From a virus (lineage: Duplodnaviria; Caudoviricetes), in IMG/VR virus record IMGVR_UViG_3300024346_000005: a stretch of DNA of 64,000 nt; one strand, written 5' to 3'. The number at the start of each line of letters is the position of its first letter. The first letter of the stretch is position 1. The notes below the pieces were generated by a model. That model had not been told where the DNA came from. It worked only from the letters and a program-made list of their open reading frames with translations, and ran no database searches. A program made the translations under genes and the position numbers. This document shows, piece after piece, positions 1 through 64,000 of the stretch.

Positions 1-2
1 TT

Positions 3-311
3 GGTCGGGAAGGAAATATTATAGAATTTGATACGACCGGAAATGCCGGATGGGGATATAGTAATAATCAAAATCCTACTGTTACGGGATATCATCTTTC
101 AACAAATTTTTCTTTTGATGATGGATTATGGGCCTTTATTCTTGGCGAAAAAACTGACGGTAATGATGGACCTACGTATAAAACAACAAATGGATATGGA
201 TTTGGTAATTATAATCAAACTGATTCAAGTTCTTCCTTGTATTGGGAAGGATCAAATGTTGCAACTTCTAATTATGTTGGGTTTATATTTACCGGTGATT
301 CTCAAATTTAA
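3..311 (+). CDS. 3' end of an upstream gene (partial), probable virion structural protein
   Basis: Frame 3 is open from the window edge (GREGNIIEFDTTGNAGWGYS...FIFTGDSQI*) to TAA 309-311, with G/N/T-rich composition. It is not in the ORF track because its start lies outside the window. Confidence 0.65.
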   Translation, partial: GREGNIIEFDTTGNAGWGYSNNQNPTVTGYHLSTNFSFDDGLWAFILGEKTDGNDGPTYKTTNGYGFGNYNQTDSSSSLYWEGSNVATSNYVGFIFTGDSQI

Positions 312-342
312 ATCAATAAATAGACTTATATAGGCATAAAGG

Positions 343-3300
343 ATGGCACTTTTAAAAGCTAATACTGGCATAGGAATTACTAATCCAAGCGAGGCTCTGC
401 ACGTTATTGGTAATGGATTGTTTGTTGGTATAGTTAGTGCCACATCATTTATTGGAAATTTATCTGGAACTGCAACAAGTGCTATAAATCTTGTTGGGGG
501 AGAACAAGGATCGGTTCCATACCAATCTTCAACTAATTTAACAACATTTTTATCTCCAGGATCTGCCGGTAATGTTTTAGTTACGAATGGTGTAGGTCAA
601 AATCCCACCTGGTTGTCTCCAAGTGCATTATCTGGTGCCTTCAATGGTGTTACAATTAAAGATGAGGGTTCCATTATTGGGTCTCCAGATACTATTAGAT
701 CCATAAACTTTGTTGGTCCTAATGTTGTAGCAACCGCATCAGGCGTCGGTGCCACGATTACACTTTCTAATGATGCACAATATCTAACAGGAACTGCTCC
801 CGGAAGTGTTATTTCACAGTCCTCTGGATTTAATGTTACTGGTAATGTTACTATTTCTGGAAATCTAAGTGTTGGTGGAACTTCCGTAATCTTAAATGCT
901 GCCACACTTCAAATTAAAGATAAAGATATTGTTGCTGGCATTACGACTAATGCATTAGGGCAGGATGTTTCTACTGATTTTACGGCAAATCACGGTGGTA
1001 TTGCAATTGCATCCACTGAAGGAAGTCCATTATTTGATATTAATGCTGGAGTTGGTACTGATAATATTCCAAGCACATATAAGCAAATTATGTGGTTGAA
1101 GTCTGGTTCTTTTACTGGACTGAATACTGATGCTTGGTTATTTAATTATGCTGTTGGTGTTGGTACTAATCAAATCCCAAATGGAGTCAGATTTGCTGCT
1201 GGTAATGTCCAATTCACACAAAATGATTTAGTATCTGTAAGAAATATTAATGCCTCTGGTGTTATAACTGCAACTCAATTTGTCGGTTCTCTTTCTGGTA
1301 ATGTTACAAGTGCAGATTATGCCACAAGATCAGGTATAGCAACTTATGCAACTAATGCCGGTATTGCTACTAATGCAGGAATTTCTACGAATGTAATCGG
1401 TGGCATTGCTTCCGTAACTTCATTGTCAGTATCTGGCATTAGCACACTTGGAACAGTTAGGATTTCTTCTGGTATTGTAAGTGCAACTACTGGCATTGTT
1501 ACTTATTATGGTGATGGTTCGGGTCTTACTAATATCAACATAGGATCCATTTCTGGTGCAATTGCCGGTATTACTATTCGTGATGAGGGGGTAATAGTAG
1601 GAACATCAAGTAGTGTTACGAGTGTAAACTTTGTTGGTGGTAATGTTGTTGCAACCGCATCGGGTGCTAATGCCACAATTACGATTGCTGATAATCTTGT
1701 AGGAACTGCATTAAGTATTTCTGGTATCTCTACATTCACCAACGGACCAGTATTGATTGGTTCTGGAACTTCAACCGGAACTTTATCACAACCACTACAA
1801 GTTACTGGTGGTGCTTATGTTTCTGGTAATCTTGGAGTTGGAACCACAAATCCAACCTCAAAATTTCACATTATTGGAAATGGATTAGTCAGTGGTGTTA
1901 TAACCGCAACAACATTCTTTGGTAACTTAACTGGTTATGCTTCAACGGCAGGTATAGCAACTTATGCTGATAGAGCTGGTATATCAACCTTTGCAACTAA
2001 TGCAGGTATAGCGACTTATGCCACTAATGCCGGTATAGCAACTTATGCTGATAGATCTGGTATATCAACCTTTGCAACCAATGCTGGTATAGCAACCTAT
2101 GCGACCAATGCTGGTATTGCCACAAATGTTATAGGTGGTATTGGTTCTATTACACAACTTCAAGTCACCGGTATCTCAACTTTTACCAACGGACCCATTT
2201 TAGTTGGTTCTGCAACCTCCACAGGAACCTCAGCACAAAGACTTCAGGTTACTGGTGGTGGTTATGTTTCTGGTTCTGTCGGAATAGGAACCACAAATCC
2301 AACCTCAAAACTTCAGGTTCAGGGTGATGTATCTATTGCAAGTACGGTTGGAATTGGTACTGTAATTGATATTGTTCCTTATGATACTCTCAATTCTGGT
2401 ACTTTATCTTTTGAGGGTTCTGCTGGTCAGTTATTCTCCATTACAAATAACCTGACTTCTGGAAGTATCTTCTCTGTGAATGATGTTTCTGGTATTCCAA
2501 GCATTGATGTTGATGCTAATGGAACCGTAAGTTTAGTTGCCTATGGTGGTAATGTTGCAATTGGTTCCACTGGTCTTACAGGAACCGCATCACAAAAACT
2601 TCAAGTAACTGGTGGTGGTTATGTAAGTGGTTCATTGGGTATTGGAACCACAAATCCATCACAATCCTTACACGTTCAGGGTAATGTAAGAGTTACCGGA
2701 GCACTTTATGATGGTACTAATCTAACAGGAAGTTCAGGGCAAATCTTATCATCAACTGGATCTGCTATTTCTTGGATCAATGCAAGTTCGGCAAATGTAG
2801 GATCCGCAAACTCCATAGCAATTGCTGTAGACTCTACAAATGCTTCAAGATACTTAACTTTTGTTAGTACCACTTCTGGTAATAATTTAGTTTATGTGAA
2901 TAGTAGTCTACTTTTTAATCCTTCAACTGGCGATGCTTCTGTTAATGGTCTCACAATTGGTAAAGGAACTGGAAGTGTAAGTAGCAACACTGCACTTGGT
3001 TATCAGGCACTTTTAAGTAATACTACTGGAATCCAAAACACTGCTACTGGATTTAGAGCACTCTACTTAAACACCATTGGAAACAATAATACTGCTAATG
3101 GGTATGCAGCACTTTATTATAATACCACTGGGCAATACAACACTGCTACTGGATTCCAAGCACTACATGCCAACACCACTGCATCATTCAACACTGCTAC
3201 TGGTTGGCAGGCACTCCGTTTTAACACCACTGGAGTTAGGAACACTGCTAATGGATATGCAGCACTTTATTATAATACCACTGGGCAATACAACACTGCT

Positions 3301-6300
3301 ACTGGATTTTATGCACTATTCTCCAACACCACTGGACAAAATAATACTGCTACCGGAGTTCAAGCACTCTATATAAACACCACTGGAATCCATAATGTTG
3401 CTAATGGTCTATATGCTCTATATGCAAATACCACTGGCAACTACAACACTGCTAATGGTTCAAGTGCCCTTGAAGCCAACACCACTGGAACCAATAATAC
3501 TGCTACTGGGTTTGGAGCACTCTACTCCAACACCACTGGAACCAACAACACTGCTACTGGATATGCAGCACTCTACTCCAACACCACTGGATTCTATAAC
3601 ACTGCTAATGGAGTAAGTGCACTTTATGCTAATACCACTGGAACCCAAAATACTGCTACTGGTTACCAAGCACTCCAAAACAACACCATTGGAGTCCAAA
3701 ATACTGCTAATGGATATAGGGCACTCCGTGCCAACACCACTGGAATCAACAATACTGCTACTGGACAACAAGCACTCTTCTCCAACACCACTGGTGGCGG
3801 CAACACTGCTAATGGATACAGAGCACTCTTCTACAACACCACTGGCGCCAGCAACACTGCTACTGGAGTAAATGCACTCCGAGACAACACCACGTCCAGC
3901 GGCCACACTGCTACTGGAGTAAATGCACTCTATGCTAACACCACTGGAACCAGTAACACTGCTAATGGATATGCAGCACTTCGTTTCAACACCACTGGAA
4001 CCAACAATACTGCTAACGGATATCAAGCACTCCGTGCCAACACCACTGGAATCTTTAACACTGCTACTGGATTCCAAGCACTCTATGCCAACACCACTGG
4101 AGTCAACAATACTGCTACTGGATCTAATGCACTCTTCTCCAACACTACTGGAACCCAAAACACTGCTAATGGATATAGAGCACTTCTTTCTAACACCACC
4201 GGTAACTTCAACAGTGCTTATGGACATCAAGCACTCACAAACAACACCACTGGAGTCAACAATACTGCTACTGGAACAGGTGCTCTTCAATCCAACACCA
4301 TTGGAGGCAGTAACACTGCTAATGGAGTAAGTGCTCTTCAATCAAACACCACTGGAAGCTACAACACTGCTAATGGAGTAAATGCACTCTATAGCAACAC
4401 CACTGGAACCAACAACACTGCTACTGGATTCCAAGCACTATACTCCAACACCACTGGAATCCAAAACACTGCTACTGGATTTGATTCTCTCAGAGCCAAC
4501 ACCACTGGATCCAATAATACTGCTAATGGATATAGAGCACTCTACTCCAACACCACTGGAACCAACAACACTGCTACTGGATTCCAATCCCTCGCCTCCA
4601 ACACCACTGGAATCAACAATACTGCTACTGGATACAGGGCACTTTTTTCCAACACCACTGGAATCTACAACACTGCTAATGGATATGCAGCACTCAATGC
4701 CAACACCACTGGAATCAACAATACTGCTACTGGATATAATGCCCTCGTCTCCAACACCACTGGGTCCAACAACACTGCTAATGGATATCGAGCACTCACA
4801 AACAACACCACTGGAACCAACAACACTGCTACTGGATATCAAGCACTCTCCTCTAACACCACTGGATCCAACAACACTGCTAATGGATATAGAACACTCT
4901 TCTCCAACACCACTGGAACCAACAATACTGCTACTGGATATGCAGCACTCTATGGCAACACTATTGGAAGTGCCAACAATGCTAATGGATATAAAGCACT
5001 TCAAGCAAATACCACTGGAGCAAACAACACTGCTACTGGAACAGTGGCACTCTACTCCAATACCACTGGATCCAACAACACTGCTACTGGTTATTATGCA
5101 CTCTTCTCTAATACCACTGGAACTGTAAACACTGCTAATGGCATCCAATCCCTCCAAAACAACACCACTGGAATCCAAAACACTGCTACTGGTGCAGTAG
5201 CACTCTTCTCCAACACCACTGGATCCAACAACACTGCTAATGGATATTATGCACTTGCCGGTAACACCACTGGATCCAACAACACTGCTACTGGGTGGAA
5301 AGCACTTACTGCCAACACCATTGGAATCCAAAACACTGCTAATGGAGTAAATGCACTTGCTGCCAACACCACTGGAACCCAAAACACTGCTAATGGATAT
5401 AGAGCACTTCTTTCTAACACCACCGGTAACTTCAACAGTGCTTATGGACATCAAGCACTCACAAACAACACCACTGGAACCAACAATACTGCTACTGGAA
5501 CAGGTGCTCTTCAATCCAACACCACTGGAATCCAAAACACTGCTAATGGAGTTCAAGCACTCCTCTCCAACACCACTGGAATCTATAATACTGCTAATGG
5601 TTATAGAGCACTCGTCTCCAACACCACTGGCGGCAACAACACTGCTACTGGAACTGCAGCACTATATTCCAACACCACTGGCGGCAACAACACTGCTAAT
5701 GGATATAGAGCACTTCTTTCTAACACCACCGGTAACGTCAACAGTGCTTATGGACATCAAGCACTCACAAACAACACCACTGGAACCAACAATACTGCTA
5801 CTGGATCAGGTGCTCTTCAATCCAACACCACTGGAATCTATAATACTGCTAATGGTTATAGAGCACTCGTCTCCAACACCACTGGCGGCAACAACACTGC
5901 TACTGGAACTGCAGCACTATATTCCAACACCACTGGAATCCAAAACACTGCTACTGGAGTAAGATCACTTGAATCCAACACCACTGGAAACTACAACACT
6001 GCTACTGGATTCCAAGCACTCTATGCCAACACCACTGGAACCAGCAACACTGCTACTGGATTAGAAGCACTCACCTCTAACACTACTGGGCAACAAAACA
6101 CTGCTACTGGATATTTTGCACTTCGTTTCAATACCACTGGAATTAGAAACACTGCTATTGGATTAAGTGCTGGTTCAAGTATCACAACAGGAAGCAATAA
6201 TACCTTCCTTGGTTATGATGCTCAACCTTCTTCTGCAACAGTATCTAATGAGATTACACTTGGTGATACTGATGTAACTACCTTAAGAGTTCCCGGTCTT

Positions 6301-6618
6301 GGTTTCTATGGTGTAAGAACCAATACAACAGTCGCAACCACTTCTATAACTACCATAGATAGTATTGTAGTTGCGACTTATCGTTCTGCAAGAATACAGA
6401 TACAGATTACTCAAGGAAGTAACTATCAAGTCTCTGATGTTCTTCTCATTCACGATGGAACTACTGCTTCCATTATTGAATACGGAACACTCGCAACAGG
6501 TTCCACATTAGGCACTTATAGTGCTACAATAAATAGTGGAAATGCACTTCTTCAAGTTACTATGGGTAGTGCAACATCATCTGCGGTGAAAGTATTAAGT
6601 TACCGAACTGTAGTGTGA
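343..6618 (+). CDS. Large tail-fibre/adhesin-like virion protein (2091 aa) with GIGTTNP fibre motifs and ~63 x 17-aa repeats
   Basis: Repeated G[IV]GTTNP motifs and the NTAxGxxALxxNTTGxx array. The C-terminal YRSARIQIQITQG...HDGT...EYG domain is typical of cyanomyovirus virion proteins. Late promoter ATAAATA at 316-322. Confidence 0.8.
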   Translation: MALLKANTGIGITNPSEALHVIGNGLFVGIVSATSFIGNLSGTATSAINLVGGEQGSVPYQSSTNLTTFLSPGSAGNVLVTNGVGQNPTWLSPSALSGAFNGVTIKDEGSIIGSPDTIRSINFVGPNVVATASGVGATITLSNDAQYLTGTAPGSVISQSSGFNVTGNVTISGNLSVGGTSVILNAATLQIKDKDIVAGITTNALGQDVSTDFTANHGGIAIASTEGSPLFDINAGVGTDNIPSTYKQIMWLKSGSFTGLNTDAWLFNYAVGVGTNQIPNGVRFAAGNVQFTQNDLVSVRNINASGVITATQFVGSLSGNVTSADYATRSGIATYATNAGIATNAGISTNVIGGIASVTSLSVSGISTLGTVRISSGIVSATTGIVTYYGDGSGLTNINIGSISGAIAGITIRDEGVIVGTSSSVTSVNFVGGNVVATASGANATITIADNLVGTALSISGISTFTNGPVLIGSGTSTGTLSQPLQVTGGAYVSGNLGVGTTNPTSKFHIIGNGLVSGVITATTFFGNLTGYASTAGIATYADRAGISTFATNAGIATYATNAGIATYADRSGISTFATNAGIATYATNAGIATNVIGGIGSITQLQVTGISTFTNGPILVGSATSTGTSAQRLQVTGGGYVSGSVGIGTTNPTSKLQVQGDVSIASTVGIGTVIDIVPYDTLNSGTLSFEGSAGQLFSITNNLTSGSIFSVNDVSGIPSIDVDANGTVSLVAYGGNVAIGSTGLTGTASQKLQVTGGGYVSGSLGIGTTNPSQSLHVQGNVRVTGALYDGTNLTGSSGQILSSTGSAISWINASSANVGSANSIAIAVDSTNASRYLTFVSTTSGNNLVYVNSSLLFNPSTGDASVNGLTIGKGTGSVSSNTALGYQALLSNTTGIQNTATGFRALYLNTIGNNNTANGYAALYYNTTGQYNTATGFQALHANTTASFNTATGWQALRFNTTGVRNTANGYAALYYNTTGQYNTATGFYALFSNTTGQNNTATGVQALYINTTGIHNVANGLYALYANTTGNYNTANGSSALEANTTGTNNTATGFGALYSNTTGTNNTATGYAALYSNTTGFYNTANGVSALYANTTGTQNTATGYQALQNNTIGVQNTANGYRALRANTTGINNTATGQQALFSNTTGGGNTANGYRALFYNTTGASNTATGVNALRDNTTSSGHTATGVNALYANTTGTSNTANGYAALRFNTTGTNNTANGYQALRANTTGIFNTATGFQALYANTTGVNNTATGSNALFSNTTGTQNTANGYRALLSNTTGNFNSAYGHQALTNNTTGVNNTATGTGALQSNTIGGSNTANGVSALQSNTTGSYNTANGVNALYSNTTGTNNTATGFQALYSNTTGIQNTATGFDSLRANTTGSNNTANGYRALYSNTTGTNNTATGFQSLASNTTGINNTATGYRALFSNTTGIYNTANGYAALNANTTGINNTATGYNALVSNTTGSNNTANGYRALTNNTTGTNNTATGYQALSSNTTGSNNTANGYRTLFSNTTGTNNTATGYAALYGNTIGSANNANGYKALQANTTGANNTATGTVALYSNTTGSNNTATGYYALFSNTTGTVNTANGIQSLQNNTTGIQNTATGAVALFSNTTGSNNTANGYYALAGNTTGSNNTATGWKALTANTIGIQNTANGVNALAANTTGTQNTANGYRALLSNTTGNFNSAYGHQALTNNTTGTNNTATGTGALQSNTTGIQNTANGVQALLSNTTGIYNTANGYRALVSNTTGGNNTATGTAALYSNTTGGNNTANGYRALLSNTTGNVNSAYGHQALTNNTTGTNNTATGSGALQSNTTGIYNTANGYRALVSNTTGGNNTATGTAALYSNTTGIQNTATGVRSLESNTTGNYNTATGFQALYANTTGTSNTATGLEALTSNTTGQQNTATGYFALRFNTTGIRNTAIGLSAGSSITTGSNNTFLGYDAQPSSATVSNEITLGDTDVTTLRVPGLGFYGVRTNTTVATTSITTIDSIVVATYRSARIQIQITQGSNYQVSDVLLIHDGTTASIIEYGTLATGSTLGTYSATINSGNALLQVTMGSATSSAVKVLSYRTVV
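1951..2121 (+). repeat. 27-nt (9-aa) tandem repeat, GIATYA[TD][NR]A
   Basis: GIATYADRA-GISTFATNA-GIATYATNA-GIATYADRS-GISTFATNA-GIATYATNA. A shorter copy lies near 1315-1390. Confidence 0.85.
2986..6198 (+). repeat. 51-nt (17-aa) tandem coding repeat array, 63 units
   Basis: First NTALG codon at 2986 and last full unit NTAIG at 6148. The distance 3162 = 62 x 51 exactly. Consensus AAC ACT GCT AMT GGA nnn nnn GCA CTY nnn nnn AAC ACC ACT GGA nnn nnn. Confidence 0.95.
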
Positions 6619-6652
6619 TAAATAAGTAAACAAATCATTTCACAAAACAAAA

Positions 6653-6991
6653 ATGGCAAAGTACTCTGAAAATTGCGACAAGACCTTATCAAAGGCAGTT
6701 CCTACCGTAACTACAAATGGTATTGTAAAGTCTTGGGAACTTGAAGTAGTATATTCTTATCCTGCTGCTGGTATCAACACGACTGATACTCAACTTCGTA
6801 GAAAGTATAACGAAACCGAACAGGTTGAGTATCTTGACAAGACTCCACAAGAGTTTACCAAGGCTGAGTTGTTCTCATTCCTCAATATCTCACAATACGA
6901 TATGGTATTTGACTCTACTTATGAGTCGGTGGTTCTTCCTCCTACAGAAAATAGAGATACCTCATTCGACCTCAATACACTTTCTGATTGA
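6653..6991 (+). CDS. Hypothetical protein (112 aa), possible fibre accessory/chaperone
   Basis: Clean ORF directly after the fibre with its own late promoter ATAAATA at 6618-6624. No recognisable motif. Confidence 0.6.
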   Translation: MAKYSENCDKTLSKAVPTVTTNGIVKSWELEVVYSYPAAGINTTDTQLRRKYNETEQVEYLDKTPQEFTKAELFSFLNISQYDMVFDSTYESVVLPPTENRDTSFDLNTLSD

Positions 6992-7007
6992 TTTTTAATC
7001 TAATATT

Positions 7008-7742
7008 ATGACTAAAGAATATAAAGGTTTTGCGACCGTTGAGCAACAAGAAGAAGTAAAAGTAAGAAGAGTTCTTATCGGCACACCTGCTCTGGACGGT
7101 AAAGTTCAGGCTTGGTATGCCGATTCTCTTTCCAATTCAATCAAAGTATGTGCCGGAAATGGAATTGATTTGCAACCAGTCATTTTAATTGATGAGAGCA
7201 TTCTGCCAATGGCACGAAATGAACTTCTAAACATTGCATATCAAGATAACTATGAGTCTATTGTTTTTATTGATGCAGATCAAGTATGGGATGCAAGAGC
7301 ACTTTTAGATGTTATCAACTCCCAGCACGATGTAATTGGTCTTCCTGTGGTATCAAAGACTGATGAACCGGGAAACTTTAATGTAAAACTTAAAGGTATC
7401 GACCAAATTGAAAAAGACGAACAAGGAAACATTAAGGTTGATGCAGTAGGAACTGGATTTCTAAAACTTTCCAGAAAAGCACTCGAAGCACTGTGGAACT
7501 CAAATCCAACTACATTGTTTAGAGGAAAAGAACTTAAGTTAATTTGTGAGTATGCAACAAATTATAATGAGTTTGTTGGAGAGGATATTTACCTCTGCAC
7601 TAAACTCAAAGAACTTGAGTTTGATATTTGGATCAATCCAAATGCAACCTGTGCTCATATTGGAAGTAAAGTATGGATGGGAAACTTTGCACACTTTCTT
7701 GAGTTTCTAACAACACAACAACCTGAAGAAATTCAAGAATGA
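7008..7742 (+). CDS. GT-A fold (GT2-like) glycosyltransferase
   Basis: VLIGTP...ARNEL...FIDADQ (DxD)...VGTGFLKLSR...GEDIYLC...HIG pattern. Confidence 0.75.
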   Translation: MTKEYKGFATVEQQEEVKVRRVLIGTPALDGKVQAWYADSLSNSIKVCAGNGIDLQPVILIDESILPMARNELLNIAYQDNYESIVFIDADQVWDARALLDVINSQHDVIGLPVVSKTDEPGNFNVKLKGIDQIEKDEQGNIKVDAVGTGFLKLSRKALEALWNSNPTTLFRGKELKLICEYATNYNEFVGEDIYLCTKLKELEFDIWINPNATCAHIGSKVWMGNFAHFLEFLTTQQPEEIQE

Positions 7743-8536
7743 AACAGTTTTATTTCTTGAGTGGTGTTCCTCGTAGTGGGAGCACCGTTTTTGCTACTTT
7801 GATTTCACAAAATCCAAATATACATACCACTCCAACAAGTCCGTTGTTAGATTTACTTCTAACAACCAAACCAACTTGGAAACAGGTATCTACATTTCAA
7901 ACAAATACACACCCAGAACAATACTCAAATATTGAAAGAGGTATTATTTCTGGGTGCTATCAGCACATCAAAGAACCGATTGTATTAGAAAAGCATCGGT
8001 CTTGGGCAAAGTATGGTTCTTATATTCAATCTACATTTCAAACAACTCCAAAGATTATCTGCACCACCAGAAGAATCAGTGAAGTTTTAGCATCTTTTGT
8101 TTCTATCATCAATAAGTCAAAGAAGATTACTTATATTGATAGAGAACTGATGAATACAAATAAACCAGTCAATAATCAAACAAGATGTAGATTATTATGG
8201 GAGAATTATATCAGTGTTCCTTGGAAGAGTTTAAAGATTGGATATGAAACTCAAAGAGAACACCTGTGCTTTATTGATTATGAAGAGATTGTAAACTCAC
8301 CAGAAGAAACACTGAAGAAGGTTTATGAGTTCTGTGAGTTAGAGTATTATTCTGGGCACTACTTTGAGAACTTAAGTAATCCATCACCAGAGAATGATGA
8401 TGCTTATGGTATTCAAGGACTGCACGATGTAAGAAAGAAACTTGGCAGAACCAGTCCAAAACCAGAAGATGTACTTGGTGAGGAATTGGTTGAGTATTAT
8501 GATTCTTTGAAACTAGAATTTTGGAAGAATAAATAG
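7739..8536 (+). CDS. PAPS-dependent sulfotransferase
   Basis: N-terminal 5'-PSB loop LSGVPRSGSTV, plus EKHRSW, R...S 3'-PB-like TRRISEVLAS, and YEEIVNSPEETLKKVYEF. Confidence 0.85.
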   Translation: MKQFYFLSGVPRSGSTVFATLISQNPNIHTTPTSPLLDLLLTTKPTWKQVSTFQTNTHPEQYSNIERGIISGCYQHIKEPIVLEKHRSWAKYGSYIQSTFQTTPKIICTTRRISEVLASFVSIINKSKKITYIDRELMNTNKPVNNQTRCRLLWENYISVPWKSLKIGYETQREHLCFIDYEEIVNSPEETLKKVYEFCELEYYSGHYFENLSNPSPENDDAYGIQGLHDVRKKLGRTSPKPEDVLGEELVEYYDSLKLEFWKNK

Positions 8537-8561
8537 AAATAAGAAAAGATATTAGAAATAA

Positions 8562-8996
8562 ATGCCTGCGAATCGTATTGGTTTTAGTACAGACTTTGTT
8601 CTAGTTGATAGTAGAATTGGTATTGGGACGGCAAATCCAACATATAAACTACAGGTTGTTGGTGATTTTGGTGCTACTACCAAGTCATTCTCCATTCCTC
8701 ACCCAACAAAACCGGGACTGACTTTAAGACACGGTTCACTTGAAGGACCTGAAAATGGGGTTTATGTTCGTGGCAAAACAACAGAGTCTATTATACCTCT
8801 ACCAGATTATTGGACTGGTCTGGTTGATGAGGAAAGTATTAGCGTGAACCTGACTCCAAAGAATGGTAAGTTGCACAGTGTTGTTGGGATATCAAGTAAC
8901 ATAGTAGAGATTGAGTGTGTTGGTGGTGAAATTGATTGTTACTTTATGATACTTGGAGAAAGAAAAGATGTTGCGAAACTAGTTGTGGAATACTGA
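8562..8996 (+). CDS. Short fibre-like protein (GIGTANP motif plus conserved fibre C-terminal domain)
   Basis: RIGIGTANP followed by TKSFSIPHP...LRHGSLEGPENGVYVRG...LPDYW...GERKD, a C-terminal module seen on phage fibres. ATAAATA at 8529-8535. Confidence 0.65.
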   Translation: MPANRIGFSTDFVLVDSRIGIGTANPTYKLQVVGDFGATTKSFSIPHPTKPGLTLRHGSLEGPENGVYVRGKTTESIIPLPDYWTGLVDEESISVNLTPKNGKLHSVVGISSNIVEIECVGGEIDCYFMILGERKDVAKLVVEY

Positions 8997-9010
8997 GGGG
9001 ATAAAATAAA

Positions 9011-10222
9011 ATGTCTGCCATACACGGAGTAAACTATGGGGCACCCACACTAGATCTTAACTTTGCCAAGAACAAGAGTCTTATTGATACTGTAACTGGT
9101 AGAAATCTTATAACTTTTACTAGATCCCAAACAGCAAGAGAAGCAACTTATGTGGGTGCTGATGGTCTTATTAAGACTGCTGCTGCTAATGAACCAAGAT
9201 TCGATCACAACCCGACAACGGGGGAAAGCCTTGGGTTGTTAGTGGAGGAGGCAAGGACGAACATCATCGTTAGTTCATCGGTCTTCAATACGGGCTCATG
9301 GACCGAAGACGGTGTTGTACTAACTGCCAATGCTGGTGTGGCCCCTGATGGCACAACAACGGCAACGTCTGTTTCACAAGGAACAGGAAGCAACCGTTGT
9401 TATCACTTTGATAACAATGGAGCTGGCTCCAAAACTTTGACTGTTTTTGCTAAATCAAATGCAGGAAGTTCCATTACACTTTCTGGTAATTTATCTTATG
9501 GCACAAATTCTATTGGATCTGCTGTTTTAAACACTGCTAATGGCGCTATTTCCACTGCCTTGGGATGCTCTTCTGTTGCATTTCCCAATGGATGGTATAG
9601 ATTTATTATTCCTATTTTTGTAGGCGCTGGATCAGGCAATTCAAACTATTTAAGTATAACTGGACCCGCGTCATCAGTCTTTCTCTGGGGCGTACAAATT
9701 GAAGCAGGCTCCTTCCCCACCTCCTACATCCCCACCACTTCCGCCACCGTAACCCGCGCTGCTGATGTGGCGAGCATTACGGGGACTAACTTTTCAAGTT
9801 GGTATCGGCAGGATGAGGGGACTGTTTTTTGCCAAGGCATTAGCAATTCCGTGTCTAATAGTGCCTACTGGACCCTGCAAGGTACTTCGTCAAACGGAGC
9901 ATCGGTTCTTGTTTATCCTGCAAATAACTTGACCTATCAAGTGGTAAATAGTTCATTCCAGGTTAACTCATCTTTTGCTTCATATCCTGCTGTCGCTAGC
10001 GTTAAAACAGCAGCGGCAATCAAGTTAAATAATTTTGCAGTTGTTGCCAATGGGGGAACAATAACGTCGGACACGTCTGGGACAGTTCCTGCTGCAACCA
10101 GTTTCGTGATCGGCAATTATCTAGGCGGTGGCACGTCTTATGACTATTCCGGCACCATCGCCCGCCTCACCTTCTACCCAACAAGACTTCAAGATTCTCA
10201 GTTACAACAACTCACTAAATAG
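9011..10222 (+). CDS. Virion fibre/spike protein with carbohydrate-binding-like and ConA/LamG-like modules (paralogue A)
   Basis: LDLNFA...FTRS...PRFDH...GLLVEEARTN N-terminus, then NGWYR...WGVQIEAGSFPTSYIPT...TRAAD and a C-terminal beta-sandwich ending IARLTFYP. Confidence 0.7.
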   Translation: MSAIHGVNYGAPTLDLNFAKNKSLIDTVTGRNLITFTRSQTAREATYVGADGLIKTAAANEPRFDHNPTTGESLGLLVEEARTNIIVSSSVFNTGSWTEDGVVLTANAGVAPDGTTTATSVSQGTGSNRCYHFDNNGAGSKTLTVFAKSNAGSSITLSGNLSYGTNSIGSAVLNTANGAISTALGCSSVAFPNGWYRFIIPIFVGAGSGNSNYLSITGPASSVFLWGVQIEAGSFPTSYIPTTSATVTRAADVASITGTNFSSWYRQDEGTVFCQGISNSVSNSAYWTLQGTSSNGASVLVYPANNLTYQVVNSSFQVNSSFASYPAVASVKTAAAIKLNNFAVVANGGTITSDTSGTVPAATSFVIGNYLGGGTSYDYSGTIARLTFYPTRLQDSQLQQLTK

Positions 10223-10236
10223 AATCAAAAAGATAT

Positions 10237-11589
10237 ATGGCAATTGTATACGGTGCAAACTACGGAAGACCCACACTAGATCTTAACTTTGCCAAGAACA
10301 AGAGTCTTATTGACACCATAAGTGGTAGAAATCTTGTTACTTTTACTAGATCCCAAACAGCAAGAGAAGCAACTTATGTGGGTGCTGATGGTCTTATTAA
10401 GACTGCTGCTGCTAATGAACCAAGATTCGACCACAACCCAACAACGGGGGAAAGTCTTGGGTTGTTGGTGGAGGAGGCGAGGACGAACCTGATCAAAAGC
10501 TCCAACAATTTTATATTTAATGATTGGCATTTTACTCAATGCCAGATGACGCCAAATGCTGTGGCAGCACCGGATGGAACGCAAACCGCTGCGTTGATCC
10601 AACAAACCAATGGTACTTCTACTCGGCAATTTATCTGCACTTCTTACTCTGTACCAAGTACCGGATCATCTTGGACTGCTTCTGTATTTGTTAAAAAGTT
10701 TAACTACGACTATGTTATCTTTGGGGCAGGAGATGAGGATTCTGGTTCAAGAGGAAGCAGGTTTGGATACCTTCAAGCTCAACTGCTTTTTCAGTTTTCT
10801 ACCAAAACGTTAACTGTTAACCCGTCTACCAATTGGGGCGGAGTCGTAACAGGCTCTGGATATGAAGAGCTTTCCAACGGTTGGTTCAGGCTTTGGGTGT
10901 CTAAAGCATCCTTTCCTAGAGCGAACTACTGGGGGATTTCTGTGCAGCAAACCCTTACCGGGAGTTTAGAGACCGGCGGGGATCTTAACCTTGTAACCGG
11001 CGACGGCAGTTCGGGGGTGTACTTCTGGGGAATGCAATGGGAATCTGGGGGGTTTAAGACATCTCACATTCCAACTCCGACCAGCGCCACCGTCACCCGC
11101 GCTGCTGATGTGGCAAGCATTACGGGGACTAACTTTTCGAGTTGGTATAACAACAGTGAAGGGACTTTTTTAGCTACTATTCCCGCTGTTTCATTAACAT
11201 ACAACCTTCGTTATCTTATTGATTGTGGCAGCTCTGCAACCAGTGGCGCTGGTGCATCGGGACATGTACTTTTCGGAAACCTAAACAATACTAATGTGGC
11301 TGGTGGCGTTACAGATGTGTCTAACGATTCAGTGGCTGGCCCGTCTGCCGCTTATACCGGCAACATTGTGCGAGTTAGCTACGCTTACAAAGTAAATAAT
11401 TTTAATGCAGCCGTAAACGGTACACTTGGAACGCTAGACACAAGCGGAGCAATTCCAACACTGGGCGCTCAGCAATTAGTTATTGGTTCAAGATTTAATG
11501 GAACTTTTTACATTAACAGAACCATCGCCCGCCTCACCTACTACCCCGTCCGCTTACCCGACGCCACCCTCCAAACCCTCACAAAATAA
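10237..11589 (+). CDS. Virion fibre/spike protein, paralogue B of 9011-10222
   Basis: Same architecture; near-identical first ~75 aa, TRAADVASITGTNFSSWY and TIARLTYYP. Confidence 0.7.
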   Translation: MAIVYGANYGRPTLDLNFAKNKSLIDTISGRNLVTFTRSQTAREATYVGADGLIKTAAANEPRFDHNPTTGESLGLLVEEARTNLIKSSNNFIFNDWHFTQCQMTPNAVAAPDGTQTAALIQQTNGTSTRQFICTSYSVPSTGSSWTASVFVKKFNYDYVIFGAGDEDSGSRGSRFGYLQAQLLFQFSTKTLTVNPSTNWGGVVTGSGYEELSNGWFRLWVSKASFPRANYWGISVQQTLTGSLETGGDLNLVTGDGSSGVYFWGMQWESGGFKTSHIPTPTSATVTRAADVASITGTNFSSWYNNSEGTFLATIPAVSLTYNLRYLIDCGSSATSGAGASGHVLFGNLNNTNVAGGVTDVSNDSVAGPSAAYTGNIVRVSYAYKVNNFNAAVNGTLGTLDTSGAIPTLGAQQLVIGSRFNGTFYINRTIARLTYYPVRLPDATLQTLTK

Positions 11590-11645
11590 AAATGTTAGAG
11601 TCTTTGCCTGATGATAAATACTAATATGCATATTGTAGAGTAGAG

Positions 11646-13586
11646 ATGTCTCAGTTTAATAATATTAAAATTACTCCAAATGTAGGTGCTACTGGTGTAG
11701 GAACTAATCCAAAGATTGAGTTTACCGGTGCAGGTAATTCCACGATTACTCTACAAGTATCCAGTGCTTCTACTGGTGGTTTATTATTTTATGGTGCAAA
11801 TGGTGAGATGCTATCCATTGTGGATGCACCAGAAACATTTCCTTCATTTTCGGTAAATGATCGTTTTAGTATTCCAATTATTGAAGCATATCCAAGTGGT
11901 AACGTATTTTTATCATCATATCCGGGATATCAAGTAGGTATTGGAACTACAGGATTCTCTCAGTCAAATTATAAGTTTGAGGTTTATGGTGGATTAAAGG
12001 TTGATGATATTAGTAGTGGATCCGGTAAGTTTAATGCAAATATTTCAAGAAGTATTGTTGCATCACCGACTGGTGTTCTAAATCCTATTCTTACATTACC
12101 ATCAACAGCAAATAAAGACTATATTATACACTCAATTAGTGTGGCAAATAAGGCACGATATCAACCAGCAGGAGCAGGAGCAACTGTTGGTATTAATACT
12201 TTGGCAGGTGCCGTGACTAGAATTGTAACGGGTGGTGTTGGAACTGGATATACGGCAGGAGATGTATTTGTCAGTATGGGAACCACTGATTTATTAAATC
12301 GTATTTGTGGTCTTGTTGGAATTGCGACAACTTCTTTCGTTGGTGTAGGAACAACCGGAGATCCTGCCTATGCCGGTATCACAAGTGCGATTGGTATTGT
12401 AACGGCAGTCTCTGGTGGTGCAATTACTGGTGTTGCACTGACTTATAATGGATTTGGATATACTACACCACCCGTTGTAACATTCCAAAGTCCGGTTGCG
12501 GGAGGAACAACAGAAACTGGAACCGCAGTATTAACACTTGGAGAAGTCACTGCAGCATATCTTAATGTGCCGGGAGAAGGTTATACAATTCCACCAAATG
12601 TTTCAATTGCTTCAACCACTGGAATTGGCGTACAAATTACTAGTGATGTGGATAGTGATGGAAAAGTTATAAGGTTGAATTTACTCAATAGAGGTTATGG
12701 ATATTCTAAATTAAATCAATTTGGAAACAGTGAGGAGAATGAGGTTTATATTTCACAACCGGGACTTGCAAAAACAGAAGTCGGTGTGGATATAATGTAT
12801 CGTAGAGCACCAGTTGGAACGGCAAATACAATTGATGCTTATATTGCCTTTGATGTTCCTATTCCTGTTGGTGGTGTGCTTGAAGTTCTTAAGCAACCGG
12901 CAGTTATGAATCCAAATGATTCAATTCATATTCGTGGTGTAGATGTGTATGGATCTGGACTTTCTGATGCAATAGATGTTCATATTGCCTATGAAGAAGA
13001 GAATAGCACTGCATTTGTTGGGTTGAGTACCGCACTTGGTTCTACAATTGGTCTGGGAGTAAGTGTATCGGGTACACTTCTCAGTGCAACAACCAATCCA
13101 ATTCTTCTACAGTCCCTAAGACTTACAAATACCGAATTTGTGGGAGATTATGATACTTCTGTAAAAATCGTCAGTGACCGCACAATTGCTTCACTTGCAT
13201 CAACTGCGGCATCTAGTGCAACAACATTCTTTGTTGCCGGTGGCATTAACAGCACCGTAGTTACTACTAACAGTATTGTAAGTATTGGAACGTTTATAGA
13301 TAAAGCACCAATTACTGGAATTGGATCTACTTCATTTACTATTTCAAGAACAAGTCCACTTTCAATTGCAGCAGGAACTGGCGTTACATTCTTTGTATTA
13401 GGTTATGATTCGGTTTATTTTGCAAGAAATCTAATGATTCCTGCATATGCATCCGTAGAACTTTTTGATATGCCGAAGAGATTAGAAAGATATTCTTCTC
13501 TTGTGATTGAAACTGATGTGGTTGGAATTGATCCAAATATTGCAAGTACGATTGACGTAGATTTATCTGGAAAAATTATCTATTAA
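11646..13586 (+). CDS. Virion structural protein (646 aa)
   Basis: G/T-rich with GxGYT.PP.V repeats typical of cyanomyovirus structural proteins. The FSVND..IP.I module is shared with the 343 fibre. ATAAATA at 11614-11620. Confidence 0.65.
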   Translation: MSQFNNIKITPNVGATGVGTNPKIEFTGAGNSTITLQVSSASTGGLLFYGANGEMLSIVDAPETFPSFSVNDRFSIPIIEAYPSGNVFLSSYPGYQVGIGTTGFSQSNYKFEVYGGLKVDDISSGSGKFNANISRSIVASPTGVLNPILTLPSTANKDYIIHSISVANKARYQPAGAGATVGINTLAGAVTRIVTGGVGTGYTAGDVFVSMGTTDLLNRICGLVGIATTSFVGVGTTGDPAYAGITSAIGIVTAVSGGAITGVALTYNGFGYTTPPVVTFQSPVAGGTTETGTAVLTLGEVTAAYLNVPGEGYTIPPNVSIASTTGIGVQITSDVDSDGKVIRLNLLNRGYGYSKLNQFGNSEENEVYISQPGLAKTEVGVDIMYRRAPVGTANTIDAYIAFDVPIPVGGVLEVLKQPAVMNPNDSIHIRGVDVYGSGLSDAIDVHIAYEEENSTAFVGLSTALGSTIGLGVSVSGTLLSATTNPILLQSLRLTNTEFVGDYDTSVKIVSDRTIASLASTAASSATTFFVAGGINSTVVTTNSIVSIGTFIDKAPITGIGSTSFTISRTSPLSIAAGTGVTFFVLGYDSVYFARNLMIPAYASVELFDMPKRLERYSSLVIETDVVGIDPNIASTIDVDLSGKIIY

Positions 13587-13590
13587 AATA

Positions 13591-14247
13591 ATGAGTATCT
13601 TTATAGCATTACCTTGTTATGGTGGTTTGGTTTGTGAAAAGACCACGATGAGTTTGTTTAATCTTGGTAAACTCTTTGTTAGAGAAGGAGTTCCTCACGG
13701 ATTATTTACAGTTGCAAACTCTTCTTTGATTAGTCAAGGAAGAAGTAAGATTGCCAACTTCTTTCTAAATAACACAGATCACGAATATCTATTTTTTCTT
13801 GATAGTGATATTGGATTTGACCCTGCTTCAGTATTAAAACTTTTGAGTTCTGGTAAGGATATTACTGCTGCTCCATATCCGATGAAATCTATTCCTTTAA
13901 GGTATAACTATAAAACCGCAGTTCCAGAGGAACGTCAAGGAGATTTGATAAAGATAGAACATAATGGAATGGGGTTTGTAATGATTCATCGTAAAGTATT
14001 TTATGATATTGCTGCTGCTTATCCTGAACTAAAATATTATCCTTCACTTGATGATAGTAATGTAAAACCAAGTGAGGCAGAATATCATAACTCATATCAT
14101 TACTTTTTGGAACATAAAAATGGACCTACCTTTATGCCAGAAGACATTAGTTTCTTTTGGAGAGCACGAAGTTTAGGTTATGAGTGTTGGTTAGATACAA
14201 GTATTCATTTATCTCATACAGGATCACATCTTTTTGAGGAGAAGTAA
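13591..14247 (+). CDS. GT-A fold (GT2-like) glycosyltransferase, paralogue of 7008
   Basis: IFIALPCYGG...SLISQGRS...FLDSDIGF (DxD)...GMGFVMIHRKVF...EDISF...HTG. Confidence 0.75.
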   Translation: MSIFIALPCYGGLVCEKTTMSLFNLGKLFVREGVPHGLFTVANSSLISQGRSKIANFFLNNTDHEYLFFLDSDIGFDPASVLKLLSSGKDITAAPYPMKSIPLRYNYKTAVPEERQGDLIKIEHNGMGFVMIHRKVFYDIAAAYPELKYYPSLDDSNVKPSEAEYHNSYHYFLEHKNGPTFMPEDISFFWRARSLGYECWLDTSIHLSHTGSHLFEEK

Positions 14248-17165
14248 TGGCAGACATTAGAACTAATATCTTTGGTATTGGTGAGGTTTACGAACTCCAA
14301 AAGGAAGGGCAGTGGGTAGAAAGAAATAGAGAGTCTTATAGAGAGTTTGGGTATTTTGCAGGAGGTAATGATGGTGTAGTGGGATCTAGTTATAGTGGTG
14401 TTAATCGAATTGATTTTTCAAATGATACCGCAACATCAAATTCAAGAGCAATACTTGCAATCGAAGGTCGTTATCTTTCTGGGGTAAATAATAAAAATTA
14501 TGGTTATATGAGTGGGGAATCTAATCTGGGACTTTTCAATAAATTTAATTTTGCAAATGAAACTTCAACTAGTATTGGATATTTAGTACCTGGTACAAAT
14601 ATTGGATATACTGGTAATTTATCTAATCCTAATTTTGGTTATTTTTGTGGAGGAGATTACACTGTTCCTGGAGCAACAAGCACTGTAAGAAGAATTAATT
14701 TTTCAAATGATACTGCACTATTATCCAATAGAGGTAATCAAACACAAAATAGAAACTTATGTGCCGGAGCAGGAAATTCTAATTTTGGTTATTTAAATGG
14801 TTCAAGAAATAATCCACAGTCTTCTGTTGATCGTATTGATTATTCAAATGATAGTGTGCTGTGTCGTGTTCGTGGTCCAATGTCTTTTGGAACCGAACAT
14901 AGGGGTAATAAAGCAGGAAATTCAAATTTTGGGTGGTTTACTAATAGTTATTCTGCAACATATGTCCAAAGAATATCTTATGCAAATGATTTAGTTTCTG
15001 CTAGTGTTCGTGGAAATACAAATTCAACATATAGTGCTAATGATATAGGAAATGGTAATTTTTCTATTTGTTATAGAAGTGGTTCAAGTCCACTCGAAAA
15101 AGTTGATTATTCTAATGATACAGTTTTAGCATCCACAAGAGGTAATTTGCATCCACAAAGATTCGGAGAAGCATCTATGTGTGCATCATCATTCGGTGGT
15201 TCTCCTGTTTCGTATCTTGGAGCACCTTGGACTGCTACTGCTCCTTTTGGTTATTTTGGTGGTGGGAGAAATACTCAACTTTCTATTGTAGATCGCATAG
15301 ATTATACTAATGATACAACAACAGCATCAGTAAGAGGTCCATTAACTTTAGCAAGATATGGATTAGCAGCAACAGGAAATTCTAACTTTGGGTATTTTGG
15401 TGGAGGATTTAATAGTCCCCCTTTAGAATCTACAGTAGACCGCATAGATTATTCAAATGATTTATCATCTGCGTTATTAAAAGGTCCATTAACTATTGCA
15501 AGACATAGAATATCAGCAACTGGAAACTCCAACTTTGGATATTTTATTGGGGGAGGCACTGTAAATGGAAGTCAAAGATCAACTGTAGATCGTGTTAATT
15601 ATGTAAACGACAGTGTTGTTACATCATCTAGAGGTCCATTAAGTGCAATAAAAACTGCTGGATCTGCAACTGGAAACTCTAACTTTGGATATTATACTGG
15701 AGGAGTTGGAGCACCTGGAAATATTGCATTAACTATAACCGATAGGATGGACTATTCAAATGATACCTCAACATCTTCTTCCAGAGGACCATTAAATGCA
15801 GCAAGAACTTATATGTCTGCATCTGGAGCTCAAAATTTTGGTTATGTGTTTGGTGGGAGAGATGGTGCTAATAATAAATTATCTTCGATAGAAAGAATAA
15901 ATTATACAAATGATACTTCTACTGCAGCATTTAGAGGTAATCTTGCAACTGCTGACATGTTTAGAACTGGAGCAACAAGTAGTTCTAATTTTGGATATAT
16001 TGGTGGTTATGGGGATCCAGGACAATTCTCTACAGTAAATCGTTTGGATTATACAAATGATACTCAAACTGCATCTGTTAGAGGTCCATTAAGTTCAGCA
16101 AGATATGAGACTGCAGCATCATCCTCACAAGCATACGGAGGTGCTCCAAATACCACGGTGGATCCACTTCCTTCTTATATTCGTGCGGCAACAAAATGGA
16201 TTGATTCTAATACTTTAGACTTGCCATTTAAGAGAGTACTGGGGTCTTATGGGTATTTTTATGGAGGAATTACTTATTCTAATATTCATAGAATAGATTT
16301 TTCAAATGACACAACACTAGTAACTAGACCAATTCTAACTGCGAATCTTTCTACACAAGAATTTATGTGTGGATTTGGAAATAATAATTATGGATATGCT
16401 GCCGGTGGTGGAGCATTTTCCTATCCATCCACATCATTAATTCAAAGAATAGATTATAGTAATGATTCTTCATCATCTTCTATTCGTGGAAGCTTGAGTG
16501 TATCTAGAGGAGCAATATCAGGTTCTTTTTCAAATAATAACTATGGATATGTGGGGGGAGGATTCCAAACTGGTGTGGGTTTTAAAAGCACAGTTGATAG
16601 GTTAGATTTTTCAAATGATTTGAATACTGCTATAACCAAAGGAAGTTTATCTCTGGCAAGAAGTTCTATGTCTGGTATGGTTTTTGGAAATACATTTGGA
16701 TATTTTGGTAGTGGTGGATCTGGTGCAACTGCTAGTGGATATTTTGAAGGTGATACAACAATTATTAATAGAGTTTCATTTAGTAATGATATAATTACCA
16801 CACCATTAAGAGGAAAAATGACTGTCCAAAGGGGAAGATATGCAACATCATATAATAGTAACTATGGTTGGTTTGCTGGTGGTAGAGTTCCTGGTGCTCC
16901 AAATGGAGTTATAGTTACTTCAGTGGAAAGAATAGATTTTTCAAATGATTTGATAACAAATTCTACAAGAGGTTCATTAAATGAAGTTAAGAATTATTTT
17001 GCAGGAACAGGAAATGAAACATATGGTTGGTTTTCTATGGGAGAAGGAAGTTCCAAAATTGAAAGAATAAATTATTCTAACGATTTGGTTGCTGCAAGTA
17101 TAAGGCAGACAAATGCTCCATATGTTTCACTGTCAATAGGAACAACCAACGCAAGATCCTCATAA
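14247..17165 (+). CDS. Kelch-like repeat protein 1 (18 repeats, predicted 3 x 6-bladed beta-propeller)
   Basis: 18 units of GNxNF-GYFGGG-x-STVDRIDYSND-x-RGPL-x-R in three blocks of six separated by linkers. Ends TTNARSS. Confidence 0.75.
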   Translation: MADIRTNIFGIGEVYELQKEGQWVERNRESYREFGYFAGGNDGVVGSSYSGVNRIDFSNDTATSNSRAILAIEGRYLSGVNNKNYGYMSGESNLGLFNKFNFANETSTSIGYLVPGTNIGYTGNLSNPNFGYFCGGDYTVPGATSTVRRINFSNDTALLSNRGNQTQNRNLCAGAGNSNFGYLNGSRNNPQSSVDRIDYSNDSVLCRVRGPMSFGTEHRGNKAGNSNFGWFTNSYSATYVQRISYANDLVSASVRGNTNSTYSANDIGNGNFSICYRSGSSPLEKVDYSNDTVLASTRGNLHPQRFGEASMCASSFGGSPVSYLGAPWTATAPFGYFGGGRNTQLSIVDRIDYTNDTTTASVRGPLTLARYGLAATGNSNFGYFGGGFNSPPLESTVDRIDYSNDLSSALLKGPLTIARHRISATGNSNFGYFIGGGTVNGSQRSTVDRVNYVNDSVVTSSRGPLSAIKTAGSATGNSNFGYYTGGVGAPGNIALTITDRMDYSNDTSTSSSRGPLNAARTYMSASGAQNFGYVFGGRDGANNKLSSIERINYTNDTSTAAFRGNLATADMFRTGATSSSNFGYIGGYGDPGQFSTVNRLDYTNDTQTASVRGPLSSARYETAASSSQAYGGAPNTTVDPLPSYIRAATKWIDSNTLDLPFKRVLGSYGYFYGGITYSNIHRIDFSNDTTLVTRPILTANLSTQEFMCGFGNNNYGYAAGGGAFSYPSTSLIQRIDYSNDSSSSSIRGSLSVSRGAISGSFSNNNYGYVGGGFQTGVGFKSTVDRLDFSNDLNTAITKGSLSLARSSMSGMVFGNTFGYFGSGGSGATASGYFEGDTTIINRVSFSNDIITTPLRGKMTVQRGRYATSYNSNYGWFAGGRVPGAPNGVIVTSVERIDFSNDLITNSTRGSLNEVKNYFAGTGNETYGWFSMGEGSSKIERINYSNDLVAASIRQTNAPYVSLSIGTTNARSS

Positions 17166-17192
17166 ATATCAAAAACTACATTATCACTCATT

Positions 17193-18239
17193 ATGACTAT
17201 ATCAGGTGCAACTGAAACTGCATATCAATATCTTAATCAATATTACACATTCCCAGAGAACATTATAGTTTCTCATCTTCCACAAGAACTTAAAGATTCA
17301 CAGAAACCAATCAAAATCTTGTGGGCCCATCATGCATACGATCAACAGGTATATCAAAACTTCTCTCACGAACAAGTTACTCATATCGTAGGACCCTCAA
17401 ACTTTGCGAAACAAACTCTACAACAGTTTCACAAAGTCCCACAAGAAAAAATTACAGTCATTCCAAATGGTGTAGATTCACAATACACCTATTCTAATCA
17501 AAAGAAAAAGCAACTGATCTATACTTCAATTCCTTATAAGGCACTTCCAGTTCTTGCATCAGTCATTCCATTAGTTCATTCAATTCATCCTGATGCAAAG
17601 TTTAAGATCTTTTCATCAATGTCTCTTTATGGACCACAGAATGATCCATACTTTGAACTCTACGATCATCTTAAGACTCTACCAAATGTAGAATACTCAA
17701 GAGCAATTGATAGAGAACAACTGATAACTCATTATCAACAATCAGCATTTTTCATATCCCCTTGTATCTGGGAAGAAACATTTGGTGTCTCAATGTGTGA
17801 AGCAATGAGATGTGGTGCTTATCCTATTGTCACGGACATTGGAGCATTAGAAGAAGTTGCTGGACCAAATTTAGCAACTGTGGTTCCTATTGAAGGACAA
17901 AGAACTGTAAAAGGATTTGAGGTCACCGAGAACTTTGTAAAACAGTTTGCAGAGGCAACCTGTGTTGCATTAGATTACTTTGATAAAGATAGAAAGACTT
18001 ATGATGAGGTCTCAAAGTCTTGTAGTGAGTGGGTTGTGAAGTCTTATGATTGGAAGACTATTGCAGGTATGTGGAAGGACCTTGTGAGGGTTCTGGAGAG
18101 ACATACAGTCACTTCTGGTAAGGGATTTGCAAATAAGATTGTAGAAAGAAAAGGTGAGACTTATGTAGAAGATAAGGTTGTGGATGTGGTTCCTACTACC
18201 ACAGGAAGTTATTTCAACTTCGCTAAATACAACAGATGA
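17193..18239 (+). CDS. GT-B fold (GT4-like) glycosyltransferase
   Basis: ITVIPNGVD, LIYTS and the E-x7-E motif ETFGVSMCE followed by AMRCGAYPIVTDIGALEEV. Confidence 0.85.
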   Translation: MTISGATETAYQYLNQYYTFPENIIVSHLPQELKDSQKPIKILWAHHAYDQQVYQNFSHEQVTHIVGPSNFAKQTLQQFHKVPQEKITVIPNGVDSQYTYSNQKKKQLIYTSIPYKALPVLASVIPLVHSIHPDAKFKIFSSMSLYGPQNDPYFELYDHLKTLPNVEYSRAIDREQLITHYQQSAFFISPCIWEETFGVSMCEAMRCGAYPIVTDIGALEEVAGPNLATVVPIEGQRTVKGFEVTENFVKQFAEATCVALDYFDKDRKTYDEVSKSCSEWVVKSYDWKTIAGMWKDLVRVLERHTVTSGKGFANKIVERKGETYVEDKVVDVVPTTTGSYFNFAKYNR

Positions 18240-18265
18240 ATAACATTTAGAGGATTTTGAGTTTT

Positions 18266-19195
18266 ATGTCTATTTTACCTGAAAACAGTCTTGGTTTTAT
18301 ATCTGTAGAAGAAGCAGTTGGTGATAAGGCAAGTGAATACTTGGGAAAAGCATTTGAGAATGTTTACAAGTTTCACGAAATTGATAAGGAACTAGCACAA
18401 GGAAGAACAAATTTTCAGTTAGAAAAGTTTGCTCTGTTAGAGACTTATACACTTGAGAGTGCTTATGAAAGTGTTCTCAAGTCTCGTCGTCAAATGGCAG
18501 AAGGTCTTATGAGTAAGCTGCTTGAGATGCAGGAGAAAGTAAGAGAATTTGAATACAAGTGGAACGAAGAAGATAAGACCAAACCAATTAAATGGGAATG
18601 CACTGGTGGTGGTCCTGGTGGTGGTGGTAAGAAACTTTGTTGGTTTGATTTAGACCAGATGCAACTAGAGCATTTCTTAAGGTCTAGTGAGCTTGAAGTT
18701 CGTGACCGTCTTTATCAAATGGAGCACCTTGATAAGATGCTTGCAGAACTTACCGAGCGTAATGGTGGTAAACCAGTAAGTAGAGAGCAATTCCTTGCGA
18801 ACGAAGAAAACTATTGGAAGGCAAGGTTCTCCGAGCAGATGTTAGATGAAGTTTTAGGTTCTCAAATCGGTTGTAGCATTGGTAACATTCACAGTGTTCG
18901 TAGGTCTACTGCTCCTGCATTGATAGATCAACGAAATCAATTCAACGAAGGTTTCCCATCACTTGGAGAAGCACTATCTTCTCCAGAAGGTCGTATGAAG
19001 TTTGTGAGTGAACTAGAGCAGAATGTGATTCGTGGTTATGAGGATGTAATGGGTGTTGATCTGGGTGCTGGTAATTACTTAAAACCAGAAGAACGCAGAA
19101 AACTTGTGGAACAGAAGATGGAAGCATTCCGTCAGTTTAATCTCAAAGGTTCCCCAGAAACTCAATCACAAATCAAAGGAATTGTAGAAGAATAA
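18266..19195 (+). CDS. Hypothetical helical/coiled-coil protein
   Basis: Long ORF. ATG 18266 is preferred over TTG 18257 because of its spacing from GAGGA at 18250-18254. E/K/L-rich, with a GGGPGGGG loop. Confidence 0.65.
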   Translation: MSILPENSLGFISVEEAVGDKASEYLGKAFENVYKFHEIDKELAQGRTNFQLEKFALLETYTLESAYESVLKSRRQMAEGLMSKLLEMQEKVREFEYKWNEEDKTKPIKWECTGGGPGGGGKKLCWFDLDQMQLEHFLRSSELEVRDRLYQMEHLDKMLAELTERNGGKPVSREQFLANEENYWKARFSEQMLDEVLGSQIGCSIGNIHSVRRSTAPALIDQRNQFNEGFPSLGEALSSPEGRMKFVSELEQNVIRGYEDVMGVDLGAGNYLKPEERRKLVEQKMEAFRQFNLKGSPETQSQIKGIVEE

Positions 19196-19204
19196 GATTT
19201 TGAG

Positions 19205-19708
19205 ATGAGACAAAAAATTATAATCGTCGATAATTTTCTTGACGAACCTTTGACTTATAAAAACTCCAATCAATTAGGGCCAACGGAAGAGATCTCAAAT
19301 AAGATCTCTCATATTCTTCAATTCAATACTTCGATCATTCCGGCAGCAATCAATATTCCCGAAACAGAAATCACGGCAAATTATAACTTTGATTATATTG
19401 GTATTTTGTATCTTGACTTTCCAACAGAATGTGTGAATAAGACTGGTGTTTCCTTTTGGATACACAAAGAAACACAAGATGAAGAACTTCCAAATCAAAC
19501 TAAAATGAAATGGATGGGATTACAGAGTATGGAAGAGGTTGAGAAGTCTTATGATGTAAGTAAGAAAGAAAACTGGGAAAGTTATATGAATTACTTTGTA
19601 AAATATAATCGATTGATTTTATTTGATGCTCGATTGTTTCATTCTTATGGGAATGAGAGTGATTGTAGAAAGTTCTTGATAGAGATCCAGAAACTAAATA
19701 ATCAATAA
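19205..19708 (+). CDS. DUF6445-like (2OG-Fe(II) oxygenase-fold) protein, probably degenerate
   Basis: IIIVDNF...GILYL...TGVSFW...KYNRLILFDARLFHS. Paralogue of 22587 but lacks HxD. Confidence 0.6.
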   Translation: MRQKIIIVDNFLDEPLTYKNSNQLGPTEEISNKISHILQFNTSIIPAAINIPETEITANYNFDYIGILYLDFPTECVNKTGVSFWIHKETQDEELPNQTKMKWMGLQSMEEVEKSYDVSKKENWESYMNYFVKYNRLILFDARLFHSYGNESDCRKFLIEIQKLNNQ

Positions 19709-19728
19709 TAGAGTTTTTGTGGATTATA

Positions 19729-22557
19729 ATGCCTAATAATTCTGGAGTATTTTCATTAAGTAGTTACTATGATAAAGATTTAAGTGGAAATATTCCCGAT
19801 AGAAGTAGGGAGGCATTTAGGGAGTATGGGTATTTTGGTGGTGGCGGAACACCTACAGTATCAACAGTAAATAGAGTTGATTACTCTAATGATACCACAA
19901 CCACATCTGTTCGTGGTCCATTAAGTGGAGCAAGAAGATATTTTGCAGGAACTGGCAATTCTAATTTTGGATATTTTTCTAGTAGTAATTCATCTATAGA
20001 TAGAATTAATTATTCCAATGATAATGCAATAACATCGGTGAGAGGTCCATTAAGTTTATATAGAAGTGATTTTGCGGCAACTGGGAATAATAATTTCGGA
20101 TATTTTGGTGCTGGATACACACCATCAGTTCCAAATGTGAGATCAATAGTAGATAGAATTGATTACTCAAATGATAATACAACTGCATTAGTTCGTGGTT
20201 CATTAAGTAAATCAAGATATGGGTTATTAGCAACAGGAAATTCTAACTTTGGTTATTATACTGATGGATATCCTGATGGATCTGCATTATGTGATAGAAT
20301 AAATTATTCAAACGATAGTGTTGTTGCATTAGTTAGAGGATCATTAATTCAATCTAAACAATATGGTGGTGCAACGGGAAATTCTAATTTTGGATATTTT
20401 GGGGGTGGACTAGGTGGAGGAACTTCTACTGAAAGATCTTCTATTTCACGGGTTACTTATTCAAATGATACAGTAACATCATCACCAAGAGGTCCATTAA
20501 GTTTATCAAGAAGAGCAGTAGCAGCAACTGGTAATTCTAATTTTGGTTATTTTGGTGGAGGAAATCCACAACCAGCAACACCAAGATATTCTACAATAGA
20601 TCGTATAGATTACTCTAATGATACAGTAACAGCATCATTAAGAGGTCCATTAAGTGTTGGTGTTGGTGATTTAGCAGCAACCTCCTCCTCCTCATTCGGT
20701 GGTTCTCCAATCTCACAATACGGAGTGTTTGCAAAACCTTTTGGGTATTTTGGAGGTGGTAATCTTCCTGGAAATGCATCAACAATAGATCGTATAGATT
20801 ATTCTAGTGATACTTCATCCGCATCAGTAAGAGGACGACTAACGCTAGCAAGATATGGTATGGGAGCAACGGGAAACTCTAACTTTGGTTATTTTGGTGG
20901 TGGTAATCCCACCACATCAATAATAGACCGCATAAATTATACTAACGATTTAGCAACAACACTGGTTAGAGGTGTATTGAGTTTATCAAAATCACAACAT
21001 TCTGCAGTAGGAAATCTTAATTTTGGTTATTTTTGTGGAGGGTTTCCTGCTAATTTATCATCAGTAGATAGAATATCCTATTCAAATGATACATCTATAG
21101 GATTACCTAGAGGTCCATTAAGTTTAGCAAGATTTGGACTAGCAGCAACAGGAACTTCTAATTTTGGATATAATGCTGGTGGATGGGCACCTAATGCAGT
21201 ATCAACAATAGATCGTATAAATTATTCAAATGATAATTCATCTGCATTAAATCGTAATTCTTTATTAAACAATGCATATTCATTAGCAGCAACAGGAAAT
21301 TCTAATTTTGGATATTTTTCTACTGGATATGTTGGACCAGCAGAAACTTCAATAATATATCGTCTTGATTATTCTAATGATACCACTGCAGTTTCTACAA
21401 GAGGACCATTATCACAAGGAAGAAGAGATTTAACTGCAACAGGAAATTCTAACTTTGGTTATTTTGGCGGAGGAATTCCTCAAGCAGGAAGTCCATTATA
21501 TTCAATAGTAGATCGTATAGATTATTCAAATGATACTGCAACAGCATCTGTAAGAGGACCATTGAGTTCCGCAAGAAGCTATGTAGCAGCAACCTCACCA
21601 ACCTCATTCGGTGGCGCAACAGACTTCCAACCAACTTCAACATTCTTTGATATTCAGTCAATGAGAAGAATTGAAGATACTACAAATGCCAGTGTGAAGA
21701 AGAGAGCACTGGGGTCTTATGGGTATTTTGGTGGTGGGGCAGGTCCAACAAATTACTCAACAATAGACCGTATAGATTATTCAAATGACTTAGCAACAGC
21801 AAGTGCAAGAGGTCCATTAAGTGCTGCAAGATATAGATTAGCCGCAACAGGAAATTCTAATTTTGGTTATTTTGGTGGTGGTGTTGGTAGTGCTTTAATA
21901 ACAAGAATTGATTATTCAAATGATATCTCTACTGCTACAAATAGAAACTCATTATCATCGGAAAAAGCAGCAACTGCAGCATCTGGAAATTCTAATTTTG
22001 GTTATTTTGGTGGAGGTGGAGGTATATCAAGAGTAGACCGCATAGATTACTCAAACGATACACCAATAGCATCGGTGCGAGGACCATTGAGTTCCGCAAG
22101 ATCTTATTTTTCAGCAACAGGAAACTCTAATTTTGGATATTTTGGTGGTGGTTTTCCTGGACCAGTATCAACAGTAGATCGTATAAATTATTCCAATGAT
22201 ACTCAAACAGCAAATGTTAGAGGACCATTAAGTTTAGCAAGAGCATTAGTAGCAGCAACAGGAAATTCTAATTTTGGATACTTTGGCGGTGGAACACCAG
22301 ATGGCACAACATTAGTAGACCGTATAGATTACTCTAATGATACTGCAACAGCATCTGTTCGTGGAGGAATTGGATCGAGAAGATACCATTCGGCAACAGG
22401 AAATTCTAATTTTGGTTATTTTGGTGGTGGTGGGGGACCAATAGCAACAGTGAACCGTATAGATTATGCTAATGATACAGCACAAGCAAGCACCAGAGGA
22501 CCTTTAAGTTTAGCAAGAGGAGATTTAGCAGCAACAACCAACGCCAGAAATTCCTAA
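19729..22557 (+). CDS. Kelch-like repeat protein 2 (18 repeats, 3 x 6)
   Basis: The most regular paralogue (ATGNSNFGYFGGG...DRIDYSNDT..ASVRGPLS.AR). ATG 19729 is chosen over TTG 19717. Ends TTNARNS. Confidence 0.78.
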   Translation: MPNNSGVFSLSSYYDKDLSGNIPDRSREAFREYGYFGGGGTPTVSTVNRVDYSNDTTTTSVRGPLSGARRYFAGTGNSNFGYFSSSNSSIDRINYSNDNAITSVRGPLSLYRSDFAATGNNNFGYFGAGYTPSVPNVRSIVDRIDYSNDNTTALVRGSLSKSRYGLLATGNSNFGYYTDGYPDGSALCDRINYSNDSVVALVRGSLIQSKQYGGATGNSNFGYFGGGLGGGTSTERSSISRVTYSNDTVTSSPRGPLSLSRRAVAATGNSNFGYFGGGNPQPATPRYSTIDRIDYSNDTVTASLRGPLSVGVGDLAATSSSSFGGSPISQYGVFAKPFGYFGGGNLPGNASTIDRIDYSSDTSSASVRGRLTLARYGMGATGNSNFGYFGGGNPTTSIIDRINYTNDLATTLVRGVLSLSKSQHSAVGNLNFGYFCGGFPANLSSVDRISYSNDTSIGLPRGPLSLARFGLAATGTSNFGYNAGGWAPNAVSTIDRINYSNDNSSALNRNSLLNNAYSLAATGNSNFGYFSTGYVGPAETSIIYRLDYSNDTTAVSTRGPLSQGRRDLTATGNSNFGYFGGGIPQAGSPLYSIVDRIDYSNDTATASVRGPLSSARSYVAATSPTSFGGATDFQPTSTFFDIQSMRRIEDTTNASVKKRALGSYGYFGGGAGPTNYSTIDRIDYSNDLATASARGPLSAARYRLAATGNSNFGYFGGGVGSALITRIDYSNDISTATNRNSLSSEKAATAASGNSNFGYFGGGGGISRVDRIDYSNDTPIASVRGPLSSARSYFSATGNSNFGYFGGGFPGPVSTVDRINYSNDTQTANVRGPLSLARALVAATGNSNFGYFGGGTPDGTTLVDRIDYSNDTATASVRGGIGSRRYHSATGNSNFGYFGGGGGPIATVNRIDYANDTAQASTRGPLSLARGDLAATTNARNS

Positions 22558-22586
22558 TAAATACCAACATAACATAATGAACCCCA

Positions 22587-23210
22587 ATGAGACGATCAAT
22601 CATCATACTTGACGATTTCCACGAGAACCCAGAAGAAGTAAGAAACTACGCAATATCTGCAACTTACTCTAAAGAAGAATCCTCAACATATCCAGGTCTC
22701 AATTCCACAACTGGTTTTCAAGAGGATACATTAAAGTTAAAGATCGAAACACTTCTACAAAAACCAATCAAACCATCAAATCCTTTTGGATACTTTAGAT
22801 ACTCTTGGAATACGGCAGATCAAGAGAACGAAAAACTACAAAAGTATCACGTAGATAATGGTTGGGAATGGGGTGGAGTTTGTTATCTATCCACACCAGA
22901 ACAACTCAAAGACAATCCAGATTCGGGAACACTCTTCGCAAGACACAAGGCACTCAAGATAGATTCAACACCTAGAACCAAAGAAGAAGCAGAAATCTTT
23001 GGTTATACTCATTATGATGAACTAAGACAATCAATCATTTATGGAGATGGATTGGATTTGAATAAATGGGAAACCTATGCTAGGATACCACCAAAGTTTA
23101 ATCGTTTAGTTTTATTCAGGTCTTGGATGTATCATAGTCATCATATCAACTTCGGTGAAATGAACCCAGCACAAAGTCGTTTAGTTCAATTATTCTTTTT
23201 TAATCTATGA
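22587..23210 (+). CDS. DUF6445-like 2OG-Fe(II) oxygenase-fold protein
   Basis: IIILDDFHENPEEVR...YPG...HVD (HxD)...WGGVCYLS...SGTLF...KFNRLVLFRSWMYHS...RLVQLFFF. Confidence 0.7.
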   Translation: MRRSIIILDDFHENPEEVRNYAISATYSKEESSTYPGLNSTTGFQEDTLKLKIETLLQKPIKPSNPFGYFRYSWNTADQENEKLQKYHVDNGWEWGGVCYLSTPEQLKDNPDSGTLFARHKALKIDSTPRTKEEAEIFGYTHYDELRQSIIYGDGLDLNKWETYARIPPKFNRLVLFRSWMYHSHHINFGEMNPAQSRLVQLFFFNL

Positions 23211-24052
23211 AATATGATATATCGTTCTTGGCAGGATTACCCAGAAGTGGTTCTACATTACTTCGTTCAATCCTCAATCAAAATCCTTCATTACACTCAG
23301 GACCAATTTCACCATCAGTAGAACTTCTATATTACACCGATAAGTACTTTCAGTCCAGTGAGATGTTACTGGCATCACCAAATCCACAAGGTTGCTATGA
23401 TGTTCTATCGAATATGATGGATCAATTCTATCACAATATAATGGAGCGAGAAGGCAAATCAAAAATCATAGAATTCAACAGAGCAATTCCAAATAACATT
23501 GAACGCTTTAGAACTTACATTAAAGAAGATATAAAAATTGTATGTCCCGTAAGAAGTATTCCAGAAATCCTTACAAGTTTTATTAGTTTGATTCATAGGA
23601 ATAGTGATAAGGTTTCTTTTGTAGACCAGTATTTGATTGATAATAAGATTAAAGTGAATGATGATACTCGTTGTGATTATTTGATGAGTGATTATGGAAT
23701 CGTAGGGCAGGCATTGTTTGCAATGAGTCGTCCTTATTTGAGAGGTGAAGAGAACTTATTGAAGATTGTGGAGTATGATGATTTGGTTGAGAGAACTGAT
23801 GAGGTAATGAGGGAAGTATATGACTTCTGGGAACTTGAAAAATATCAGCATACTTATGAGAACTTGGAGAATAAGTATCCAGAGAATGATGTCTTTCAGT
23901 ATAACTTGGAGGGTATGCATACTGTTGGTAGAACCATTAAGAAGACTTGTAAGAAACCAGAAGAAGTTTTAAGTGCTGAAATTATAGAAAAATATTCTGG
24001 TATGGAATACTGGAGATCTGATTGTTCCAATAATTATTACCTGACAATCTAA
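23207..24052 (+). CDS. PAPS-dependent sulfotransferase, paralogue of 7739
   Basis: LAGLPRSGSTLL, VRSIPEILTSF, VEYDDLV, and LEGMHTV..TI.KT.KKPEEVL. Confidence 0.85.
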   Translation: MKYDISFLAGLPRSGSTLLRSILNQNPSLHSGPISPSVELLYYTDKYFQSSEMLLASPNPQGCYDVLSNMMDQFYHNIMEREGKSKIIEFNRAIPNNIERFRTYIKEDIKIVCPVRSIPEILTSFISLIHRNSDKVSFVDQYLIDNKIKVNDDTRCDYLMSDYGIVGQALFAMSRPYLRGEENLLKIVEYDDLVERTDEVMREVYDFWELEKYQHTYENLENKYPENDVFQYNLEGMHTVGRTIKKTCKKPEEVLSAEIIEKYSGMEYWRSDCSNNYYLTI

Positions 24053-24080
24053 TAAATAATAAAAAGGTGTCTAGTATCTG

Positions 24081-26927
24081 ATGGCGGACAATAAAACTAT
24101 ACAGAAAATATTTTCTTTGAGTGATTTTCGCAAGAAGCAGTTACTGGGCGAAGTTCCTGAGAGAACCAGAGAGACTTATAGGGAATATGGGTATTTTCTA
24201 GGAATTGGTGGACCATTAAATAGACTTGATTACTCAAACGATACAACAACTACAAATAGAAGAACATCAGTAAATCAATATTTTAGTGGTGGGGCAGGCA
24301 ATTCTAATTTTGGATATATTATGGGAGGTAATAAATCTGGATTTAATTATATAACGGATATTAAACGTATTGATTATTCTAATGATACTAATATTTTATC
24401 TAGGGGGGGTTTAACAATTGGAAGATCCTATACAGGAGCAACAGGAAACTCTAACTTTGGATATATTGCGGGGGGAATTACTAGTGCTACACCTGCATAT
24501 ATTTCTACCACAGAAAGAATAAATTATTCCAATGATAATACCACAGCATCAATTAGAGGTCCTTTAACAATATCAAGAGGTATACTTGCAACAGGAAACT
24601 CCAACTTTGGTTATTTTGGTGGGAGCGGACAAGCCCCATCTGGAGGATCTACAGTAGACCGTATAGATTATTCTAATGATAGTGCAACAGCATTATCTAG
24701 AGGTAATATACAAAATTCTAGTTTTAGTTTTAGTGCGACTGGAAATAATAATTTTGGATATTTTTTAACAGGTTGGGGAACATCTTCATCACATCGTTTA
24801 AATTATGCTAATGATACTGCATTATTATCAATTAGAGGATCTTTAAGTTTTCCAAAATTTTGGTGGCCTGGTTCTACAGGAAATTCTAATTTTGGTTACT
24901 CTGTTGGGGGATCTACTACAAGTTCTCAAGGTCAAGCAGTTTCTACTGTTGATAGAATAGATTATAGCAATGATTTAGTAACCGCTTCTGTTCGTGGACC
25001 ATTATCAAATGTTGATCTTACAATTGCAGCAACCTCCTCTGCATCTTTCGGTGGTGCTAAAAACTCTGCCTTCGCATCAAACCTCACATTCCCAACCGTC
25101 CCAAATGCTGGGTATTTTGGTGGTGGAACCGATGGAACGAATAGTCTTGCAACAATTGATAAGGTAGATTATGCGAATGATACAGCAACTGCAAGTGTTC
25201 GAAGTTCTTTGAGTAGCGCAAAGATTTATGTAAAAAGTGTTAGTAATAATAATTTTGGATATTATAATGGGGCAACTGCATATCCAGCAACTTCAAGCAC
25301 TATCGATAGAATTGAATTTTCATCGGACACTCAAAATACAGTTGTTAGAGGACCATTAAGTATAGCAAGAAATAGAGGTGCTGCAACTGGTAATTCTAAC
25401 TTTGGGTATTTTGGGGGTGGTTATGCTCCAGGAAATAGTTCTACAATAGATCGTATTGACTATTCAAATGATAGTGCAAATGCATCCAATAGATGTTTAT
25501 TGACACTAGCAAGAAGAGATTTTTCAGCAACAGGAAATCAAAACTTTGGTTACTTTGGTGGTGGGTTTTCAAGTGTCGTAGTTCCTGTTGTTGATAGACT
25601 TGACTATTCAAATGATACATTAAATACTTTGAGTAGAGGGGGTATAAATGCAAGATATGATAATATAGCAGTTGGAAATCAAAACTTTGGTTACTTTGGT
25701 GGAGGAACTCCTGGAGTATCTTCAGTAGATCGTTTAGATTATTCAAATGATACACAAACATCATCGGTACGAGGTCCATTGAGTTCTGGTAGAGGATCCT
25801 CTGCTGTAACTGGGAATAATAATTTTGGATATATTGGTGGAGGATTTACCCCTTCTGGATCACCAATTTATTACTCAACAACAGACCGCATCAACTACTC
25901 AAACGATACTGCAATCGCATCGGTGAGAGGACCACTACCAGTTGCTAAATCTTCTGGTGCAGCAACCTCTCCATTAGGATACGGAGGTGCTCCAATTTAC
26001 TTCACCAATCCACTTCCAGAGGTCTTCCAGAAGCAGATAGTATTTAATGATTCTAATACTTTAAGTTCCAATATGCCATTTAAGAGAGTATTAGGGTCTT
26101 ATGGGTATTTTAATGCTTGTGGTTCTAATGGACCTGTAACCACAATTATAAATCGCATAGATTACTCTAATGATACATCAATAGCATCGACAAGAGGCCC
26201 TCTAAGTATTGCAAGAAGATGGACAGTTGGTCTATCAAATCAAAATTTTGGGTATATTTCTGGAGGACAAGGTAGTACAAATATGGACCGCATAGATTAT
26301 TCAAATGATACTTCAAATGCAAGATTTTTAATAACCATTACTGGAGAACAAGGAGGAGGATTTTCAAATAATTTTTATGGATATGTTTTTGCAAATACTA
26401 GTTTATTTACTCGTCTAGATTTTTCAAATGATAGTGGATTAACTTTACAAAGAGGAAGAATGATAACCACTAGAAATACCAGTGGTTGTACTTCTACAGA
26501 CTTTTTTGCTTATATTTCTGGAGATATTTCTAGAGTCGATAGAGTAAATTATTCTAACGATACTGCAACTGCTCTTGTAAGAGGAACACTTAATTTAGCT
26601 AGATATAATATATCTGCAACCGGAAACTCTAACTTTGGATATTTTGGTGGTGGATATAGTAATATATCTTCTGTAGAAAGAGTAGATTATTCAAATGATA
26701 CTGCATTAGCATCATTGCGAGGTAATTTTAATTTTGGTAGAAATGCCAATGCTGCTACTGGTAATCAATCTTATGGTTGGTTTAGTTCAGGACAACAAGG
26801 AGGAAATTATCCGTCTAGAGTGGAAAGAATAGATTTTTCTAACGATTTATCTTTGGCTTCTATTAGAGGTCCATTAACAAATTCTAGTTTTTTTGGGACA
26901 GCAACCACCAACGCAAGATCCTCATAA
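24081..26927 (+). CDS. Kelch-like repeat protein 3 (18 repeats, 3 x 6)
   Basis: Same repeat, leader (RETYREYGYF), linker (FKRVLGSYGYF) and terminus (TTNARSS) as the other two paralogues. Confidence 0.75.
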   Translation: MADNKTIQKIFSLSDFRKKQLLGEVPERTRETYREYGYFLGIGGPLNRLDYSNDTTTTNRRTSVNQYFSGGAGNSNFGYIMGGNKSGFNYITDIKRIDYSNDTNILSRGGLTIGRSYTGATGNSNFGYIAGGITSATPAYISTTERINYSNDNTTASIRGPLTISRGILATGNSNFGYFGGSGQAPSGGSTVDRIDYSNDSATALSRGNIQNSSFSFSATGNNNFGYFLTGWGTSSSHRLNYANDTALLSIRGSLSFPKFWWPGSTGNSNFGYSVGGSTTSSQGQAVSTVDRIDYSNDLVTASVRGPLSNVDLTIAATSSASFGGAKNSAFASNLTFPTVPNAGYFGGGTDGTNSLATIDKVDYANDTATASVRSSLSSAKIYVKSVSNNNFGYYNGATAYPATSSTIDRIEFSSDTQNTVVRGPLSIARNRGAATGNSNFGYFGGGYAPGNSSTIDRIDYSNDSANASNRCLLTLARRDFSATGNQNFGYFGGGFSSVVVPVVDRLDYSNDTLNTLSRGGINARYDNIAVGNQNFGYFGGGTPGVSSVDRLDYSNDTQTSSVRGPLSSGRGSSAVTGNNNFGYIGGGFTPSGSPIYYSTTDRINYSNDTAIASVRGPLPVAKSSGAATSPLGYGGAPIYFTNPLPEVFQKQIVFNDSNTLSSNMPFKRVLGSYGYFNACGSNGPVTTIINRIDYSNDTSIASTRGPLSIARRWTVGLSNQNFGYISGGQGSTNMDRIDYSNDTSNARFLITITGEQGGGFSNNFYGYVFANTSLFTRLDFSNDSGLTLQRGRMITTRNTSGCTSTDFFAYISGDISRVDRVNYSNDTATALVRGTLNLARYNISATGNSNFGYFGGGYSNISSVERVDYSNDTALASLRGNFNFGRNANAATGNQSYGWFSSGQQGGNYPSRVERIDFSNDLSLASIRGPLTNSSFFGTATTNARSS

Positions 26928-26951
26928 ATACTACGAACAACTCATATCATT

Positions 26952-27626
26952 ATGAATTTATTATCAAACATCTTGATTGAACCACAAGTCCTCACACAAG
27001 AAGCACTACAAGAACTTCAAGAACACGCAAGAAACTCAAGCACAACTGATCTATCAGTCTTTGACCCAGACAAAACCAATGAAACAGGTGAGACTTCTTG
27101 GATTGTTGATAAAAATATAAGAGACACACAAATCATTGAGTTTGGTCCTTTGTTTCCAAAGATTGAAGATCTTTTTAAGAACCTTGTAAGAAACATTATT
27201 AATCCTTTTTATGGTATTGAAGTGTGGGATAGTGAAGTTCCACAATTTTTGAGGTATGGTGTAGGAGGTCATTATGCACCTCATATTGATGGTAGGTCTA
27301 TATGGGTTGCTCCAAATGGTGATAAGATTTGGAGAAAATCAACAGACAGATCATTATCCATAGTACTTTTTTGTAATGATGGAAACGGTAAAGATTTTGA
27401 TGGTGGAAACTTTATGTTCCCTGAACTTGGTATAGAAGTTCCACCAAAAGCAGGGACACTTGTGTGTTTTCCATCAGATCAAAACTATTTGCACGGCGTT
27501 CGGGAAGTTACTAAAATTCATAATGAAGTTGGAAGATTGGCAATTGTATCGTGGGCTAGAGTTAAAGGAGAAAGAACAAAAGAAGAAGAAGATCAAGAAC
27601 TTTTAGAAACTTATGGAGTTAACTAA
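26952..27626 (+). CDS. 2OG-Fe(II) oxygenase, prolyl-4-hydroxylase-like
   Basis: LRYGVGGHYAPHID (HxD)...RSLSIVLF.ND...FDGGNF.FP...PKAGTLVCFPS...LHGVREVT...RLAIVSW. Confidence 0.88.
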   Translation: MNLLSNILIEPQVLTQEALQELQEHARNSSTTDLSVFDPDKTNETGETSWIVDKNIRDTQIIEFGPLFPKIEDLFKNLVRNIINPFYGIEVWDSEVPQFLRYGVGGHYAPHIDGRSIWVAPNGDKIWRKSTDRSLSIVLFCNDGNGKDFDGGNFMFPELGIEVPPKAGTLVCFPSDQNYLHGVREVTKIHNEVGRLAIVSWARVKGERTKEEEDQELLETYGVN

Positions 27627-27656
27627 ATAATACAAAGATCTTATAAGTTTAGAGAA

Positions 27657-28202
27657 ATGCAATACTTAAAGCATTATTGGGTTCGTAATGGAGAATATCT
27701 AACTGAACCAGGTCAAAATGGTCCTCTACAAAGTCATTCAAATATTTCAGGATTGGATGTTCGTTATTGGTTGACTGATGATCGTGGAGTTGATTATTGC
27801 CTTTCAACGGTTCCAGATAATACTCTAATCACCGAAGTTGATCCTGGTCTTGAGATTCTTACCAGAGAAGAATGGGATGCAATCGTTGCAACCATTCCTG
27901 CACCAGAACCTCAACCACAACCACCCGGTAGTCCTGATTGGAATACATTTAAGCAATCTGCTGTTGCTTCTGTTCTACTCAATACCTTTGTTGGACAATT
28001 AATTAGTATTGCACCTGTTGCCGCAACGGCACTTCCTGCAACTCTACTTCTTATTGAATCTGGAAACTATCAAGATTTTGAGAATACTTGGACCGCAATT
28101 GAAAACGCAACCACAGTTCCAACCGAACTAATTGCCGAATTCACAACTCTTGCAGAGTCTTGTAATCTGCCAGAAGACTTTGTAAATATTTTTGCTACTT
28201 GA
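27657..28202 (+). CDS. Hypothetical protein (181 aa) with Pro-rich linker, possible fibre-assembly protein
   Basis: ORF with late promoter-like CTAAATA upstream. The PAPEPQPQPPGSPDW linker separates two domains. Confidence 0.6.
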   Translation: MQYLKHYWVRNGEYLTEPGQNGPLQSHSNISGLDVRYWLTDDRGVDYCLSTVPDNTLITEVDPGLEILTREEWDAIVATIPAPEPQPQPPGSPDWNTFKQSAVASVLLNTFVGQLISIAPVAATALPATLLLIESGNYQDFENTWTAIENATTVPTELIAEFTTLAESCNLPEDFVNIFAT

Positions 28203-28227
28203 CACCTGACTCAAAATCCCTTATAAT
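28199..28227 (+). promoter_or_regulatory. Consensus sigma70-type promoter
   Basis: TTGACA 28199-28204, 17-nt spacer, TATAAT 28222-28227. Confidence 0.85.
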
Positions 28228-28232
28228 ATAAA

Positions 28233-28329
28233 GGTCTTCAGCATTCCTTGTATCTTTGGGAATGAAGACCCTTTCTGTGGTGAGAAAGGTAAGGTGGTAT
28301 CATAGGAGGAGAGAAATCTCCTCTTTTTT
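28233..28329 (+). ncRNA. Candidate ~97-nt small RNA
   Basis: Lies between a perfect promoter and an intrinsic terminator, contains two hairpins and has no complete ORF. Confidence 0.55.
28306..28329 (+). terminator. Rho-independent terminator
   Basis: GAGGAGA-GAAA-TCTCCTC followed by T6. Confidence 0.85.
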
Positions 28330-28361
28330 CTTATATAAATTATTACAGATATTAAACAATT

Positions 28362-28598
28362 ATGAACTTTACCATATATTCTAAGGATGATTGTCCTTTC
28401 TGCTATAAAGTTAAACAAGTTTTAGAGTTGACAGGAAATAACTTTGTGGTGTATAATCTTAATAAGGATTTCACCAGAGAAGAGTTCTATGCCGAGTTTG
28501 GAGAAGATTCCACATTTCCACAGGTTATTTGTGACGACAAGAGATTGGGCGGTTGCACTGACACCGTTAAGTTTCTGAAGGAACAGCAAATGGTATAA
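28362..28598 (+). CDS. Glutaredoxin
   Basis: CPFC active site, TFPQV and LGGCTD. Confidence 0.9.
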   Translation: MNFTIYSKDDCPFCYKVKQVLELTGNNFVVYNLNKDFTREEFYAEFGEDSTFPQVICDDKRLGGCTDTVKFLKEQQMV

Positions 28599-28774
28599 TG
28601 TCAGACATAAATAATGATATAACACCGAACCGTGGTGTAGAACTTATACTTACTGGAGGAAAAAGAAAACAACCTAAACTTTTTCATCTTATATTTGAGA
28701 AGATGATTTCATTCTTCAAACGAGAAGTAACCATCTATCTTGAATTTTCGATAAAGTCAAGGAAAGTCGAGTAG
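28598..28774 (+). CDS. Small hypothetical protein (58 aa; not in ORF track)
   Basis: MSDINNDITPNRGVELILTGG...EFSIKSRKVE*. TAATG coupling with the glutaredoxin stop. Confidence 0.6.
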   Translation: MSDINNDITPNRGVELILTGGKRKQPKLFHLIFEKMISFFKREVTIYLEFSIKSRKVE

Positions 28775-28791
28775 TTTCCCAGGAGAAAAAA

Positions 28792-29037
28792 ATGTTGGCA
28801 ACTAGTTTAGTTATAGGTTCATTCTTAACCGTACTATTTTTTATAATGGGTCTCATGTTGGGTTGGGTCGGCAGAGAATATATGATGACTCATCAGGAAG
28901 GACCAAAGCAAATTGCCTATCATCCAGAGTTTTATAATAAGGATGGCGATCTTATTGACGAAGAAATCGTTTCCGTAAGATTTGAACCAGGATACTTTGA
29001 TGGTATTGATGATGAAGATGATGATGAAGAAGAATAA
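28792..29037 (+). CDS. Small membrane protein with acidic tail
   Basis: AGGAG RBS, N-terminal hydrophobic helix, HPEF...G.LI motif and a D/E tail. Confidence 0.75.
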   Translation: MLATSLVIGSFLTVLFFIMGLMLGWVGREYMMTHQEGPKQIAYHPEFYNKDGDLIDEEIVSVRFEPGYFDGIDDEDDDEEE

Positions 29038-29079
29038 ACTCTAAATATCATTAAGATTATAATTACATATTAAACAATT

Positions 29080-29655
29080 ATGACAGCGACAAAAACAAAA
29101 GCAAAAACAACTCCAGCGGTAAGTATTGATTTGCCAGCAAATCCTTTTACCTTTGAGGTTCTGAATTTAGTATCTAAGCAAAGAACCAATATTAAAAAAG
29201 TTGAAGTTCTACAAAAATATAATGACCCATCACTCAGGGCAATTTTTATCTGGAACTTTGATGAAAGTTTGACATCTGCTCTTCCAGTAGGTATTGTTCC
29301 TTATTCAAGTGTGGGAGAGCAAGGTTCATTTAGTGGAACCCTGAGTGAGAAGATTGATGATGCCGTAGGGAAAATGAGTGAACTTGGTTCCAATTCACTT
29401 GGATCACAAGATCAGGGTTTTTCATCAATTCGCAAAGAATATTCAAAGTTTTATAATTTTATTAAGGGTGGTAATGATAGTCTGAGTTCTCTTCGTAGAG
29501 AAACTATGTTTATTAATGTTCTACAAGGTCTTCATCCTTTAGAAGCAGAGATTCTGTGTTTGGTAAAAGATAAAAAACTTGAGACGAAATATAAAATTAC
29601 AAAAGAACTTGTTTCTCAGGCATACCCAGAAATTGTATGGGGAGGTCGTTCGTGA
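29080..29655 (+). CDS. Conserved T4-like hypothetical protein (DUF6433-like)
   Basis: EVLNLVSKQR...KKVEVLQKY...LRRETMFINVLQGLHPLEAEIL...KDKKL...YKIT pattern, recalled from T4-like phages. Confidence 0.65.
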   Translation: MTATKTKAKTTPAVSIDLPANPFTFEVLNLVSKQRTNIKKVEVLQKYNDPSLRAIFIWNFDESLTSALPVGIVPYSSVGEQGSFSGTLSEKIDDAVGKMSELGSNSLGSQDQGFSSIRKEYSKFYNFIKGGNDSLSSLRRETMFINVLQGLHPLEAEILCLVKDKKLETKYKITKELVSQAYPEIVWGGRS

Positions 29656-29987
29656 GTAAAACTGTAGTAGTAGAGGAAGAAATTATGCAGTGGACTCCAG
29701 AAGAAAAAAAAGAAACTTCTTCTCGTTACGGTTGTGAAATTCTTTTTGAACGTACTAATCTTGCTCAAGTAAAAGATCCTTCTTTACCAAATGATGCTTA
29801 TCTAATTCTTTATCGTGTGGATGGTGAGACTCATGTAGACTTATGTCGTGGAACTAGAGTTAAAATCTTTGATATGTACTATGATAAGTTTGGACCCGGA
29901 TCGGTTCAAAAAATTGACTTTGGATACGGAAGAGTATCTCCTAGACTATGGGGATACAGGGCACCCGAAAAGAAAAGGCGAAAGTGA
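29652..29987 (+). CDS. Hypothetical protein
   Basis: The ORF track starts at 29637. GTG 29652, overlapping the upstream stop and preceded by GGAGG, is more plausible. Confidence 0.6.
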   Translation: MSKTVVVEEEIMQWTPEEKKETSSRYGCEILFERTNLAQVKDPSLPNDAYLILYRVDGETHVDLCRGTRVKIFDMYYDKFGPGSVQKIDFGYGRVSPRLWGYRAPEKKRRK

Positions 29988-30042
29988 TTTCCTAGAAAGG
30001 CGGAAAAAAATCCCCCAAAAAATTCACCCAAAAAGGGTTTTC

Positions 30043-30080
30043 AAGAGAGGATTGACAAGTCCTCTCTTTTTTTGTATAAT
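30043..30080 (+). promoter_or_regulatory. Terminator hairpin with sigma70 -35 box in its loop
   Basis: AAGAGAGGA-[TTGACAAG]-TCCTCTCTT then a T-run. TTGACA 30052-57, 17 nt, TATAAT 30075-80. Confidence 0.8.
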
Positions 30081-30101
30081 GAATTCAAAATATCAATCTA
30101 A

Positions 30102-30245
30102 ATGGATACTGAAAGATTAAAACTCATTATTCGGAATATGGAATTGCTTTTAGATTCTCTCAAGGCAGAGATATATTCTGATATACCACAATACAAGTAT
30201 GATGACATTAAACCAGAGGAAATTGACTATGATGAGGTTTTTTAA
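30102..30245 (+). CDS. Small hypothetical protein (47 aa; not in ORF track)
   Basis: MDTERLKLIIRNMELLLDSLKAEIYSD...DYDEVF*, directly after the promoter. Confidence 0.65.
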   Translation: MDTERLKLIIRNMELLLDSLKAEIYSDIPQYKYDDIKPEEIDYDEVF

Positions 30246-30248
30246 CTG

Positions 30249-30413
30249 ATGTCCGTAAGAGCAAAAAAACTTGTAAAACTACTAGAAAGATTGATTAGGC
30301 AAGATCACTTATATTCTAATGAAGAACTTAAGAAAATGAAATCACAACTGCGAGTTGTCAAAGAAGAACTTGCAGAATTAGAAGCAAAAACATCAAAAGG
30401 ATTTGGAAAATGA
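30249..30413 (+). CDS. Small hypothetical protein (54 aa; not in ORF track)
   Basis: MSVRAKKLVKLLERL...SKGFGK*. ATGA overlap with thyX. Confidence 0.65.
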   Translation: MSVRAKKLVKLLERLIRQDHLYSNEELKKMKSQLRVVKEELAELEAKTSKGFGK

Positions 30414-31165
30414 AACCAATTAAAGCAAAAGACCTTCTTGAACTTGACCGTTATATGAAAGTTGTGATGATTCGTCAGACACAACTTCCACAGACTCTTG
30501 TTTATCAGGCAGGTAAGAATGATTATAGTGAAGACCCTATTCACACTAAGTTTCCTCCTGCGGAAAAGGAATGTGGCAAATGGGTAATTGAGCAACTTCT
30601 GGCAAATGAGAGAGGGCACTGGGGACCTCTAGAGCATCCTGCCATTTCTTTGGATTGCGTTGGGTTTGTTCATAATGTAATGGTTCAGGCACGAACTCAC
30701 CGTGTTGGAGTTTCTTTTGATGTTCAGTCTCAGCGTTATACCGGTCGTCGTGTATTGAAGGTTGCGACTGGTGACCTGAAACCCGAAGAGGTTTTCTATG
30801 TGCGTCCAGAAGGTCTCTATTTGGACCGTAAAGGGCACAAGTATGAATGGACGAAGGATGACTACGAAAGGCAACTAAAGTTCTGTCTGGCGGCATCTGA
30901 GAGGTATGCTGAGGGTTATAATACTCGTGGTATGGCAGAGGAACATCTTCGTGATTACCTTCCTCAGAATATCCGCCAGAACTTTGTGGTTTCGTTCTCT
31001 CTCCGTGCCGCACTTCACTTCCTTGACCTTCGTGCTAAACTTGATGCTCAGGTAGAAATTCAGGCATTATGTGAAGGTATGGTTCCAGTAATGAGAGAAT
31101 GGGTTCCAGAAATCTTTAGTTATTATGAGGAAAAGCGTCTACACAAAGCACGACTTTCTCCCTAA
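30410..31165 (+). CDS. thyX: FAD-dependent thymidylate synthase
   Basis: HWGPLEH, the RTHRVGVSFDVQSQRY ThyX motif, and LP...SLRAALHFLDLR...AQVEI. Confidence 0.93.
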   Translation: MKPIKAKDLLELDRYMKVVMIRQTQLPQTLVYQAGKNDYSEDPIHTKFPPAEKECGKWVIEQLLANERGHWGPLEHPAISLDCVGFVHNVMVQARTHRVGVSFDVQSQRYTGRRVLKVATGDLKPEEVFYVRPEGLYLDRKGHKYEWTKDDYERQLKFCLAASERYAEGYNTRGMAEEHLRDYLPQNIRQNFVVSFSLRAALHFLDLRAKLDAQVEIQALCEGMVPVMREWVPEIFSYYEEKRLHKARLSP

Positions 31166-31189
31166 ATATTTTGTAAATTATTATACCTA

Positions 31190-31429
31190 ATGCCTACTTA
31201 CAGATTTGAGAATACAGAAACAGGTGAAATCTTTGAGAAATGGATGCTTATGGCAGACAAAGACCCATATCTCAAAGAAAATACTCATATCAAACCTCTT
31301 ATACCAACACAAATGAATGTTGGTGAAGTGGGGGATTGGAGAAATAAACTAACCTCCAAACATCCTTCGTGGAATGATGTACTCGGACAAGCTCAGAAAA
31401 TGCCCGGTTCAACTGTAAAAAAACTTTAA
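31190..31429 (+). CDS. Hypothetical protein with FmdB-like N-terminus
   Basis: MPTYRF.N.ETGEIFE start typical of FmdB-like small proteins; the zinc cysteines are absent. Confidence 0.6.
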   Translation: MPTYRFENTETGEIFEKWMLMADKDPYLKENTHIKPLIPTQMNVGEVGDWRNKLTSKHPSWNDVLGQAQKMPGSTVKKL

Positions 31430-31435
31430 ACACTT

Positions 31436-32188
31436 ATGGCAAGAAGAAAAAGAGCAGAGCAACAAAATGATGTTGGTCTTACCACTCGTCAAGCAAAGCG
31501 TAAAAAACCGTTAAGCGGTGAATATCTAGTAGATATTGACCCACTCACTGATAATCAGAAAAAACTTTTTGATTCTTATGCGGAACAAAAACATTTAGTT
31601 GCCTATGGGTGTGCCGGTACTGGTAAAACTTTTATTACTCTTTATAATGCTCTTCGTGAGGTTTTGGATGAAAAAACACCTTACGAAAAAATCTATCTTG
31701 TCCGTTCTTTAGTTGCCACAAGAGAAATTGGATTTCTTCCTGGTTCTTATGATGATAAGTCGGATATTTACCAAATTCCTTATAAGAATATGGTAAAGTA
31801 TATGTTCCAGATGCCTTCTGATGCTGAATTTGAGATGCTTTATGGCAATCTCAAGGCACAGGAAACCATTAAGTTCTGGAGTACTTCATTCCTCAGAGGA
31901 ACCACGCTTGATAATTCTATTATTATTGTGGATGAGTTCCAGAACGCAAATTTCCACGAATTATGTTCTATTATTACTCGTGTGGGTGAAAACTCCAAGA
32001 TTATGTTCTGTGGAGATGCTACTCAATCTGATTTAATAAAAACAAATGAAAAAAATGGTGTAATTGATTTTATGAAAATTTTGAGAACTATGCCGTCTAT
32101 TGATATAATTGAGTTTGGTATTGATGATGTGATTCGTTCAGGATTGGTTAAGGAATTTTTAATCGCCCAACACGCACTCGGATTATAA
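31436..32188 (+). CDS. phoH: PhoH-family ATPase
   Basis: GCAGTGKT Walker A, IGFLPG, LRGTTLD, DEFQN, GDATQSDL and RSGLV. Confidence 0.95.
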   Translation: MARRKRAEQQNDVGLTTRQAKRKKPLSGEYLVDIDPLTDNQKKLFDSYAEQKHLVAYGCAGTGKTFITLYNALREVLDEKTPYEKIYLVRSLVATREIGFLPGSYDDKSDIYQIPYKNMVKYMFQMPSDAEFEMLYGNLKAQETIKFWSTSFLRGTTLDNSIIIVDEFQNANFHELCSIITRVGENSKIMFCGDATQSDLIKTNEKNGVIDFMKILRTMPSIDIIEFGIDDVIRSGLVKEFLIAQHALGL

Positions 32189-32193
32189 TAATA

Positions 32194-32253
32194 TGTCTAA
32201 CTCGTAGAGGTTTAGATTTATATAAATAATTATAACCTTTTATGAGTTAGACA
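32194..32253 (+). promoter_or_regulatory. Late promoter inside a long hairpin upstream of the homing endonuclease
   Basis: TGTCTAACTC...GAGTTAGACA arms enclose TATAAATA (32221-32228). The right arm abuts GTG 32254. Confidence 0.75.
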
Positions 32254-32979
32254 GTGTATAATATTTACTTAATTACCAACCTTGATAATAATAAAAAGTA
32301 TGTTGGACTAACAAAGTTTTCTATCACGGAAAGATTTTATCAACACGTAAAAAGAGGATTTCTTCTAACTGAGGCAATCAAAAAGTACGGTGAAGATAAG
32401 TTTTTTATTGAATTGATTGAAGAAGTTGATACTGCTGGAAGAGCATATGAATTGGAGCAGTATTATATTAAAGAGTATAATACCAAAGTTCCTTATGGTT
32501 ATAATTTAACTGATGGTGGCGACGGCATTTTTGGTTGGGAAGTAACCGAAGAATATCGTCAAGAATGTTCCGAAAGAGTTAAACAACTTCATAAAGAAAA
32601 AAAAGTTGGTATGTACGGTAAGAATCATAGTGATGAAACAAAAAGAAAAATGAGTGTCGCCTCAAAAGGTAAATCAAAACCTTGGTTAATTGGAAGAAAA
32701 CTGAGTCCAGAATCTATTGAAAAATTGCGTCAAATAAATCTTGGTAGAGTTCTTAGTGATGAAACTAGAAAAAAAATTAGTGAAAATCATCACGATGTAA
32801 ATGGGGAAAATAATCCTATGTATGGAAAAAAGCACTCTCCAGAAACTATTGAAAAGTTAAGAGAAAAGGCAAAAAATCGTCCAAAGAGAGTTTGGATTAA
32901 TAATGGTATTGAAGAAAAACTTATGAATATTGACGAATCTATACCTATGGGTTATAATAAAGGAAGAGTGAGGTCTTAA
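32254..32979 (+). mobile_element. Free-standing GIY-YIG homing endonuclease (Seg-like, NUMOD3 repeats)
   Basis: NIYLITN...KKYVG...ERF..H...LEQYYI...GYNLT.GG, then HSDETKRKMS / LSDETRKKIS / HSPETIEKL repeats. Confidence 0.88.
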
Positions 32980-33657
32980 ATGTTTAATCATCTTGATAAT
33001 GTACTTCCTCAACTTGAGAGAGCAACAATTGATGGGGTCCGATATTACAGCATCCCAGATGGAGACCAACTACTCAAGATGGTCTCCATCACCTCAGTAA
33101 CCAGTCATTTTAATAAGGAAATCTTTGTCAAGTGGCGTAAGAGAGTTGGTGTAGAAGAGGCAGATAAAATCACCAAGGCAGCAACCAGTCGTGGAACTGA
33201 TATGCACACTCTGGTTGAGAACTATCTTTATAATAGAGAGCTTCCTCCGGTTCAACCCATATCAGATTTTCTTTTTAAGATTGCTAAAACTGAACTGAAT
33301 AAAATTGATAATATTTACTGCCTAGAAGGTGCTTTGTATAGTAAGCAACTTGGTGTGGCAGGAACAACTGACTGTATTGCCGAGTTTGATGGAGAACTTG
33401 CGGTTATAGACTTCAAGACTTCTAAAAAACCCAAACCCAGAGAATGGATTGAGAATTATTTCGTTCAGGCGATGTTCTATGGAATGGCACTTTATGAGAT
33501 GACAGATATTCCGATTAAGAAACTAGTAATCATTATGGCATGTGAGAATGGTGAATGTGTGGTGTACGAAGAAAGAGACCTAAACAAGTATATGAAACTT
33601 GTGGTCCAATACATCAAAAAGTTTGTGAACGATAAACTAGAACATATGTCTACTTGA
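32980..33657 (+). CDS. PD-(D/E)xK exonuclease (cyanomyovirus exonuclease)
   Basis: SITSV...RGT.MH.L.E...E..LYS...AGTTDCIAEFDGELAVIDFKTS...YFVQ...Y. Confidence 0.85.
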   Translation: MFNHLDNVLPQLERATIDGVRYYSIPDGDQLLKMVSITSVTSHFNKEIFVKWRKRVGVEEADKITKAATSRGTDMHTLVENYLYNRELPPVQPISDFLFKIAKTELNKIDNIYCLEGALYSKQLGVAGTTDCIAEFDGELAVIDFKTSKKPKPREWIENYFVQAMFYGMALYEMTDIPIKKLVIIMACENGECVVYEERDLNKYMKLVVQYIKKFVNDKLEHMST

Positions 33658-33682
33658 CTAATTGATTATTATATCTTATAAT
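33654..33682 (+). promoter_or_regulatory. sigma70-type promoter
   Basis: TTGACT 33654-59, 17 nt, TATAAT 33677-82. Confidence 0.7.
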
Positions 33683-33703
33683 ACATATTATTACTGCTAA
33701 ACT

Positions 33704-34018
33704 ATGACAAACATACTAGCGACATTCCTAGAGATTAATATAGAAGATATGGAATCACCCGAATCAAACAAAGAATTAGAGCAGGCAATAGAAGATAAGT
33801 TTCTTACACCTTCCAAGTTTGCCCTAGAAATAGAAAAAATAGTTGCGGAAGAAAACTGTAATTATATTGATGCCATTTGCCATTATTGTGAAATTAATAG
33901 TATTGATATTGAATCAGTCACCAAACTAGTTTCCAAACCTCTTAAAGAAAGATTGAAGTATGATGCTATTAATTTGAATTTTATGAAAAGAGTCTCTAAA
34001 GCGAAATTGCCTATCTGA
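33704..34018 (+). CDS. gp33: Late-promoter transcription coactivator
   Basis: TPSKFALEIEKIV...YIDAI..YCE.N.ID.E...KL.SKPLKE.LK..A..LNF. Position upstream of gp59. The start could be the later ATG at about 33747. Confidence 0.85.
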   Translation: MTNILATFLEINIEDMESPESNKELEQAIEDKFLTPSKFALEIEKIVAEENCNYIDAICHYCEINSIDIESVTKLVSKPLKERLKYDAINLNFMKRVSKAKLPI

Positions 34019-34605
34019 TGTCACCCTTTGAAACTTATCAGGCTTATTTGGGCATTAAGAATCACTTTTCTAATCCCAAATATGATTACTTTAAATATAA
34101 AAAGACAAGAGCAACACTAACTTCGTTTAATAAAAGAAAGGACCGGTATTTTTTCGAGAAAACAAGTCGTAAGTACCAAGATAAAGAAATAGTAGATTTT
34201 CTAGTATCAAATTTTGTAGCAGCAGATAGTACAAGTAATTTATGGATTGGAGAAATTATAAATTCTGGAGAAAGAACCTACCAAGAATGGATGAAAAGAC
34301 AGCAGAGTCTGACTTACTTATTCAAGGAGCAATCGACCGAATTGTTCTCTCAGACAAAATTAGAGAATGTTTTCGACTGCTCGAAAGGTCATCCAATTCT
34401 TCTCAAAACATTTCTAAAAAGTGAATTGGCACCTGAAATAATGGTAATCTATGATACAATATTCTCGTATATTAGTGAGTTTGACAAGAAACTTCTGGAC
34501 CCAGTATGGGAAACCGTAAGTTTGAAAATTCGGAAATATAAACCCTTTATACATACTGATATATTCCAGTACAAAAAACTTTTACGGGACATTATAAATG
34601 AGTAG
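34018..34605 (+). CDS. gp59: Loader of gp41 helicase
   Basis: Y..YL.IKNHF...YDYFKY...F.KRKDRYFFEK...WIG.I...W.KR.QSL.Y.F. Confidence 0.9.
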   Translation: MSPFETYQAYLGIKNHFSNPKYDYFKYKKTRATLTSFNKRKDRYFFEKTSRKYQDKEIVDFLVSNFVAADSTSNLWIGEIINSGERTYQEWMKRQQSLTYLFKEQSTELFSQTKLENVFDCSKGHPILLKTFLKSELAPEIMVIYDTIFSYISEFDKKLLDPVWETVSLKIRKYKPFIHTDIFQYKKLLRDIINE

Positions 34606-34927
34606 TTTTTTTGATTCTGATATTATTCAGGATGAACTAAAAGAAATCAATCAACTTCAAGAGTTTATATACAATAGTATTTTAACTTTTGGTATGATGC
34701 CTCGTGAAGATAAACTGGAACATATTGATAAAATGACAATACTGCTTGAAAAGCAGCGTATTATGTACACAAGACTTTCTCTTTCTGATGACCCTCAGGC
34801 AATTGAGATGAAAGAGAATCTGAGAAGGTCAGTTGCTCTGATGGGATTTCCACCAGAGACTGATATGAATATTCTTTTCAGCAGTATGACAAAAACAATT
34901 GAGTCACTCAAAAAGTACCTTGACTAA
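34598..34927 (+). CDS. Conserved cyanophage hypothetical protein (DUF1825-like)
   Basis: FFDSDIIQDEL...LLEKQRIMYTRLSLSDDP.A, located between gp59 and gp32. Confidence 0.7.
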   Translation: MSSFFDSDIIQDELKEINQLQEFIYNSILTFGMMPREDKLEHIDKMTILLEKQRIMYTRLSLSDDPQAIEMKENLRRSVALMGFPPETDMNILFSSMTKTIESLKKYLD

Positions 34928-34948
34928 TGAGTGATTTTTTGCTATAAT
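34920..34948 (+). promoter_or_regulatory. sigma70-type promoter of gp32
   Basis: TTGACT 34920-25, 17 nt, TATAAT 34943-48. Confidence 0.75.
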
Positions 34949-34989
34949 ATCTAAGTAATCCAACAATCTAAACTATCCTAAAAAATCTT

Positions 34990-35901
34990 ATGTCTTTTTC
35001 AGACCTAAAAAAGCAATCTAAACTTGGTTCTCTCACCGAAAAACTGGTGAAAGAAGTTGAAAAAATGAATAATTCTGGTAATTCTTCTGATGACCGTTTG
35101 TGGAAATTGGAATGTGACAAAGCAAATAATGGTTATGCCGTTATTCGTTTCCTTCCTGCTCCTGATGGTGAAGACTTGCCATTCGTCAAAGTCTATTCTC
35201 ACGCCTTTCAGGGACCCGGTGGTTGGTTGATTGACTCGTGCCTAACTACTCTCAACCAGAAGTGCCCCGTATGTGAGCACAACGGTCAATTGTGGAACTC
35301 TGGTATAGACTCCAATAAGGAAGTTGCCCGTAAGCAGAAGCGTAAACTGACTTATATGAGTAATATCTATGTTGTCAAGGACCCTGCTAATCCTGATAAT
35401 GAGGGTAAAGTCTTCCTCTTCAAGTATGGTAAGAAAATCTTTGACAAACTCACGGAAGCAATGCAACCTGAGTTTGAAGATGAAACTGCCATCGATCCGT
35501 TTGATTTCTGGACTGGTGCCAATTTCAAACTGAAGGCAAAGAGTGTTGCCGGTTATAGAAACTATGATTCCAGTGAATTTGCCTCTCAGGGCGCTTTGTT
35601 GAATGATGATGATGCTATGGAAGCAATTTGGAAGAAGCAGTTTTCTCTTTCTGAGTTTGTTTCTCCTGACCAATTCAAGTCTTATGAAGAAATGAAGAAG
35701 CGTCTTGAAGTTGCCTTAGGCGGAAAGTCTGCTCGTATTGATTCTGAAGTTGAGGATGAGGACAACTATCGTGGTCCTGCTCCTTCTCTGACTGAAGATT
35801 TGCGTACTGAACTTAGCAACCTGAAACCGACTCGTTCTGTTGCGGTTGATGATGATGAAGATGATGAATCCTTATCATATTTTGCTCGCCTAGCGGAATA
35901 A
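34990..35901 (+). CDS. gp32: Single-stranded DNA-binding protein
   Basis: DDRLWK...GYAVIRFLPAP...HAFQGPGGW...C.TT...CPVCE...YGKKIFDK...NYD.SEF, and the acidic tail ending YFARLAE. Confidence 0.95.
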   Translation: MSFSDLKKQSKLGSLTEKLVKEVEKMNNSGNSSDDRLWKLECDKANNGYAVIRFLPAPDGEDLPFVKVYSHAFQGPGGWLIDSCLTTLNQKCPVCEHNGQLWNSGIDSNKEVARKQKRKLTYMSNIYVVKDPANPDNEGKVFLFKYGKKIFDKLTEAMQPEFEDETAIDPFDFWTGANFKLKAKSVAGYRNYDSSEFASQGALLNDDDAMEAIWKKQFSLSEFVSPDQFKSYEEMKKRLEVALGGKSARIDSEVEDEDNYRGPAPSLTEDLRTELSNLKPTRSVAVDDDEDDESLSYFARLAE

Positions 35902-35910
35902 TAAGGTAAA

Positions 35911-35936
35911 GGGGAGAGAAATCTCCTCTTTTTTAT
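35911..35936 (+). terminator. Intrinsic terminator between convergent gp32 and gp53
   Basis: GGGGAGA-GAAA-TCTCCTC-T6, almost identical to 28306-28329. Confidence 0.85.
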
Positions 35937-36580
35937 GGCATCGTGACTCTTGTGTTTTCGGTGCGAATTAATTTATCATTTACATATTGCGATGATTTAT
36001 CATAAGTCATCGCTTTTCTTGTATCATTAATAACCTGCTGAAGATATGCAGGTTTGAGAACATAAATGTCTCTTTTTTTATCATTTTTTCTGACTTCATA
36101 TTCATAGTTACTAATACCAACAACAGGATTTAGAGTTTGTACGGGAATATTAGGGTCTGGGATAGTAAAAGTAGAATCTACGATTTTACCTGCCGGAAGT
36201 ATGAGTCTTCCTCTAGAATCTTTGACTTCTATCGTTTCGTAATGATGAACTGCGTTTATGTCATTTCCGTATAATTGTTCTGAGTATCTATAGATGTCTC
36301 TATCAGAAAGAGGCCATTCATTTCTTACATTTATAATATTGGCACCAATCAATACGACCCAATCATACTGAGAACTTCCATAAAGTTCTTCGGCAACCGT
36401 ATCAGGTCTTGCTCCTTCTTGGATTTCATACTTATTGAATATGGTAAAAACATTTTGTAAGTCATCACGAAGTTTAACTCTACGAAATACATTTTTTACC
36501 AATAAGTATTCATCGGAACCTTTACTACTGGATAAGAATGACTGGTATTCTAAGTTTGGAAGTTCTCTGAAGTAAGACAT
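35933..36580 (-). CDS. gp53: Baseplate wedge subunit
   Basis: YFRELPN..Y...KNVFRRVK...Y.IQEGARPDTVA..LYG...YDWVVL..N.I......WPL. Confidence 0.88.
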   Translation of the reverse strand: MSYFRELPNLEYQSFLSSSKGSDEYLLVKNVFRRVKLRDDLQNVFTIFNKYEIQEGARPDTVAEELYGSSQYDWVVLIGANIINVRNEWPLSDRDIYRYSEQLYGNDINAVHHYETIEVKDSRGRLILPAGKIVDSTFTIPDPNIPVQTLNPVVGISNYEYEVRKNDKKRDIYVLKPAYLQQVINDTRKAMTYDKSSQYVNDKLIRTENTRVTMP

Positions 36581-37590
36581 TAGAATCCTGTTCCTTTTAT
36601 AGTGGACTTATAATCACCGGTTGGTGACCCTGCTTCAATATAATCCTCACGATAGATTGGCGTGAGTTCTTGGAATGTTAGAGTCATATTCATATGAACC
36701 GGTGTGGCATCAGAATATGTGGCATATGTTCCTGAAGCAGTATAATTGACTGACATAGCATTCAAGGCACATATCTTAAATTGATTCAAGAATGGATGCG
36801 GTTTTCCACCACTCATATACCGAAGTCTAAACACACTTGGAGATTTGAGGAATAATCCGGCAGCACCATCACTTGCTGCTCCTTTTTGTGCCGCAGATTC
36901 AGACTTAAAGAATCTGATAATATCTTTGATTTCATCCGATTCTTTTTTAGAACGAGGAACTAAATCAAATGAAAATGAAAATCCACTTCTTAGTGTTACT
37001 CCACTAAAAAGAAGTTCCGTATTTGAGTTAAAAACTGCTCCGGTTGCTCTGGAAAGATTTTGATTGAAGTCTGAACCTCCAAGTAGTGCCTTTGCTGCCT
37101 GACTAGCAAAAAATGCTTGTACTGTATCTTGCCCAATCGCCGTTTGTGATGCCCCACTAGCTTTACCAATTAGATTGCTAACTGCACCTACTGTACTCTT
37201 AAAAAAGTTTCCGCCCTCAATTATTTCTTTTCCTGCCCCCAGTATCGCAGTTTGTAGGGGTCCCATATCACCAGGACCCCAACCTGCACTATTACTATCC
37301 TGAATACCTTCTGGAATTGGTAATATTACGGTTCCTTTGATGTTTTTTGCTCCATACCCACCTTCCGCAACAACATCATCAGAACTTCTTTGTGCAAAAT
37401 TCGTCTCACCAAGACTCAATCCCGGTGGAAGATACTCATAAGATTCAATCTGCAGATAATCATCGGACTTATCAATATTCTTTAATGGATAGCGAAATAT
37501 TTTTGATGATGGTGCTCTATTTGCCGCTGCTTTATATCCACCAATAATGGCATTCTGAGTGGCTGATGATATTGGAGTTGAAAAAGCCAT
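36580..37590 (-). CDS. gp48: Baseplate tail-tube cap
   Basis: VILPIP..IQDSN...W...N.NTELLF.GV.LR..F.F.F.L.PRS..E...I..II..FK...P..F...Y...FK.CAL..M.VNY...F.E..PIY. Confidence 0.85.
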   Translation of the reverse strand: MAFSTPISSATQNAIIGGYKAAANRAPSSKIFRYPLKNIDKSDDYLQIESYEYLPPGLSLGETNFAQRSSDDVVAEGGYGAKNIKGTVILPIPEGIQDSNSAGWGPGDMGPLQTAILGAGKEIIEGGNFFKSTVGAVSNLIGKASGASQTAIGQDTVQAFFASQAAKALLGGSDFNQNLSRATGAVFNSNTELLFSGVTLRSGFSFSFDLVPRSKKESDEIKDIIRFFKSESAAQKGAASDGAAGLFLKSPSVFRLRYMSGGKPHPFLNQFKICALNAMSVNYTASGTYATYSDATPVHMNMTLTFQELTPIYREDYIEAGSPTGDYKSTIKGTGF

Positions 37591-37599
37591 TTATAGTTT

Positions 37600-37947
37600 T
37601 TAGTTATTTATCTTGATTTGTCCGAAAGGTATTCTTCTCAAATCACCGACTTCATTTTTATCCACAATATGTAGAGGTCCAATCACTTCTTCAAGGGTAT
37701 ATTGACGCCGTTTTTCCCAGTGGTAGTTAATGCCACTAAACCCCCAGGAATAAACATTTGTAACGGCAACCAAAGGATGAGCATCATACCTTACACGAGG
37801 AGTCTTTGGTCTATAAACAAAAGTGTAAAATTTACCTACCTCTGGAGAACTAGTAGTTTCTTTTAGTACATCAAGTATTTCCAACATCAAATCATCCGCA
37901 TCTTCTGTTCCGTATAATTTTTTAAGTAGGGGTTTGATGCGGTTCAT
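37600..37947 (-). CDS. Short gp2-like (DNA end protector-like) protein
   Basis: VGKFYTFVY.PKT....YD..PL motif resembles the gp2 core, and the gene is adjacent to gp4. Confidence 0.55.
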   Translation of the reverse strand: MNRIKPLLKKLYGTEDADDLMLEILDVLKETTSSPEVGKFYTFVYRPKTPRVRYDAHPLVAVTNVYSWGFSGINYHWEKRRQYTLEEVIGPLHIVDKNEVGDLRRIPFGQIKINN

Positions 37948-38387
37948 TTTTTGGCAATACCTAATTCGTATTCTGTAATTACCTTAAAAATCCATCCTCT
38001 GTCCTTACAATATTCCCTTGCTGCCTCCCATTTTGATTGATTCTTAGCATACTCATATGCCTCATAGATATATCCTTTGGTCTGCCTTTTTGGTTTGGGT
38101 GGTGGCATCGTTTGTTTATGAGGTTTAATCTCAATCAAATATTTCTTAATACTTCCATCGGGTTCTTTGACTTTTATATAAGCATCAGGAAAATATCTAT
38201 GAATACGACCATCTACCGGAGAACGATAGGGGATGGCAAGTTCTTCGGAGGCATACTCCAAAATATTTACATTCGTATCACAATATTTCAGAAACTTCAA
38301 TTCCCATAGAGACCTGTATATAATATTAGTAGGGTCGCCAACATATTTTTCTGGAAATGATGGTTTAAATTTTCCCTTATAAGACAT
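37944..38387 (-). CDS. gp4: Head completion nuclease
   Basis: YKGKFKP..PEKY.GDP.NI.YRS.WE...W/Y.SEE..IPY.SP.D...HRYFPD...EIKP..QT...NQ.KWEAA..YC...GW.F.VITE. Confidence 0.92.
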   Translation of the reverse strand: MSYKGKFKPSFPEKYVGDPTNIIYRSLWELKFLKYCDTNVNILEYASEELAIPYRSPVDGRIHRYFPDAYIKVKEPDGSIKKYLIEIKPHKQTMPPPKPKRQTKGYIYEAYEYAKNQSKWEAAREYCKDRGWIFKVITEYELGIAKK

Positions 38388-38426
38388 CTAAATACTTATA
38401 CTAATAAGACTCATAAAGGTATTTAG
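38388..38426. promoter_or_regulatory. Crossed divergent late promoters
   Basis: CTAAATA (+) at 38388-94 and TATTTAG (- strand CTAAATA) at 38420-26. Confidence 0.6.
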
Positions 38427-38427
38427 A

Positions 38428-39243
38428 GTGCCTAGTATCCGCAGAATATCCGACTTTAAACCACTCTTCACGAATCTTGCACAGACTTCTCATTATGAAG
38501 TAAGATTTGGTGGTGTAGGACCTCTTGGGGGACCACTAATGGCATATCTTTTTCGTAAAGGAATTAGTCAAAGATTTATTGCCGAAGATGCTGGATTACT
38601 TTGTTTTTCGGCATCTCTTCCAACTACTTCTTTGGCAACTGCTAATGTTAGTGGGAACTTTATGGGTATAACGGAGAAGTTTGCACACACCAGACAATAT
38701 ATTCCAATCAGTCTAGAATTTTATGTAGATAAAAATTATAATGCTCTTAAATTTATGGAAAGTTGGATGGAGTTTATTGCAAGTGGTTCCAATAATCCAA
38801 TTGGAAGTAGTCTTGCTCCAATAGGGCAGAATCGTAAGGATTATATCTCTAGAATGCAATATCCAGAATATTATAAATCTGATAGAACTACAATCACAAA
38901 GTTTGATAGAGATTATAATAGAGAAATAGAATATACTTTTATTGGACTATTTCCATCGGCAATGTCATCAATTCCAGTAAGTTATAGTTCATCAGATATT
39001 CTTAAGATGTCGGTGACTTTTGAGTATGATCGTTATATTGCAGGTAAATCATTAAGTTTGAATGAAATTATTGGCAATAATAATAATCAAATCAATAATC
39101 AAATCAATAATAATAATCAAAGCAATAATCAAAGCAATAATCAAAGAGTTGTTTATAGAACTGGACAATCTCTTGGTGAAAGTGGAGTAAGAGGTACAAT
39201 TCCAAATCAAGGAAGTGTGTTTCCTACGATTTTAAATAATTGA
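38428..39243 (+). CDS. gp54/gp19-like tail-tube-fold protein (tube initiator-like)
   Basis: C.SASLP..SL...R.Y..ISL.FYVD..Y....F.E.W...I...YP..Y...I.KF...F.GLFP......VSY......L...VTF.Y.RY tube-fold pattern. Confidence 0.7.
   Translation: MPSIRRISDFKPLFTNLAQTSHYEVRFGGVGPLGGPLMAYLFRKGISQRFIAEDAGLLCFSASLPTTSLATANVSGNFMGITEKFAHTRQYIPISLEFYVDKNYNALKFMESWMEFIASGSNNPIGSSLAPIGQNRKDYISRMQYPEYYKSDRTTITKFDRDYNREIEYTFIGLFPSAMSSIPVSYSSSDILKMSVTFEYDRYIAGKSLSLNEIIGNNNNQINNQINNNNQSNNQSNNQRVVYRTGQSLGESGVRGTIPNQGSVFPTILNN
39073..39142 (+). repeat. 12-nt imperfect tandem repeat encoding an N/Q tract
   Basis: AATAATCAAATC x2 and AATAATCAAAGC x2 (NNQI NNQI NN NNQS NNQS NNQ). Confidence 0.75.
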
Positions 39244-39279
39244 CCTAAATATCCTTAATGAAGTTTTTATTCAAGTATT

Positions 39280-39999
39280 ATGCCATTACCAAAAATTGCG
39301 GTGCCAACATATGAGTTGGAAGTTCCATCATTAAAAAAGAATATTAAGTATAGACCTTTTCTGGTTAAAGAAGAAAAGATTTTAATTATTGCGATGGAAA
39401 GTGAGGATACAAAACAAATTGCAGAAGCGGTAAAAACCGTAATTTCAAATTGTATTATTACGAAAGGAATCAAGGTAGAGCAACTATCAACTTTTGATAT
39501 TGAATATTTGTTCTTGAATGTCCGTGGAAAGTCAGTTGGAGAGTCGGTGGATGTTTTAATTACCTGCCCCGATGATGGAACCACACAAGTTCCAGTTTCA
39601 ATCAATCTGGATGAAATTAAAGTAAATGTAGATGAAAATCATTCAAAGGATATTAAACTTGATGATGTTCTAACTCTTCGTATGAAATATCCATCTATGC
39701 AGGAGTTCATTAAGAACAACTTTAATAATAATGAATCTGTGAGTGTAGATGATACTTTTGAGATGATTTCTGCCTGTGTAGAGCAGATTTATAGTGAAGA
39801 AGAATCTTGGAATGCTTCTGATACGACTAAAAAAGAACTAAATGAGTTTTTGGAACAACTTACTACTAATCAGTTTAAGGAAATTGAGAAGTTTTTTGAG
39901 ACGATGCCTAAACTTTCTTATACTATTAAATTGAAAAATCCAAATACTGATGTGGAAAGTGAGGTCATACTGGAGGGATTAACATCTTTTTTCGCCTAG
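39280..39999 (+). CDS. gp26: Baseplate hub assembly protein
   Basis: MPLPKI..PTYEL.......I.YRPFLVKEEKIL..A.ES...FDIEY.FL..R.KSVGE...L.GL.SFF. Confidence 0.9.
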   Translation: MPLPKIAVPTYELEVPSLKKNIKYRPFLVKEEKILIIAMESEDTKQIAEAVKTVISNCIITKGIKVEQLSTFDIEYLFLNVRGKSVGESVDVLITCPDDGTTQVPVSINLDEIKVNVDENHSKDIKLDDVLTLRMKYPSMQEFIKNNFNNNESVSVDDTFEMISACVEQIYSEEESWNASDTTKKELNEFLEQLTTNQFKEIEKFFETMPKLSYTIKLKNPNTDVESEVILEGLTSFFA

Positions 40000-40001
40000 G
40001 A

Positions 40002-40175
40002 ATGGCTCATACTTCGTTGGAGTCATACTATAAGACTACATTTCAGTTAATGCAGCATCATAAATATTCATTAACGGAGTTAGAAAATATGTTACCTTGG
40101 GAAAAAGAAGTTTATATTACTCTTCTTTCTCAATATATTGAAGAGCAAAATCTAAAGAACCAGCAGAATGGCTAG
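40002..40175 (+). CDS. gp51: Baseplate hub assembly catalyst (57 aa; not in ORF track)
   Basis: LESYYKTTFQLMQHHKYSLTELENMLPWEKEVYI.LL..YIEE.N motif. Confidence 0.85.
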   Translation: MAHTSLESYYKTTFQLMQHHKYSLTELENMLPWEKEVYITLLSQYIEEQNLKNQQNG

Positions 40176-41901
40176 TCTATCATCTCCAATTGGACCCACT
40201 ATAGATGTTGTGGCAAGAACAGTTTCTCGTTCTGTCATAAGTGGTGGTGCCGGTGGAGGTGGTGGTATTCCTGGTGGAGGTGGAGGAAGAGGTGGTGCTC
40301 TTGCCGTGCAACCTCAGGCAAGTTTAGTTAATGTTGAAAGAAATTTGGAGGTTCAAACTGTCCAAAATGTTCAACAAACTCAAGAGATTTCTGCTCTTAG
40401 AGGTACAGTAGATGCCTTACGAGCAGAAACCACAACTCTAAATAATGGTCTTGGAAATGTTTCTAATCTAATACAGCAAGATAGTGCCGTAGAGAAGCAA
40501 CAGGCATCGGCAGAAGCAGAAAGTGAAAGAAAACTTGCCGAAACAAATATTAGACTGGGGAAAGAATCTCAACTAGAACAAAAAATTACAAATGCTCTGG
40601 CAAAACCTGTTCAGGCTCTGCAGCAGAAAGTTGGTAATATATTTGGAAGAATAGGAGAGGCTCTAACTGCATTATTTGCCGGATGGTTGACTAATCAAGG
40701 AATAGAAGCACTTAAGGCAGCATCAGAAGGAAATAAAAACAAATTAGAAGAAATTAAAGATAATGTTCTTAAACATATTGGATTTGGCGTAGCTGCTATT
40801 GGTGCAATCAAAATAGGATTTGATTTGGTAATCAAAACTATTACTGGTATTACTGGAAAAATAGGTTCAATTTTACTTAAACTTGCCAAAGCTCCTCTAA
40901 AACTTTTAAGAAGTGCTCTTCAAGCTGCTCCATTAGTGGGAGGTCTTTTTGGTGGTCCAAAACCTGGTGGTCCAAAACCTCCTGCTGGACCTGGTGTAAA
41001 ACCTCCAGCATCAGGAAATCCAATTGCAAGAGGTGTGGGTGCAGTTGCCAATTTTGCTGGAAAAGCACTTACTGCTGTTGGTGGTGTTATGGATGCTGCA
41101 TCCGGGCAATATACAGACTCTGCTCTTGCCGCTGGTGCTTTACTTGCTCCCGGAGCACTCAAAATTCCTTTTGGTCTTGCATATGGTCTAGATTCAATTA
41201 GAGAAATGTTTGGTGGTAATATTTTTGGTAAAAATCCAAATGAACCAGAAAAACCACCAACAACACCAGCGGCAAAAGTCTTACCAACAACTCCTAAGGC
41301 AGGAAATCCAAAACCAGCACCAAAACCAGAAACACCACCACCAACAATAGTAGGACCAATAGAAGAACCAGCGGCAGCACCGGCAGCAGTGCAACCACAA
41401 AACTCTATGTTGTCTCAACCAATATCAGAGGCAGCACCAATATCTCAACCACAAACACCGGCAATTCCTCCACCAAGTCCCGAAATGGTGAAAAACTTTG
41501 AGATGGCTTGGAAATATAAAGATAACTCTATGGCAAGAGGAAGAATTGAGTCTGCCTGGAATAATATGACTTATGAACAGCAACAGCAGGCAAAGGAATG
41601 GGCAAAATCAACAGACAAGGATTGGACTGAAATGAAGTTGGTCGAAAAACCACCTACAGTCCAAGCAGTACCACTACCATCAGCACAGGTTCAACCACTT
41701 CCTAAACCCACTCAAAATGTAGGAGAACTTACTGAACCGGCACCGAATGTGGTAATGATGTCATCGGGTCAAAGTAACAATCAACAATCTTCTATTTCAC
41801 AGGCACCAACGAATGGAACCGATACTCCTTTGATTAGTTCTTCTAATCCTGATAATTTTTATGTTCTTTACTCTCAACTGAATTATAATGTGGTGATATA
41901 A
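40168..41901 (+). CDS. Tape-measure/baseplate-hub-like protein (coiled-coil N-half, Pro-rich C-half)
   Basis: Follows gp26/51. Has a heptad-rich segment, A/G-rich hydrophobic helices and a PAP/PKP-rich tail. Confidence 0.6.
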   Translation: MASLSSPIGPTIDVVARTVSRSVISGGAGGGGGIPGGGGGRGGALAVQPQASLVNVERNLEVQTVQNVQQTQEISALRGTVDALRAETTTLNNGLGNVSNLIQQDSAVEKQQASAEAESERKLAETNIRLGKESQLEQKITNALAKPVQALQQKVGNIFGRIGEALTALFAGWLTNQGIEALKAASEGNKNKLEEIKDNVLKHIGFGVAAIGAIKIGFDLVIKTITGITGKIGSILLKLAKAPLKLLRSALQAAPLVGGLFGGPKPGGPKPPAGPGVKPPASGNPIARGVGAVANFAGKALTAVGGVMDAASGQYTDSALAAGALLAPGALKIPFGLAYGLDSIREMFGGNIFGKNPNEPEKPPTTPAAKVLPTTPKAGNPKPAPKPETPPPTIVGPIEEPAAAPAAVQPQNSMLSQPISEAAPISQPQTPAIPPPSPEMVKNFEMAWKYKDNSMARGRIESAWNNMTYEQQQQAKEWAKSTDKDWTEMKLVEKPPTVQAVPLPSAQVQPLPKPTQNVGELTEPAPNVVMMSSGQSNNQQSSISQAPTNGTDTPLISSSNPDNFYVLYSQLNYNVVI

Positions 41902-41902
41902 T

Positions 41903-43864
41903 ATGGCAATCTCATCACCACTTCAATCAAAAGTTCCAACAGGTTCAACAAAAACGATTAGAAAGTTACAGACTATTCTACTCAATAGAACAAAAGTTAA
42001 ACGAGAAATATTTCAAAGGCAAACAATCTTACAAAATCGTAGAATAGAAAATGAAAGAAGAAAACAGAGAGAGGATGAACTTGAGGCACCAAATCTTGTA
42101 ACAAAACCTCGTGGAGCAGCAGGATTAATTGCAGGTAGTGCCAAAGGATTTTTTGAAAGATTGGTGGGATTCCTTAGTTATTTGACCGCAGGATGGATAA
42201 TTAATAATCTACCCACTTGGATTTCGATGGGTAAAGAGTTTATTGCCAGAACTCAACAAATGGGTAAGATACTTGGAAACTTTGTTGGTAATGTTACGAC
42301 CGTATTTACTAAGTTTACAACACTTTTGGGTGCATCTTTACAAAATTTAATGACATTTGATTTTTCTGATACTTCTGGAAGAGTTAAAACTGCTTTTGAT
42401 GACCTAAATTTAAGTGTGGAAAATTGGGGTACTGACTTTGAGAATGCAATCAAATTAATAACAACTCCATTAAGTGAGGGTATTGCTTCTGGAGAGGATG
42501 CCAGACCACTCGGAACTGAAAATACTAATGAGGGTGCCTATGAACGAACTGCACCTTATAGTGGTAGTCAAGGTCCAGAAACATCTGGTGGAAGGGTTAG
42601 TTCGCAAGCAGTATATTCTTATCTTAAAAGTTTAGGAGTTTCTGAAATACACGCTTTAGGTATATTGGCAAATATTCAAGGAGAGAGTGGTTTTCAAATT
42701 GGAGCTCAAGAAAAAGGTGATAGTAAGCAAGGAGTTGGTTTATTTCAATATACATTTCCTAGCCGAAAACAAGCATTTTTAAAAGCAGTTCCTGATTATA
42801 AAACTAACTGGAAAGGGCAGATTGATTTTGCAATAAAGAGTGACCCGAATACTCCGTTATATTTAAGAAAACAGTTTAGTTCTCCGGAACAAGCAGCAGA
42901 TGATTTTATGATACAGTGGGAGAATCCGGATCCAAGAGTTTATGCTGATAGGAGAAAAACACATAATGCTTTTATTAAATCATTCAAACCTGGAAGTTCT
43001 CAATCACAAGCATCTCAACAATCATCTGCACCATCAAGACCAGTATCAACAGGAACTACATCATTAATACCACAAACTGGTGCTGGTGGTTTTCTTCAAG
43101 GTGCTTCTGGAGATGGTAAAGAAGATCAGGGACGTTATGGCGTTCATTTCCATTTAAGCCCACCAAATATGACTGAAGATGGTTATAAAAAAGCTAGGGA
43201 TGTTGCTTTTGCTGCTGTTAAAGCAATGTTGGCTAGAGGTTCTAGGATTCATTTTGGCAATATCAAAGAAGATCTTCTTGCTGGCGCTTCAGATTCTCAA
43301 ATAAAATCAATGATTCTACGTGAGCAAAAAGCTCACAGTAAAAAAGGAAGAACTCAGGGTGGAATAGATCTTCAAGAAATAAATCCAAATGTTGGACCAA
43401 CTATTGCTGGTTTGCCTGGATCTAAAATTGCTTTTCCTCTTGCAGTAGGAAAAGTATCGTCTCTATCTAGTGGAAGTGGATATGGTAGAGAAGCTGAAGT
43501 TCTTGGTAGTGGCGGCGTAACGCTAGCTCACGGAGCAGCGGGATCTACTGCAAGTAATGTTTCGGGAGCATCACCACGGGCACAACTAGCATCTCAATCA
43601 GCAACACCACAAGCAAAACCCCCAACACCAGCACAAATAACACCAACCGGTACTCCACAAAATCCACAAATAAGTCAATCACTAGCACAAGAGAGAACCG
43701 GACCAACCGTGATTGTTTCTCAAAATCCTTCATCACCGGCACAACAAATGATGTCTTCTGGTGGTGGAGGTTCTTCTGGTGGAGGGTCTTCACCAATAAG
43801 TGATTTTGCCTTGTTAAATAATTTTATAAAAAATAAACTTCTACTCGACCTCGCTTACCTATAA
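41903..43864 (+). CDS. Hub/tape-measure-like protein with phage tail lysozyme domain and possible M23-like domain
   Basis: ALGILANIQGESGF...GVGLFQYT...R...Q.DF...AA..F...WE.P (tail lysozyme-like). HFH, H..GIDL and GYG...AHG motifs follow. Confidence 0.7.
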   Translation: MAISSPLQSKVPTGSTKTIRKLQTILLNRTKVKREIFQRQTILQNRRIENERRKQREDELEAPNLVTKPRGAAGLIAGSAKGFFERLVGFLSYLTAGWIINNLPTWISMGKEFIARTQQMGKILGNFVGNVTTVFTKFTTLLGASLQNLMTFDFSDTSGRVKTAFDDLNLSVENWGTDFENAIKLITTPLSEGIASGEDARPLGTENTNEGAYERTAPYSGSQGPETSGGRVSSQAVYSYLKSLGVSEIHALGILANIQGESGFQIGAQEKGDSKQGVGLFQYTFPSRKQAFLKAVPDYKTNWKGQIDFAIKSDPNTPLYLRKQFSSPEQAADDFMIQWENPDPRVYADRRKTHNAFIKSFKPGSSQSQASQQSSAPSRPVSTGTTSLIPQTGAGGFLQGASGDGKEDQGRYGVHFHLSPPNMTEDGYKKARDVAFAAVKAMLARGSRIHFGNIKEDLLAGASDSQIKSMILREQKAHSKKGRTQGGIDLQEINPNVGPTIAGLPGSKIAFPLAVGKVSSLSSGSGYGREAEVLGSGGVTLAHGAAGSTASNVSGASPRAQLASQSATPQAKPPTPAQITPTGTPQNPQISQSLAQERTGPTVIVSQNPSSPAQQMMSSGGGGSSGGGSSPISDFALLNNFIKNKLLLDLAYL

Positions 43865-45207
43865 TGTCAATTAGTAAATCCATATATGAAGAATTAGTTC
43901 TTGAATCAAACGACCAGAAAAGGACGGTTGATATTAAAAATGGAACAATCGCACTCGAATATTTTGAGGATATTTTCTCCCCAACAATTACTGCCAGAGT
44001 CAAGGTGGTTAATACTGGAAATACCATTACATCTTTTAAGGACCAAGACGGAGAAAAGCAATCAATTTATAATGGTCTTCCTCTTCGTGGTGGTGAAAGG
44101 CTCTCAATGAAAATTGCCGGAAATGTTCCGGGAAGAGAATCTTTGGACTTCTCAAATAATCCAAAAAAATATCTTTATGTTTCTAGTATTACCGATGTAA
44201 TCTCAGAAGCACAGCAAGAAAGTTTCACTCTAAATCTAGTTTCAAGAGAGGCAATCACGAATGAAACTTCACGAGTATCAAGAAAATATTCAACATCATC
44301 AAAGATTAGTGAGTCGGTTCGTAAAATATTAACAGATGTTCTAAAAACTGATAGTATCGGAACAATTGATGAGACTTCCAATAAGTATGGATTTATTGGA
44401 AATATGAGAAAACCTTTCACAACATTAATTTGGTTGGCATCTAAAGGTGTTCCAGTAGTTTCTGGAAATGCAACTGCCGGATTTGTATTTTATCAAACTC
44501 AGGATGGATTTCAGTTTCGTGCAATTGATAATTTAATCTCTCAAAAATCAAAGGCAACATATGTTTATAGTCCAACGACAGTTTCTTATAATGATAATAA
44601 TGAAAAAGTTGATAATGAATTTAAGATTCTGAATTATAGTACACAGAAAAATCAAAATTTAATTGAGAAACTTCGTCTTGGTACTTATGCAAGTCAAAGA
44701 ACATTTTTCAATCCTTTAGATTTTACATTTACTGATCCTAAAGAAGGACTGTTTAAATTACAAAATTATTCCAATAAAACTAATAACCTTGGTGGGACAG
44801 ATTTACAACTTCCTAAAATATCTGAGGGATCTGATTTATCTCTCGGAGATGCCCCTTCAAGAATTATTACTGCCATTCTGGATATTGGAACCGTAGAAAA
44901 AGAAGTATCAAAATCTGAAAACGCAGATCCATCATTATATCAATCTCAATCTTTAATGAGATACAATATTCTTTTTACACAAGCTTTGAGTGTAATGATT
45001 CCCGTAAATACTGATTTAAGAGCGGGTGATGTCATCGAGTGCCTATTTCCAAATAATAGTAAATCGGATAAAAGCGAACACGATTCCGAAACAAGTGGTC
45101 TATATATGATTAAGGAACTTTGCCACCATTTTGATGTGAATAATTCCTATACTTCGATGAAATTGCTGAGAGATACTTTTGGAGTCAATAACAAAGAAAG
45201 AAAATGA
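43864..45207 (+). CDS. Baseplate hub protein (gp27/VgrG-N-like)
   Basis: Y.EDIFSPTITA...LPLRGGE...F.FYQTQDGF.FR.ID.L...LRAGD.I...SG.Y.I..L.H.F. Located directly before gp5. Confidence 0.6.
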   Translation: MSISKSIYEELVLESNDQKRTVDIKNGTIALEYFEDIFSPTITARVKVVNTGNTITSFKDQDGEKQSIYNGLPLRGGERLSMKIAGNVPGRESLDFSNNPKKYLYVSSITDVISEAQQESFTLNLVSREAITNETSRVSRKYSTSSKISESVRKILTDVLKTDSIGTIDETSNKYGFIGNMRKPFTTLIWLASKGVPVVSGNATAGFVFYQTQDGFQFRAIDNLISQKSKATYVYSPTTVSYNDNNEKVDNEFKILNYSTQKNQNLIEKLRLGTYASQRTFFNPLDFTFTDPKEGLFKLQNYSNKTNNLGGTDLQLPKISEGSDLSLGDAPSRIITAILDIGTVEKEVSKSENADPSLYQSQSLMRYNILFTQALSVMIPVNTDLRAGDVIECLFPNNSKSDKSEHDSETSGLYMIKELCHHFDVNNSYTSMKLLRDTFGVNNKERK

Positions 45208-47291
45208 TAGACGAATCTTTACTCAAAAGTAATTTTATAGGAAGAGATGGATTCCGTTGGTGGATAGGTCAGATTCCACCGGAGAGTTCTCATGGTGGGC
45301 AAATAAATGGAGCAGGATGGGGAAATAGATTTAAAGTTCGTATTATGGGGTATCATCCTTATAATACGGTAGAACTTCCGAATGAAGATTTACCATGGGC
45401 ACAGTGCTTATTACCAACAACTTCAGGAACTGGAGCAGGAAATAATGCAACTACGGTAAAAGTATCTCCAGGAGATACTGTATTTGGATTCTTCCTAGAT
45501 GGAGATAATGCTCAGATTCCAGTTATTATGGGATGTTTTGGAAGAACTTCACAAGTTCCTTCCGGAGATTATGCCGGACCTTTTATACCTTTTACTGGAT
45601 ATACTGGTAAGGTTAAAAAACCAAATGGTACACTGAAACCTGACCAATCACTTGAACAAAATGCAAAATCTCAAAAGTCTCCAAGAAGTGTTTCACCACA
45701 ACAAGCAGAAGCAATTGCAGATGATGAGATTTCTTCCTTTAGTGCAATTGGTGATAAAATTCTACTTGGAAATACGGTAAATAATACTATTATTGGTAAA
45801 ATATCTACTGAGGTTGGTAATTTACTGAATAAGATTAAGGCACCGGCAATCTTTACAAATATTGCAAATGAAATTACTCGTGTAACCGATAAGATACAGG
45901 CAATTACAAATGGTCTTGTTGGTAATATGGTTAATGGTTTATACAAAGGTATGATACCAATATTGAATAGTGGTCTTCAATTACTTTATAATTCAGTTTA
46001 TAGTATAGTTCTGGCAGCAACTCAAAATCCTGCTGCTGCTCATCTTGCTGGTGTTGCCGCACAAACTGCGATGGTTAATCCAATTAAGGCAGTAGAACAG
46101 GCAATTCCTTGTGTTGCCGGTGCAATCATAAGTGGTCTTGGAAGTCTCATAGAAGAGATACTTAATTCTGTAGTTGATAATGTTCAAAATTTTGTGTCTT
46201 GTGCCGCAAATCAATTTACTGGAGTACTCGTTAATGATATTATTGGTAAAATATCAAGCGGATTGAGTGCCTCACTTGGAGGAATCCAGACAATTTTAGA
46301 ATTTACTCCATCATTTAGTGTTGATGGATTTTTGCGTAATAGTGTAGATTCAATCAAAGGTCTTGTTGGACTATTTGATTGTAATCAGAGTAAAGGAAAA
46401 TCTAATGGTATTGTTGATGAATGGATAATTGGTTGCGGACCGACAAATGCACCTACACCTAATTTTGATGAAATTTTAGAAAATGCAAATGTTACTAATG
46501 CAATAGCAACTGCTGGTGATGTATTAGGTGGAATACAAGGTGCTATTGGAGCAGTTACTGATATTGTTGGTGGAGTTGCGGGTGCATTTAGTGCAATAAA
46601 CAACATTCCAAATCAAATTGGTGGTTGTTATACCGGACCACCACTATTTTGTAGTGCTCCTGTGGTGACTATTTTTGGTGGAGGTGGAACAGGAGCAACT
46701 GCAATACCATTAATTGGGGCAATTTCTGGTTCAACCGGAAGTGTTATTGGTGCAAAAGTAACAAATGGAGGTTCTGGATATAGATTCCCACCATTCGTGG
46801 AGATTAGAGATAATTGTAATCAAGGATATGGTGTCGTTGCCAGAGCAACTATTAATGATGCCGGAGAAGTTGATTCGGTTTATATTGTATCCGAAGGAGA
46901 AAATTATCCAACGGGAGATTTATATGATAATTCAGTATCTACAACTGCAAACACAGTAATTAATAATTCAACCGAAAATCAGACACAATCATTAATTGCC
47001 AGAAATTATAGTGTGAATAAGATTCTTATTCAAAATCCAGGTCAAAATTATATTGGGGGAGTCGGTGGAGACACGGCAACAGATCAATTTGATAATGAAT
47101 ATTCTATTGAAATATTTGAGGGATCTATTACTAAGATACAACCAATAAATACTATAGTTATTGTGAACGATCTTCCAATAATTACCATTAAATCTGATAC
47201 TGGTTCTGGTGCTATATTACGACCCATACTAGATACACCGCCAGCAGAGTTCCAAGGTGAAGTAAAACAAGTAATAGATTGTGTAACATAA
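45204..47291 (+). CDS. gp5: Baseplate central spike, N-terminal OB-fold part (no T4-type lysozyme domain seen)
   Basis: GRDGFRWWIGQ...R.KVRI.GYH...LPWA...PT...G..VFGFFLDG..AQ.P.IMG. Confidence 0.85.
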   Translation: MIDESLLKSNFIGRDGFRWWIGQIPPESSHGGQINGAGWGNRFKVRIMGYHPYNTVELPNEDLPWAQCLLPTTSGTGAGNNATTVKVSPGDTVFGFFLDGDNAQIPVIMGCFGRTSQVPSGDYAGPFIPFTGYTGKVKKPNGTLKPDQSLEQNAKSQKSPRSVSPQQAEAIADDEISSFSAIGDKILLGNTVNNTIIGKISTEVGNLLNKIKAPAIFTNIANEITRVTDKIQAITNGLVGNMVNGLYKGMIPILNSGLQLLYNSVYSIVLAATQNPAAAHLAGVAAQTAMVNPIKAVEQAIPCVAGAIISGLGSLIEEILNSVVDNVQNFVSCAANQFTGVLVNDIIGKISSGLSASLGGIQTILEFTPSFSVDGFLRNSVDSIKGLVGLFDCNQSKGKSNGIVDEWIIGCGPTNAPTPNFDEILENANVTNAIATAGDVLGGIQGAIGAVTDIVGGVAGAFSAINNIPNQIGGCYTGPPLFCSAPVVTIFGGGGTGATAIPLIGAISGSTGSVIGAKVTNGGSGYRFPPFVEIRDNCNQGYGVVARATINDAGEVDSVYIVSEGENYPTGDLYDNSVSTTANTVINNSTENQTQSLIARNYSVNKILIQNPGQNYIGGVGGDTATDQFDNEYSIEIFEGSITKIQPINTIVIVNDLPIITIKSDTGSGAILRPILDTPPAEFQGEVKQVIDCVT

Positions 47292-47292
47292 A

Positions 47293-47919
47293 ATGGCAGA
47301 AAGACCTTTTGATAAACAAAACTGGCAGGGAAGAAGTCTAACAAGCTTTGGACCGAAGTTCAGAATAGATATGAATAACCCTCAAATGGGTTGTAATGGT
47401 ACTGAAGTTTATAATCTTTATGCCGTAACTAATAATAATGATGTCTGTCTTACTGGATTGACTGAAGGTGGAAATTACAGACTATATAATGACCGATCAA
47501 TAGAAATTATTGCCGGGCAAAAAAGTGAGTCAAATGGTGTAGATATTATTATTAGTGGGAGAAATGGTGATGTTTGTATAACTGCAGAAAAAAATGGAAG
47601 AGTAAGAATTCGTGCTCAAAATATTATGATTGATGCAGATGAAGATGTAGATATTAAAGCAGGAAGAAATATTACATTAGATTCTGGTTCGGGAAGAATC
47701 TTACTCAAAGCAAATAAGGCAGACTGTGATGCACTAACCGGAAATCTGGCACCAAAAAATACCAATTGGGGTGCTCAAGTCTTTGCCGGAACATTTGTTG
47801 GTTCTGATGTTCTTGATGCAGCATTTAATATTGCTGATGTCTTCGTTGAAAGTGGTGAGATCGGAGGCATCGGTGGCAGTGGCATCATTGGTAATATAAC
47901 TTCAATTGTGGGTTTATGA
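47293..47919 (+). CDS. gp5 C-terminal-like beta-helix/spike protein
   Basis: Alternating hydrophobic strands (IEIIAG, DIIISG, VCITA, VRIRAQNIMIDADEDVDIKAGRNITLDSG), directly after gp5. Confidence 0.55.
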   Translation: MAERPFDKQNWQGRSLTSFGPKFRIDMNNPQMGCNGTEVYNLYAVTNNNDVCLTGLTEGGNYRLYNDRSIEIIAGQKSESNGVDIIISGRNGDVCITAEKNGRVRIRAQNIMIDADEDVDIKAGRNITLDSGSGRILLKANKADCDALTGNLAPKNTNWGAQVFAGTFVGSDVLDAAFNIADVFVESGEIGGIGGSGIIGNITSIVGL

Positions 47920-47920
47920 A

Positions 47921-48120
47921 ATGACAAATATTAATTTACGGGCAGGTCGGATGGTGGAACGGCAAGTATTATACAAGGGTATGATTTTATAACTGACCTC
48001 AATCAAATGTGGTTGGAAGATGGTGTTGATGGCGACTACAATGACCTTCGATGGATTCCAAGTCAGGGTGAAATATTTGATAATGGTGGTGGTAATTTTA
48101 CTTATATATTATACTATTGA
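47921..48120 (+). pseudogene. Frameshifted small ORF (MTNIN/F-TGRSDGG...DGDYNDL...YY*)
   Basis: The ATG 47921 frame stops after 23 codons. The -1 frame is open 47935-48120 and encodes W.EDG.DGDYNDL. One extra T at about 47935 would join them. Confidence 0.4.
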
Positions 48121-48127
48121 CAACCCC

Positions 48128-48156
48128 TTGACAACCCGCCCCAGATGCCCTATAAT
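48128..48156 (+). promoter_or_regulatory. Consensus sigma70-type promoter
   Basis: TTGACA 48128-33, 17 nt, TATAAT 48151-56. Confidence 0.85.
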
Positions 48157-48182
48157 ACATAGGTAATCAAACGAAACGCCTG

Positions 48183-48368
48183 ATGCCTGTCGAAGAGACC
48201 CTGACCCGCTGTGTTGTCGATACTCTTGCTCGTAAGTTCTATCTGTATTCAAGCGAAGGTGGTGAAAAAGTTGTGAATTGTGAGACCGTAGACCAGTTTA
48301 TGAATGTTCTTGAAGTGGTTCGTGCTCAGGTAAGTGATGATTGTCTTGCATACTCAAATCCTCTTTGA
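48183..48368 (+). CDS. Small hypothetical protein
   Basis: First ORF after the 48128 promoter. Confidence 0.65.
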   Translation: MPVEETLTRCVVDTLARKFYLYSSEGGEKVVNCETVDQFMNVLEVVRAQVSDDCLAYSNPL

Positions 48369-48371
48369 TAA

Positions 48372-48554
48372 ATGGAAAAGTTTACGGTAGAAGAATTTCA
48401 ATCAGACTTTGATAATCTACTAGAAAGAGTGGAAAATGGAGAGTCTTTTATTGTTACTAGCGAACACGGAGATGCTATGATGATTCCTTATAGTCAATAC
48501 AAAGAAGCAGACGACCTCATACGAATACACACCGACCACGAAGAAGGTTGTTGA
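48372..48554 (+). CDS. Phd/YefM antitoxin-like small protein
   Basis: FTVEEFQSDFDNLLERVENGESFIVT..HG.AMMIP matches the Phd/YefM N-terminal pattern (F..L...V..GE...IT..G...V..P). Confidence 0.55.
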   Translation: MEKFTVEEFQSDFDNLLERVENGESFIVTSEHGDAMMIPYSQYKEADDLIRIHTDHEEGC

Positions 48555-48602
48555 GTCAAGGCAACTTATAGGTCTTATATGTTGCTTCAAGGCAACTTTT
48601 AT

Positions 48603-48675
48603 GGGCGGATAATTTAATTGGTCAAAATGCTCTGCTTATAACGGAGTTATGAGGGATCATGGCCCTCTCTGCCTA
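48603..48675 (+). tRNA. tRNA-Ile(UAU), no encoded CCA, atypical T-loop
   Basis: Acceptor GGGCGGA/TCTGCCT, D stem ATTT/AAAT, anticodon stem CTCTG/CGGAG with loop CT-TAT-AA, T stem GAGGG/CCCTC with loop ATCATGG. Confidence 0.8.
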
Positions 48676-48718
48676 TTGACCATAATGACTCTTTGAGTTA
48701 TAATGGTCTCATACACAA

Positions 48719-48800
48719 GCCCCCTTGGCGTAATTGGTAGCCGCTACGGATTTAAAATCCGTTGACTTTAGTCGTGCCGGATCGTACCCGGCAGGGGGTA
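48719..48800 (+). tRNA. tRNA-Leu(UAA), long variable arm, no encoded CCA, atypical T-loop
   Basis: Acceptor GCCCCCT/AGGGGGT, anticodon stem ACGGA/TCCGT with loop TT-TAA-AA, variable arm GAC-TTTA-GTC, T stem GCCGG/CCGGC with loop ATCGTAC. Confidence 0.85.
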
Positions 48801-48832
48801 TTGAAATAAATATAAGATATTGAGATACTCAA

Positions 48833-49141
48833 ATGTCTTTCAAGTATAAAATAAGTCAGTCATACTGTTGGTATAATAACGGAAGTATGATTGTGAAAAT
48901 GTACTTCATCAACGAGATTCCATTTACCTTCGATGAATTACCTGACGGGCACTTATACGACCAAGACCTCTGTAGAACGGCAGATAAGTATCGTGCATAT
49001 GAACCAGATGATTTATTTAAGAACTCATTCTATCTTATAGACGAGGAAGCACACCCATTACTTTTTGATATGGACCTAGAAAACCCCCAAGACCTTCCAG
49101 ATGAAGGTTATGAGTTTTTGCGGCAGGACTTATCTTCATAA
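48833..49141 (+). CDS. Hypothetical protein
   Basis: Clean ORF with late-like ATAAATA upstream. Confidence 0.65.
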   Translation: MSFKYKISQSYCWYNNGSMIVKMYFINEIPFTFDELPDGHLYDQDLCRTADKYRAYEPDDLFKNSFYLIDEEAHPLLFDMDLENPQDLPDEGYEFLRQDLSS

Positions 49142-49178
49142 ATAATGGTGCTTATTCGTGGTTGTTTAGGCAAAGATT

Positions 49179-49200
49179 AAGGGGCAGAAATGCTCCTTTT
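49179..49200 (+). terminator. Intrinsic terminator
   Basis: AAGGGGCA-GAAA-TGCTCCTT-TT. Confidence 0.7.
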
Positions 49201-49235
49201 CTTGTATAAATAAGTATAACCACGAATAAAGTAGA

Positions 49236-49781
49236 ATGAATAATTATTACACTTATGCATATTTGCGTGAAGATGGAACACCATATTATATCGGTAAAGG
49301 TAAAGCAGGTAGAATTAATAATACCTTACACACTATTCATCTTCCAGTAAAAGAAGAAAGAAGAATATTCTTAAAGAAAAATCTTACCGATGAAGAAGCA
49401 AGGAAGCACGAGATTTATATGATTGCTGTTTTAGGTAGAAAAGATTTAGGAACAGGAATTTTAAGAAATATGACCGATGGTGGGGAAGGTTGTGCCGGTC
49501 GTGTTTTAAGTGAAGAAACAAAAAAGAAGTTGAGTGATAGTCATAAAGGAAGAAAGAAAAGTGAGGCACACCGAAAAGCATTAAGTGAGGCGGCGAAGAA
49601 AAGAAAAGCAAGTGAAGAAACAAGAGAAAAAATGAGTAAAGTTTTTATGGGAGAAAATAATCCGTCTTTTGGGAAAAAGTGGTGGAATAATGGTGTAGAA
49701 AATAAACTCTGTAAAGAATGTCCCGGTGAAGAATATGTTTTAGGATTTCTGAACAAGTATTGGATGAATAAACATAAATAA
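49236..49781 (+). mobile_element. Free-standing GIY-YIG-family homing endonuclease with NUMOD3 repeats
   Basis: YYTYAYLREDGTPYYIGKG...E...I...GR...G.L.N.TDGGEG, then LSEETKKKLS and SEETREKMS. TATAAATA at 49205-12. Confidence 0.82.
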
Positions 49782-49808
49782 AACATATTAGGTATATTAG
49801 TAATAAAT

Positions 49809-52800
49809 ATGGGATTAAACAAACTTGATAATTTTATAAAGAACACAGAAGGTCGCATTCTTTATGTTTCTCCAAGTGACCTTGATTCTACTGATAGTAT
49901 TAGTAATCAGGGTAATTCACTTGCTCAACCCTTCAAGACGCTACAGAGAGCACTTCTAGAAGCAGCAAGATTTTCCTATCAGAGAGGAAATAGTAATGAT
50001 GATGTAGAGAAGACTACAATTCTCTTAATGCCAGGAGCACATACGGTTGATAACAGACCTGGTTTTTCTATAAAAACTGTTGGTACTACTGCAACAGTAA
50101 CATCTCCAAGTGGGGCAACATCTGCGGCATCAAATACCTTATCACTTACACTCAATTCAGTATTTGACCTCACACAAGACGATAATATTCTTTATAAGTT
50201 CAATAGTGTTAATGGTGGTGTTGTTGTACCCAGAGGAACCTCAATCGTTGGTCTAGATTTAAGAAAGACTAAGATTCGTCCAAAATATGTTCCGAACCCA
50301 ACAGATTCTTCTGTTCCAAACTCGGCAATTTTTAGAATTACCGGTGCCTGCTATTTCTGGCAGTTCTGTATCTTTGACGGCAGTACAGAAGGTACGGTAT
50401 ATACTGACCCAACAGATTTTTCCGTCAATAACAAATCAATCCCAACATTCTCCCACCACAAACTCACATGCTTTGAGTATGCAGATGGAGTAAATCTATA
50501 TGAAGATACAGGTCTTACTGACTTGGATATGTATTATGCGAAACTCTCTAATGCATTTAATCTTGCATCTGGTAGAGACATCGATCAAAAGTATCCTGCC
50601 GATCCTCTTGGTTTTGAGAAGCAGAGGCCAGAATGGGAGATTGTAGGTGCTTTTGCCGCAGATCCTATTAAGATTTCTACAATTGAGTCTGGGTCTGGTG
50701 GAACCGCAAGTAGTCAGGTTACGGTCAAAACTTTAGTACCTCACGAACTCTCGGCAGGAACTCCAATTAAGATTAGTGGAGTTTCTCCGGAAAACTATAA
50801 TATCTCAACAAAAGTTCAGAGTATTAGTGATACGGACCCAACTGTCTTTACATATCTTCTTCCAAATTTCCCACTCAATCTAACAACACCAGGAAGTGCA
50901 TCTAGTGCATTTGTAACAATTGAGACTGATACCGTATCCGGAGCATCTCCATATATCTTTAATATTTCATTGCGTTCCGTTTATGGTATGAATGGAATGC
51001 TTGCCGATGGTAGTAAGGCATCGGGTTTTCGTTCGATGGTTGTTGCACAATTTACTGGCGTATCTCTACAAAAAGATGACCGTGCATTTGTAAGATATAA
51101 TCCAACAAATAGAGATTATTCTGACAATATTGCCATCTCCAGAGTTGCCGGAGCAACTTTATCTGGTAATTCTTCTTCTACCAGCATAGCATATCATCTA
51201 GAACCACTATCAATTTATAGAAGTGGATGGGAATCAAGTCACATTAAAGCAACAAATGATGCCTTTATTCAGATTGTTTCCGTATTTGCAATTGGTTTTA
51301 ATAAGCACTTTGATTCTGAAAGTGGTGGAGACCTGAGTATCACTAACTCAAACTCCAACTTCGGGCAGATTTCACTTACTTCTTCTGGATTTAAGAAAGA
51401 AGCATTTGATAAGGACAATAAAGCATTCATCACCTCAATTATTGCTCCAAGAGCAATTGTAGGAGAAGAAGATAATATTGATTGGATTTCATTAGATGTT
51501 GCCAAGATTGATGCACCGAGTAGTAATAACGCCAGACTATATCTATTTGGATTTACTTCTGAAGATGATGTACCACCAGTACTCACTCAGGGATATAGAA
51601 TTGGTGCAAAAGTAGGTGATAAACTATATTTTACTGCAAACGGGACAGAATACTCGGCAAATATTTTAATGTCCGATGGAGTCACAAGTTCTGTTAAAGA
51701 ATATTCAGTAACTGGCATCCCATCATCAAATAAATTTACAATTGGATCTCATAATATTCAGACTGGTGAAAAAGTTATTATTCTGAGTGATGATGGTGAT
51801 TTGCCAGAAAATATTGTAGAAAATACAGTTTATTATGCAATTGCAAGTGATGTTGACGGTAGTTTAACTGCAAATGAAATTAAACTTGCTTCTTCACAAT
51901 CGGCAGCAGTCAGTGCAAATGCAATTAGCGTTTATAAAGGAACTGGTCTAAGAATTCTGAGTCGGGTATCAGATAAGGTTGCCGGAGATGTCGGGCACCC
52001 AGTACAATATGATGGTACTCAGTGGTATATTACCACAAATGCTAATAGTGGCATTTATACGGCAATCAATTCATTGGGTGTTGCGGGATTAACAGAAAGA
52101 ACCGAACCTTCTTATGTAAAGAGAACTGAAGATACCAGAAGTTTGGATGAAAAACTTTATAAGATTAGAGTTGTAATTCCAAAAGAACTTGTGGGTGCCA
52201 AAAACCCAGAGGATGGATTTGTAATTCAAGAATCAAGTTTTACTGGAATTAGATCGGATACTGACATTAATTTATCATCTCTTTCAACATCAGACTATGA
52301 GTATAACAGAAATCCAAGATTTATTAGTACTTGCTCTTTCAATGAATCTACCAAAATTGTAACTGTTACTTCTGAACTTCCACACAATCTTCAAGTTGGT
52401 GATAGTATTATTATCAAGAATGTAACGGACAGCACCAACCCTGCTGGAGTTGGAAATTCTGGATATAATGGAACCGTTGGGGTTTCATCAGTTTTTGATG
52501 ATATGACCTTTAGATATTCTGTAGGAATAACTACTTTAGGATCATTCACAAATGTAACCTCCAACAGAACAACCTCACTTCCAAGATTTGAGAGAAATGA
52601 CTTACAAGCAAATCTTTACAATTATAGAAGCGAAGTAATCACTCCATACATTAGTGGTATTCAGGATGGTGTTTATCACATCTATACTTTAAGTGCCGAT
52701 AAGGCAATTCCAACAGAGTTCACAAATATTAAGTATAGTCAGAATGTTGTTGATTTATATCCACAGTTAGACAGAGATAATATTAATGATAATCCACTTC

Positions 52801-55439
52801 CTTCCAAGTCATTTGCCAAAAGGTCTCCTCTTGGTGAAGTTGTAACAAATGACCTCAAAAAGAGTATTACAAAAGAATCTACCGACACTTTACTCACAAG
52901 TTTAGGAGTTGGTCTTGATGTTTCCTCTGTTTCTAATCCTACAACAACTTCACCAACAATTACCTTTGCAAGAAGGCACGGTCTTGCCGGTATTGTTACT
53001 GGAACCATAACTCCAAATGGTGGTACTCTTTATACTGATGGAACATATCAAAACCTCAAACTTCTCAATACTTCTCAAACTGGAACCTGGCAGGGAGCAA
53101 CGGCAAGAGTTGTTGTATCTGGTGGTGGAGTTGATTCTGTAGATGTTGTTTCTTCTGGTTCTGGTTATTCTGCTGGCAATCTATTCTTTGATGCCTCTGT
53201 GATTGGTAATGGTAGTAATAATACAAGATACACTATTGCAACATCAGGAATCACTACGGCAGTTGGTAATGTAGTTCAATTTACTGGTGCCGGAACAACT
53301 TCTGACACCTATCATCGTATTACGGCAGTTTCTGCCGATAATCAAATTTCAATTGCCAGGACTTCAGGAGACCCTGTAATTACATCAAATCAATATGCTT
53401 ATGTTGTTGGACCTTCAGTTCAGATTACAACCACCAGTTATTCTTCTGGTATAAGTACCTTTAATTGTTCTGGACCTCACGGATTAGTTGCCGGTAATAA
53501 GTTTAGAGTAATTGATTCTTCAAATAATAATAGAGGAGATTATATTGTAAAAGATAGAGTTGACATTGATACATTTACGGCACTTACACCTACCATAAGT
53601 GTGAATGGTGGATATGTCCTCAAGCACGGTCTTTCTACAAATGATTCAAGTTCTGATTCTACCGCAGAAAATCTAGGAATCAGAAGTATTCCATTATTTG
53701 ATAAAGAAACACTTGTTGCTGCTAGTGCAATTACTAACACTACTTCTACAATTACAGTATCAAGTTCTGTAGGTGCAGCAGCAATCACGAAGAGATTCCC
53801 ACTCGGTTCTTATATTCAGATTGATGAAGAGATTATGAGAGTTGCTGGATTCCCTGTGGGTGGTACTTTTACAGTGATTCGTGGTGCTCTTGCCACAAGA
53901 CAAGTATCTCACGATAGTGGTTCACTGATCAGAAAGATTAAACCAATCTCAATTGAATTTAGAAGACCTTCAATTGTCAGAGCATCTGGGCATACTTTTG
54001 AGTATCTTGGATATGGTCCAGGAAACTACTCAACTGGATTGCCTCAGGTTCAGAGCGTAACTTTGACAGAAAGAGAAGAGTTCTTAGTACAATCCCAAGA
54101 AAGGTCCGGTGGTATTGTTGTTTATACTGGTATGAACAATAATGGAGACTCTTTTATTGGTAATCGTAAGACATCTTCATCAACTGGTGAGGAAGTTACA
54201 TTTGATAATCCAATTCCAACAATTACTGGTGAAGACCCATCTAGATTGAGTGCCGTATTTGATGAGGTAACGGTTAAGGAAAGACTTGTTGTTGAAGGAG
54301 GTAATTCTGGTACTGTTCTTTCTCAGTTTGATGGACCTGTTACATTCAATAAAGAAGTTAAGTTTGCTGGTGCAGTAAATGCTAAGTCACAATTAAAAGT
54401 AAGTGCCGATACCCAGTCCACAACTACGGCAAACGGAGCACTAGTTATATCTGGTGGTGTTGGTATTGCCAAGAACCTGAATGTTGGTGGAAATTTAAAT
54501 GTTGCTGGTAGTATAATTGCTAATATAACGGGCAATACAACCGGTAATGTAACTGGTAATGTAACTGGTGATCTTACTGGTACTGCAACTAATGCAAATA
54601 ACATAAACATTTCAGCAACTACATCAACAGATACATCAACTTCGGTAGTATTAGTCGCAAATCAATCAACTGGTAATCAAAGTCCGTTTATTGATTCTGG
54701 ATTGAGTTATAATGCTGATACTAATGCTTTAACGGCATCTACATTTGTTGGTGCTTTAAGTGGTACTGCTAGTTCTGCAACTCAACTACAAACCTCAAGG
54801 ACCTTTAGTATTACTGGAGTTGTTGATGCTCCCGCAGTTTCTTTTAATGGAACTGGCAATGTTGAATTAGTTACTACTTTGGATGATAATTCGGTAACAT
54901 CTGGAAAGATTGTTGCTAATGCAGTAACTACTGCAAAAATAGATTTCCAAAATGCATTAGTTCCTATTGGTGGAATTATTATGTGGTCTGGAATTGCGGT
55001 TCCAACAGGATGGTCATTATGTAATGGAAGTAATGGAACTCCAAACCTAAGAAATAGATTTATTGTTGCTGCAGATAGTCTTACTAAGACTGGAACTACA
55101 TCTCAAGCTGGAACCTCTCCATATGATCCTGGAGATATTGGGGGTAGTGCTGATGCAACTTTAGTATCTCACAGTCATACTGCAACTTCAGATGTTAATG
55201 ATCCTGGACATACTCACACACTTGATACGAGAGATTCCACTGCAAATGAGGGAACCGGTCAAGGAGCAAATCAAGAATTTGCTGGGTGGGATGGTGGTCC
55301 CGATAGGGGAGCAGTAGTGACACAATCCAAGGTAACTCTCATCACAGTTGCGACAACAATTGATCCTTTCGGGGATCCTGCAACAAATGCAAACCTCCCA
55401 CCATATTATGCTCTTGCATTTATTATGAGAACTTCATAA
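49809..55439 (+). CDS. Large virion structural/fibre protein with C-terminal tail-collar domain (1876 aa)
   Basis: Conserved cyanomyovirus start (LDNFIKN..GRILYV.P...D.TDS..NQGNSL..PFKT.QRAL.EAARFSY). Ends VPIGGIIMWSG...GW.LCNG.NGTPNLRNRF...NLPPYYALAFIM. Confidence 0.8.
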   Translation: MGLNKLDNFIKNTEGRILYVSPSDLDSTDSISNQGNSLAQPFKTLQRALLEAARFSYQRGNSNDDVEKTTILLMPGAHTVDNRPGFSIKTVGTTATVTSPSGATSAASNTLSLTLNSVFDLTQDDNILYKFNSVNGGVVVPRGTSIVGLDLRKTKIRPKYVPNPTDSSVPNSAIFRITGACYFWQFCIFDGSTEGTVYTDPTDFSVNNKSIPTFSHHKLTCFEYADGVNLYEDTGLTDLDMYYAKLSNAFNLASGRDIDQKYPADPLGFEKQRPEWEIVGAFAADPIKISTIESGSGGTASSQVTVKTLVPHELSAGTPIKISGVSPENYNISTKVQSISDTDPTVFTYLLPNFPLNLTTPGSASSAFVTIETDTVSGASPYIFNISLRSVYGMNGMLADGSKASGFRSMVVAQFTGVSLQKDDRAFVRYNPTNRDYSDNIAISRVAGATLSGNSSSTSIAYHLEPLSIYRSGWESSHIKATNDAFIQIVSVFAIGFNKHFDSESGGDLSITNSNSNFGQISLTSSGFKKEAFDKDNKAFITSIIAPRAIVGEEDNIDWISLDVAKIDAPSSNNARLYLFGFTSEDDVPPVLTQGYRIGAKVGDKLYFTANGTEYSANILMSDGVTSSVKEYSVTGIPSSNKFTIGSHNIQTGEKVIILSDDGDLPENIVENTVYYAIASDVDGSLTANEIKLASSQSAAVSANAISVYKGTGLRILSRVSDKVAGDVGHPVQYDGTQWYITTNANSGIYTAINSLGVAGLTERTEPSYVKRTEDTRSLDEKLYKIRVVIPKELVGAKNPEDGFVIQESSFTGIRSDTDINLSSLSTSDYEYNRNPRFISTCSFNESTKIVTVTSELPHNLQVGDSIIIKNVTDSTNPAGVGNSGYNGTVGVSSVFDDMTFRYSVGITTLGSFTNVTSNRTTSLPRFERNDLQANLYNYRSEVITPYISGIQDGVYHIYTLSADKAIPTEFTNIKYSQNVVDLYPQLDRDNINDNPLPSKSFAKRSPLGEVVTNDLKKSITKESTDTLLTSLGVGLDVSSVSNPTTTSPTITFARRHGLAGIVTGTITPNGGTLYTDGTYQNLKLLNTSQTGTWQGATARVVVSGGGVDSVDVVSSGSGYSAGNLFFDASVIGNGSNNTRYTIATSGITTAVGNVVQFTGAGTTSDTYHRITAVSADNQISIARTSGDPVITSNQYAYVVGPSVQITTTSYSSGISTFNCSGPHGLVAGNKFRVIDSSNNNRGDYIVKDRVDIDTFTALTPTISVNGGYVLKHGLSTNDSSSDSTAENLGIRSIPLFDKETLVAASAITNTTSTITVSSSVGAAAITKRFPLGSYIQIDEEIMRVAGFPVGGTFTVIRGALATRQVSHDSGSLIRKIKPISIEFRRPSIVRASGHTFEYLGYGPGNYSTGLPQVQSVTLTEREEFLVQSQERSGGIVVYTGMNNNGDSFIGNRKTSSSTGEEVTFDNPIPTITGEDPSRLSAVFDEVTVKERLVVEGGNSGTVLSQFDGPVTFNKEVKFAGAVNAKSQLKVSADTQSTTTANGALVISGGVGIAKNLNVGGNLNVAGSIIANITGNTTGNVTGNVTGDLTGTATNANNINISATTSTDTSTSVVLVANQSTGNQSPFIDSGLSYNADTNALTASTFVGALSGTASSATQLQTSRTFSITGVVDAPAVSFNGTGNVELVTTLDDNSVTSGKIVANAVTTAKIDFQNALVPIGGIIMWSGIAVPTGWSLCNGSNGTPNLRNRFIVAADSLTKTGTTSQAGTSPYDPGDIGGSADATLVSHSHTATSDVNDPGHTHTLDTRDSTANEGTGQGANQEFAGWDGGPDRGAVVTQSKVTLITVATTIDPFGDPATNANLPPYYALAFIMRTS

Positions 55440-55459
55440 ATACTTAAAAAGTCTCCAAG

Positions 55460-57412
55460 ATGGCAAATTATAACAAATCATTTAATTTTAGAAATGGAGT
55501 TCAGGTCGATGATGACAACTTTATTGTAAATGCAAATGGTTTGGTTGGAATCGGAACATCAATTCCTACAGAGTTTCTGGATGTTTACGGAACCGCAAAG
55601 GTTACCGGATTAGTCACGGCAACGAATCTGACAATCACCGGAGTTTCCACTTTTTATAGTGATGTAAGAGTTGGTTCTGGAATTACGATGTATGCCTCTA
55701 CAGGAATCGTAAGTGCCACGGCATTTTATGGAAGTGCCGTTGGACTAACTAGCATTTATGCAATTGCAGTTGATGGATGGATTGTTAATGCCGGAAACCT
55801 CTCTACAACATCTAAAGTAGGTATAGGAACCACACTTCCATACCATTCATTACAGGTAGGTCAGAACCCTCTAACTGGGAATGGATTTTCGGTTGATGCC
55901 ATCACAGGAAATGTAAATACAACTGGAATTATAACGGCACCTAGTTTTGTTGGAAACTTAACAGGAAATGTACTAGGAAATATAAATTCTAGTGGTGTTT
56001 CAACTTTTTCCACACTTCAAGTAGGAACCGGAGTCACTATTAGTGGTGGTATTGTAAATTCTAATAGTTTTGTCGGAAACCTAACAGGAAATATAAATTC
56101 TAGTGGTATTTCAACTTTCTCCACACTTAAAGTAGGAACCGGTGTTACAATTAGTGGTGGTATTGTTACTGCAACCTCATTTAGTGGACCTTTGACCGGT
56201 ACTGTAACTGGCAATCTAACTGGAACAGCAACGACGGCATCAACACTTCCTTCTTCGGCAACTATATCAATTACTTCGGTAAATAGTGGATTTAGTTCAA
56301 CAGGAATTGCAACAATAACTGATACTCTTTATGTAACTGGTAAAATTAAAGTAGGAACTGCCACGGCACCAGAGGCAGACATAGAAGTTAATAAGTCTGG
56401 TATTTCATCGATAAGAGTAATTAGTAGTAATAATGATATTGCAAGTATTGGTATTGGAAGAAGTGCAGAAATAAGAACCGGAAATGTCAATAATTTATAT
56501 CCATATAGCACTAGAAACTCTCTTGATATTATAAACTATAATGCTGAAAATGTCAACTATTATCTTGATTATGGTTCGGCAGGGGTAGGAACTGGTAATT
56601 TTAATTGGATTTATGGGCAGAGTCCATCAAGTCCATTAATGTCACTCACCTATGGTGGAAATCTAGGATTAGGTATTACCAACCCACAATCAAAACTTCA
56701 TGTGGTGGGAACATCCTATATTACTGGCATTACAACAATTGATAGTAATTTAGATGTTAATCAAAATTTATATGTTTATGGAAATATAACATTTAATGGG
56801 TATATAACTGGCAATCTTGGAATCACAACTTTTTCTAGACTAGGTATTTCTACAAGCACAATTTCAACTAATTCTTATGAATTCTTTGTTGGTGGTGATC
56901 CGGTATTTGGTGAAGGAGTTTCAATAACTAAGACTAGTATTAGAGCATCAGGAAATATTAGATCAACAAGTATAACCAGTACGAACATTAATAATAGTGG
57001 TATTATAACTTCTACTTTAGGTTTTGTTGGTCCTCTAACTGGAAATGTAACTGGAAATGTAACTGGAAATGTAACTGGGACAGCAACAACTGCTTATGGA
57101 GCATACAACCTTAATGGATCTCCCGATATTATAGTATCTTCTGTTGGTATCGGCACTACAACCTCCACAGGAACAGCATCACAAACACTTCAAGTTACTG
57201 GTGGTGCTTATGTTTCTGGTTCTGTCGGCATAGGAATTACAAATCCAAAAGGTGTTTTAGATTTAGTTTCTACAACACAACCATTATATCTTCCAAGAAT
57301 GACAACAGCACAAAGAAATTTAATTGTTGGTATTTCTAGTGGTGCAGTTATCTTTAATACAAGTATCAATGAGTTTCAGGGATATACGGGAACTAATTGG
57401 GTGACATTATAA
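55460..57412 (+). CDS. Virion structural/tail-fibre protein (650 aa)
   Basis: KSFNFRNGVQVD.DNFIV...GLVGIGT start, GNLTGN repeats, GIGxTNP motifs and the C-terminal PRMTT.QR...GA.IFN...FQGY.G..W. Confidence 0.78.
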   Translation: MANYNKSFNFRNGVQVDDDNFIVNANGLVGIGTSIPTEFLDVYGTAKVTGLVTATNLTITGVSTFYSDVRVGSGITMYASTGIVSATAFYGSAVGLTSIYAIAVDGWIVNAGNLSTTSKVGIGTTLPYHSLQVGQNPLTGNGFSVDAITGNVNTTGIITAPSFVGNLTGNVLGNINSSGVSTFSTLQVGTGVTISGGIVNSNSFVGNLTGNINSSGISTFSTLKVGTGVTISGGIVTATSFSGPLTGTVTGNLTGTATTASTLPSSATISITSVNSGFSSTGIATITDTLYVTGKIKVGTATAPEADIEVNKSGISSIRVISSNNDIASIGIGRSAEIRTGNVNNLYPYSTRNSLDIINYNAENVNYYLDYGSAGVGTGNFNWIYGQSPSSPLMSLTYGGNLGLGITNPQSKLHVVGTSYITGITTIDSNLDVNQNLYVYGNITFNGYITGNLGITTFSRLGISTSTISTNSYEFFVGGDPVFGEGVSITKTSIRASGNIRSTSITSTNINNSGIITSTLGFVGPLTGNVTGNVTGNVTGTATTAYGAYNLNGSPDIIVSSVGIGTTTSTGTASQTLQVTGGAYVSGSVGIGITNPKGVLDLVSTTQPLYLPRMTTAQRNLIVGISSGAVIFNTSINEFQGYTGTNWVTL

Positions 57413-57420
57413 GGAGGGGC

Positions 57421-57450
57421 TTGACAGAATACTCATAATACTGCTAGACT
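57421..57450 (+). promoter_or_regulatory. sigma70-type promoter
   Basis: TTGACA 57421-26, 18 nt, TAGACT 57445-50. Confidence 0.5.
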
Positions 57451-57492
57451 AGGTTTGTCCCCGTTGAAGATGAGACTTTAATCCACTTAAAG

Positions 57493-57549
57493 AACCGTCC
57501 ACTGGGGGTCTTCACAGGACCCCTTTTTTGTTGTATAATTATATAAATA
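57493..57549 (+). promoter_or_regulatory. Early-type promoter/stem-loop element plus late promoter
   Basis: AACCGTCCAC, then GGGGTC-TTCACAG-GACCCC-T6 and TATAAT 57534-39, then TATAAATA 57542-49. Confidence 0.6.
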
Positions 57550-57573
57550 ATAATATGGTAGGTTTCGCCACTT

Positions 57574-58116
57574 ATGTATTATACTTACGCATATCTAAGA
57601 GAAGATAAGACTCCATATTATATTGGTAGAGGAAAACATCATTCTGGATACAAATATCATAGAATGACTCAAAAACATACTTGCGGTATACCTCCACAAG
57701 AAAGAAGATTAATCTTAAAAGATAATCTATCAAAAGAGCAAGCAATCAAACACGAAGAATATATGATTGACTTGTTTGGTTTAGTTTGGGATGAAACTGG
57801 GGTATTAAGAAATCACGTTAGAGATAGTCGTGGTGGTAGTTGCAAAGGTAGAAAGCTTTCAGAGGAAACTAAACAAAAAATATCTGCTGCTATGAAAAAT
57901 AAATGGCAAAGTGGTCTTTATGATACTGATGAATATAGAAATAAAATATCAGAAAGTAATAGAAAAAATCCAAGAGTCAAACAACATAGTGAAGAAACAA
58001 AAGAAAAACAAAAAAAGGCAAGCACCGGAAGACCTCAAAGCGAAGAGACTAAGCAAAAAAGGTCTGAAAGTATAAAAAGGTGGTGGACAGAAAAAAAACT
58101 GGCACAAGACCCTTGA
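57574..58116 (+). mobile_element. Free-standing GIY-YIG-family homing endonuclease with NUMOD3 repeats
   Basis: YYTYAYLREDKTPYYIGRG, LSEETKQKIS, HSEETKEK and QSEETKQKRS. Same family as 49236. Confidence 0.8.
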
Positions 58117-58141
58117 GTTTTGCCAGAAAGTGCCTTATAAT
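58097..58141 (+). promoter_or_regulatory. Early promoter with AACTGGCACA upstream motif
   Basis: AACTGGCACA 58097-106, TTGAGT 58113-18, 17 nt, TATAAT 58136-41. Confidence 0.75.
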
Positions 58142-58157
58142 ATGAGTATTGAATTGA

Positions 58158-59432
58158 TTGATGATGTTCCAACTCCGTCCTCACCAACAAACTGCTATGG
58201 ATGCTCTCTCGCAGCATTCTAAAGGTATTGTCGTGATGCCAACAGGCGGCGGTAAAACTAATGTAGGTATTTTCGATGCTGTTCGCCAATTCCAGTCTAA
58301 CATCTCAAAGACAATTGTAGTTGTTAGTCCTCGTATTTTGCTTGCTGAACAGTTGTCTTCTGAGTATCTTGAGTTTATCACTAATGCTAATGTTCTTCAT
58401 ATTCACTCCGGAGAAACTAGGCATTTTAGCACCACGAAACCTAATGTAATTCGTAATTGGTACGAGCAGGCACAAGGTCACAAACTTATCTTCACCACCT
58501 ATAACTCTCTACAGCAACTACAAAGGGCAGAAATCACCGTTGATACAATTTATATGGATGAGGCACATAATTCTATTCAACGTCACTTCTTCCCTGCGGT
58601 AGAGTATTTCAGTGCAGAGGCAGAGCGTTGTTTCTTCTTTACTGCCACCCCAAAATACAGCAATGTAATTGGTAAGGCAGGTATGAATGATACTGAGGTC
58701 TACGGTAGCATCATCGCTAAGGTTCCTGCTCCTCAATTGGTTCAGAACGGTTACATCATTCCTCCTAAGGTGATTTGCAAGCAGATGCGACTTTCGGTCA
58801 AGGGTGAGGACATCGCTCAACGGGACTGTGAGTATCTACTTGACCTTATCCTTAATCCCAAGCAGGTTACTGTAACTGAGGGTTTGGTTGATTACTCAAA
58901 CTCTGTTGATAAAGTCCTGATTTGTGCCAAGGCAACCAAGCACATTATTGGTCTGCTTTCCGAAACTGACTTTGCCGAACAACTGGCAGAGGAAGGTTAT
59001 TCTGTGATGCACATTACTTCCAAGCACGGTGCCTTTATTGATGGTGATAAAGTCAATCGTGAGGTATTCTTTGATACTCTCAACGAGTGGGGTAAGGATG
59101 CCGACAAGAAGTTTGTGGTTCTTCATCACAGCATTCTGGCAGAAGGCATTAACATCTCTGCTCTGGAAGCGGTTGTGTTTATGCGTTCTATGGACATCGT
59201 AGGTATCGGTCAAACGGTCGGTAGGACGCTGCGTCTTCACCCCCAGGATGCCGCTGGAATCCGCTCTGGTGCCCTTGTGGCAGGTGCTCTGGACTCCTAC
59301 ACCAAATCCTATGGTCTGGTGATTTGCCCGACCTTTGACAAGGCATCTACGGGCACGGCACAGAAGGTTCAGAACGTGATGGACATTATCTTCCAGAAGG
59401 GGGATGTGGCAATCAGCACGATCAATCGCTGA
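58158..59432 (+). CDS. Superfamily II (DEAD/DEAH-like) helicase
   Basis: LRPHQ Q-motif, PTGGGKT, DEAH, TATP, ILAEGINI and Q.VGR.LR. Confidence 0.9.
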   Translation: MMMFQLRPHQQTAMDALSQHSKGIVVMPTGGGKTNVGIFDAVRQFQSNISKTIVVVSPRILLAEQLSSEYLEFITNANVLHIHSGETRHFSTTKPNVIRNWYEQAQGHKLIFTTYNSLQQLQRAEITVDTIYMDEAHNSIQRHFFPAVEYFSAEAERCFFFTATPKYSNVIGKAGMNDTEVYGSIIAKVPAPQLVQNGYIIPPKVICKQMRLSVKGEDIAQRDCEYLLDLILNPKQVTVTEGLVDYSNSVDKVLICAKATKHIIGLLSETDFAEQLAEEGYSVMHITSKHGAFIDGDKVNREVFFDTLNEWGKDADKKFVVLHHSILAEGINISALEAVVFMRSMDIVGIGQTVGRTLRLHPQDAAGIRSGALVAGALDSYTKSYGLVICPTFDKASTGTAQKVQNVMDIIFQKGDVAISTINR

Positions 59433-59476
59433 ACTGGCACAGGGGGTTGATCAACGGACCCCTTTCCTGCTATAAT
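59432..59476 (+). promoter_or_regulatory. Early promoter/stem-loop element
   Basis: AACTGGCACAGGGGGTTGATCAACGGACCCCTTTCCTGCTATAAT. Confidence 0.8.
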
Positions 59477-59497
59477 ACTCTGAGATTTAAAATCATT

Positions 59498-60100
59498 ATG
59501 ACGAAACCAATTTTAACTCCAACTGAATATGATGCACTTTGTAACATTCTTGAATGGGCATGGACTTCTCTTCATCAAGAACCAGAACTTTGTTTAAAAG
59601 ATATTAACTATTCTTCTGCATCAAAGGTAGTTAAACAAGAGCGCACTGAAGCGGAACCAGATAATGGATTGAGTCCAAGTCTTTATACAGAATATGAACC
59701 AACTGGTGTAGATCCAATCAAAACTGGTGAGTGTGGTCTTGGACTTGCAGAAGCATTTGAATATACTTTAGAAGAACCAAATGCGGATAATATTCATACT
59801 ATGATTACCACCTTGATGTATAAGTTGAACTGTAATCCTTGTCTTGCAAATGGTCTTGGTAATACTTGGGAAAATCTTGCACCTCTTGTAGATAATAACG
59901 AACGAGATCGTTTAGAAAATATTGGTGATGATCCAGATGTTACAACACAAACACTTGAAGGGTATGTTGTTGAAGATATTAGTTTGAAGAATAAGGTTTC
60001 CCGACTTCAAGAATACTTTGATGATGTAGGTGAAAATGGTCTTATTCAATTAGATGATAATCTTTGGATTGATGGTAGAAATTCCGATATTTTTCCCTGA
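59498..60100 (+). CDS. Hypothetical early protein (acidic)
   Basis: The track start (TTG 59447) lies inside the promoter; the first ATG after the -10 box is at 59498. Confidence 0.65.
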   Translation: MTKPILTPTEYDALCNILEWAWTSLHQEPELCLKDINYSSASKVVKQERTEAEPDNGLSPSLYTEYEPTGVDPIKTGECGLGLAEAFEYTLEEPNADNIHTMITTLMYKLNCNPCLANGLGNTWENLAPLVDNNERDRLENIGDDPDVTTQTLEGYVVEDISLKNKVSRLQEYFDDVGENGLIQLDDNLWIDGRNSDIFP

Positions 60101-60111
60101 GACAATCGCTG

Positions 60112-60155
60112 AACTGACACAGGGGGTTGACAAGGATTCCTTTTTGGTATATGAT
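60112..60155 (+). promoter_or_regulatory. Early promoter with AACTGACACA motif
   Basis: AACTGACACA 60112-21, TTGACA 60127-32, 17 nt, TATGAT 60150-55. Confidence 0.8.
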
Positions 60156-60204
60156 ACTCATATGCTCAATCAATTGATGGGCAATACACATCGCATTAAA
60201 CTAA

Positions 60205-61263
60205 ATGAAAAAAATTAAAGTTCACTCAGAGCAGGTTTTTCCTGTTCATCGTGTTGAGGTTACTTCTGAAGACGGACCTCAATACCCACTACTACAGTTA
60301 ATTGATGATAACTTCGTTCCACGATTAACTTCCAAAATCATTCCCACAACTGCCAATTATCCTCGAAAGACTGAACTTGCCAAGGGCAATCTGGATGTTC
60401 TGATCGCATCAACAAAGGAAGGATGGGCAGTAAGACAATGGCCATTTAGTGTATTTGTAGATGGCGATGGTAATGAGAGTTTGTTCGACCATCGACACCT
60501 TCTGAAGGCAGTAAAGGAAAACAACTATCACTCCGTTCCTGTTGCATTGTATGTGCGAAAGGATACTGGTAACGAACTTTACGACAATCTTTCTGACAAT
60601 TCTGCTTTAAGTTTGATGGGTTTGTATGCAAATGCAACGGATGGTACAGTAAATGCGGTTCAGAATGACTTTATCAACGTTGTGAAGTTGGTGATTGAAG
60701 ATGAGAGTCTTCCTCTGACTCGTGATGTTGTCGGGGAATTGCTAGATATCTGTGGCATTACTTCTCGGTATGCACATAAACCTGTCATCACGGCAATTGA
60801 AAATGCTATTCTGGATAGAAAGACTAAATCTACCAAGGTTTTTAACACTACCAAGGAAGAAATCAAGCAGTGGATTAAATCCAATCCGATGTTTGGTTCT
60901 AACAACTATTCCTCTGAAGATGGAGTTGCAACCCGACATAAGATTCTTGACTCCCAGTTCACTTATCGGTATGCTGGAGACATTCTCAAGTGGGCGATAT
61001 CTGCCTGGAGAAAGGGTGAAAAGGTTCGCGTAATCTGTAACAGCTACGCCGAGCACGAATCTGACATCGAAGCAGATCGCCAAGAGATTATCAAGGTTAT
61101 GGAAGAAGTGTTCCTCGGACCTATTAACTTCTACTGTGAGAAGATTCACGCACAGTTTGGTGGTATGATTACTCCTCCTACAGTGTCTCTTGATGAACTC
61201 CCGCTTGAATTGTGGGCAGCTCCTCAAATTGAAGGGGAAACTGAAGCAATTCAACTCCTCTGA
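60205..61263 (+). CDS. Hypothetical early protein, possible ParB/Srx-like N-terminal domain
   Basis: NYPR...L..L..S..EGW....P..V......LFDHRHLLKAV......VPV resembles the ParB/Srx DGxHR box. Confidence 0.5.
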   Translation: MKKIKVHSEQVFPVHRVEVTSEDGPQYPLLQLIDDNFVPRLTSKIIPTTANYPRKTELAKGNLDVLIASTKEGWAVRQWPFSVFVDGDGNESLFDHRHLLKAVKENNYHSVPVALYVRKDTGNELYDNLSDNSALSLMGLYANATDGTVNAVQNDFINVVKLVIEDESLPLTRDVVGELLDICGITSRYAHKPVITAIENAILDRKTKSTKVFNTTKEEIKQWIKSNPMFGSNNYSSEDGVATRHKILDSQFTYRYAGDILKWAISAWRKGEKVRVICNSYAEHESDIEADRQEIIKVMEEVFLGPINFYCEKIHAQFGGMITPPTVSLDELPLELWAAPQIEGETEAIQLL

Positions 61264-61274
61264 TCCACTTTCAT

Positions 61275-61318
61275 AACTGGCACAGGGGGTTTTCAACGGA
61301 CCCCTTTCCTGCTATAAT
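61275..61318 (+). promoter_or_regulatory. Early promoter/stem-loop element (near-copy of 59432)
   Basis: AACTGGCACAGGGGGTTTTCAACGGACCCCTTTCCTGCTATAAT. Confidence 0.8.
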
Positions 61319-61346
61319 ACACAAGTAACCAAAAGAGGAAACTCAA

Positions 61347-61481
61347 ATGAAGTATCGGGTGATTTTTATTGCCGGTAATCAACGCCAAACAGAAGAAGTA
61401 TATGCTAACAATCCTGCTGAGGCAAAAAAAGTTATTGAGGCACGAAATCTAAACGCCAGAGTTGTGAATGTCACATGCTGA
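61347..61481 (+). CDS. Small hypothetical protein (44 aa; not in ORF track)
   Basis: GAGGA RBS; MKYRVIFIAGNQRQTEEVYANNPAEAKKVIEARNLNARVVNVTC*. Confidence 0.65.
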   Translation: MKYRVIFIAGNQRQTEEVYANNPAEAKKVIEARNLNARVVNVTC

Positions 61482-61729
61482 CCCCTAACATACCAAATAC
61501 TCCCAATTATGATATTCTGAATAATAAACCTTCAGACCCTGCTGGTTATGTGACTAAAGACGGGAAATGGGCAGCAGTTCCTTGGGGTAATAAGTTCGTT
61601 ATTATCTGTAATGGCGAACAGGTTCATACCTCAAATAACCTCACAACTGCCAAGGACTACATTCAGAAAAAAGTTAAACAGACTCCACGAAAGCGTACTA
61701 CATCATCCAGTCTTGAGGAATATCTATGA
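61475..61729 (+). CDS. Hypothetical early protein
   Basis: Coupled ORF in the early cluster. Confidence 0.6.
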   Translation: MLTPNIPNTPNYDILNNKPSDPAGYVTKDGKWAAVPWGNKFVIICNGEQVHTSNNLTTAKDYIQKKVKQTPRKRTTSSSLEEYL

Positions 61730-61926
61730 AAAAACTTGTCTTTCTTCTTCCTCTTCTTTTCATTCAACCGGCATCGGCAAATGAAATGATGATTACTGTA
61801 AATGTGAATCGGGTTTGTGCCGCAATTGTGAACATTCCCTATGCCTCTGATAATTTTTCGGATGCTGAATTTCAAAAGTGGAAGAATTGTGTGGCATATC
61901 TTCGTCAGTTTGATGGAATTCAGTGA
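61726..61926 (+). CDS. Small protein with signal-peptide-like N-terminus
   Basis: MKKLVFLLPLLFIQPASA (A-x-A). ATGA overlap. Confidence 0.6.
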   Translation: MKKLVFLLPLLFIQPASANEMMITVNVNRVCAAIVNIPYASDNFSDAEFQKWKNCVAYLRQFDGIQ

Positions 61927-62129
61927 TGGAAGTATTTCAACAAACCTCTGATGCCCCATATAATCGTCATAACTACGAACTTGTCCTGAAAAGTGGCAAA
62001 ACCATATTTTTTGACGATTGGACGGGCGTTCAGGGGTATTGGTTCGTTCACAACCAAATCCCCGATTATTTGGATTATGTAAATGCCCTTGATAAAACTA
62101 AAAAGAAATCTAAGGCAGTCGGGTTCTAA
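61923..62129 (+). CDS. Hypothetical early protein
   Basis: Overlaps the upstream stop; ends with KGF-like AVGF. Confidence 0.6.
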   Translation: MMEVFQQTSDAPYNRHNYELVLKSGKTIFFDDWTGVQGYWFVHNQIPDYLDYVNALDKTKKKSKAVGF

Positions 62130-62156
62130 ATAGTGCCAATAAAGAGGTAATTTCAT

Positions 62157-62429
62157 ATGACACCTTTTCAATCTGCCTGTGTTGTAATATTCGGAATACT
62201 CGCATACCTGATATGGGTAGATGAAAATATTGCGATATATTTGACTCTTATCTTCAAAGTTATAAAAATCAATACCGAAAGAATGTTGTGGATGATAAGA
62301 CTTCATCCAAAAAATCCGATTACAAACCTGATGATGAAATGGAAGTATGAAAGACTCGCAAGAGAACTTCAGGCAGAAATGGAATGTAAAGCAACTGAAC
62401 TCAACAACAATAGCAAGATTATTGAGTGA
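62157..62429 (+). CDS. Hypothetical membrane protein
   Basis: GAGG RBS and a hydrophobic N-terminus. Confidence 0.55.
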   Translation: MTPFQSACVVIFGILAYLIWVDENIAIYLTLIFKVIKINTERMLWMIRLHPKNPITNLMMKWKYERLARELQAEMECKATELNNNSKIIE

Positions 62430-62544
62430 GCTTGAGGGAGTTTCATACTTACTTGATTGTATTGATGAAGAAGACTTTGAAACCATAACTCAACTCAAGA
62501 AAAAATACTATAAGATGTATTTTTCTATGCTAAAATCGGAATGA
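62347..62544 (+). CDS. Hypothetical protein (start uncertain)
   Basis: Fills the gap before the 62560 promoter but overlaps the previous ORF by 83 nt. Confidence 0.45.
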   Translation: MKDSQENFRQKWNVKQLNSTTIARLLSELEGVSYLLDCIDEEDFETITQLKKKYYKMYFSMLKSE

Positions 62545-62559
62545 CTAATCCAATTGAAG

Positions 62560-62604
62560 AACTGGCACAAGGCACTTGACCTTCCGAGTCAGGTGCCTTA
62601 TAGT
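62560..62604 (+). promoter_or_regulatory. Early promoter inside an inverted repeat
   Basis: AACTGGCACA 62560-69, TTGACC 62576-81, 17 nt, TATAGT 62599-604. The inverted repeat is AAGGCACTTGAC...GTCAGGTGCCTT. Confidence 0.78.
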
Positions 62605-62633
62605 ATATACATACAAATCCAAAGCGATGACCT

Positions 62634-63440
62634 ATGGAAATGAAAATCAAAGTAGTCAGTGATTTACATTTAGAGTGTTGTGAGCACGGGCACGGAGTTC
62701 CTGACCTTGGAGAAGGTGAGGTTCTGATTCTTGGTGGAGACATTCTTTGTGCTCGTCACTTTAAGAAGGATGGACCTCTTAAGAAAGTTTATAATGACTT
62801 TCTACAAAAGTGTGTAAAGAACTTTGATGAGGTTCTGTATCTTGCGGGAAATCACGAAGCATATGGATACAACTATGAAGGAACTTGGGATGTTCTTGCA
62901 GAGCATCTACCAAAGGAAATTCATCTTGTAGAAAATGACTTTGTAAAAATCAAGGACTGGGTATTTCTTGGGACAACTCTATGGACTGATTTTCGTAATG
63001 AAAATGCTCTAGAGATGATGGAGGCAGCACAGTGTATGAATGATTATAAAGTCATTCGTATTGGTTCTAACTATCGCAAACTAACTACTGATGATACTCT
63101 CAAGTTTCATAAGAATTCCAAACTATTCCTTCAACAAAAGTTGGAAGAGTTTAAGGATACTAAAACCTGGGTTCTTACCCATCACGGACCATCTTATCAA
63201 TCGGTTCATCCAAAATACCGAAGTTCTGGTATTGCAAATGGTGCTTATGTAAGTGACCTTGATGATTTGATTTTGAATAATCCTCAAATCAAATGCTGGA
63301 GTCACGGTCATACACACGAAAGTATGGATTATATGATTGGTAATTGTAGAGTTGTATGTAATCCTCGTGGTTATTACAACGGATACAATAATGCAGACCT
63401 GAACATTAACTTTGACCCTAACTTTGAGGTAGAACTATGA
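62634..63440 (+). CDS. Calcineurin-like metallophosphoesterase
   Basis: SDLHLE, GGDI, GNHE, THH.P, HGHTH and NPRGY. Confidence 0.92.
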   Translation: MEMKIKVVSDLHLECCEHGHGVPDLGEGEVLILGGDILCARHFKKDGPLKKVYNDFLQKCVKNFDEVLYLAGNHEAYGYNYEGTWDVLAEHLPKEIHLVENDFVKIKDWVFLGTTLWTDFRNENALEMMEAAQCMNDYKVIRIGSNYRKLTTDDTLKFHKNSKLFLQQKLEEFKDTKTWVLTHHGPSYQSVHPKYRSSGIANGAYVSDLDDLILNNPQIKCWSHGHTHESMDYMIGNCRVVCNPRGYYNGYNNADLNINFDPNFEVEL

Positions 63441-63619
63441 AAGTAAAAACACTTGTGATACTAGAACAAGCGATTGAAGAAGGTGTGCGGCGTGGTTATC
63501 GTCGTGCTCATAAGCATATTGAGAACCCGACTGAAGAGTCTATCTGTGACCATATTGAAGAGTGTGTAATGGCACAAATTTACGAATACTTTACCTTTGA
63601 GGACGAAACTTATGTCTGA
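63437..63619 (+). CDS. Small hypothetical protein
   Basis: ATGA overlap; ILEQAIEEGVRRGYRRAHKH. Confidence 0.65.
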   Translation: MKVKTLVILEQAIEEGVRRGYRRAHKHIENPTEESICDHIEECVMAQIYEYFTFEDETYV

Positions 63620-63809
63620 ACGCTCACAAGCATTTATGAACGCAGTATGGGATTGTAGGAACAATCAAGGTGCTGATACTGAAGAGAAACTGGTTTCTGC
63701 AATCCTACAAGTTGCCGCAGAAACTGTAAGGTTTTATAATGCTCAAGACAATTTGATTGTTCTGGATAAAAATGATATGCTACAACTCGCACAGGAACTT
63801 GACGAATAA
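63612..63809 (+). CDS. Small hypothetical protein
   Basis: ATG 63612 (MSERSQAF) is preferred to 63597. Confidence 0.6.
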   Translation: MSERSQAFMNAVWDCRNNQGADTEEKLVSAILQVAAETVRFYNAQDNLIVLDKNDMLQLAQELDE

Positions 63810-63827
63810 TCAAAGTCTTGCTATGAT
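63799..63827 (+). promoter_or_regulatory. sigma70-type promoter
   Basis: TTGACG 63799-804, 17 nt, TATGAT 63822-27. Confidence 0.6.
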
Positions 63828-63857
63828 AACTAAGTATCTGAACCACTTTGCCAATTT

Positions 63858-64000
63858 ATGATCAAACCCATTAAAGAAGAGTTTCCTCACGGAGATGGAT
63901 TTCCTATTAAAATAACTCATAAGGATGGTAAAGAACTAAAGGATTTCAAGACCTGCTATTTCCAGACCGAAGACCACGCTCAAAAGTACATTGCCCGTAA
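63858..64000 (+). CDS. Hypothetical protein, partial (runs off the window)
   Basis: MIKPIKEEFPHGDGFP...CYFQTEDHAQKYIAR, open to the window edge. Confidence 0.55.
   Translation, partial: MIKPIKEEFPHGDGFPIKITHKDGKELKDFKTCYFQTEDHAQKYIAR

Follow-up and report, generated by a model that had tools for sequence, protein, structure and literature searches.

The DNA considered here is a 64,000-nt stretch of a viral genome (the window), in which genes for adhesin-like structural proteins are interleaved with genes for glycosyl-, sulfo- and hydroxylating enzymes. The question raised by this locus is what these enzymes act on. The island (343–28202) comprises 19 + strand genes separated by no more than 56 nt; the long-fibre genes flank it on one side and the nrdC/thyX/phoH/gp32 block on the other. 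The alternating order of structural and enzyme genes given in a preliminary description of the sequence is exactly the order found. The structural set consists of a 2091-aa fibre, RcGTA-head-spike-like tail proteins and three paralogous triple-Kelch-propeller proteins. The enzyme set consists of two A197-like GT-A glycosyltransferases, one GT4 glycosyltransferase, two PAPS sulfotransferases (ST1 and ST2), one P4H-like 2OG oxygenase and two DUF6445 (Syn9-gp52-like) proteins. The preliminary observation is confirmed, but as an enzyme count the figure of eight is weakened by g19205 (DUF6445), which is without one metal-binding His.

The virus is an uncultured marine cyanophage, and a megablast search against GenBank phages returned no match. 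The propeller–enzyme junctions are bridged by contigs of independent metagenome runs; the joints seen among those DNA contigs have short sides and are probably repeat artefacts. As described below, the island is a conserved, recombination-shuffled part of a T4-like cyanomyovirus genome.

Structural proteins of the island

The first unit (316–6618) consists of a late-type box (316–322), located 20 nt upstream of the ATG, and the 2091-aa repeat fibre, which matches PHROG virion structural and tail spike families with E-values down to 5e-246. A second unit (8529–11589) encodes a 144-aa fibre-like protein (8562–8996) and two paralogous tail proteins (9011–10222 and 10237–11589; 45% identity; phrog_5939), of which g9011 matches the RcGTA head spike fibre (6tb9, E=2.4e-21) and also baseplate wedge proteins. 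In the third (11614–14247), a late-type box precedes a 646-aa virion structural protein (11646–13586; PHROG virion structural/tail fibre) and the second GT-A gene (13591–14247; phrog_1574).

Propeller protein 1 (g14247, 972 aa, 14247–17165) contains ~18 repeats of ~50 aa, matches phrog_19111 and is 40% identical to the other two propeller proteins. Propeller protein 2 (g19717, 946 aa; 19694–22557 with its late-type box) is a paralogue. Pfam Kelch models matched g14247 only, weakly and below the gathering score (29.1 bits, cut-off 50; 17.2 bits, cut-off 20.1). The AF2 model of propeller protein 3 (g24081, 948 aa; 24052–26927 with its late-type box), which is of moderate confidence (mean pLDDT 65), has three all-beta domains of ~24 strands each, and superposition of single domains of this model on the Keap1 Kelch domain gave TM 0.81–0.87 with an rmsd of ~3 Å. 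As judged by the model and Foldseek, g24081 would thus form three six-bladed Kelch-type propellers, and the Kelch-type six-bladed fold is predicted for g14247 and g19717 as well.

The propeller proteins have a conserved N-terminal motif in common, and their bodies have diverged to 25% identity, an arrangement that resembles that of receptor-binding proteins. Viruses with this island encode one to several such proteins, in which a short conserved segment at the N-terminus is followed by three to six Kelch-type propellers. The propellers are also mosaic: over its first third, propeller 3 shares 90% identity with another paralogue, one found in the relative L026. A Kelch protein is a proven virion component of phage CBB (PMC5259590), and cyanophage virion proteomes contain TolB-type propellers and a 2OG oxygenase (PMC12801897). 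An N-glycosylation sequon in the repeat motif YSNDT (N-x-T) was considered and dropped because its Asn is not conserved, distant propellers showing FSTET at this position.

Enzyme families and catalytic motifs

Cassette D (6618–8536) consists of a late-type box, a 112-aa protein of unknown function (6653–6991), a GT-A (g7008, 7008–7742; phrog_1574) and ST1 (g7739, 7739–8536), the last two ATGA-coupled. Neither GT-A (g7008, g13591) has a significant Pfam match, the GT2-type matches (E=0.09–0.18) being below the cut-off, but a profile of their 17-sequence family matches the STIV A197 GT-A glycosyltransferase (2c0n, E=1.2e-8). Phe69, Asp71, (Ser72) and Asp73 of the DxD region, here D-S-D, are invariant in the 17 homologues. 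One GT-A homologue is annotated ‘dpG-synthase-like’, which we take to mean dolichyl-phosphate-glucose synthase, a GT2 family enzyme; the DNA chemistry that the label first suggested was set aside on this reading.

Cassette A (17162–19708) combines a late-type box, the GT4 (g17193, 17193–18239), a helical 312-aa partner (18257–19195) and the DUF6445-like g19205 (19205–19708). The GT4/GT-B assignment of g17193 is based on PF00534 (Glycos_transf_1; 49.2 bits against a cut-off of 26.4) and PF13439 (Glyco_transf_4; 40 against 28.5), and the EX7E motif is present as EETFGVSMCE. The partner has a TTG start and its own late-type box at 18223. In most relatives the GT4 and the partner form a single ORF of 580–614 aa, to which some add an FkbM methyltransferase or GT17 domain. 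The AF2 model of the partner (pLDDT 74) is helical with a prefoldin-like helix-hairpin-helix, and searches for this fold gave no significant match in the PDB or AFDB clusters and no match in the Atlas.

Cassette B (22557–24052) carries a late-type box, a DUF6445 2OG oxygenase (g22587, 22587–23210; PF20043, 53.8 bits) and ST2 (g23207, 23207–24052), which are ATGA-coupled. In g22587, a homologue of Syn9 gp52, His88, Asp90, His183 and Arg198 are kept, each at least 95% conserved. The match of g19205 to DUF6445 is weak (28 bits), and the first His of the HxD...H triad is absent from g19205 and its whole orthologue set. Cassette C (26924–28202) contains a late-type box, the P4H-like 2OG-Fe(II) oxygenase (g26952, 26952–27626; PF13640, 2OG-FeII_Oxy_3, 56 bits), in which the triad His111, Asp113 and His181 together with Arg195 is at least 95% conserved at each position, and a 181-aa protein of unknown function (27657–28202). 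Relatives keep this pair as well, likewise at the island's right edge. A Pro-rich stretch of the 181-aa protein was considered as a P4H substrate and rejected, the stretch being found in the close clade of the window only.

Both g7739 and g23207 are PAPS-dependent sulfotransferases, with PF13469/PF00685 above cut-off (PF13469, 49 and 46 bits against 27), a 5′-PSB loop PRSGST at residues 11–17, and an invariant Arg116 and Ser124 as the 3′-PB residues. Their best solved matches are TPST1/2 (E ~1e-7), where the confident alignment is confined to the PAPS-binding segments. The role of phage-encoded sulfotransferases is explicitly described as unknown (PMC10580990).

Promoter-type boxes and conservation in relatives

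We scored the 7-mer [AC]TAAATA as a T4-type late box. It is found 14–33 nt upstream of 12 of the 19 island genes, and 12 of the 14 + strand matches in bases 1–28200 sit 15–29 nt ahead of a start codon, including those at 17162, 22557 and 26924, in agreement with the earlier claim that T4-type late cores precede most units. The total count is not above chance (21 observed, 26 expected); what is non-random is position and strand. Across the window, the box also lies upstream of gp48 and baseplate/tail genes and not upstream of the nrdC-like gene, thyX, phoH, gp33 or gp32, and the enzyme cassettes here bear the same box as bona fide late structural genes. A T4-type late unit would be expected to have a TATAAATA-like box at about −10, common to late genes and absent from early ones; the island agrees with this, the box here being the 7-mer [AC]TAAATA. 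No strong sigma70 consensus is present on the + strand inside the island (best 9/12); the first 12/12 match, a perfect TTGACA-N17-TATAAT at 28199–28227, opens the island boundary (28199–28325, + strand) and is followed by a hairpin with a T-run at 28304–28325. This agrees with the earlier description, in which no consensus sigma70 promoter was noticed before 28199.

The boxes at propeller ends are identical, and in this phage as well as in a distant clade the late-type box of the enzymes overlaps the propeller stop codon. Enzyme genes located after a propeller gave 109 distinct upstream regions, of which 44 have a late-type box and 41 a TATAAT (often TGnTATAAT). Late timing of the enzymes, proposed from the sequence of this phage, is consistent with its own boxes but is not a conserved feature. 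TATAAT boxes lie upstream of gp55, gp47, mazG and hli in a complete relative. Only G002 among the relatives showed a gp55 homologue, and there the gene for a nucleotide-sugar epimerase also has a box of this class upstream.

Among uncultured viruses, about 60 distinct arrangements have the island at a single, shared genome site. As a whole it recurs there in more than 30 contigs located via the GT4, and it is also present in the SAG virus AG-345-L05 and in S-SKS1. The sulfotransferase family is present in more than 500 IMG/VR contigs. In 61 distinct arrangements, the sulfotransferase adjoins a propeller gene in 34 and a long-fibre homologue in three, and a further 13 have a propeller or fibre gene at most 3 kb away. 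The order fibre, p1574a, sulfotransferase recurs in many contigs, as does a GT-A and sulfotransferase pair that belongs to a second, different fibre type. The link between enzymes and adhesins, for which a comparison across related phages had been suggested, is thus real and conserved (37/61 direct adjacencies).

The near-identical relative G001, with 99.7% identity in the common flank (window 11523–16270), also supports this link: it differs by a 10.6-kb block, has a single propeller in place of three, and is missing the GT4, ST2 and both DUF6445 genes. At the same time, the island is shuffled. Relatives differ in the order of their cassettes, and some, e.g. L041 and L048, have all the enzymes in one contiguous run. 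Order within cassettes is stable (GT-A, GT4, partner, DUF6445s; DUF6445, ST). A distant clade with propellers 25–40% identical retains the enzyme–propeller alternation, and in clades at this distance the enzyme families are kept at 40–65% identity with intact catalytic motifs. No significant co-phylogeny was found between the propellers and the cassettes downstream of them (19 changes on the tree, where shuffles gave 21.4 ± 1.7), and with cassettes also permuted, the pairing of each propeller with dedicated enzymes is not borne out. The conserved adjacency could largely reflect inheritance of one ancestral island. New here are the recurrence of the island at one site, the adjacency of sulfotransferases and adhesins, and the GT4–partner fusion in most relatives.

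Candidate substrates of the enzymes

Because the arrangement is kept in dozens of related viruses, we propose that the enzymes may well decorate the phage’s own host-recognition proteins in the virion. This is the best of the readings considered, and we hold it tentatively, as falling just short of probable. The enzymes, soluble and cytoplasmic, would modify the appendage proteins in the cytoplasm, ahead of assembly or while it proceeds: (i) sugars would be attached by the A197-like GT-A enzymes and by the GT4 together with its helical partner, whether fused or split, (ii) the 2OG oxygenases would hydroxylate side chains, and (iii) the sulfotransferases would sulfate the new hydroxyl groups with host PAPS. 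They appear to serve the whole appendage family rather than single propellers. Translational coupling joins one sulfotransferase to a GT-A and the other to a 2OG oxygenase, and hydroxylation followed by sulfation has a precedent on co-encoded tail-collar or collagen-like proteins (PMC2938197). Several observations count against virion modification: P4H-like and gp52-like oxygenases are common in cyanophages without these propellers (PMC3037559), the distant GT4 and GT-A pairs of phiM12 and Cr30 are located among early and DNA-metabolism genes, sigma70-type boxes precede the same enzymes in about half of the relatives, the cassettes are shuffled and not followed by the propeller phylogeny, the adjacency may in large part be inherited from one ancestral island, and the likeness of the sulfotransferases to TPST1/2 is limited to PAPS-binding motifs.

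A serious rival, if a doubtful one, is remodelling of the host envelope or receptor, in which the enzymes would alter a host surface glycan or glycoprotein and so block superinfection or the sticking of progeny to debris; their place beside the adhesins would then reflect no more than a shared variable island of host-interaction genes. Glycosyltransferase and ‘LPS’ clusters in large cyanomyoviruses, those near phoH among them, are usually read in this way (PMC3037559, PMC12801897), and the reading gains from the same sigma70-type boxes, from the G002 epimerase with its box of that class, and from S-SRM01, where a sulfotransferase, a glycosyltransferase and an epimerase are found together. The enzymes themselves fit it poorly, having neither transmembrane nor signal segments, and the 19 island genes, as annotated with Pfam and PHROG, include no nucleotide-sugar, lipid-carrier or export genes and no initiating transferase, flippase or polymerase. 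The combination that marks cyanophage ‘LPS’ clusters, nucleotide-sugar synthesis or epimerase genes with polysaccharide assembly genes, is thus missing from the island. The late-type box at the propeller stop codon, and a tight propeller/fibre adjacency that survives many rearrangements, also argue against it.

Adhesins and enzymes could also be functionally uncoupled, which we consider unlikely: a recombination-prone hypervariable island would gather fast-evolving adhesins and unrelated accessory enzymes, the interleaving would be a by-product of duplication and exchange at the conserved propeller end-boxes, and the dioxygenases and sulfotransferases could act on small molecules or peptide metabolites. 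The shuffled order, the mosaic propellers, the identical end-boxes, the G001 block difference and the lack of co-phylogeny agree with this, as do the secondary-metabolite roles proposed by Iyer et al. for Syn9 gp52-like dioxygenases (PMC2938197). It accounts less well for enzyme families that stay intact while the propellers diverge, for the stable order inside cassettes, and for a second fibre type with its own recurrent GT-A and sulfotransferase pair.

Glycosylation of modified bases as in T4, evading restriction, is highly improbable: the phiM12 and Cr30 homologues among replication genes and a suggestion made for cyanophage glycosyltransferases (PMC12801897) favour such DNA hypermodification, but g17193 is of the GT4 family and not of the T4 AGT/BGT type, no hydroxymethylase was seen in the window, whose sole thymidylate-synthase-type gene is called thymidylate synthase (phrog_85), and the genes are placed in a fibre module with late-type boxes. 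The GT-B fold of T4 glucosyltransferases is a further point for DNA hypermodification, whereas sulfotransferases and P4H-like oxygenases have no known DNA role, a point against it.

Several known systems can be compared with the island. For the two small GT-A genes, STIV A197 is the best solved homologue of both, with the DxD in common; it comes from an archaeal virus, the similarity covers profile residues 26–141 only, and no acceptor is established for A197 itself. STIV is a virus with a glycosylated capsid protein, and in chlorovirus PBCV-1, A064R-like multi-domain GT/GT/methyltransferase proteins build glycans on the major capsid protein. The GT4–FkbM–partner and GT17–GT4 fusions of relatives resemble the PBCV-1 enzymes, although PBCV-1 is a eukaryotic virus, no sequence relationship was detected and the substrate there is the major capsid protein.

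Virion modification has another parallel in mycobacteriophages (Freeman et al. 2023, as cited in PMC12801897). According to that citation, glycosyltransferase genes likewise stand beside structural genes and an action on virion proteins in the cytoplasm is inferred; glycans are demonstrated there on capsid and tail-tube proteins, whereas in the present island fibres and Kelch propellers are putative substrates and the enzyme set extends to sulfotransferases and 2OG oxygenases. In the operons predicted by Iyer, Abhiman, de Souza and Aravind in 2010 (PMC2938197), a 2OG dioxygenase, of the Syn9 gp52-like type, and a sulfotransferase lie beside a predicted fibre-like substrate; those operons are bacterial, often with a PAPS synthetase, whereas no APS kinase was found in the complete relative and the present genes form a late-gene island of a phage, in the company of glycosyltransferases and Kelch propellers. 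The ‘LPS’ or cell-wall modification clusters of P-SSM2, S-SM2, S-SSM7 and S-SCSM2R (PMC3037559, PMC12801897) are also glycosyltransferase-rich variable regions near phoH, but there nucleotide-sugar enzymes and many GT families stand together in one block, which is taken to act on the host, whereas here sugar-activation genes are missing, enzymes alternate with adhesins, and sulfotransferases are included.

Cyanomyovirus glyco-genes are routinely filed as host ‘LPS’ genes or stuffer DNA (PMC3037559). That this sulfotransferase family stands almost always beside fibre or propeller genes gives the annotation problem the form of a specific hypothesis, one within reach of mass spectrometry, and the clade-specific exchange between the two box types, late and sigma70, at shared junctions is a natural experiment on cyanophage expression timing. 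It is possible, and we put it no higher, that a widespread marine cyanomyovirus clade coats its receptor-binding appendages with sulfated glycans and hydroxylated or sulfated residues, using its own enzymes with host PAPS and nucleotide sugars. If true, this would be the first sulfated phage virion, and its coat would be programmable, with recombination at the conserved end-boxes reshuffling enzyme and propeller cassettes. Were the appendages glycosylated and sulfated, consequences would follow for host range, for how particles adsorb to sulfated marine polysaccharides, for their stickiness and decay in seawater, and for how ‘auxiliary metabolic genes’ in viromes are read.

Gene content and layout of the island

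The window, which encodes gp32, a gp48-like baseplate tail-tube cap, a gp5 hub/lysozyme, PhoH and thymidylate synthase, derives from a T4-like cyanomyovirus. The gp32 shares 76% identity with its counterpart in Synechococcus phage S-SRM01 and roughly 70% with those in P-SSM2, P-SSM5 and S-SKS1. No fewer than 24 marine metagenome runs contain the stretch, and none of the listed runs is an RNA run. Contigs of independent runs span the propeller–enzyme junctions, so the layout did not arise in assembly. The island (343–28202) comprises 19 genes, all on the + strand and with intergenic gaps of at most 56 nt; it gave no megablast match to GenBank phages.

The 2091-aa fibre gene ending at 6618 matches PHROG virion-structural and tail-spike families. 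Two paralogous tail proteins (9011–11589) are encoded by g9011 and g10237 (genes are named by start position), the former matching the head-spike fibre of the Rhodobacter gene transfer agent RcGTA (6tb9, E=2.4e-21) as well as baseplate wedge proteins. The three propeller paralogues (g14247, g19717 and g24081) are ~950 aa long, share 40–47% identity, and contain ~18 repeats of ~50 aa; across the family, the N-terminus is conserved and the bodies are variable. An AF2 model of g24081 (pLDDT 65) consists of three all-beta domains, each of which superposes on the Keap1 Kelch propeller with TM 0.81–0.87, and among the closest viral models are a fragment from S-SKS1 and Kelch proteins of phages.

The preliminary description counted eight enzymes, and their gene identities hold. 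Pfam and PHROGs identify two sulfotransferases (g7739, ST1; g23207, ST2), a GT4 (g17193), two DUF6445 proteins (a strong match for g22587, a weak one for g19205) and a P4H-like 2OG-FeII_Oxy_3 protein (g26952). The GT-A paralogues g7008 and g13591 belong to phrog_1574 and lack a significant Pfam match; a family profile of 17 homologues finds the STIV GT-A glycosyltransferase A197 (2c0n, E=1.2e-8), and the family has an invariant D-S-D motif. Both sulfotransferases keep their catalytic motifs (PRSGST loop; R116 and S124 invariant), as do the GT4 (EX7E) and the oxygenases g26952 and g22587 (complete HxD...H...R). The first histidine is missing in g19205 and all its orthologues, so the active enzymes may number seven. 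All eight are free of membrane-like and signal-like segments, and genes for sugar activation or export do not accompany them.

Most relatives encode the GT4 together with the 312-aa protein that follows it in the window as a single ORF of 580–614 aa, which in some gains an inserted FkbM methyltransferase domain or a prepended GT17 domain. The shared ORF places this protein, previously listed as unknown, in the glycosylation machinery. AF2 models the protein as helical, with a prefoldin-like hairpin; the model matched no known fold. In the window (17193–19195) the two genes are separate, and the partner (18257–19195) starts with TTG and has a CTAAATA box of its own at 18223. The 181-aa protein encoded after the P4H gene (27657–28202) combines a Pro-rich stretch (PAPEPQPQPPGSP) with a TM-like hydrophobic segment (residues 115–133), and shorter homologues in distant relatives have neither.

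Conservation and rearrangement among relatives

Three queries (a propeller, the GT4 and a profile of the sulfotransferases) were run against IMG/VR. Judged by these comparisons, uncultured cyanomyoviruses of one large clade share the island as a conserved trait. Its site is constant among the relatives: the left flank is formed by fibre or 646-aa structural genes, the right flank by P4H, 181-aa, nrdC-like, p461, thyX, phoH and gp32 genes. The island also occurs in the SAG virus AG-345-L05. Four cassettes are stable: [112-aa, GT-A, ST] after the long fibre, [GT-A, GT4, partner, short DUF6445], [DUF6445, ST] and [P4H, 181-aa]. A distant clade, with propellers 25–40% identical, retains the order GT-A, propeller, ST, propeller, GT4, partner, propeller, P4H, in which ST and GT4 sometimes exchange places.

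The association of enzymes with adhesins is kept across relatives. The sulfotransferase family occurs in >531 viral contigs, the best 80 of which represent 61 distinct arrangements; in 37 of these the sulfotransferase directly adjoins a propeller gene (34) or a long-fibre homologue (3), and in 13 more it lies <3 kb from one or the other. No adhesin homologue was recognised nearby in 4/61. One apparent exception (L045) encodes an 884-aa protein with the propeller-family N-terminal motif and degenerate repeats.

Dedicated pairing of each propeller with particular enzymes did not survive the comparison. Cassette order is permuted among genomes, some of which have all enzymes contiguous and then tandem propellers. 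In a tree built on the first 330 residues, propeller paralogues group by genome and do not track cassettes, the downstream-cassette label changing 19 times vs 21.4 +/- 1.7 in shuffles.

Rearrangement is evident in a close relative, G001 (IMGVR_UViG_3300027214_000004), which is 99.7% identical to the window over 11523–16270 and 96% from 26901 on. It lacks the intervening 10.6 kb (16270–26901; GT4, partner, both DUF6445 genes, ST2 and two propellers), and ~800 bp in their place yield a single hybrid, recombinant propeller directly before the P4H gene. The two tail-protein genes of the window (9011–11589) correspond to one in G001. The first third of g24081 (24081–25070) is 90% identical to part of a differently placed second propeller in another relative (L026, 12418–13400) and the remainder ~50%, a pattern that indicates mosaic exchange among propeller paralogues.

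In cultured S-SKS1 (201121–208007) the island is fragmented, with P4H split into two ORFs and propeller matches in pieces, some unannotated, reflecting either real decay or sequencing frameshifts. In S-SRM01, a sulfotransferase is found in the fibre setting. Pelagibacter phage HTVC023P (43962–58672) carries a GT4 followed by a GT-A, both of island families and 26–29% identical, together with two 2OG oxygenases, a ferrochelatase-like gene and a tail protein; a comparable gene mix may thus exist outside cyanophages.

Promoter boxes and timing

In total, ATAAATA and CTAAATA are not in excess over chance in the window. The placement of this late-type box ([AC]TAAATA) is highly ordered: 12 of the 14 + strand matches in 1–28200 sit 15–29 nt upstream of a start codon, and one overlaps the stop codon of each propeller gene (TCA-TAA-ATA). 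Window-wide, boxes lie upstream of gp48, baseplate and tail genes and are missing upstream of the nrdC-like gene, thyX, phoH, gp33, gp59 and gp32, several of which instead have TATAAT-like boxes. The late-type motifs reported in the preliminary description are thus correct for the window phage, as is the lack of a strong sigma70 consensus on the island + strand before 28199; we infer that the island genes are probably expressed late.

A 159-nt gap directly follows the last island gene, and in it lies a perfect sigma70 consensus, TTGACA-N17-TATAAT (28199–28227). A hairpin with a T-run (28304–28325) is found ~100 nt further on, with no ORF, and the pair could possibly specify a small RNA at the island edge. 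A second promoter, matching sigma70 at 12/12 positions, lies beyond the island at 28428–28457.

Late timing of the enzymes is not supported for all relatives. Among 109 distinct upstream regions of enzyme genes directly following a propeller, 44 have only a late-type box and 41 only a TATAAT box, in many cases a perfect TGnTATAAT; both are present in 6 and neither in 18. Where enzymes have TATAAT boxes, the propeller genes retain late-type boxes. One relative, G002, has a complete 222.5-kb genome, in which TATAAT-only boxes stand upstream of gp55, gp47, mazG, hli, a nucleotide-kinase-like gene and a nucleotide-sugar epimerase, and of no structural gene. Enzyme timing therefore appears to differ by clade, and the co-expression argument would apply only to the window's clade and one distant clade. 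At equivalent post-propeller junctions (L029–L056 and L099–L159), one clade has the perfect extended -10, the window's clade and a distant clade have the late-type box overlapping the propeller stop codon, and a few junctions have both in tandem, for example before a DUF6445 gene (L056).

Possible targets of the enzymes

We tentatively favour the reading that the enzymes modify appendage proteins of the virion, since (i) adjacency persists through rearrangement and across two adhesin types, (ii) the enzymes are soluble and sugar-activation and export genes are absent, (iii) relatives have multi-domain GT fusions, and (iv) propellers pair a conserved N-terminus with variable bodies. Against it count the mixed promoter class among relatives and the placement of the distant GT pairs of phiM12 and Cr30 among early genes. 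Remodelling of the host surface is the default reading in the field (PMC3037559, PMC12801897), which also counts against it, and is a possible though less likely explanation. That adhesins and enzymes are neighbours lacking functional coupling is doubtful, and modification of DNA is very improbable.

Modification of virion proteins has several parallels. Phage CBB virions contain a Kelch protein (PMC5259590), cyanophage virion proteomes include propeller proteins and a 2OG oxygenase (PMC12801897), and virion glycosylation in mycobacteriophages is cited in the latter paper. The function of phage sulfotransferases has been called unclear (PMC10580990). In the literature searched, we found no description of a cyanophage island of this make-up, that is, triple-Kelch appendages alternating with GT-A, GT4, sulfotransferase and 2OG enzymes, with clade-specific promoter swapping. 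Operons combining a hydroxylase and a sulfotransferase are predicted to modify co-encoded tail-collar or collagen-like proteins (PMC2938197), and virus-encoded virion glycosylation and hydroxylase–sulfotransferase systems are, as kinds, already known or predicted.

Follow-up and report, generated by a model that had tools for sequence, protein, structure and literature searches.

GcvB is a trans-acting small RNA of enterobacteria that carries a G/U-rich seed, and CsrB and RsmZ are small RNAs that sequester protein. The put RNAs of phage HK022 act in cis as processive antiterminators. Cyanophages govern a large part of the turnover of aquatic picocyanobacteria, and almost nothing is known about their regulatory RNAs; structured small RNAs produced early in infection are essentially unexplored in these phages. 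The main text of a 2023 screen for structured viral RNAs cites an antisense RNA, CfrI, of cyanophage S-PM2 (Millard et al. 2010, cited in PMC10690425). T4-type phages are also known to carry PeSL cassettes, in which a stem-loop overlaps or abuts promoter boxes and is followed by a Shine-Dalgarno sequence and a start codon (Arbiol et al. 2010, PMC2839356). These cassettes are present in many copies per genome and are located in hyperplastic regions (PMC2839356).

Here we describe an element in a 64,000-nucleotide stretch of viral DNA (the window; IMG/VR record IMGVR_UViG_3300024346_000005), which comes from the genome of a T4-like cyanophage. Among named phages, the freshwater Synechococcus phage S-SRM01 (Kyanoviridae) is the nearest relative, with approximately 75% nucleotide identity over nrdC. 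The element is a new family of a kind already known, the phage-encoded small RNA. Comparison among relatives shows a predicted promoter-to-terminator unit with two covarying helices, exposed G/U-rich boxes and no conserved open reading frame (ORF). We consider it probable that this unit, as an early gene standing on its own, encodes a non-coding RNA of ~95-105 nt that acts in trans via two G/U-rich boxes. The predicted early RNA family is widespread but dispensable, and it combines clear covariation with a precise predicted 5′ end and two exposed GGUGG boxes.

Several described RNAs resemble this element in part. The lambda OOP RNA, which has a promoter and terminator of its own, and CfrI are likewise short, phage-encoded, non-coding transcripts, but they are antisense to a neighboring gene, whereas the present family is defined by its structure and its predicted RNA overlaps no gene on the opposite strand. 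With GcvB the family shares a similar size, a promoter and intrinsic terminator of its own, and conserved single-stranded G/U-rich regions flanked by hairpins. However, there is no homology in sequence or structure, and the present RNA is encoded by phages of cyanobacterial hosts. GcvB also has one long seed in place of the two short GGUGG boxes seen here, for which searches of the window and of five picocyanobacterial genomes gave no C/A-rich targets. The likeness to CsrB and RsmZ lies in a short motif that is repeated in hairpin loops and linkers and that may move as long as it stays exposed, although only two or three boxes are present here and they read GGUG/GUGG rather than GGA.

A predicted transcription unit upstream of nrdC

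The unit occupies positions 28199-28329 (Table 1). All of the parts listed for it in the original prediction, which was made from the window's letters and a list of their ORFs, were found again: the perfect TTGACA-N17-TATAAT promoter (28199-28227), the second hairpin with its GUGGUG loop, the unpaired stretch followed by a terminator with a GNRA-type cap and T6, and the TATAAAT box of the next gene. The first hairpin also lies where it had been placed, although its bulge, previously read as CAG, is GCA in the register of the family. When the predicted 97-nt RNA (28233-28329) is folded, the minimum free energy (MFE) is -34.2 kcal/mol, with z = -2.7 relative to dinucleotide shuffles. The linker in the window is 3 nt shorter than the family consensus, which reads GUGAGUUGGUGGUAUAAU.

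Table 1. Features of the small RNA unit and of the gene that follows it in the window.
Feature	Position	Strand	Remarks
-35 box TTGACA	28199-28204	+	early (sigma-70-type) promoter; overlaps stop of upstream ORF
TGA stop of upstream 181-aa ORF	28200-28202		within the -35 box
-10 box TATAAT	28222-28227	+	spacer 17 nt; predicted start about 28233/28234
Hairpin P1	28233-28270	+	GUCUU/AAGAC base, 3-nt bulge, inner stem, 9-nt loop; MFE fold
P1 outer stem	28233-28240 with 28263-28270		
P1 bulge	28241-28243		GCA (family consensus and MFE fold)
P1 inner stem	28244-28248 with 28258-28262		
P1 loop	28249-28257		UGUAUCUUU; conserved
Hairpin P2	28271-28288	+	directly abuts P1; G/U box 1 in loop
P2 hexaloop	28277-28282		GUGGUG
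Linker	28289-28303	+	unpaired in MFE fold; G/U box 2 = GGUGGU, 28293-28298
Intrinsic terminator	28304-28329	+	9-bp stem, GAAA loop, U6; arms 28304-28312 / 28317-28325; T6 run up to 28329
Late-type TATAAAT box	28334-28340	+	outside the RNA; also kept in nrdC loci without the element
nrdC (glutaredoxin, 78 aa)	28362-28598	+	Pfam PF00462, E = 1.8e-12

Perfect 12/12 promoters are expected about 0.1 times in the whole window on the basis of base composition, and three are present on the + strand between 20 and 38 kb. The decisive evidence against a chance arrangement is the conservation and covariation observed in relatives and described below. More perfect or 11/12 sigma-70-type promoters are located on the + strand at 28428-28457, 32081-32109, 32930-32958, 33654-33682 and 34920-34948. 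One of these lies inside nrdC, and the region from 28 to 35 kb resembles a series of early promoter units.

A search of the whole window with Rfam 15 at gathering thresholds returned two tRNAs only. In the region 27900-28700, a search with the limit set to E <= 10 gave PYLIS_5 as its top match, at 24.3 bits versus a cut-off of 60. This agrees with the original prediction, in which no named Rfam family was recognized. We found no publication describing the family. The genome paper of S-SRM01 does not mention the element, and neither nrdC nor glutaredoxin appears in the main text of the 2023 screen for viral structured RNAs (PMC10690425). An entry in RNA family libraries is warranted, so that annotators no longer skip the element or mistake it for a small ORF.

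The family is phage-specific and present once per genome

Among the matches listed from viral and metagenome contigs, 154 distinct members with full context were identified, in addition to the copy of the cultured phage S-SRM01, which lies at 10976-11052 where no feature is annotated. Pattern scans for P1 yielded at least 118 viral stretches and at least 120 from metagenome contigs. A covariance model built on the structured core (R1) confirmed 28 and 52 matches, with scores of 31-100 bits. In blastn searches among named phages, S-SRM01 was the sole match. Because the family is present in the cultured pair formed by S-SRM01 and Synechococcus KCZYC6, both the partner of the RNA and a role in early take-over are directly testable.

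The covariance model finds a single significant copy in the window (80.7 bits) and likewise one copy per genome in three complete relatives (G002, G162 and G163) and in S-SRM01. With the same model the element was not found in the complete relative G003, which does carry nrdC, nor in Syn9 or S-SSM7. We also compared 81 upstream regions, from loci fetched via the nrdC protein (80), from S-SRM01 and from the window; the element lies upstream of nrdC in 47 of them, while the remaining 34 nrdC loci lack it. No match to the strict P1 pattern was obtained in 185,579 prokaryote species (one genome each), and in 5 + 151 Cyanobiaceae genomes the covariance model gave nothing above 21 bits. Given these copy counts, the relatives without the element and the lack of host matches, the predicted RNA is phage-specific, single-copy and dispensable for some relatives.

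One weak match in a host genome was inspected as a possible homologue. It is located in GC-rich sequence and looks like a product of chance. A weak match to the small RNA model within the window itself (17746-17806; 17 bits, E = 0.018) falls inside an ORF (17193-18239) and is probably also due to chance.

Promoter and terminator are conserved together with the core

Of the 154 members, 145 retain the geometry TTGACN-17-TANNNT-6 and 144 retain a terminator. The -35 box reads TTGACA in 123 of the 154 and TTGACN in 145. Among the 83-84 unique members counted before the metagenome loci were added, 75 have TTGACA as the -35 box and 67 have TATAAT as the -10 box. All 83 members that carry the promoter have a spacer of exactly 17 nt, and exactly 6 nt separate the -10 box from the GUCUU of P1 in 82 of 83. 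Since this second distance is fixed, the RNA should begin at the base of P1. Loss of the promoter was observed in one lineage (L199/L125).

Sixty-five distinct terminator hairpins are present among the relatives, each followed by 5-8 U residues, and the median pairing probability of the terminator helix in the thermodynamic ensemble is 0.956. These results, together with the covariation of the hairpins, support the original proposal of a self-contained early small RNA that would be transcribed by host RNA polymerase. We also considered a second promoter formed by the linker word TGGTATAAT. This candidate was rejected, as the -10-like hexamer is lost in many members in which GGUGGU is kept.

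Terminators near-identical to that of the small RNA (GGAGAGAAATCTCCTC followed by a T run) are present at 35910-35933 of the window and at G001:C1:13687-13708. This terminator module is reused within the genome.

Two hairpins are conserved by compensatory changes

Covariation in relatives had been named in the original prediction as a way of checking the hairpins, and it was found in two separate sets at about twice the score of shuffled alignments. The two disjoint sets of loci, A5 and A6, were aligned to the model. Standard pairs are formed in 93.4% of cells in A5 and in 95.0% in A6, and changes on both sides occur at 7 and 9 pairs, respectively. The covariation score of A5 is 0.312, compared to 0.175 for shuffled alignments and 0.154 for the best slid-partner control; the corresponding values for A6 are 0.318, 0.151 and 0.109. 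In neither set was the observed score reached by any of 500 shuffles.

Because the alignments of A5 and A6 were fitted to the model, P2 was also parsed by hand. This revealed ten different stems of 7-9 bp, all of them fully paired, enclosing an invariant GUGGUG loop and following directly after P1. In A5 and A6, 4-6 of the 7 pairs of P2 have changed on both sides. In P1, outer pairs 6-7 and the inner stem carry compensatory changes, and 95-100% of their cells are paired. In contrast, its first five pairs (GUCUU/AAGAC) and its 9-nt loop vary hardly or never, and are therefore constrained as sequence. Single-sequence MFE folds of most members contain the same three hairpins. The predicted fold of P1 and P2 is thus established by covariation. 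We also evaluated a pseudoknot in which the P1 loop would pair with the 5′ part of the linker, and rejected it, since its pairing and covariation did not exceed those of shuffles.

The only ORF through the element starts at TTG 28256, ends at 28384 and encodes 42 aa; it contains ATG 28262. A small protein of 40-42 codons, initiated at TTG 28256 or at ATG 28262, might be proposed as the product on the grounds that this frame is open and that 48 of 83 members have an AUG at the same place. However, the AUG is missing in the other 35, the peptides of different members are frameshifted and stop at different places, and the frame crosses the terminator with its AUG inside the stem of P1. We regard a coding function as extremely improbable. 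As the original prediction stated, no ORF is completed inside the unit; the frame with ATG 28262 continues past the terminator and lacks conservation among members.

G/U-rich boxes are exposed in loops and linkers

A G/U-rich box of the form GGUG/GUGG, mostly UGGUGGU, is present in nearly every member twice. Two or more exposed boxes were counted in 120 of 145 scored members, or ~80% overall. In the main group, box 1 forms the loop of P2 and box 2 lies in the linker, and GGUGGU is invariant in the alignments. The GUGGUG of the P2 loop and the UGGUGGU of the linker are both conserved and unpaired, as in a G/U-rich seed. The loop of P2 reads UUGGUGGU in a divergent subgroup, whose second box is found either in the loop of a small third hairpin (AAGGUG) or in the loop of the terminator (GUGGUG, UGGUG or GUUGGUGU). 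A short variant represented by L010 and L057 lacks the 3′ arm of P2 and has a single box.

Several copies of the motif are thus exposed in loops, as in sponge-type RNAs, and the position of the second copy varies. Because the second box shifts among loops and yet is kept, the mature RNA would include the terminator hairpin and present two binding sites. This shift argues for the terminator hairpin as part of the predicted functional RNA.

These data also bear on the possibility that selection acts on the DNA, with the element serving as a PeSL-like recombination hotspot or a Chi-like TGGTGG site and the RNA itself having no function. The element does lie at a boundary between variable and conserved regions, with upstream flanks that differ between relatives, and composite sites like those of PeSLs occur nearby. 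For example, at 30043-30080 a terminator-like hairpin carries TTGACA in its loop, with TATAAT 17 nt farther on, which corresponds to a composite terminator and early-promoter site of the PeSL type. Moreover, one contig (L100) has a second, truncated copy at 12583-12650 on the - strand, consisting of the promoter, P1 and half of P2. This copy is joined to a glycine-rich ORF exactly at GTGGTGG, and the junction looks like recombination at microhomology with GGT glycine codons.

Like PeSLs, the element combines a strong sigma-70-like early promoter with a terminator stem-loop and borders a variable region of a T4-like genome. However, a conserved, structured and covarying RNA core of 70 nt separates promoter from terminator, the hairpins begin at +1 with the terminator following ~70 nt on, and neither a start codon nor an ORF follows in the unit. 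Each genome has one copy, where PeSLs are present in many. Compensatory changes preserve two RNA helices that a DNA site would not need, and the conserved boxes are found in loops or single strands whatever their position. A role confined to the DNA is therefore very unlikely in our view.

The word GGTGGT occurs 81 times on the + strand of the window, versus ~7 expected from composition. This excess is due to the glycine-rich repeats of large structural proteins, such as those encoded at 24081-26927. In one lineage only (L094 and L149), a C/A-rich stretch between the terminator of the small RNA and the promoter of the next gene includes two CCACC words, which are complementary to the GGUGG boxes.

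Genetic contexts and downstream genes

Large glycine-rich structural genes, a gene for a 2OG-Fe(II) oxygenase and the 181-aa ORF are located upstream of the element in the window. Downstream are nrdC, small ORFs, and genes for a DUF6433 protein, ThyX, PhoH, a GIY-YIG endonuclease and gp32. Among the family members, the next gene is nrdC in 102 cases, a gene similar to gp150 of Syn9 in 15-16, and an ORF of 212 aa in 4, with a few other genes besides. The gp150-like gene, annotated as 'peptidase', stands behind the unit in the divergent subgroup, and one contig of this kind carries a bilin reductase gene. In the 4 members with the 212-aa ORF, this ORF is inserted exactly at the start of nrdC. 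Promoter-like boxes of their own are present at the downstream genes.

An attenuator or riboswitch-like leader for the glutaredoxin operon, which the original prediction had offered as the alternative to a small RNA, is disfavored by this diversity, since genes other than nrdC can follow the unit and many copies of nrdC occur without it. Furthermore, thermodynamic predictions give no mutually exclusive terminator and antiterminator folds, and the downstream genes are not functionally coherent.

A more general cis-acting leader deserves consideration. P1 and P2 might modify RNA polymerase, by processive antitermination resembling that of HK022 put, or might bind a factor or ligand. Polymerases from the early promoter would then pass the terminator, so that the downstream gene is expressed early, while read-through from the upstream late genes would be stopped. 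Such a function could explain why the next gene always follows the element directly and in the same orientation, why two adjoining hairpins with an invariant, non-covarying stem base stand at +1 of an early promoter, and how nrdC, which otherwise has only a late-type TATAAAT box, might be expressed early. The put RNAs also have two adjoining hairpins directly after early phage promoters, with a terminator beyond, although the likeness concerns layout only.

Nevertheless, a cis-acting leader seems unlikely to us. The genes that follow are functionally unrelated and have promoter-like boxes of their own, and the element is missing in front of ~40% of related nrdC genes. No competing antiterminator pairing was predicted, as the 5′ arm of the terminator pairs upstream with a median probability of 0.001. 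In every context the terminator is an integral and adjacent part of the conserved module, unlike in put, and in some members its loop carries a conserved box. The adjacent terminator with its conserved box and the separate boxes of the downstream genes fit a discrete RNA better than a put-like antiterminator.

Other early units were noted in the same regions. At 48108-48185 of the window, an early promoter precedes a small ORF with a conserved leader (GGTAATCAA.CG.AAC) between them, and in L118 (~7160-7240) a homologous promoter, leader and ORF are located directly behind the small RNA unit, in place of nrdC. In the divergent subgroup (L184 and L202), another early promoter is present together with ~120 nt of conserved non-coding sequence, ~110-300 nt past the start of the small RNA. 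This sequence lies between the terminator of the small RNA and the gp150-like gene, and may represent a long leader or a further small RNA.

Possible modes of action

From the arrangement of conserved parts we infer early transcription by the host polymerase, a discrete product of ~97 nt and action in trans through the boxes. Host RNA polymerase with the primary sigma factor would start at the consensus promoter on the first base of P1, as the fixed 6-nt distance suggests, and would stop at the intrinsic terminator ~97 nt farther on. The transcript is predicted to fold into the bulged hairpin P1, the hairpin P2 (7-9 bp, GUGGUG) stacked on it, a G/U-rich strand and the terminator hairpin. The two exposed GGUG/GUGG boxes would be its working parts, acting in trans early in infection.

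The boxes may pair with C/A-rich (CCACC-like) stretches of host RNAs, in the manner of GcvB. Alternatively, they may form a two-site decoy for an RNA-binding protein, in the manner of CsrB and RsmZ; to our knowledge, CsrA is not a cyanobacterial protein. We place RNA pairing slightly above a protein decoy. In the window, CCACC-type words are not enriched at the start sites of phage genes, and in five picocyanobacterial genomes sequences complementary to the linker do not outnumber those matching a control. A complementary RNA with four hairpins and C(C/G)GCCA loops, which would pair with UGGUGG, was also sought, and no such array is present in S-SRM01, G002, G003 or G001.

A more speculative idea, which we hold to be quite improbable, is that the GGUGG boxes bind the translation machinery directly and that host ribosomes or uncharged tRNAs are titrated or re-directed by the early RNA. 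The 3′ tail of 16S rRNA contains AUCACC beside the anti-Shine-Dalgarno sequence, with which GGUGGU (in one lineage GGUGAU) could pair, and UGGU could pair with the ACCA 3′ end of tRNAs. We know of no phage for which take-over by an early RNA that titrates ribosomes or tRNAs has been described.

Four public metatranscriptome runs contain small parts of the stretch, in assembled contigs that cannot show transcript ends. A single contig from an RNA library covers the element; it comes from a relative, includes the neighboring upstream gene and nrdC as well, and may represent DNA carry-over.

A search for ORFs that co-occur with the element was conducted with seven genomes only, and therefore has low power. 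Among the 288 ORFs of G002, 3 small unannotated ones are present in all four complete genomes that bear the element and absent from the three that do not. Two of these (57 aa and 134 aa) belong to phrog_1609 and phrog_6458, and are thus known from other phages too.

What the first reader, a model, noticed from the sequence alone, without database searches (positions are those of the whole stretch)
39987..40004. Slippery T-TTT-TTC at the end of gp26 puts gp51 in the -1 frame: a lambda G/GT-type frameshift in a T4-like phage?
Seen: gp26 ends TCT TTT TTC GCC TAG. A -1 slip on T TTT TTC (39987-39993) reads TTT CGC CTA GGA ATG GCT..., which is in frame with the 57-aa gp51 ORF with no stop between. 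The only SD-like AGGA directly abuts the gp51 ATG. Gene order is tube-fold gene > gp26 > gp51 > tape-measure-like genes. Established: many long-tailed phages make tail-assembly chaperones G and G-T by a -1 frameshift at exactly this position (lambda GGGAAAG, P2 TTTTTTG). Inference: gp26/gp51 are the G/T equivalents and a ~295-aa fusion is produced. I am not aware of this being described for T4-like cyanophages.
Basis: partly seen in the sequence, partly recalled or inferred. Interest (0 to 1): 0.72.

Follow-up and report, generated by a model that had tools for sequence, protein, structure and literature searches.

The report
Frameshift joining phage gp26 and gp51
One tail-assembly gene of this T4-like cyanophage very probably makes a short and a long protein, because some ribosomes slip back one base on a strictly conserved TTTTTTC run. 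Phage T4 makes the same pair from two separate genes (26 and 51), and the short form begins with the fold of the lambda/HK97-type tail assembly chaperones.

Summary
gp26 (39280-39999, PF12322) ends TCT TTT TTC GCC TAG. The 57-codon 'gp51' ORF (40002-40175) lies in the -1 frame, open from the heptamer T_TTT_TTC (39987-39993).

Comparative evidence for a programmed -1 frameshift is strong:
- **Conservation.** 131 of 135 distinct junctions keep NNT TTT TTC, one codon, then stop. On a tree of 132 genes the heptamer never changes. A conserved internal Phe-Phe in the same gene changes codons at least 33 times and is never TTT-TTC.
- **Range.** The signal also occurs in Aeromonas (Aeh1-like), Vibrio (KVP40-like), Stenotrophomonas, Rhizobium, Agrobacterium, Acinetobacter and Desulfovibrio-type T4-likes.
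- **No start codon.** In about a third of junctions, gp51's 'Met1' is a Leu codon, yet protein-level conservation runs on from the heptamer.
- **T4 counterpart.** T4-type gp51 (250 aa) is a gp26-like PF12322 domain plus this C-terminal extension. The predicted 298-aa fusion aligns with it across the junction.
- **Fold.** The N-terminal ~90 residues of gp26 match the three solved tail-assembly-chaperone structures best of 48,161 PDB chains (Z 7.3-7.9).

There is no protein-level proof, and I found no paper reporting the frameshift. This scan has noted the same signal before in at least 23 other genomes.

The parts
38428..39243 (+). Tail-tube-fold gene (271 aa) directly upstream, in the position of the major tail/tube gene in G/GT-type modules
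   Evidence: PF23849 Phage_TTP_2 E 1.4e-16; phrog_45 tail tube E 1.7e-42
39280..39999 (+). gp26, the 0-frame product (239 aa, 27.3 kDa). It has an N-terminal tail-assembly-chaperone-like domain (about residues 1-95) and a second domain.
   Evidence: PF12322 E 2.4e-73 and phrog_150 E 5.7e-81. AlphaFold2 model pLDDT 95.1. Top structural matches are 3fgx_B Z 7.9, 2ob9_B Z 7.7 and 3klu_A Z 7.3.
39972..39977 (+). GGAGGG, a Shine-Dalgarno-like element 9 nt upstream of the heptamer; a possible frameshift stimulator (inferred)
   Evidence: The Glu codon here is GAG in 99 of 132 junctions (GAA in 29), against 31% GAG elsewhere in the gene. The spacing resembles the dnaX stimulator (from memory).
39987..39993 (+). 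Slippery heptamer T_TTT_TTC (X_XXY_YYZ), the proposed site of tandem -1 slippage of two tRNA-Phe
   Evidence: In register in 131 of 135 unique junctions; 0 changes on a tree of 132 genes; the preceding codon varies (TCT, AGT, GCT, AAT, GAT) but always ends in T
39997..39999 (+). TAG stop of gp26, one codon after the heptamer
   Evidence: Spacing is 1 codon in the survey set and 0-2 codons in distant T4-likes.
39993..40175 (+). Trans-frame (-1) part of the predicted gp26-51 fusion: 60 codons plus stop. The fusion is 238 + 60 = 298 aa, 34.5 kDa.
   Evidence: It aligns across the junction with T4-type gp51 (residues 76-285 against 64-246, E 4e-5).
40002..40175 (+). ORF annotated in relatives as 'gp51 baseplate hub assembly catalyst' (57 aa). 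It corresponds only to the C-terminal ~50 residues of T4 gp51 (Gp51_C).
   Evidence: phrog_634 E 1.8e-25, profile positions 60-115 of 121. Relatives carry PF28602 Gp51_C. [quoted passage not shown]
39997..40030 (+). Hairpin: a 7-bp stem 40002-40008 with 40020-40026 and an 11-nt loop, plus outer pairs 39997-39999 with 40028-40030. It starts 8 nt after the heptamer and sequesters the gp51 AUG. It is lineage-specific.
   Evidence: MFE -10.1 kcal/mol. In the 90 junctions that have the ATG, 62 form all 7 pairs, with a U-A to G-C compensatory switch (48 against 24). The mean is 6.0 pairs against 1.7-4.0 for slid controls. The hairpin is absent from the 42 junctions without the ATG.
40168..41901 (+). 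Downstream 577-aa Gly-rich protein of no known family. A tape-measure role is suggested only by position and size.
   Evidence: No Pfam family. PDB sequence hits are only Gly-rich artefacts. The Atlas model has pLDDT 0.48 and no named relatives.

Best explanation
Most ribosomes translating gp26 read TTT TTC GCC and terminate at TAG 39997, giving the 239-aa gp26. A minority slip back one base on T_TTT_TTC (39987-39993): the two tRNA-Phe re-pair with UUU UUU. Those ribosomes continue in the -1 frame through the 'gp51' ORF and make a 298-aa gp26-51 fusion. This fusion, not the 57-aa ORF, is the full-length counterpart of T4 gp51. The pair gp26 and gp26-51 works like lambda G/GT or HK97 gp13/gp13-14. 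The two chaperone forms share a TAC-fold N-terminus, and the rarer long form carries a helical C-terminal extension (Gp51_C) that presumably tethers a further hub or tube component during baseplate-hub and tape-measure assembly. The signal, its conservation, start-less extensions in many relatives, collinearity with T4 gp51 and the TAC-like fold are shown here. That the slip occurs, its efficiency and the binding partners are inferred.
For: (1) Anatomy. The heptamer is canonical and in register, sits one codon before the stop, and the -1 ORF is open from it. In S-RIM8 and ACG-2014f the window in which a -1 shift can give the fusion is only 13 nt. (2) Conservation beyond coding need. 131 of 135 unique junctions keep NNT TTT TTC, one codon, then stop. 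The preceding residue varies (S, A, N, D) but its third base is always T. The terminal Phe-Phe is TTT-TTC in 131 of 131. The conserved internal Phe-Phe (FFxxMP) in the same genes is TTC-TTT 67, TTT-TTT 53, TTC-TTC 5 and TTT-TTC 0. On a tree of 132 genes the minimum numbers of changes are: heptamer 0, internal FF codons 33, codon before the heptamer 24, codon after it 53, stop codon 11. (3) Distant T4-likes with 23-31% gp26 identity keep the signal: Aeh1-like Aeromonas phages, KVP40-like Vibrio phages, Stenotrophomonas Yut2, Rhizobium RHph_Y68 (TTTTTTG), Acinetobacter SH-Ab 15599 and C48C1 (TTTTTTT), S-H34, SRB7757 and OLIVR6. (4) Start-less extensions. 42 of 132 junctions have a Leu codon (CTN or TTA) where the window has ATG, with at least 10 independent switches. 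14 of the 42 also lack the next Met. Even so, codon-periodic, protein-level conservation runs on from the heptamer. Annotators start gp51 at an internal Met or miss it altogether. (5) T4-type gp51 matches PF12322 over residues 1-201 (E 1.2e-55) and then carries a C-terminal extension. A fused ORF (P0014) and the window's predicted fusion both align collinearly with it across the junction (E 7e-12; E 4e-5). P-SSM2, S-RIM8 and an Aeh1-like 233-kb genome each have one PF12322 gene; T4-type REP3 has two. Where gene 51 is separate, the Phe-Phe codons are not slippery (TTC TTT in REP3, TTC CTT in a Krischvirus). [quoted passage not shown] (7) Fold. Of 48,161 PDB chains, the only three with Z >= 5 against the window's gp26 model are 3fgx_B (Z 7.9, 86 aligned), 2ob9_B, which is HK97 gp13 (Z 7.7, 85 aligned), and 3klu_A, YqbN (Z 7.3). 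The next row is Z 4.9 (repeating). PMC9603447 names these three as tail assembly chaperones. HK97 gp13 is itself annotated with a -1 frameshift. (8) T4 gp26 and gp51 are listed as hub assembly chaperones, and gp51 is absent from the particle (PMC3004832).
Against: No protein, ribosome-profiling or reporter data exist for the fusion, and the efficiency is unknown. The window has its own ATG at 40002, two bases after the stop, so a free 57-aa product made by termination-reinitiation cannot be excluded and may coexist with the fusion. No stimulatory RNA structure is universal: the hairpin is confined to lineages that have the ATG, and the SD-like GAG preference is not corrected for shared ancestry. 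Vibrio phage K369 lacks the heptamer and starts its Gp51_C ORF with an ATG overlapping the stop (TAATG), so the extension can apparently be encoded as a separate peptide. The single-ORF fusions in metagenomes (P0004 with T7, P0021 with T4) come from nanopore/pilon assemblies and are probably homopolymer errors. The TAC match has moderate Z (below 8), and no sequence-level similarity to HK97 gp13 is detectable.
Confidence: 0.88

Rival explanations
1. gp51 is made only as a free 57-aa protein, by independent initiation or termination-reinitiation at ATG 40002. On this view the U-run is conserved for another reason, such as a U-rich ribosome standby or S1 site, or the C-terminal Phe-Phe of gp26.
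For: The window and 90 of 132 junctions have an ATG two bases after the stop, a spacing that suits coupled reinitiation. Vibrio phage K369 uses a TAATG overlap with no heptamer.
Against: 42 of 132 junctions have CTN or TTA in place of the ATG, 14 of these also lack the next Met, and several distant phages have no start codon at all, yet the peptide stays conserved from the heptamer onward. The ATG sits inside a conserved hairpin, and AGGA abuts it with no spacer. A protein-level need for Phe-Phe does not explain the invariant codon choice or the invariant third-position T of a variable residue. T4 gp51 is a gp26-like domain fused to this peptide.
Confidence: 0.07
2. The fusion is made by transcriptional slippage: RNA polymerase adds one U in the T6 run, rather than the ribosome slipping.
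For: A T7 mRNA would encode the same fusion. Two assemblies carry T7 or T4 at this site.
Against: Six T is shorter than the runs of about 8-9 known to give efficient transcriptional slippage (from memory). Selection keeps ...TC (Z = C) rather than lengthening the run in 131 of 131 junctions. RNA-library contigs of relatives cross the site with no inserted base; this is weak evidence, because contigs drop rare variants.
Confidence: 0.03
3. It is a chance arrangement or an assembly artefact with no recoding.
For: TTTTTTC is common in this AT-rich window: 28 found, 31 expected.
Against: The same in-register signal occurs in more than 130 distinct sequences, including finished isolate genomes from several virus families.
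Confidence: 0.01

Closest known systems
Lambda gpG/gpGT, HK97 gp13/gp13-14 and P2 E/E+E': the conserved -1 frameshift in tail assembly chaperone genes (Xu, Hendrix and Duda 2004, Mol Cell 16:11, cited in PMC9024508; the HK97 record annotates the frameshift)
   Same: A -1 slip on an X_XXY_YYZ heptamer near the 3' end of a gene that follows a tube-fold gene. A short and a C-terminally extended product share one N-terminus. The N-terminal domain of gp26 has the fold of HK97 gp13 (Z 7.7) and of the two other solved chaperones. The T4 homologues are assembly chaperones, and gp51 is absent from the virion (PMC3004832).
   Different: There is no detectable sequence similarity to HK97 gp13 (hhalign probability 0.1) and no match to any Pfam chaperone family. 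gp26 is larger (239 aa) and carries a second domain that holds a Cys-pair zinc-ribbon motif in many relatives. The extension is short (60 aa). The T4 proteins are assigned to baseplate-hub assembly, and binding to a tape measure or tube protein is untested. The tape-measure identity of the downstream gene is not shown.
Phage T4 gp26 (208 aa) and gp51 (249-250 aa), 'hub assembly chaperones' (Leiman et al. 2010, PMC3004832)
   Same: Same family: PF12322 at E 2.4e-73 for the window, 2.5e-63 for T4-type gp26 and 1.2e-55 for T4-type gp51. The predicted fusion is collinear with T4 gp51, junction and C-terminal extension included. T4 gp26 also ends ...GLKEFFEL.
   Different: T4 encodes the short and long forms as two diverged, divergently transcribed paralogues with no frameshift and non-slippery Phe codons. 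Here, and in most T4-likes outside the T-evens, a single gene plus recoding yields both.
E. coli dnaX -1 frameshift (A_AAA_AAG with an upstream SD-like element and a downstream hairpin); recalled from memory
   Same: A heptamer with an SD-like GGAGGG 9 nt upstream and, in this lineage, a hairpin 8 nt downstream.
   Different: Neither stimulator is universal in the family, and neither has been tested. In dnaX the shifted product is the shorter one; here it is the longer one.

Membership tests
Programmed -1 ribosomal frameshift cassette (tandem slippage) | An X_XXY_YYZ heptamer in the 0-frame register | tested here: met
   T_TTT_TTC at 39987-39993, read as TCT TTT TTC
Programmed -1 ribosomal frameshift cassette (tandem slippage) | A -1 frame ORF open from the heptamer and encoding a conserved polypeptide | tested here: met
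   No stop from 39993 to 40175. Codon-periodic conservation in the -1 frame starts at the heptamer, including in the 42 junctions with no start codon.
Programmed -1 ribosomal frameshift cassette (tandem slippage) | The signal is conserved at synonymous sites beyond what the protein needs | tested here: met
   0 changes of the heptamer against at least 33 at the internal Phe-Phe on the same tree; codon counts
Programmed -1 ribosomal frameshift cassette (tandem slippage) | A stimulatory element (upstream SD-like sequence or downstream structure) | tested here: inconclusive
   GGAGGG lies 9 nt upstream, with GAG enriched (99 of 132 junctions, against 31% elsewhere). A hairpin with one compensatory pair occurs only in lineages that have the ATG. 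RNAalifold finds no structure shared by all.
Programmed -1 ribosomal frameshift cassette (tandem slippage) | The trans-frame protein is detected | not testable with these tools
   Needs mass spectrometry, a Western blot or a reporter assay
G/GT-type tail assembly chaperone pair | Tail assembly chaperone fold | tested here: met
   Residues 1-96 of the window's gp26 model (pLDDT 95) match 3fgx_B Z 7.9, 2ob9_B (HK97 gp13) Z 7.7 and 3klu_A Z 7.3. These are the only chains of 48,161 with Z >= 5, and the proxy model gives the same top three. PMC9603447 names all three as chaperones. The Z values are moderate.
G/GT-type tail assembly chaperone pair | Lies between the tube gene and the tape measure gene | tested here: inconclusive
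   The upstream tube-fold gene is confirmed (PF23849). The downstream 577-aa gene has no family. The next gene has a lysozyme domain and a weak tape-measure phrog hit.
G/GT-type tail assembly chaperone pair | Sequence similarity to a named chaperone family (not required: these chaperones are very diverse) | tested here: inconclusive
   No Pfam chaperone family at E <= 10 for T4-type gp26, T4-type gp51 or the fused ORF P0014. hhalign of the gp26 profile against the single HK97 gp13 sequence gives probability 0.1. This is a weak test.
G/GT-type tail assembly chaperone pair | Both forms act in assembly, bind the tape measure and tube proteins, and are absent from virions | not testable with these tools
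   For the T4 homologues, PMC3004832 lists gp26 and gp51 as chaperones and gp51 as absent from the particle. Partners are unknown.
T4 gp26/gp51 family (PF12322 T4_baseplate plus Gp51_C) | PF12322 domain | tested here: met
   E 2.4e-73, profile positions 2-219 of 219
T4 gp26/gp51 family (PF12322 T4_baseplate plus Gp51_C) | A Gp51_C extension collinear with T4 gp51 | tested here: met
   phrog_634 E 1.8e-25. The fusion aligns with T4-type gp51 across the junction, as does P0014. Relatives carry PF28602.

The most novel reading that the evidence does not exclude
T4-like phages are not an exception to the near-universal G/GT tail-assembly-chaperone frameshift. The ancestral state of the whole T4 superfamily would be one TAC-fold gene (gp26) that makes a short form and a frameshift-extended form. 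T4's enigmatic essential 'catalytic' gp51 would then be the GT equivalent, fixed as a duplicated gene in the T-even lineage, and gp26 and gp51 would chaperone the gp29 tape measure and hub.
Probability: 0.6. Interest if true: 0.85.

Novelty: new member of a known kind. Interest (0 to 1): 0.78.

Why it matters
It would correct the annotation of a core gene in hundreds of cyanophage and other T4-like genomes. The 57-aa 'gp51' is not a stand-alone gene product but the tail of a 298-aa protein. It also explains two anomalies published in 2010: the truncated gp51 of cyanophages and marine vibriophages, and the 'missing' gp51 of Aeh1. It gives a testable function for T4 gp26 and gp51, which have been essential hub-assembly factors of unknown mechanism since the 1970s: they would be the T4 counterparts of the lambda G/GT chaperones. 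Finally, it offers a natural case in which recoding in most lineages and gene duplication in the T-evens solve the same problem.

Tried and rejected
- **Complex prediction.** Complex prediction of the 57-aa gp51 ORF with the upstream tube-fold protein gave no verdict (score 0.01). It says nothing either way.
- **Foldseek against PDB.** Nothing at E <= 0.001 for the fused proxy model. The chaperone matches came only from the exhaustive VIA search.
- **hhalign.** The gp26 profile against HK97 gp13 showed no similarity.
- **Consensus RNA structure.** RNAalifold over all junctions, and over the subsets without the ATG, found no shared downstream structure.
- **Fused ORFs in metagenomes.** The single-ORF gp26-gp51 fusions (P0004 and P0021) are not accepted as support. 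They are singleton nanopore/pilon contigs with T7 or T4 in place of T6.
- **RNA-library contigs.** Contigs laid on the locus cross the heptamer with no inserted base. They are contigs of about 93%-identical relatives, cannot show rare variants and may contain DNA, so they neither prove transcription nor exclude RNA-level slippage.
- **Own assembly.** The window's own assembly is not held, so copy number of PF12322 was checked in related complete genomes instead.
- **The 577-aa downstream protein.** Its identity was not resolved. PDB sequence hits are Gly-rich artefacts, and the Atlas gave no named relatives.
- **Promoter and terminator scan.** Nothing above shuffled expectation.
- **Literature.** Searches for gp26/gp51 with frameshift, ribosomal slippage, tail assembly chaperone or paralog found no report of this signal. 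Subscription-only papers were not searched.
Full report
**Observation.** The window reads TCT TTT TTC GCC TAG GA ATG at 39985-40004.
- ORF 39280-39999 (239 aa) is a T4 gp26 homologue: PF12322 T4_baseplate E 2.4e-73, phrog_150 E 5.7e-81.
- ORF 40002-40175 (57 aa) matches phrog_634, 'baseplate hub assembly catalyst' (gp51), at E 1.8e-25. The match covers only positions 60-115 of that 121-position profile.
- The second ORF is in the -1 frame of the first. A slip on T_TTT_TTC (39987-39993) reads CGC CTA GGA ATG... with no stop.
- The result is a 298-aa, 34.5-kDa fusion with the junction ...EGLTSFF|RLGMAHTSLESYYK.
- The upstream gene 38428-39243 is a tail-tube fold (PF23849). AGGA directly abuts the ATG.
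- TTTTTTC alone is as common in the window as chance predicts: 28 found, 31 expected. The case therefore rests on register, position and conservation.

**Conservation.** I collected the junction from:
- 79 usable IMG/VR loci close to the window (77-100% gp26 identity);
- 80 marine loci around S-RIM8;
- four Aeromonas-phage records;
- isolate genomes.

Of 135 distinct junctions, 131 have NNT TTT TTC, exactly one codon, then a stop. The four exceptions are:
- a T4-type phage;
- Vibrio phage K369;
- two nanopore/pilon contigs whose T-run is T7 or T4, which creates a single fused ORF. These are probably homopolymer errors and I do not use them as evidence.

The residue before the heptamer varies (Ser from TCT or AGT, Ala from GCT, Asn from AAT, Asp from GAT), but its third base is T in 131 of 131. 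The following codon takes 17 forms, and the stop is TAG, TGA or TAA.

There is an internal control. The conserved FFxxMP dipeptide in the same genes is TTC-TTT 67 times, TTT-TTT 53 times, TTC-TTC 5 times and never TTT-TTC. The terminal Phe-Phe is TTT-TTC 131 times out of 131.

Minimum numbers of changes on a FastTree of 132 gp26 sequences, built without the last four codons:

| Feature | Minimum changes |
|---|---|
| Heptamer | 0 |
| Internal Phe-Phe codons | 33 |
| Codon before the heptamer | 24 |
| Codon after the heptamer | 53 |
| Stop codon | 11 |

**Range.** The signal extends well beyond cyanophages:

| Phage | End of gp26 | Start codon for the extension |
|---|---|---|
| Aeromonas phiWae14 and three Aeh1-like genomes | GAT TTT TTC GAY or GCC TGA | none until an internal Met |
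| KVP40-like Vibrio XZ1 and 1.081.O | GAT TTT TTC GTN TAA | ATG overlapping the stop (TAATG) |
| Stenotrophomonas Yut2 | GAT TTT TTC GGC TGA | ATG overlapping the stop (TGATG) |
| Rhizobium RHph_Y68 | GAT TTT TTG CAC TGA | ATG overlapping the stop (TGATG) |
| Acinetobacter SH-Ab 15599 | GAT TTT TTT ATC TGA | none; no gp51 annotated |
| Kyanoviridae C48C1 | GAT TTT TTT TAA | none at the N-terminus; annotated gp51 is a late-starting 34-aa ORF |
| S-H34 | GAT TTT TTC TAG | ATG six codons into the -1 frame |
| Nitratidesulfovibrio SRB7757 | GAT TTT TTC ATC TAG | none |
| Agrobacterium OLIVR6 | GAT TTT TTC TCC TCC TGA | none until an internal Met |

These gp26 proteins are only 23-40% identical to the window's. 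Among the 120 full-length best representatives of the family (4,584 clusters at E <= 0.001), 91 end in FF plus 0-2 residues. Most of the rest end in [S/D]FL plus one residue.

**The extension often has no start codon.**
- In 42 of 132 unique junctions the codon aligned with the window's ATG is CTC, CTA, CTT, CTG or TTA (Leu). 14 of these also lack the next Met.
- Met and Leu have interchanged at least 10 times on the tree. That is how an internal hydrophobic residue behaves, not an initiator.
- In the start-less set, variation is still concentrated at third positions of the -1 frame from the heptamer onward. His, Leu, Tyr, Asn and Phe columns are nearly invariant.
- In S-RIM8 and ACG-2014f the -1 frame opens only 13 nt before the end of gp26, so the heptamer is essentially the only place where a shift can give the fusion.
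- Annotators have started 'gp51' at an internal Met (S-RIM8, phiWae14, C48C1, OLIVR6, 1.081.O) or missed it altogether.

**Link to T4.**
- In a T4-type genome (REP3), genes 26 and 51 are divergently transcribed.
- Its 250-aa gp51 matches the gp26 family profile PF12322 end to end over residues 1-201 (E 1.2e-55). It then carries a ~48-residue extension.
- The window's predicted fusion aligns collinearly with it across the junction: residues 76-285 against 64-246, E 4e-5. So does the fused ORF P0014: residues 23-271 against 15-244, E 7e-12.
- Complete genomes of P-SSM2, S-RIM8 and an Aeh1-like phage hold one PF12322 gene; the T4-type genome holds two.
- Where gene 51 is separate, the C-terminal Phe codons of gp26 are not slippery: TTC TTT in REP3, TTC CTT in a Krischvirus.
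- Sullivan et al. 2010 (PMC3037559) noted, without explanation, that cyanophage and marine vibriophage gp51 lack the first ~200 residues and that gp51 is 'missing only in Aeh1'. The frameshift accounts for both.
- Leiman et al. 2010 (PMC3004832) list gp26 (23.9 kDa) and gp51 (29.3 kDa) as hub assembly chaperones, and gp51 as absent from the particle.

**Link to G/GT.**
- AlphaFold2 models of the window's gp26 (pLDDT 95.1) and of a fused proxy (pLDDT 87) were compared with 48,161 PDB representatives without Foldseek pre-filtering.
- Both times the top three were 2ob9 (HK97 tail assembly chaperone gp13), 3fgx and 3klu (YqbN). Z was 7.3-7.9 over 84-86 residues, covering most of each target. For the window's model the next row is Z 4.9, and only these three exceed Z 5.
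- PMC9603447 identifies exactly these three entries as phage tail assembly chaperones.
- HK97 gp13 is itself the upstream partner of an annotated -1 frameshift.
- The lactococcal phage p2 tape-measure chaperone ORF12 (3d8l; its role recalled from memory) also appears lower down, at Z 3.0.
- The Z values are moderate, and sequence-level similarity is undetectable. I therefore read this as a shared fold and probable distant homology of the N-terminal ~95 residues, not as proof.
- In the proxy model the Gp51_C part forms helices, with a long terminal helix at 261-293. It is joined to the gp26 body by a low-confidence linker.

**Possible stimulators.**
- GGAGGG (39972-39977) lies 9 nt upstream of the heptamer. 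The Glu codon inside it is GAG in 99 of 132 junctions, against 31% elsewhere in the gene.
- A 7-bp hairpin (40002-40008 with 40020-40026) begins 8 nt downstream and contains the gp51 AUG.
- Among the 90 junctions with the ATG, 62 form all seven pairs, with a U-A to G-C compensatory switch. The 42 junctions without the ATG do not form it.
- Both elements are plausible lineage-specific modulators. Neither is universal.

**Verdict.** A programmed -1 ribosomal frameshift that makes gp26 and a gp26-51 fusion is by far the best explanation (about 0.88).
- It is a new member of the known class of frameshifting tail-assembly-chaperone genes, found in the one major tailed-phage group where that class had not been recognised.
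- I found no paper that reports it.
- This scan had already flagged the same signal in at least 23 other genomes. I reached my reading before consulting those notes and tested their claims independently.
- What is missing is direct detection of the fusion protein and of its partners.

Noticed in passing
window 39076-39146: The C-terminal part of the tube-fold gene holds an Asn/Gln-rich, imperfectly repeated stretch (AAT AAT CAA ATC... encoding NNNNQINNQINNNNQSNNQSNNQR). It is low-complexity sequence of unknown role.
   Followed up: no
window 40168-40175 and 40230-40300: The 577-aa downstream gene starts 8 nt before the gp51 stop (ATGGCTAG overlap). It opens with a long Gly-rich run (GGAGGGGGIPGGGGGRGGA). 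It has no family, and its Atlas model is poorly folded.
   Followed up: partly
L090:1501-2400 and L091:1501-2400: Two ENA nanopore/pilon phage contigs carry T7 or T4 in place of T6 at the slip site. This gives single 299-aa gp26-gp51 ORFs (P0004, P0021). Both lengths restore the fusion frame. They are probably homopolymer errors, but real fused variants cannot be excluded.
   Followed up: partly
L088:1983-2900 (Vibrio phage K369): This clade lacks the heptamer (TCA CTT TTC AAG TAA TG). It starts a Gp51_C-like 60-aa ORF with an ATG overlapping the gp26 stop. It is a possible third solution, a free peptide, beside the frameshift and the T4-type gene duplication.
   Followed up: partly
L086, L089, L179, L181, L182, L183, L185: Public records of S-RIM8, phiWae14, C48C1, OLIVR6 and Vibrio 1.081.O start 'gp51' at an internal Met. 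SH-Ab 15599 has no gp51 annotated, and the SRB7757 record carries no annotation at all. No record seen annotates ribosomal slippage here.
   Followed up: yes
window 39280-39570 (gp26 residues 6-92): ORF19 of the Vibrio cholerae PICI-like element (5ir0_B) is the next-best structural match after the three tail assembly chaperones (Z 4.9, 84 residues). It may be a satellite-encoded chaperone-like protein.
   Followed up: no

Follow-up and report, generated by a model that had tools for sequence, protein, structure and literature searches.

Two tRNA genes of a marine cyanophage carry an exchanged 54/58 T-loop pair that probably marks a recurrent alternative T-loop class

Two tRNA genes of an uncultured marine cyanophage carry T-loops in which the bases at positions 54 and 58 are exchanged, with A54 and U58 in the places of U54 and A58. 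We hold with good confidence that both genes encode working elongator tRNAs in which the swapped pair is compensated, and that they belong to a recurrent alternative class of T-loop. The U54-A58 pair counts as all but universal in tRNA structure, and modification enzymes that are among the most highly conserved act on U54, U55, and A58. In the canonical loop, T54-Psi55-C56-R57-A58-N59-Y60, this pair is of the trans Watson-Crick/Hoogsteen type, and by the Leontis-Westhof rules A54-U58 is not isosteric with U54-A58 upon exchange. An in vivo selection by Zagryadskaya et al. in 2003 reportedly recovered U-A, G-A, and G-G at 54-58, not A-U. In the literature we found no description and no structure of an A54/U58 tRNA class.

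Results

The window, by which we mean the whole 64-kb stretch of DNA that was analysed, derives from a T4-like phage whose closest cultured relative is Synechococcus phage S-SRM01 (Kyanoviridae) and which was detected in at least 22 marine metagenome (DNA) runs. ARAGORN and Rfam RF00005 concordantly identify two tRNA genes in it, both on the plus strand, both covering model positions 1-71 of 71, and both above the RF00005 gathering score of 29. A 73-nt tRNA-Ile(UAU) occupies 48603-48675 (51.1 bits; anticodon 48637-48639), and an 82-nt type II tRNA-Leu(UAA) occupies 48719-48800 (45.3 bits; anticodon 48753-48755). Each has G1-U72 and A73, and neither encodes CCA. The ARAGORN start of tRNA-Ile at 48602 takes in one base too many and was set aside for the Rfam register, in which G1 (48603), U8, and A14 are canonical. 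U8, A14, G18-G19, U33, and G53-C61 are present in both tRNAs. An earlier reading, made from the sequence alone, had called all stems intact; the Rfam alignment and the minimum-free-energy fold, which contains the acceptor, anticodon, and T stems of both tRNAs, agree with it. The AU-only D-stem of tRNA-Ile is not predicted from energy alone. The tRNA-Leu has a 13-nt variable region with a 3-bp stem which, together with A73, places it among bacterial type II tRNA-Leu. Read from its sequence, tRNA-Ile has A73, C4-G69, U12-A23, C29-G41, A37, and A38, which we take to be the E. coli IleRS identity set outside position 34.

The window is AT-rich (37.7% G+C), and over 41 window ORFs 22.6% of Ile codons are AUA and 27.5% of Leu codons are UUA. 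These shares fit the usual job of phage tRNAs, the supply of A/U-ending codons, and the two tRNAs would provide AUA and UUA decoding to an AT-rich phage. A sigma-70-type promoter on the plus strand (TTGACC-17-TATAAT, 11/12; 48676-48704) begins directly after tRNA-Ile and ends 14 nt before G1 of tRNA-Leu. It is kept in all syntenic relatives, whichever tRNA body comes next. Contigs of two RNA libraries, with small shares, cover the tRNA-Leu gene, although such contigs cannot reveal transcripts, ends, or CCA. The tRNA-Ile gene has no promoter of its own and lies behind a terminator-like hairpin followed by TTTTAT (48581-48596, plus strand), 6 nt upstream of the gene. Because of this its transcription route is one that we infer: read-through likely comes from a consensus promoter (TTGACA-17-TATAAT, 12/12; 48128-48156, plus strand) upstream of a DUF7294 ORF and a Phd-like ORF. 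The hairpin belongs to an 18-nt imperfect direct repeat (GTTGNNTCAAGGCAACTT), the copies of which (48550-48567 and 48581-48598) form two small hairpins, the second being the terminator-like one.

The T-loop of tRNA-Ile (48656-48662, plus strand) reads A54 U55 C56 A57 U58 G59 G60 within the T-arm GAGGG-AUCAUGG-CCCUC, and that of tRNA-Leu (48781-48787, plus strand) reads A54 U55 C56 G57 U58 A59 C60 within GCCGG-AUCGUAC-CCGGC. These assignments, made in the Rfam register, are exactly the loops (ATCATGG and ATCGTAC) and the A54/U58 exchange that the sequence-only reading had reported. Neither gene has U54/A58, and both have U55, C56, and a purine at 57. At position 60, where the canonical base is a pyrimidine, tRNA-Leu has C and tRNA-Ile has G. 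Both genes show the full profile of the A54/U58 class (A54, U58, U55-C56, a base other than U at 60, G53-C61, and GG in the D-loop), the tRNA-Ile loop with A57, G59, and G60 being a rare subtype of it. Their U55 and G18-G19 set them apart from a G55 elbow variant, A54-G55-C56-R57-U58 with an altered position 18.

Much of the canonical bacterial and phage T-arm is thus retained: the 7-nt loop, the 5-bp stem, G53-C61, U55, C56, the purine at 57, G18-G19, the cloverleaf, and the length. What differs is that 54 and 58 are exchanged, that the class never has U60, and that two modifications are impossible, since A54 precludes m5U54 and U58 precludes m1A58 by chemistry. The earlier proposal that the elbow is kept while the T-arm is altered holds, in that G18, G19, U55, C56, and R57 are all in the sequence. 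As we picture the class, A54, U55, C56, mostly G57, U58, and never U60 would retain the loop-closing pair with its bases exchanged. The elbow contacts would be ordinary, with G18-U55, G19-C56, stacking of purine 57, and G53-C61. Because these contacts are unchanged, the L-shape, and hence processing, charging, and use by the ribosome, should persist. What would be lost is whatever reads U54 or A58, that is, m5U54, m1A58, and proteins that need U54-U55-C56.

A partial parallel exists in eukaryotes, where two published reports describe A54-A58 T-loops in initiator tRNA-Met and cytosolic tRNA-Ala (PMC7912444; PMC7566577). There, as in the window genes, a functional tRNA has A54 instead of U54 and its loop is still closed. 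However, they keep A58, often as m1A58, in a purine-purine pair, whereas both window tRNAs have U58. Among viral-contig tRNAs, A54/A58 is four times rarer than A54/U58 (5 versus 20).

These counts come from a survey of viral (IMG/VR) tRNAs gathered by seeds that are independent of the T-loop, namely one D-arm 18-mer and two anticodon arms. T-loops were taken from ARAGORN structure strings, giving 1,022 unique tRNAs with 7-nt loops. U54/A58 was found in 993 and A54/U58 in 20 (2%), along with 5 A54/A58, 1 U54/U58, and 3 other combinations. Positions 54 and 58 co-vary strongly (Fisher, 2e-36), with ∼0.5 A54/U58 loops expected under independence. Position 60 is a third co-varying site: U60 occurs in 0/20 variant loops and in 796/993 (80%) canonical ones (2e-14). 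G57 is present in 19 of the 20 A54/U58 loops. Among the first 680 tRNAs of the census, which include 19 of the 20 variants, the variants have G53-C61 in 19/19 cases and the D-loop GG in 18/19, and they span at least 10 isotypes.

The variant is present in 13/240 loci of the whole pool, and multi-tRNA loci that contain it carry variant and canonical tRNAs side by side (1-5 variants in 7-28 tRNAs). It is clustered in some phages, as in L098 with 5 of its 18 tRNAs. In a cyanophage-rich subset A54/U58 accounts for 1/346, so two swapped tRNAs out of two are unusual for a cyanophage. The exact 17-nt tRNA-Leu T-arm recurs on 12 diverse viral contigs, in 12 tRNAs that represent five isotypes (Thr, Ala, Gly, Ile, and Leu), 12 of its 17 viral matches lying inside tRNAs. 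When each window tRNA was compared with cultured phages by BLAST, only weak partial matches were returned. One of these leads is the tRNA-Met(CAU) of Aeromonas phage AVP1 (L291:5694-5769), which has the T-loop AUCAUAC and an encoded CCA. AVP1 is a cultured jumbo phage and thus a usable experimental model for the A54/U58 class.

A54-U58 with a base other than U at 60 may simply be a second workable closure of the T-loop, reached rarely through a deleterious single change and then kept, since reversal would also take two hits. Its higher frequency in phages would follow from the fast evolution of phage tRNAs and from a looser hold on them by modification and quality-control systems. We find this neutral account plausible but less likely than not; the following facts suit it as well as they suit nuclease evasion. 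Single-change loops are rarer than double ones (6 versus 20). The variant has turned up in at least 10 isotypes on many contigs that are not related, sits together with canonical tRNAs in one cluster, and occurs in a chromosomal bacterial gene described below. The tight consensus (AUCGU, with no U60) and the exact T-arm common to unrelated tRNAs fit less well, as they suggest a defined optimum and perhaps a reader. The clustering in some phages and the very large viral enrichment (∼300-fold, a rough value) also speak against it.

That enrichment was gauged against cellular genomes. Among the 120 matches listed there for a 15-nt T-arm core, one lies in a tRNA and 119 are chance matches. A bacterial pattern lacking stem positions was dropped because it was swamped by coding-sequence matches. 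A stricter pattern, which took account of the stem and required a trailing CCA, matched 24 times in 401 Pseudomonadota genomes; 23 of these matches are not tRNAs and one is real. By comparison, the canonical twin pattern gave 7.8 matches per genome in five genomes, or ∼3,100 when extrapolated to 401, and in the viral sample patterns without the trailing N8-CCA gave 12 variant versus 101 canonical matches. Matched in this way, the viral enrichment is ∼300-fold, a figure as rough as the bacterial baseline beneath it, which covers one phylum, depends on a CCA-containing pattern, and takes its denominator from five genomes. The real bacterial case is a chromosomal tRNA-Lys(UUU) (L353:1454-1528, genome G230) flanked by gyrA and an ABC transporter; it encodes its CCA, and its T-arm reads GTGGG-ATCGTAC-CCCAC. 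Thus, A54/U58 is strongly enriched in phages and not exclusive to them, and the bacterial case shows that the variant works outside phages too. The single cellular tRNA match of the 15-mer lies on a 5-kb contig of a 'Micrarchaeota' MAG (L215 / L346), in an array where seven or more unusual tRNAs are densely packed, two of which have A54/U58. This array looks like a phage tRNA cluster that was mis-binned into an archaeal MAG.

Orthologues of the window genes show that the swapped loops are maintained. The tRNA-Ile gene is identical in six metagenome contigs retrieved by a metagenome scan with its T-arm; the exact T-arm had 0 matches in IMG/VR, and the variant-loop tRNA-Ile is known only from near relatives (at least 82% identity). 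In two of these six contigs (L533 and L537), identity to the window is only 82% in the upstream flank and 71% in the downstream one, whereas tRNA-Ile is conserved at 73/73 positions and tRNA-Leu at 78/82, with an unchanged T-arm. The four tRNA-Leu differences consist of a compensatory flip of A31-U39 to U-A, a change at position 32, and one variable-loop base. In two further relatives outside that set (L016 and L314), flanks of ∼70% identity enclose a tRNA-Leu of 96-99% identity in which, within the T-loop, only position 59 varies. A fifth tRNA-Leu orthologue is found in L541. Such a pattern is what purifying selection on a functional RNA leaves behind. Random T-loop decay, looked for in these orthologues, did not appear, and the view that the double change is compensatory is upheld from three sides: 54 and 58 co-vary, single changes are rare, and diverged orthologues retain the loop. 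In L541 (955-1036), a 98.8%-identical relative, tRNA-Leu carries A38 to C (UUUAACA), a population variant at a normally conserved position.

It is in this light that we regard as highly improbable the reading in which the genes are in decay, or have a role other than that of translation adaptors, for example as tRNA-like processing signals or regulatory RNAs. The lack of an encoded CCA, the G1-U72 atop both acceptor stems, and the terminator-like hairpin before tRNA-Ile would suit such a reading. However, G1-U72 was called in 11% of viral-contig tRNAs, so its presence in both window tRNAs is not special. Working adaptors are supported by complete cloverleaves that score over the Rfam threshold, by an Ile identity set with no element missing, by 95-100% conservation of the genes versus 71-82% in the flanks, by the compensatory stem change and the conserved promoter, and by anticodons that match abundant phage codons.

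An Ile(UAU) gene with an anticodon arm (17 nt) identical to that of the window gene, G1-U72, and A73 is present on at least 110 IMG/VR contigs, always with a canonical T-loop, which places the window gene, as a diverged member, in a widespread cyanophage family. Three of these contigs, with related cyanophage Ile(UAU) genes, have the same T-stem around a canonical loop (GAGGG-TTCAATT-CCCTC), from which the window loop departs at positions 54, 58, 59, and 60. A cultured example of the canonical-loop family is cyanophage S-TIM5. In S-TIM5 (NC_019516) and S-SRM01 (NC_070963), which share with the window either the slot or the Phd-like neighbour, a module of Ile(UAU), Met(CAU), and Leu(UAA) stands behind a Phd-like ORF. 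These modules and the window have in common the identical 17-nt Ile(UAU) anticodon arm and G1-U72/A73, and the S-SRM01 group also has the same promoter spacer before its Leu gene. In contrast, S-TIM5 and S-SRM01 tRNAs have canonical TTCRA loops, and the window has no Met gene and a Leu body that bears no relation to the type I 'Leu(UAA)' (73 nt) found in the S-SRM01 group. No tRNA is present in G001, the nearest virus record; L019, a close relative in IMG/VR with conserved synteny, in which the adjoining 208-aa ORF is 99% identical, likewise showed no tRNA and gave no BLAST match outside that ORF.

At the Leu(UAA) slot (window 48712-48804), three unrelated bodies with the same anticodon occur in phages that are otherwise 80-99% identical. 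The first is the A54/U58 type II gene of the window, L541, L533, L537, L016, and L314. The second is a type II gene with the loop UCCGAGU (C55) in L506 (191-274) and L549 (1497-1580). The third is a 76-nt type I gene with a canonical loop, accompanied by an HNH-like ORF, in L539 (1671-1746); S-SRM01, L032, L047, and L048 have 73-nt genes of a similar kind. The breakpoints coincide with the edges of the tRNA gene, and flanks and promoter spacer are conserved up to those edges. Unrelated bodies behind one promoter suggest a cassette-like mobility of phage tRNA genes, in which homing endonucleases probably take part. A homing-endonuclease gene with NUMOD3 motifs (putative GIY-YIG type; PF07460, E = 3.3e-15) lies downstream in the window at 49236-49781 (plus strand). 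It comes and goes among relatives, being skipped in some run contigs and absent in L032, L047, L048, and L314, and S-SRM01 has an HNH gene between its tRNAs. The variant Leu allele occurs with and without the NUMOD3 gene, so there is no strict linkage between the two. Endonuclease-driven co-conversion is the likely mechanism of the body exchange.

The same setting raises the prospect that the swap acts at the level of DNA. Homing endonucleases encoded next to phage tRNA genes may read conserved tRNA-gene DNA such as the GGTTCGAATCC box. In that case an allele linked to the endonuclease gene would have to withstand cutting, with TTCGA changed to ATCGT, and the tRNA body would be co-converted together with that gene. 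Endonuclease genes flank the slot in every lineage examined (NUMOD3 in the window, HNH in S-SRM01, HNH-like in L539), the breakpoints sit at tRNA gene edges with the promoter spacer retained, and T4 SegB, which we take to be a GIY-YIG enzyme of the T4 tRNA cluster that drives inheritance of that region, would offer a precedent. Yet the variant Leu gene is found with the NUMOD3 gene (window, L533, and L537) and without it (L314), and canonical alleles also adjoin endonuclease genes (S-SRM01 and L539). Moreover, immunity of this kind accounts for cassette exchange better than for the co-variation of 54, 58, and 60, which is an RNA-level signature. We consider it unlikely as the reason for the swap.

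Discussion

The observations above indicate that a natural exchange of the 54-58 pair is both recurrent and selected, and thus that the tRNA elbow has a second workable design. What the window contributes is evidence from orthologues, which include a compensatory change in a stem, the low frequency of the swap among cyanophage tRNAs, a three-allele Leu(UAA) slot beside endonuclease genes, and a link to the T-loop nuclease described in 2026. Swapped tRNAs are also ready-made substrates for probing the roles of m5U54, Psi55, and m1A58.

A working tRNA with a compensated pair, which is the reading we favor, is compatible with positive selection by host defence, which would come in addition to it. 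The sequence-only reading had suggested evasion of host tRNA-targeting nucleases or of dependence on host modification. Azam et al. in 2024 reportedly showed by experiment that phage tRNAs escape anticodon-loop nucleases through sequence changes. There the change lies at the site in the anticodon loop that the nuclease reads, whereas in the window it lies in the T-loop. Nucleases acting at the T-loop have been described. CbCash, a type III CRISPR-associated Schlafen nuclease reported in 2026, cuts tRNA 5' of U55 and targets UUC; single changes at U54 or at U55 block it, and its authors leave phage tRNAs open (PMC13462974). The cut made by CdiA-CT E479 falls between T and Psi, the conserved bases at 54/55 (PMC9086364). 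The idea of evasion is therefore concrete and testable, since nucleases cutting at 54/55 exist and one of them requires U54. A direct test is possible with the window genes, because U54-requiring T-loop nucleases have now been described, with no answer given on what happens to phage tRNAs.

Under such selection, the swap would remove the U54-U55-C56 motif so that phage tRNAs outlast the cut host tRNAs; a variant of the idea is that the swap confers independence from the host enzymes for m5U54 and m1A58. We regard selection of this kind as plausible but less likely than not, and slightly less likely than the neutral account. The dependence of CbCash on U54 and U55 (PMC13462974) and the 54/55 cleavage by E479 (PMC9086364) lend it substance, as does the strong enrichment of the variant in viral contigs over cellular genomes. 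Three unrelated Leu(UAA) bodies with one anticodon are what diversifying pressure on the tRNA body would produce. Finally, the tRNA module adjoins an orphan 60-aa Phd/YefM-like antitoxin ORF (48372-48554, plus strand; PF02604, E = 7.7e-6, at 26 bits below the 29.8 cut-off), which also lies just upstream of the module in cyanophage S-TIM5 (L289 2803-2967). No toxin gene is visible near it, and it may be a counter-defence gene directed against toxin-antitoxin systems. On the other side, variant and canonical tRNAs share clusters (1-5 of 7-28 per locus), so protection would be partial. The variant is also rare in the cyanophage-rich sample, a chromosomal bacterial tRNA-Lys has the swap in a housekeeping context, and no T-loop nuclease is tied to the host of the window phage.

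A more ambitious proposal would join these threads. A54/U58 with no U60 might hide phage tRNAs from 54/55-cutting nucleases of the Cash-type Schlafen and E479 kinds, and the Leu(UAA) slot might be an arms-race hot spot in which same-anticodon bodies are swapped by endonuclease-driven conversion, keeping UUA decoding going under host attack. We offer this conjunction as a speculation that is rather unlikely to hold in full.

Several smaller observations concern tRNA elbows and bodies in related phages. One gene in L048 (6809-6880; CAU anticodon, 40.8 bits in Rfam) has the T-loop AGCAUAA with A54, G55, and U58. A co-variation of A18 with G55 was not confirmed there because the D-loop register is ambiguous (A18 or G18). 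ARAGORN missed this G55 relative, and standard tRNA finders thus under-count such genes. UCCGA T-loops, with C55 for U55, the pseudouridine site, recur as well: besides the two slot genes in L506 and L549, they occur in L003, L005, L010, and L011, and the viral-contig tRNAs that have them are Leu, Asn, Asp, and Gln. Lastly, phages of the S-SRM01 type carry an 'Ile(UAU)' gene of 90 nt that has a long variable arm and a 'Leu(UAA)' gene of 73 nt that lacks one, the reverse of the normal look of these isotypes; genes of this reversed look are found in S-SRM01 (L001, 3174-3263 and 3835-3907), L047 (6730-6818), and L048 (6308-6397).
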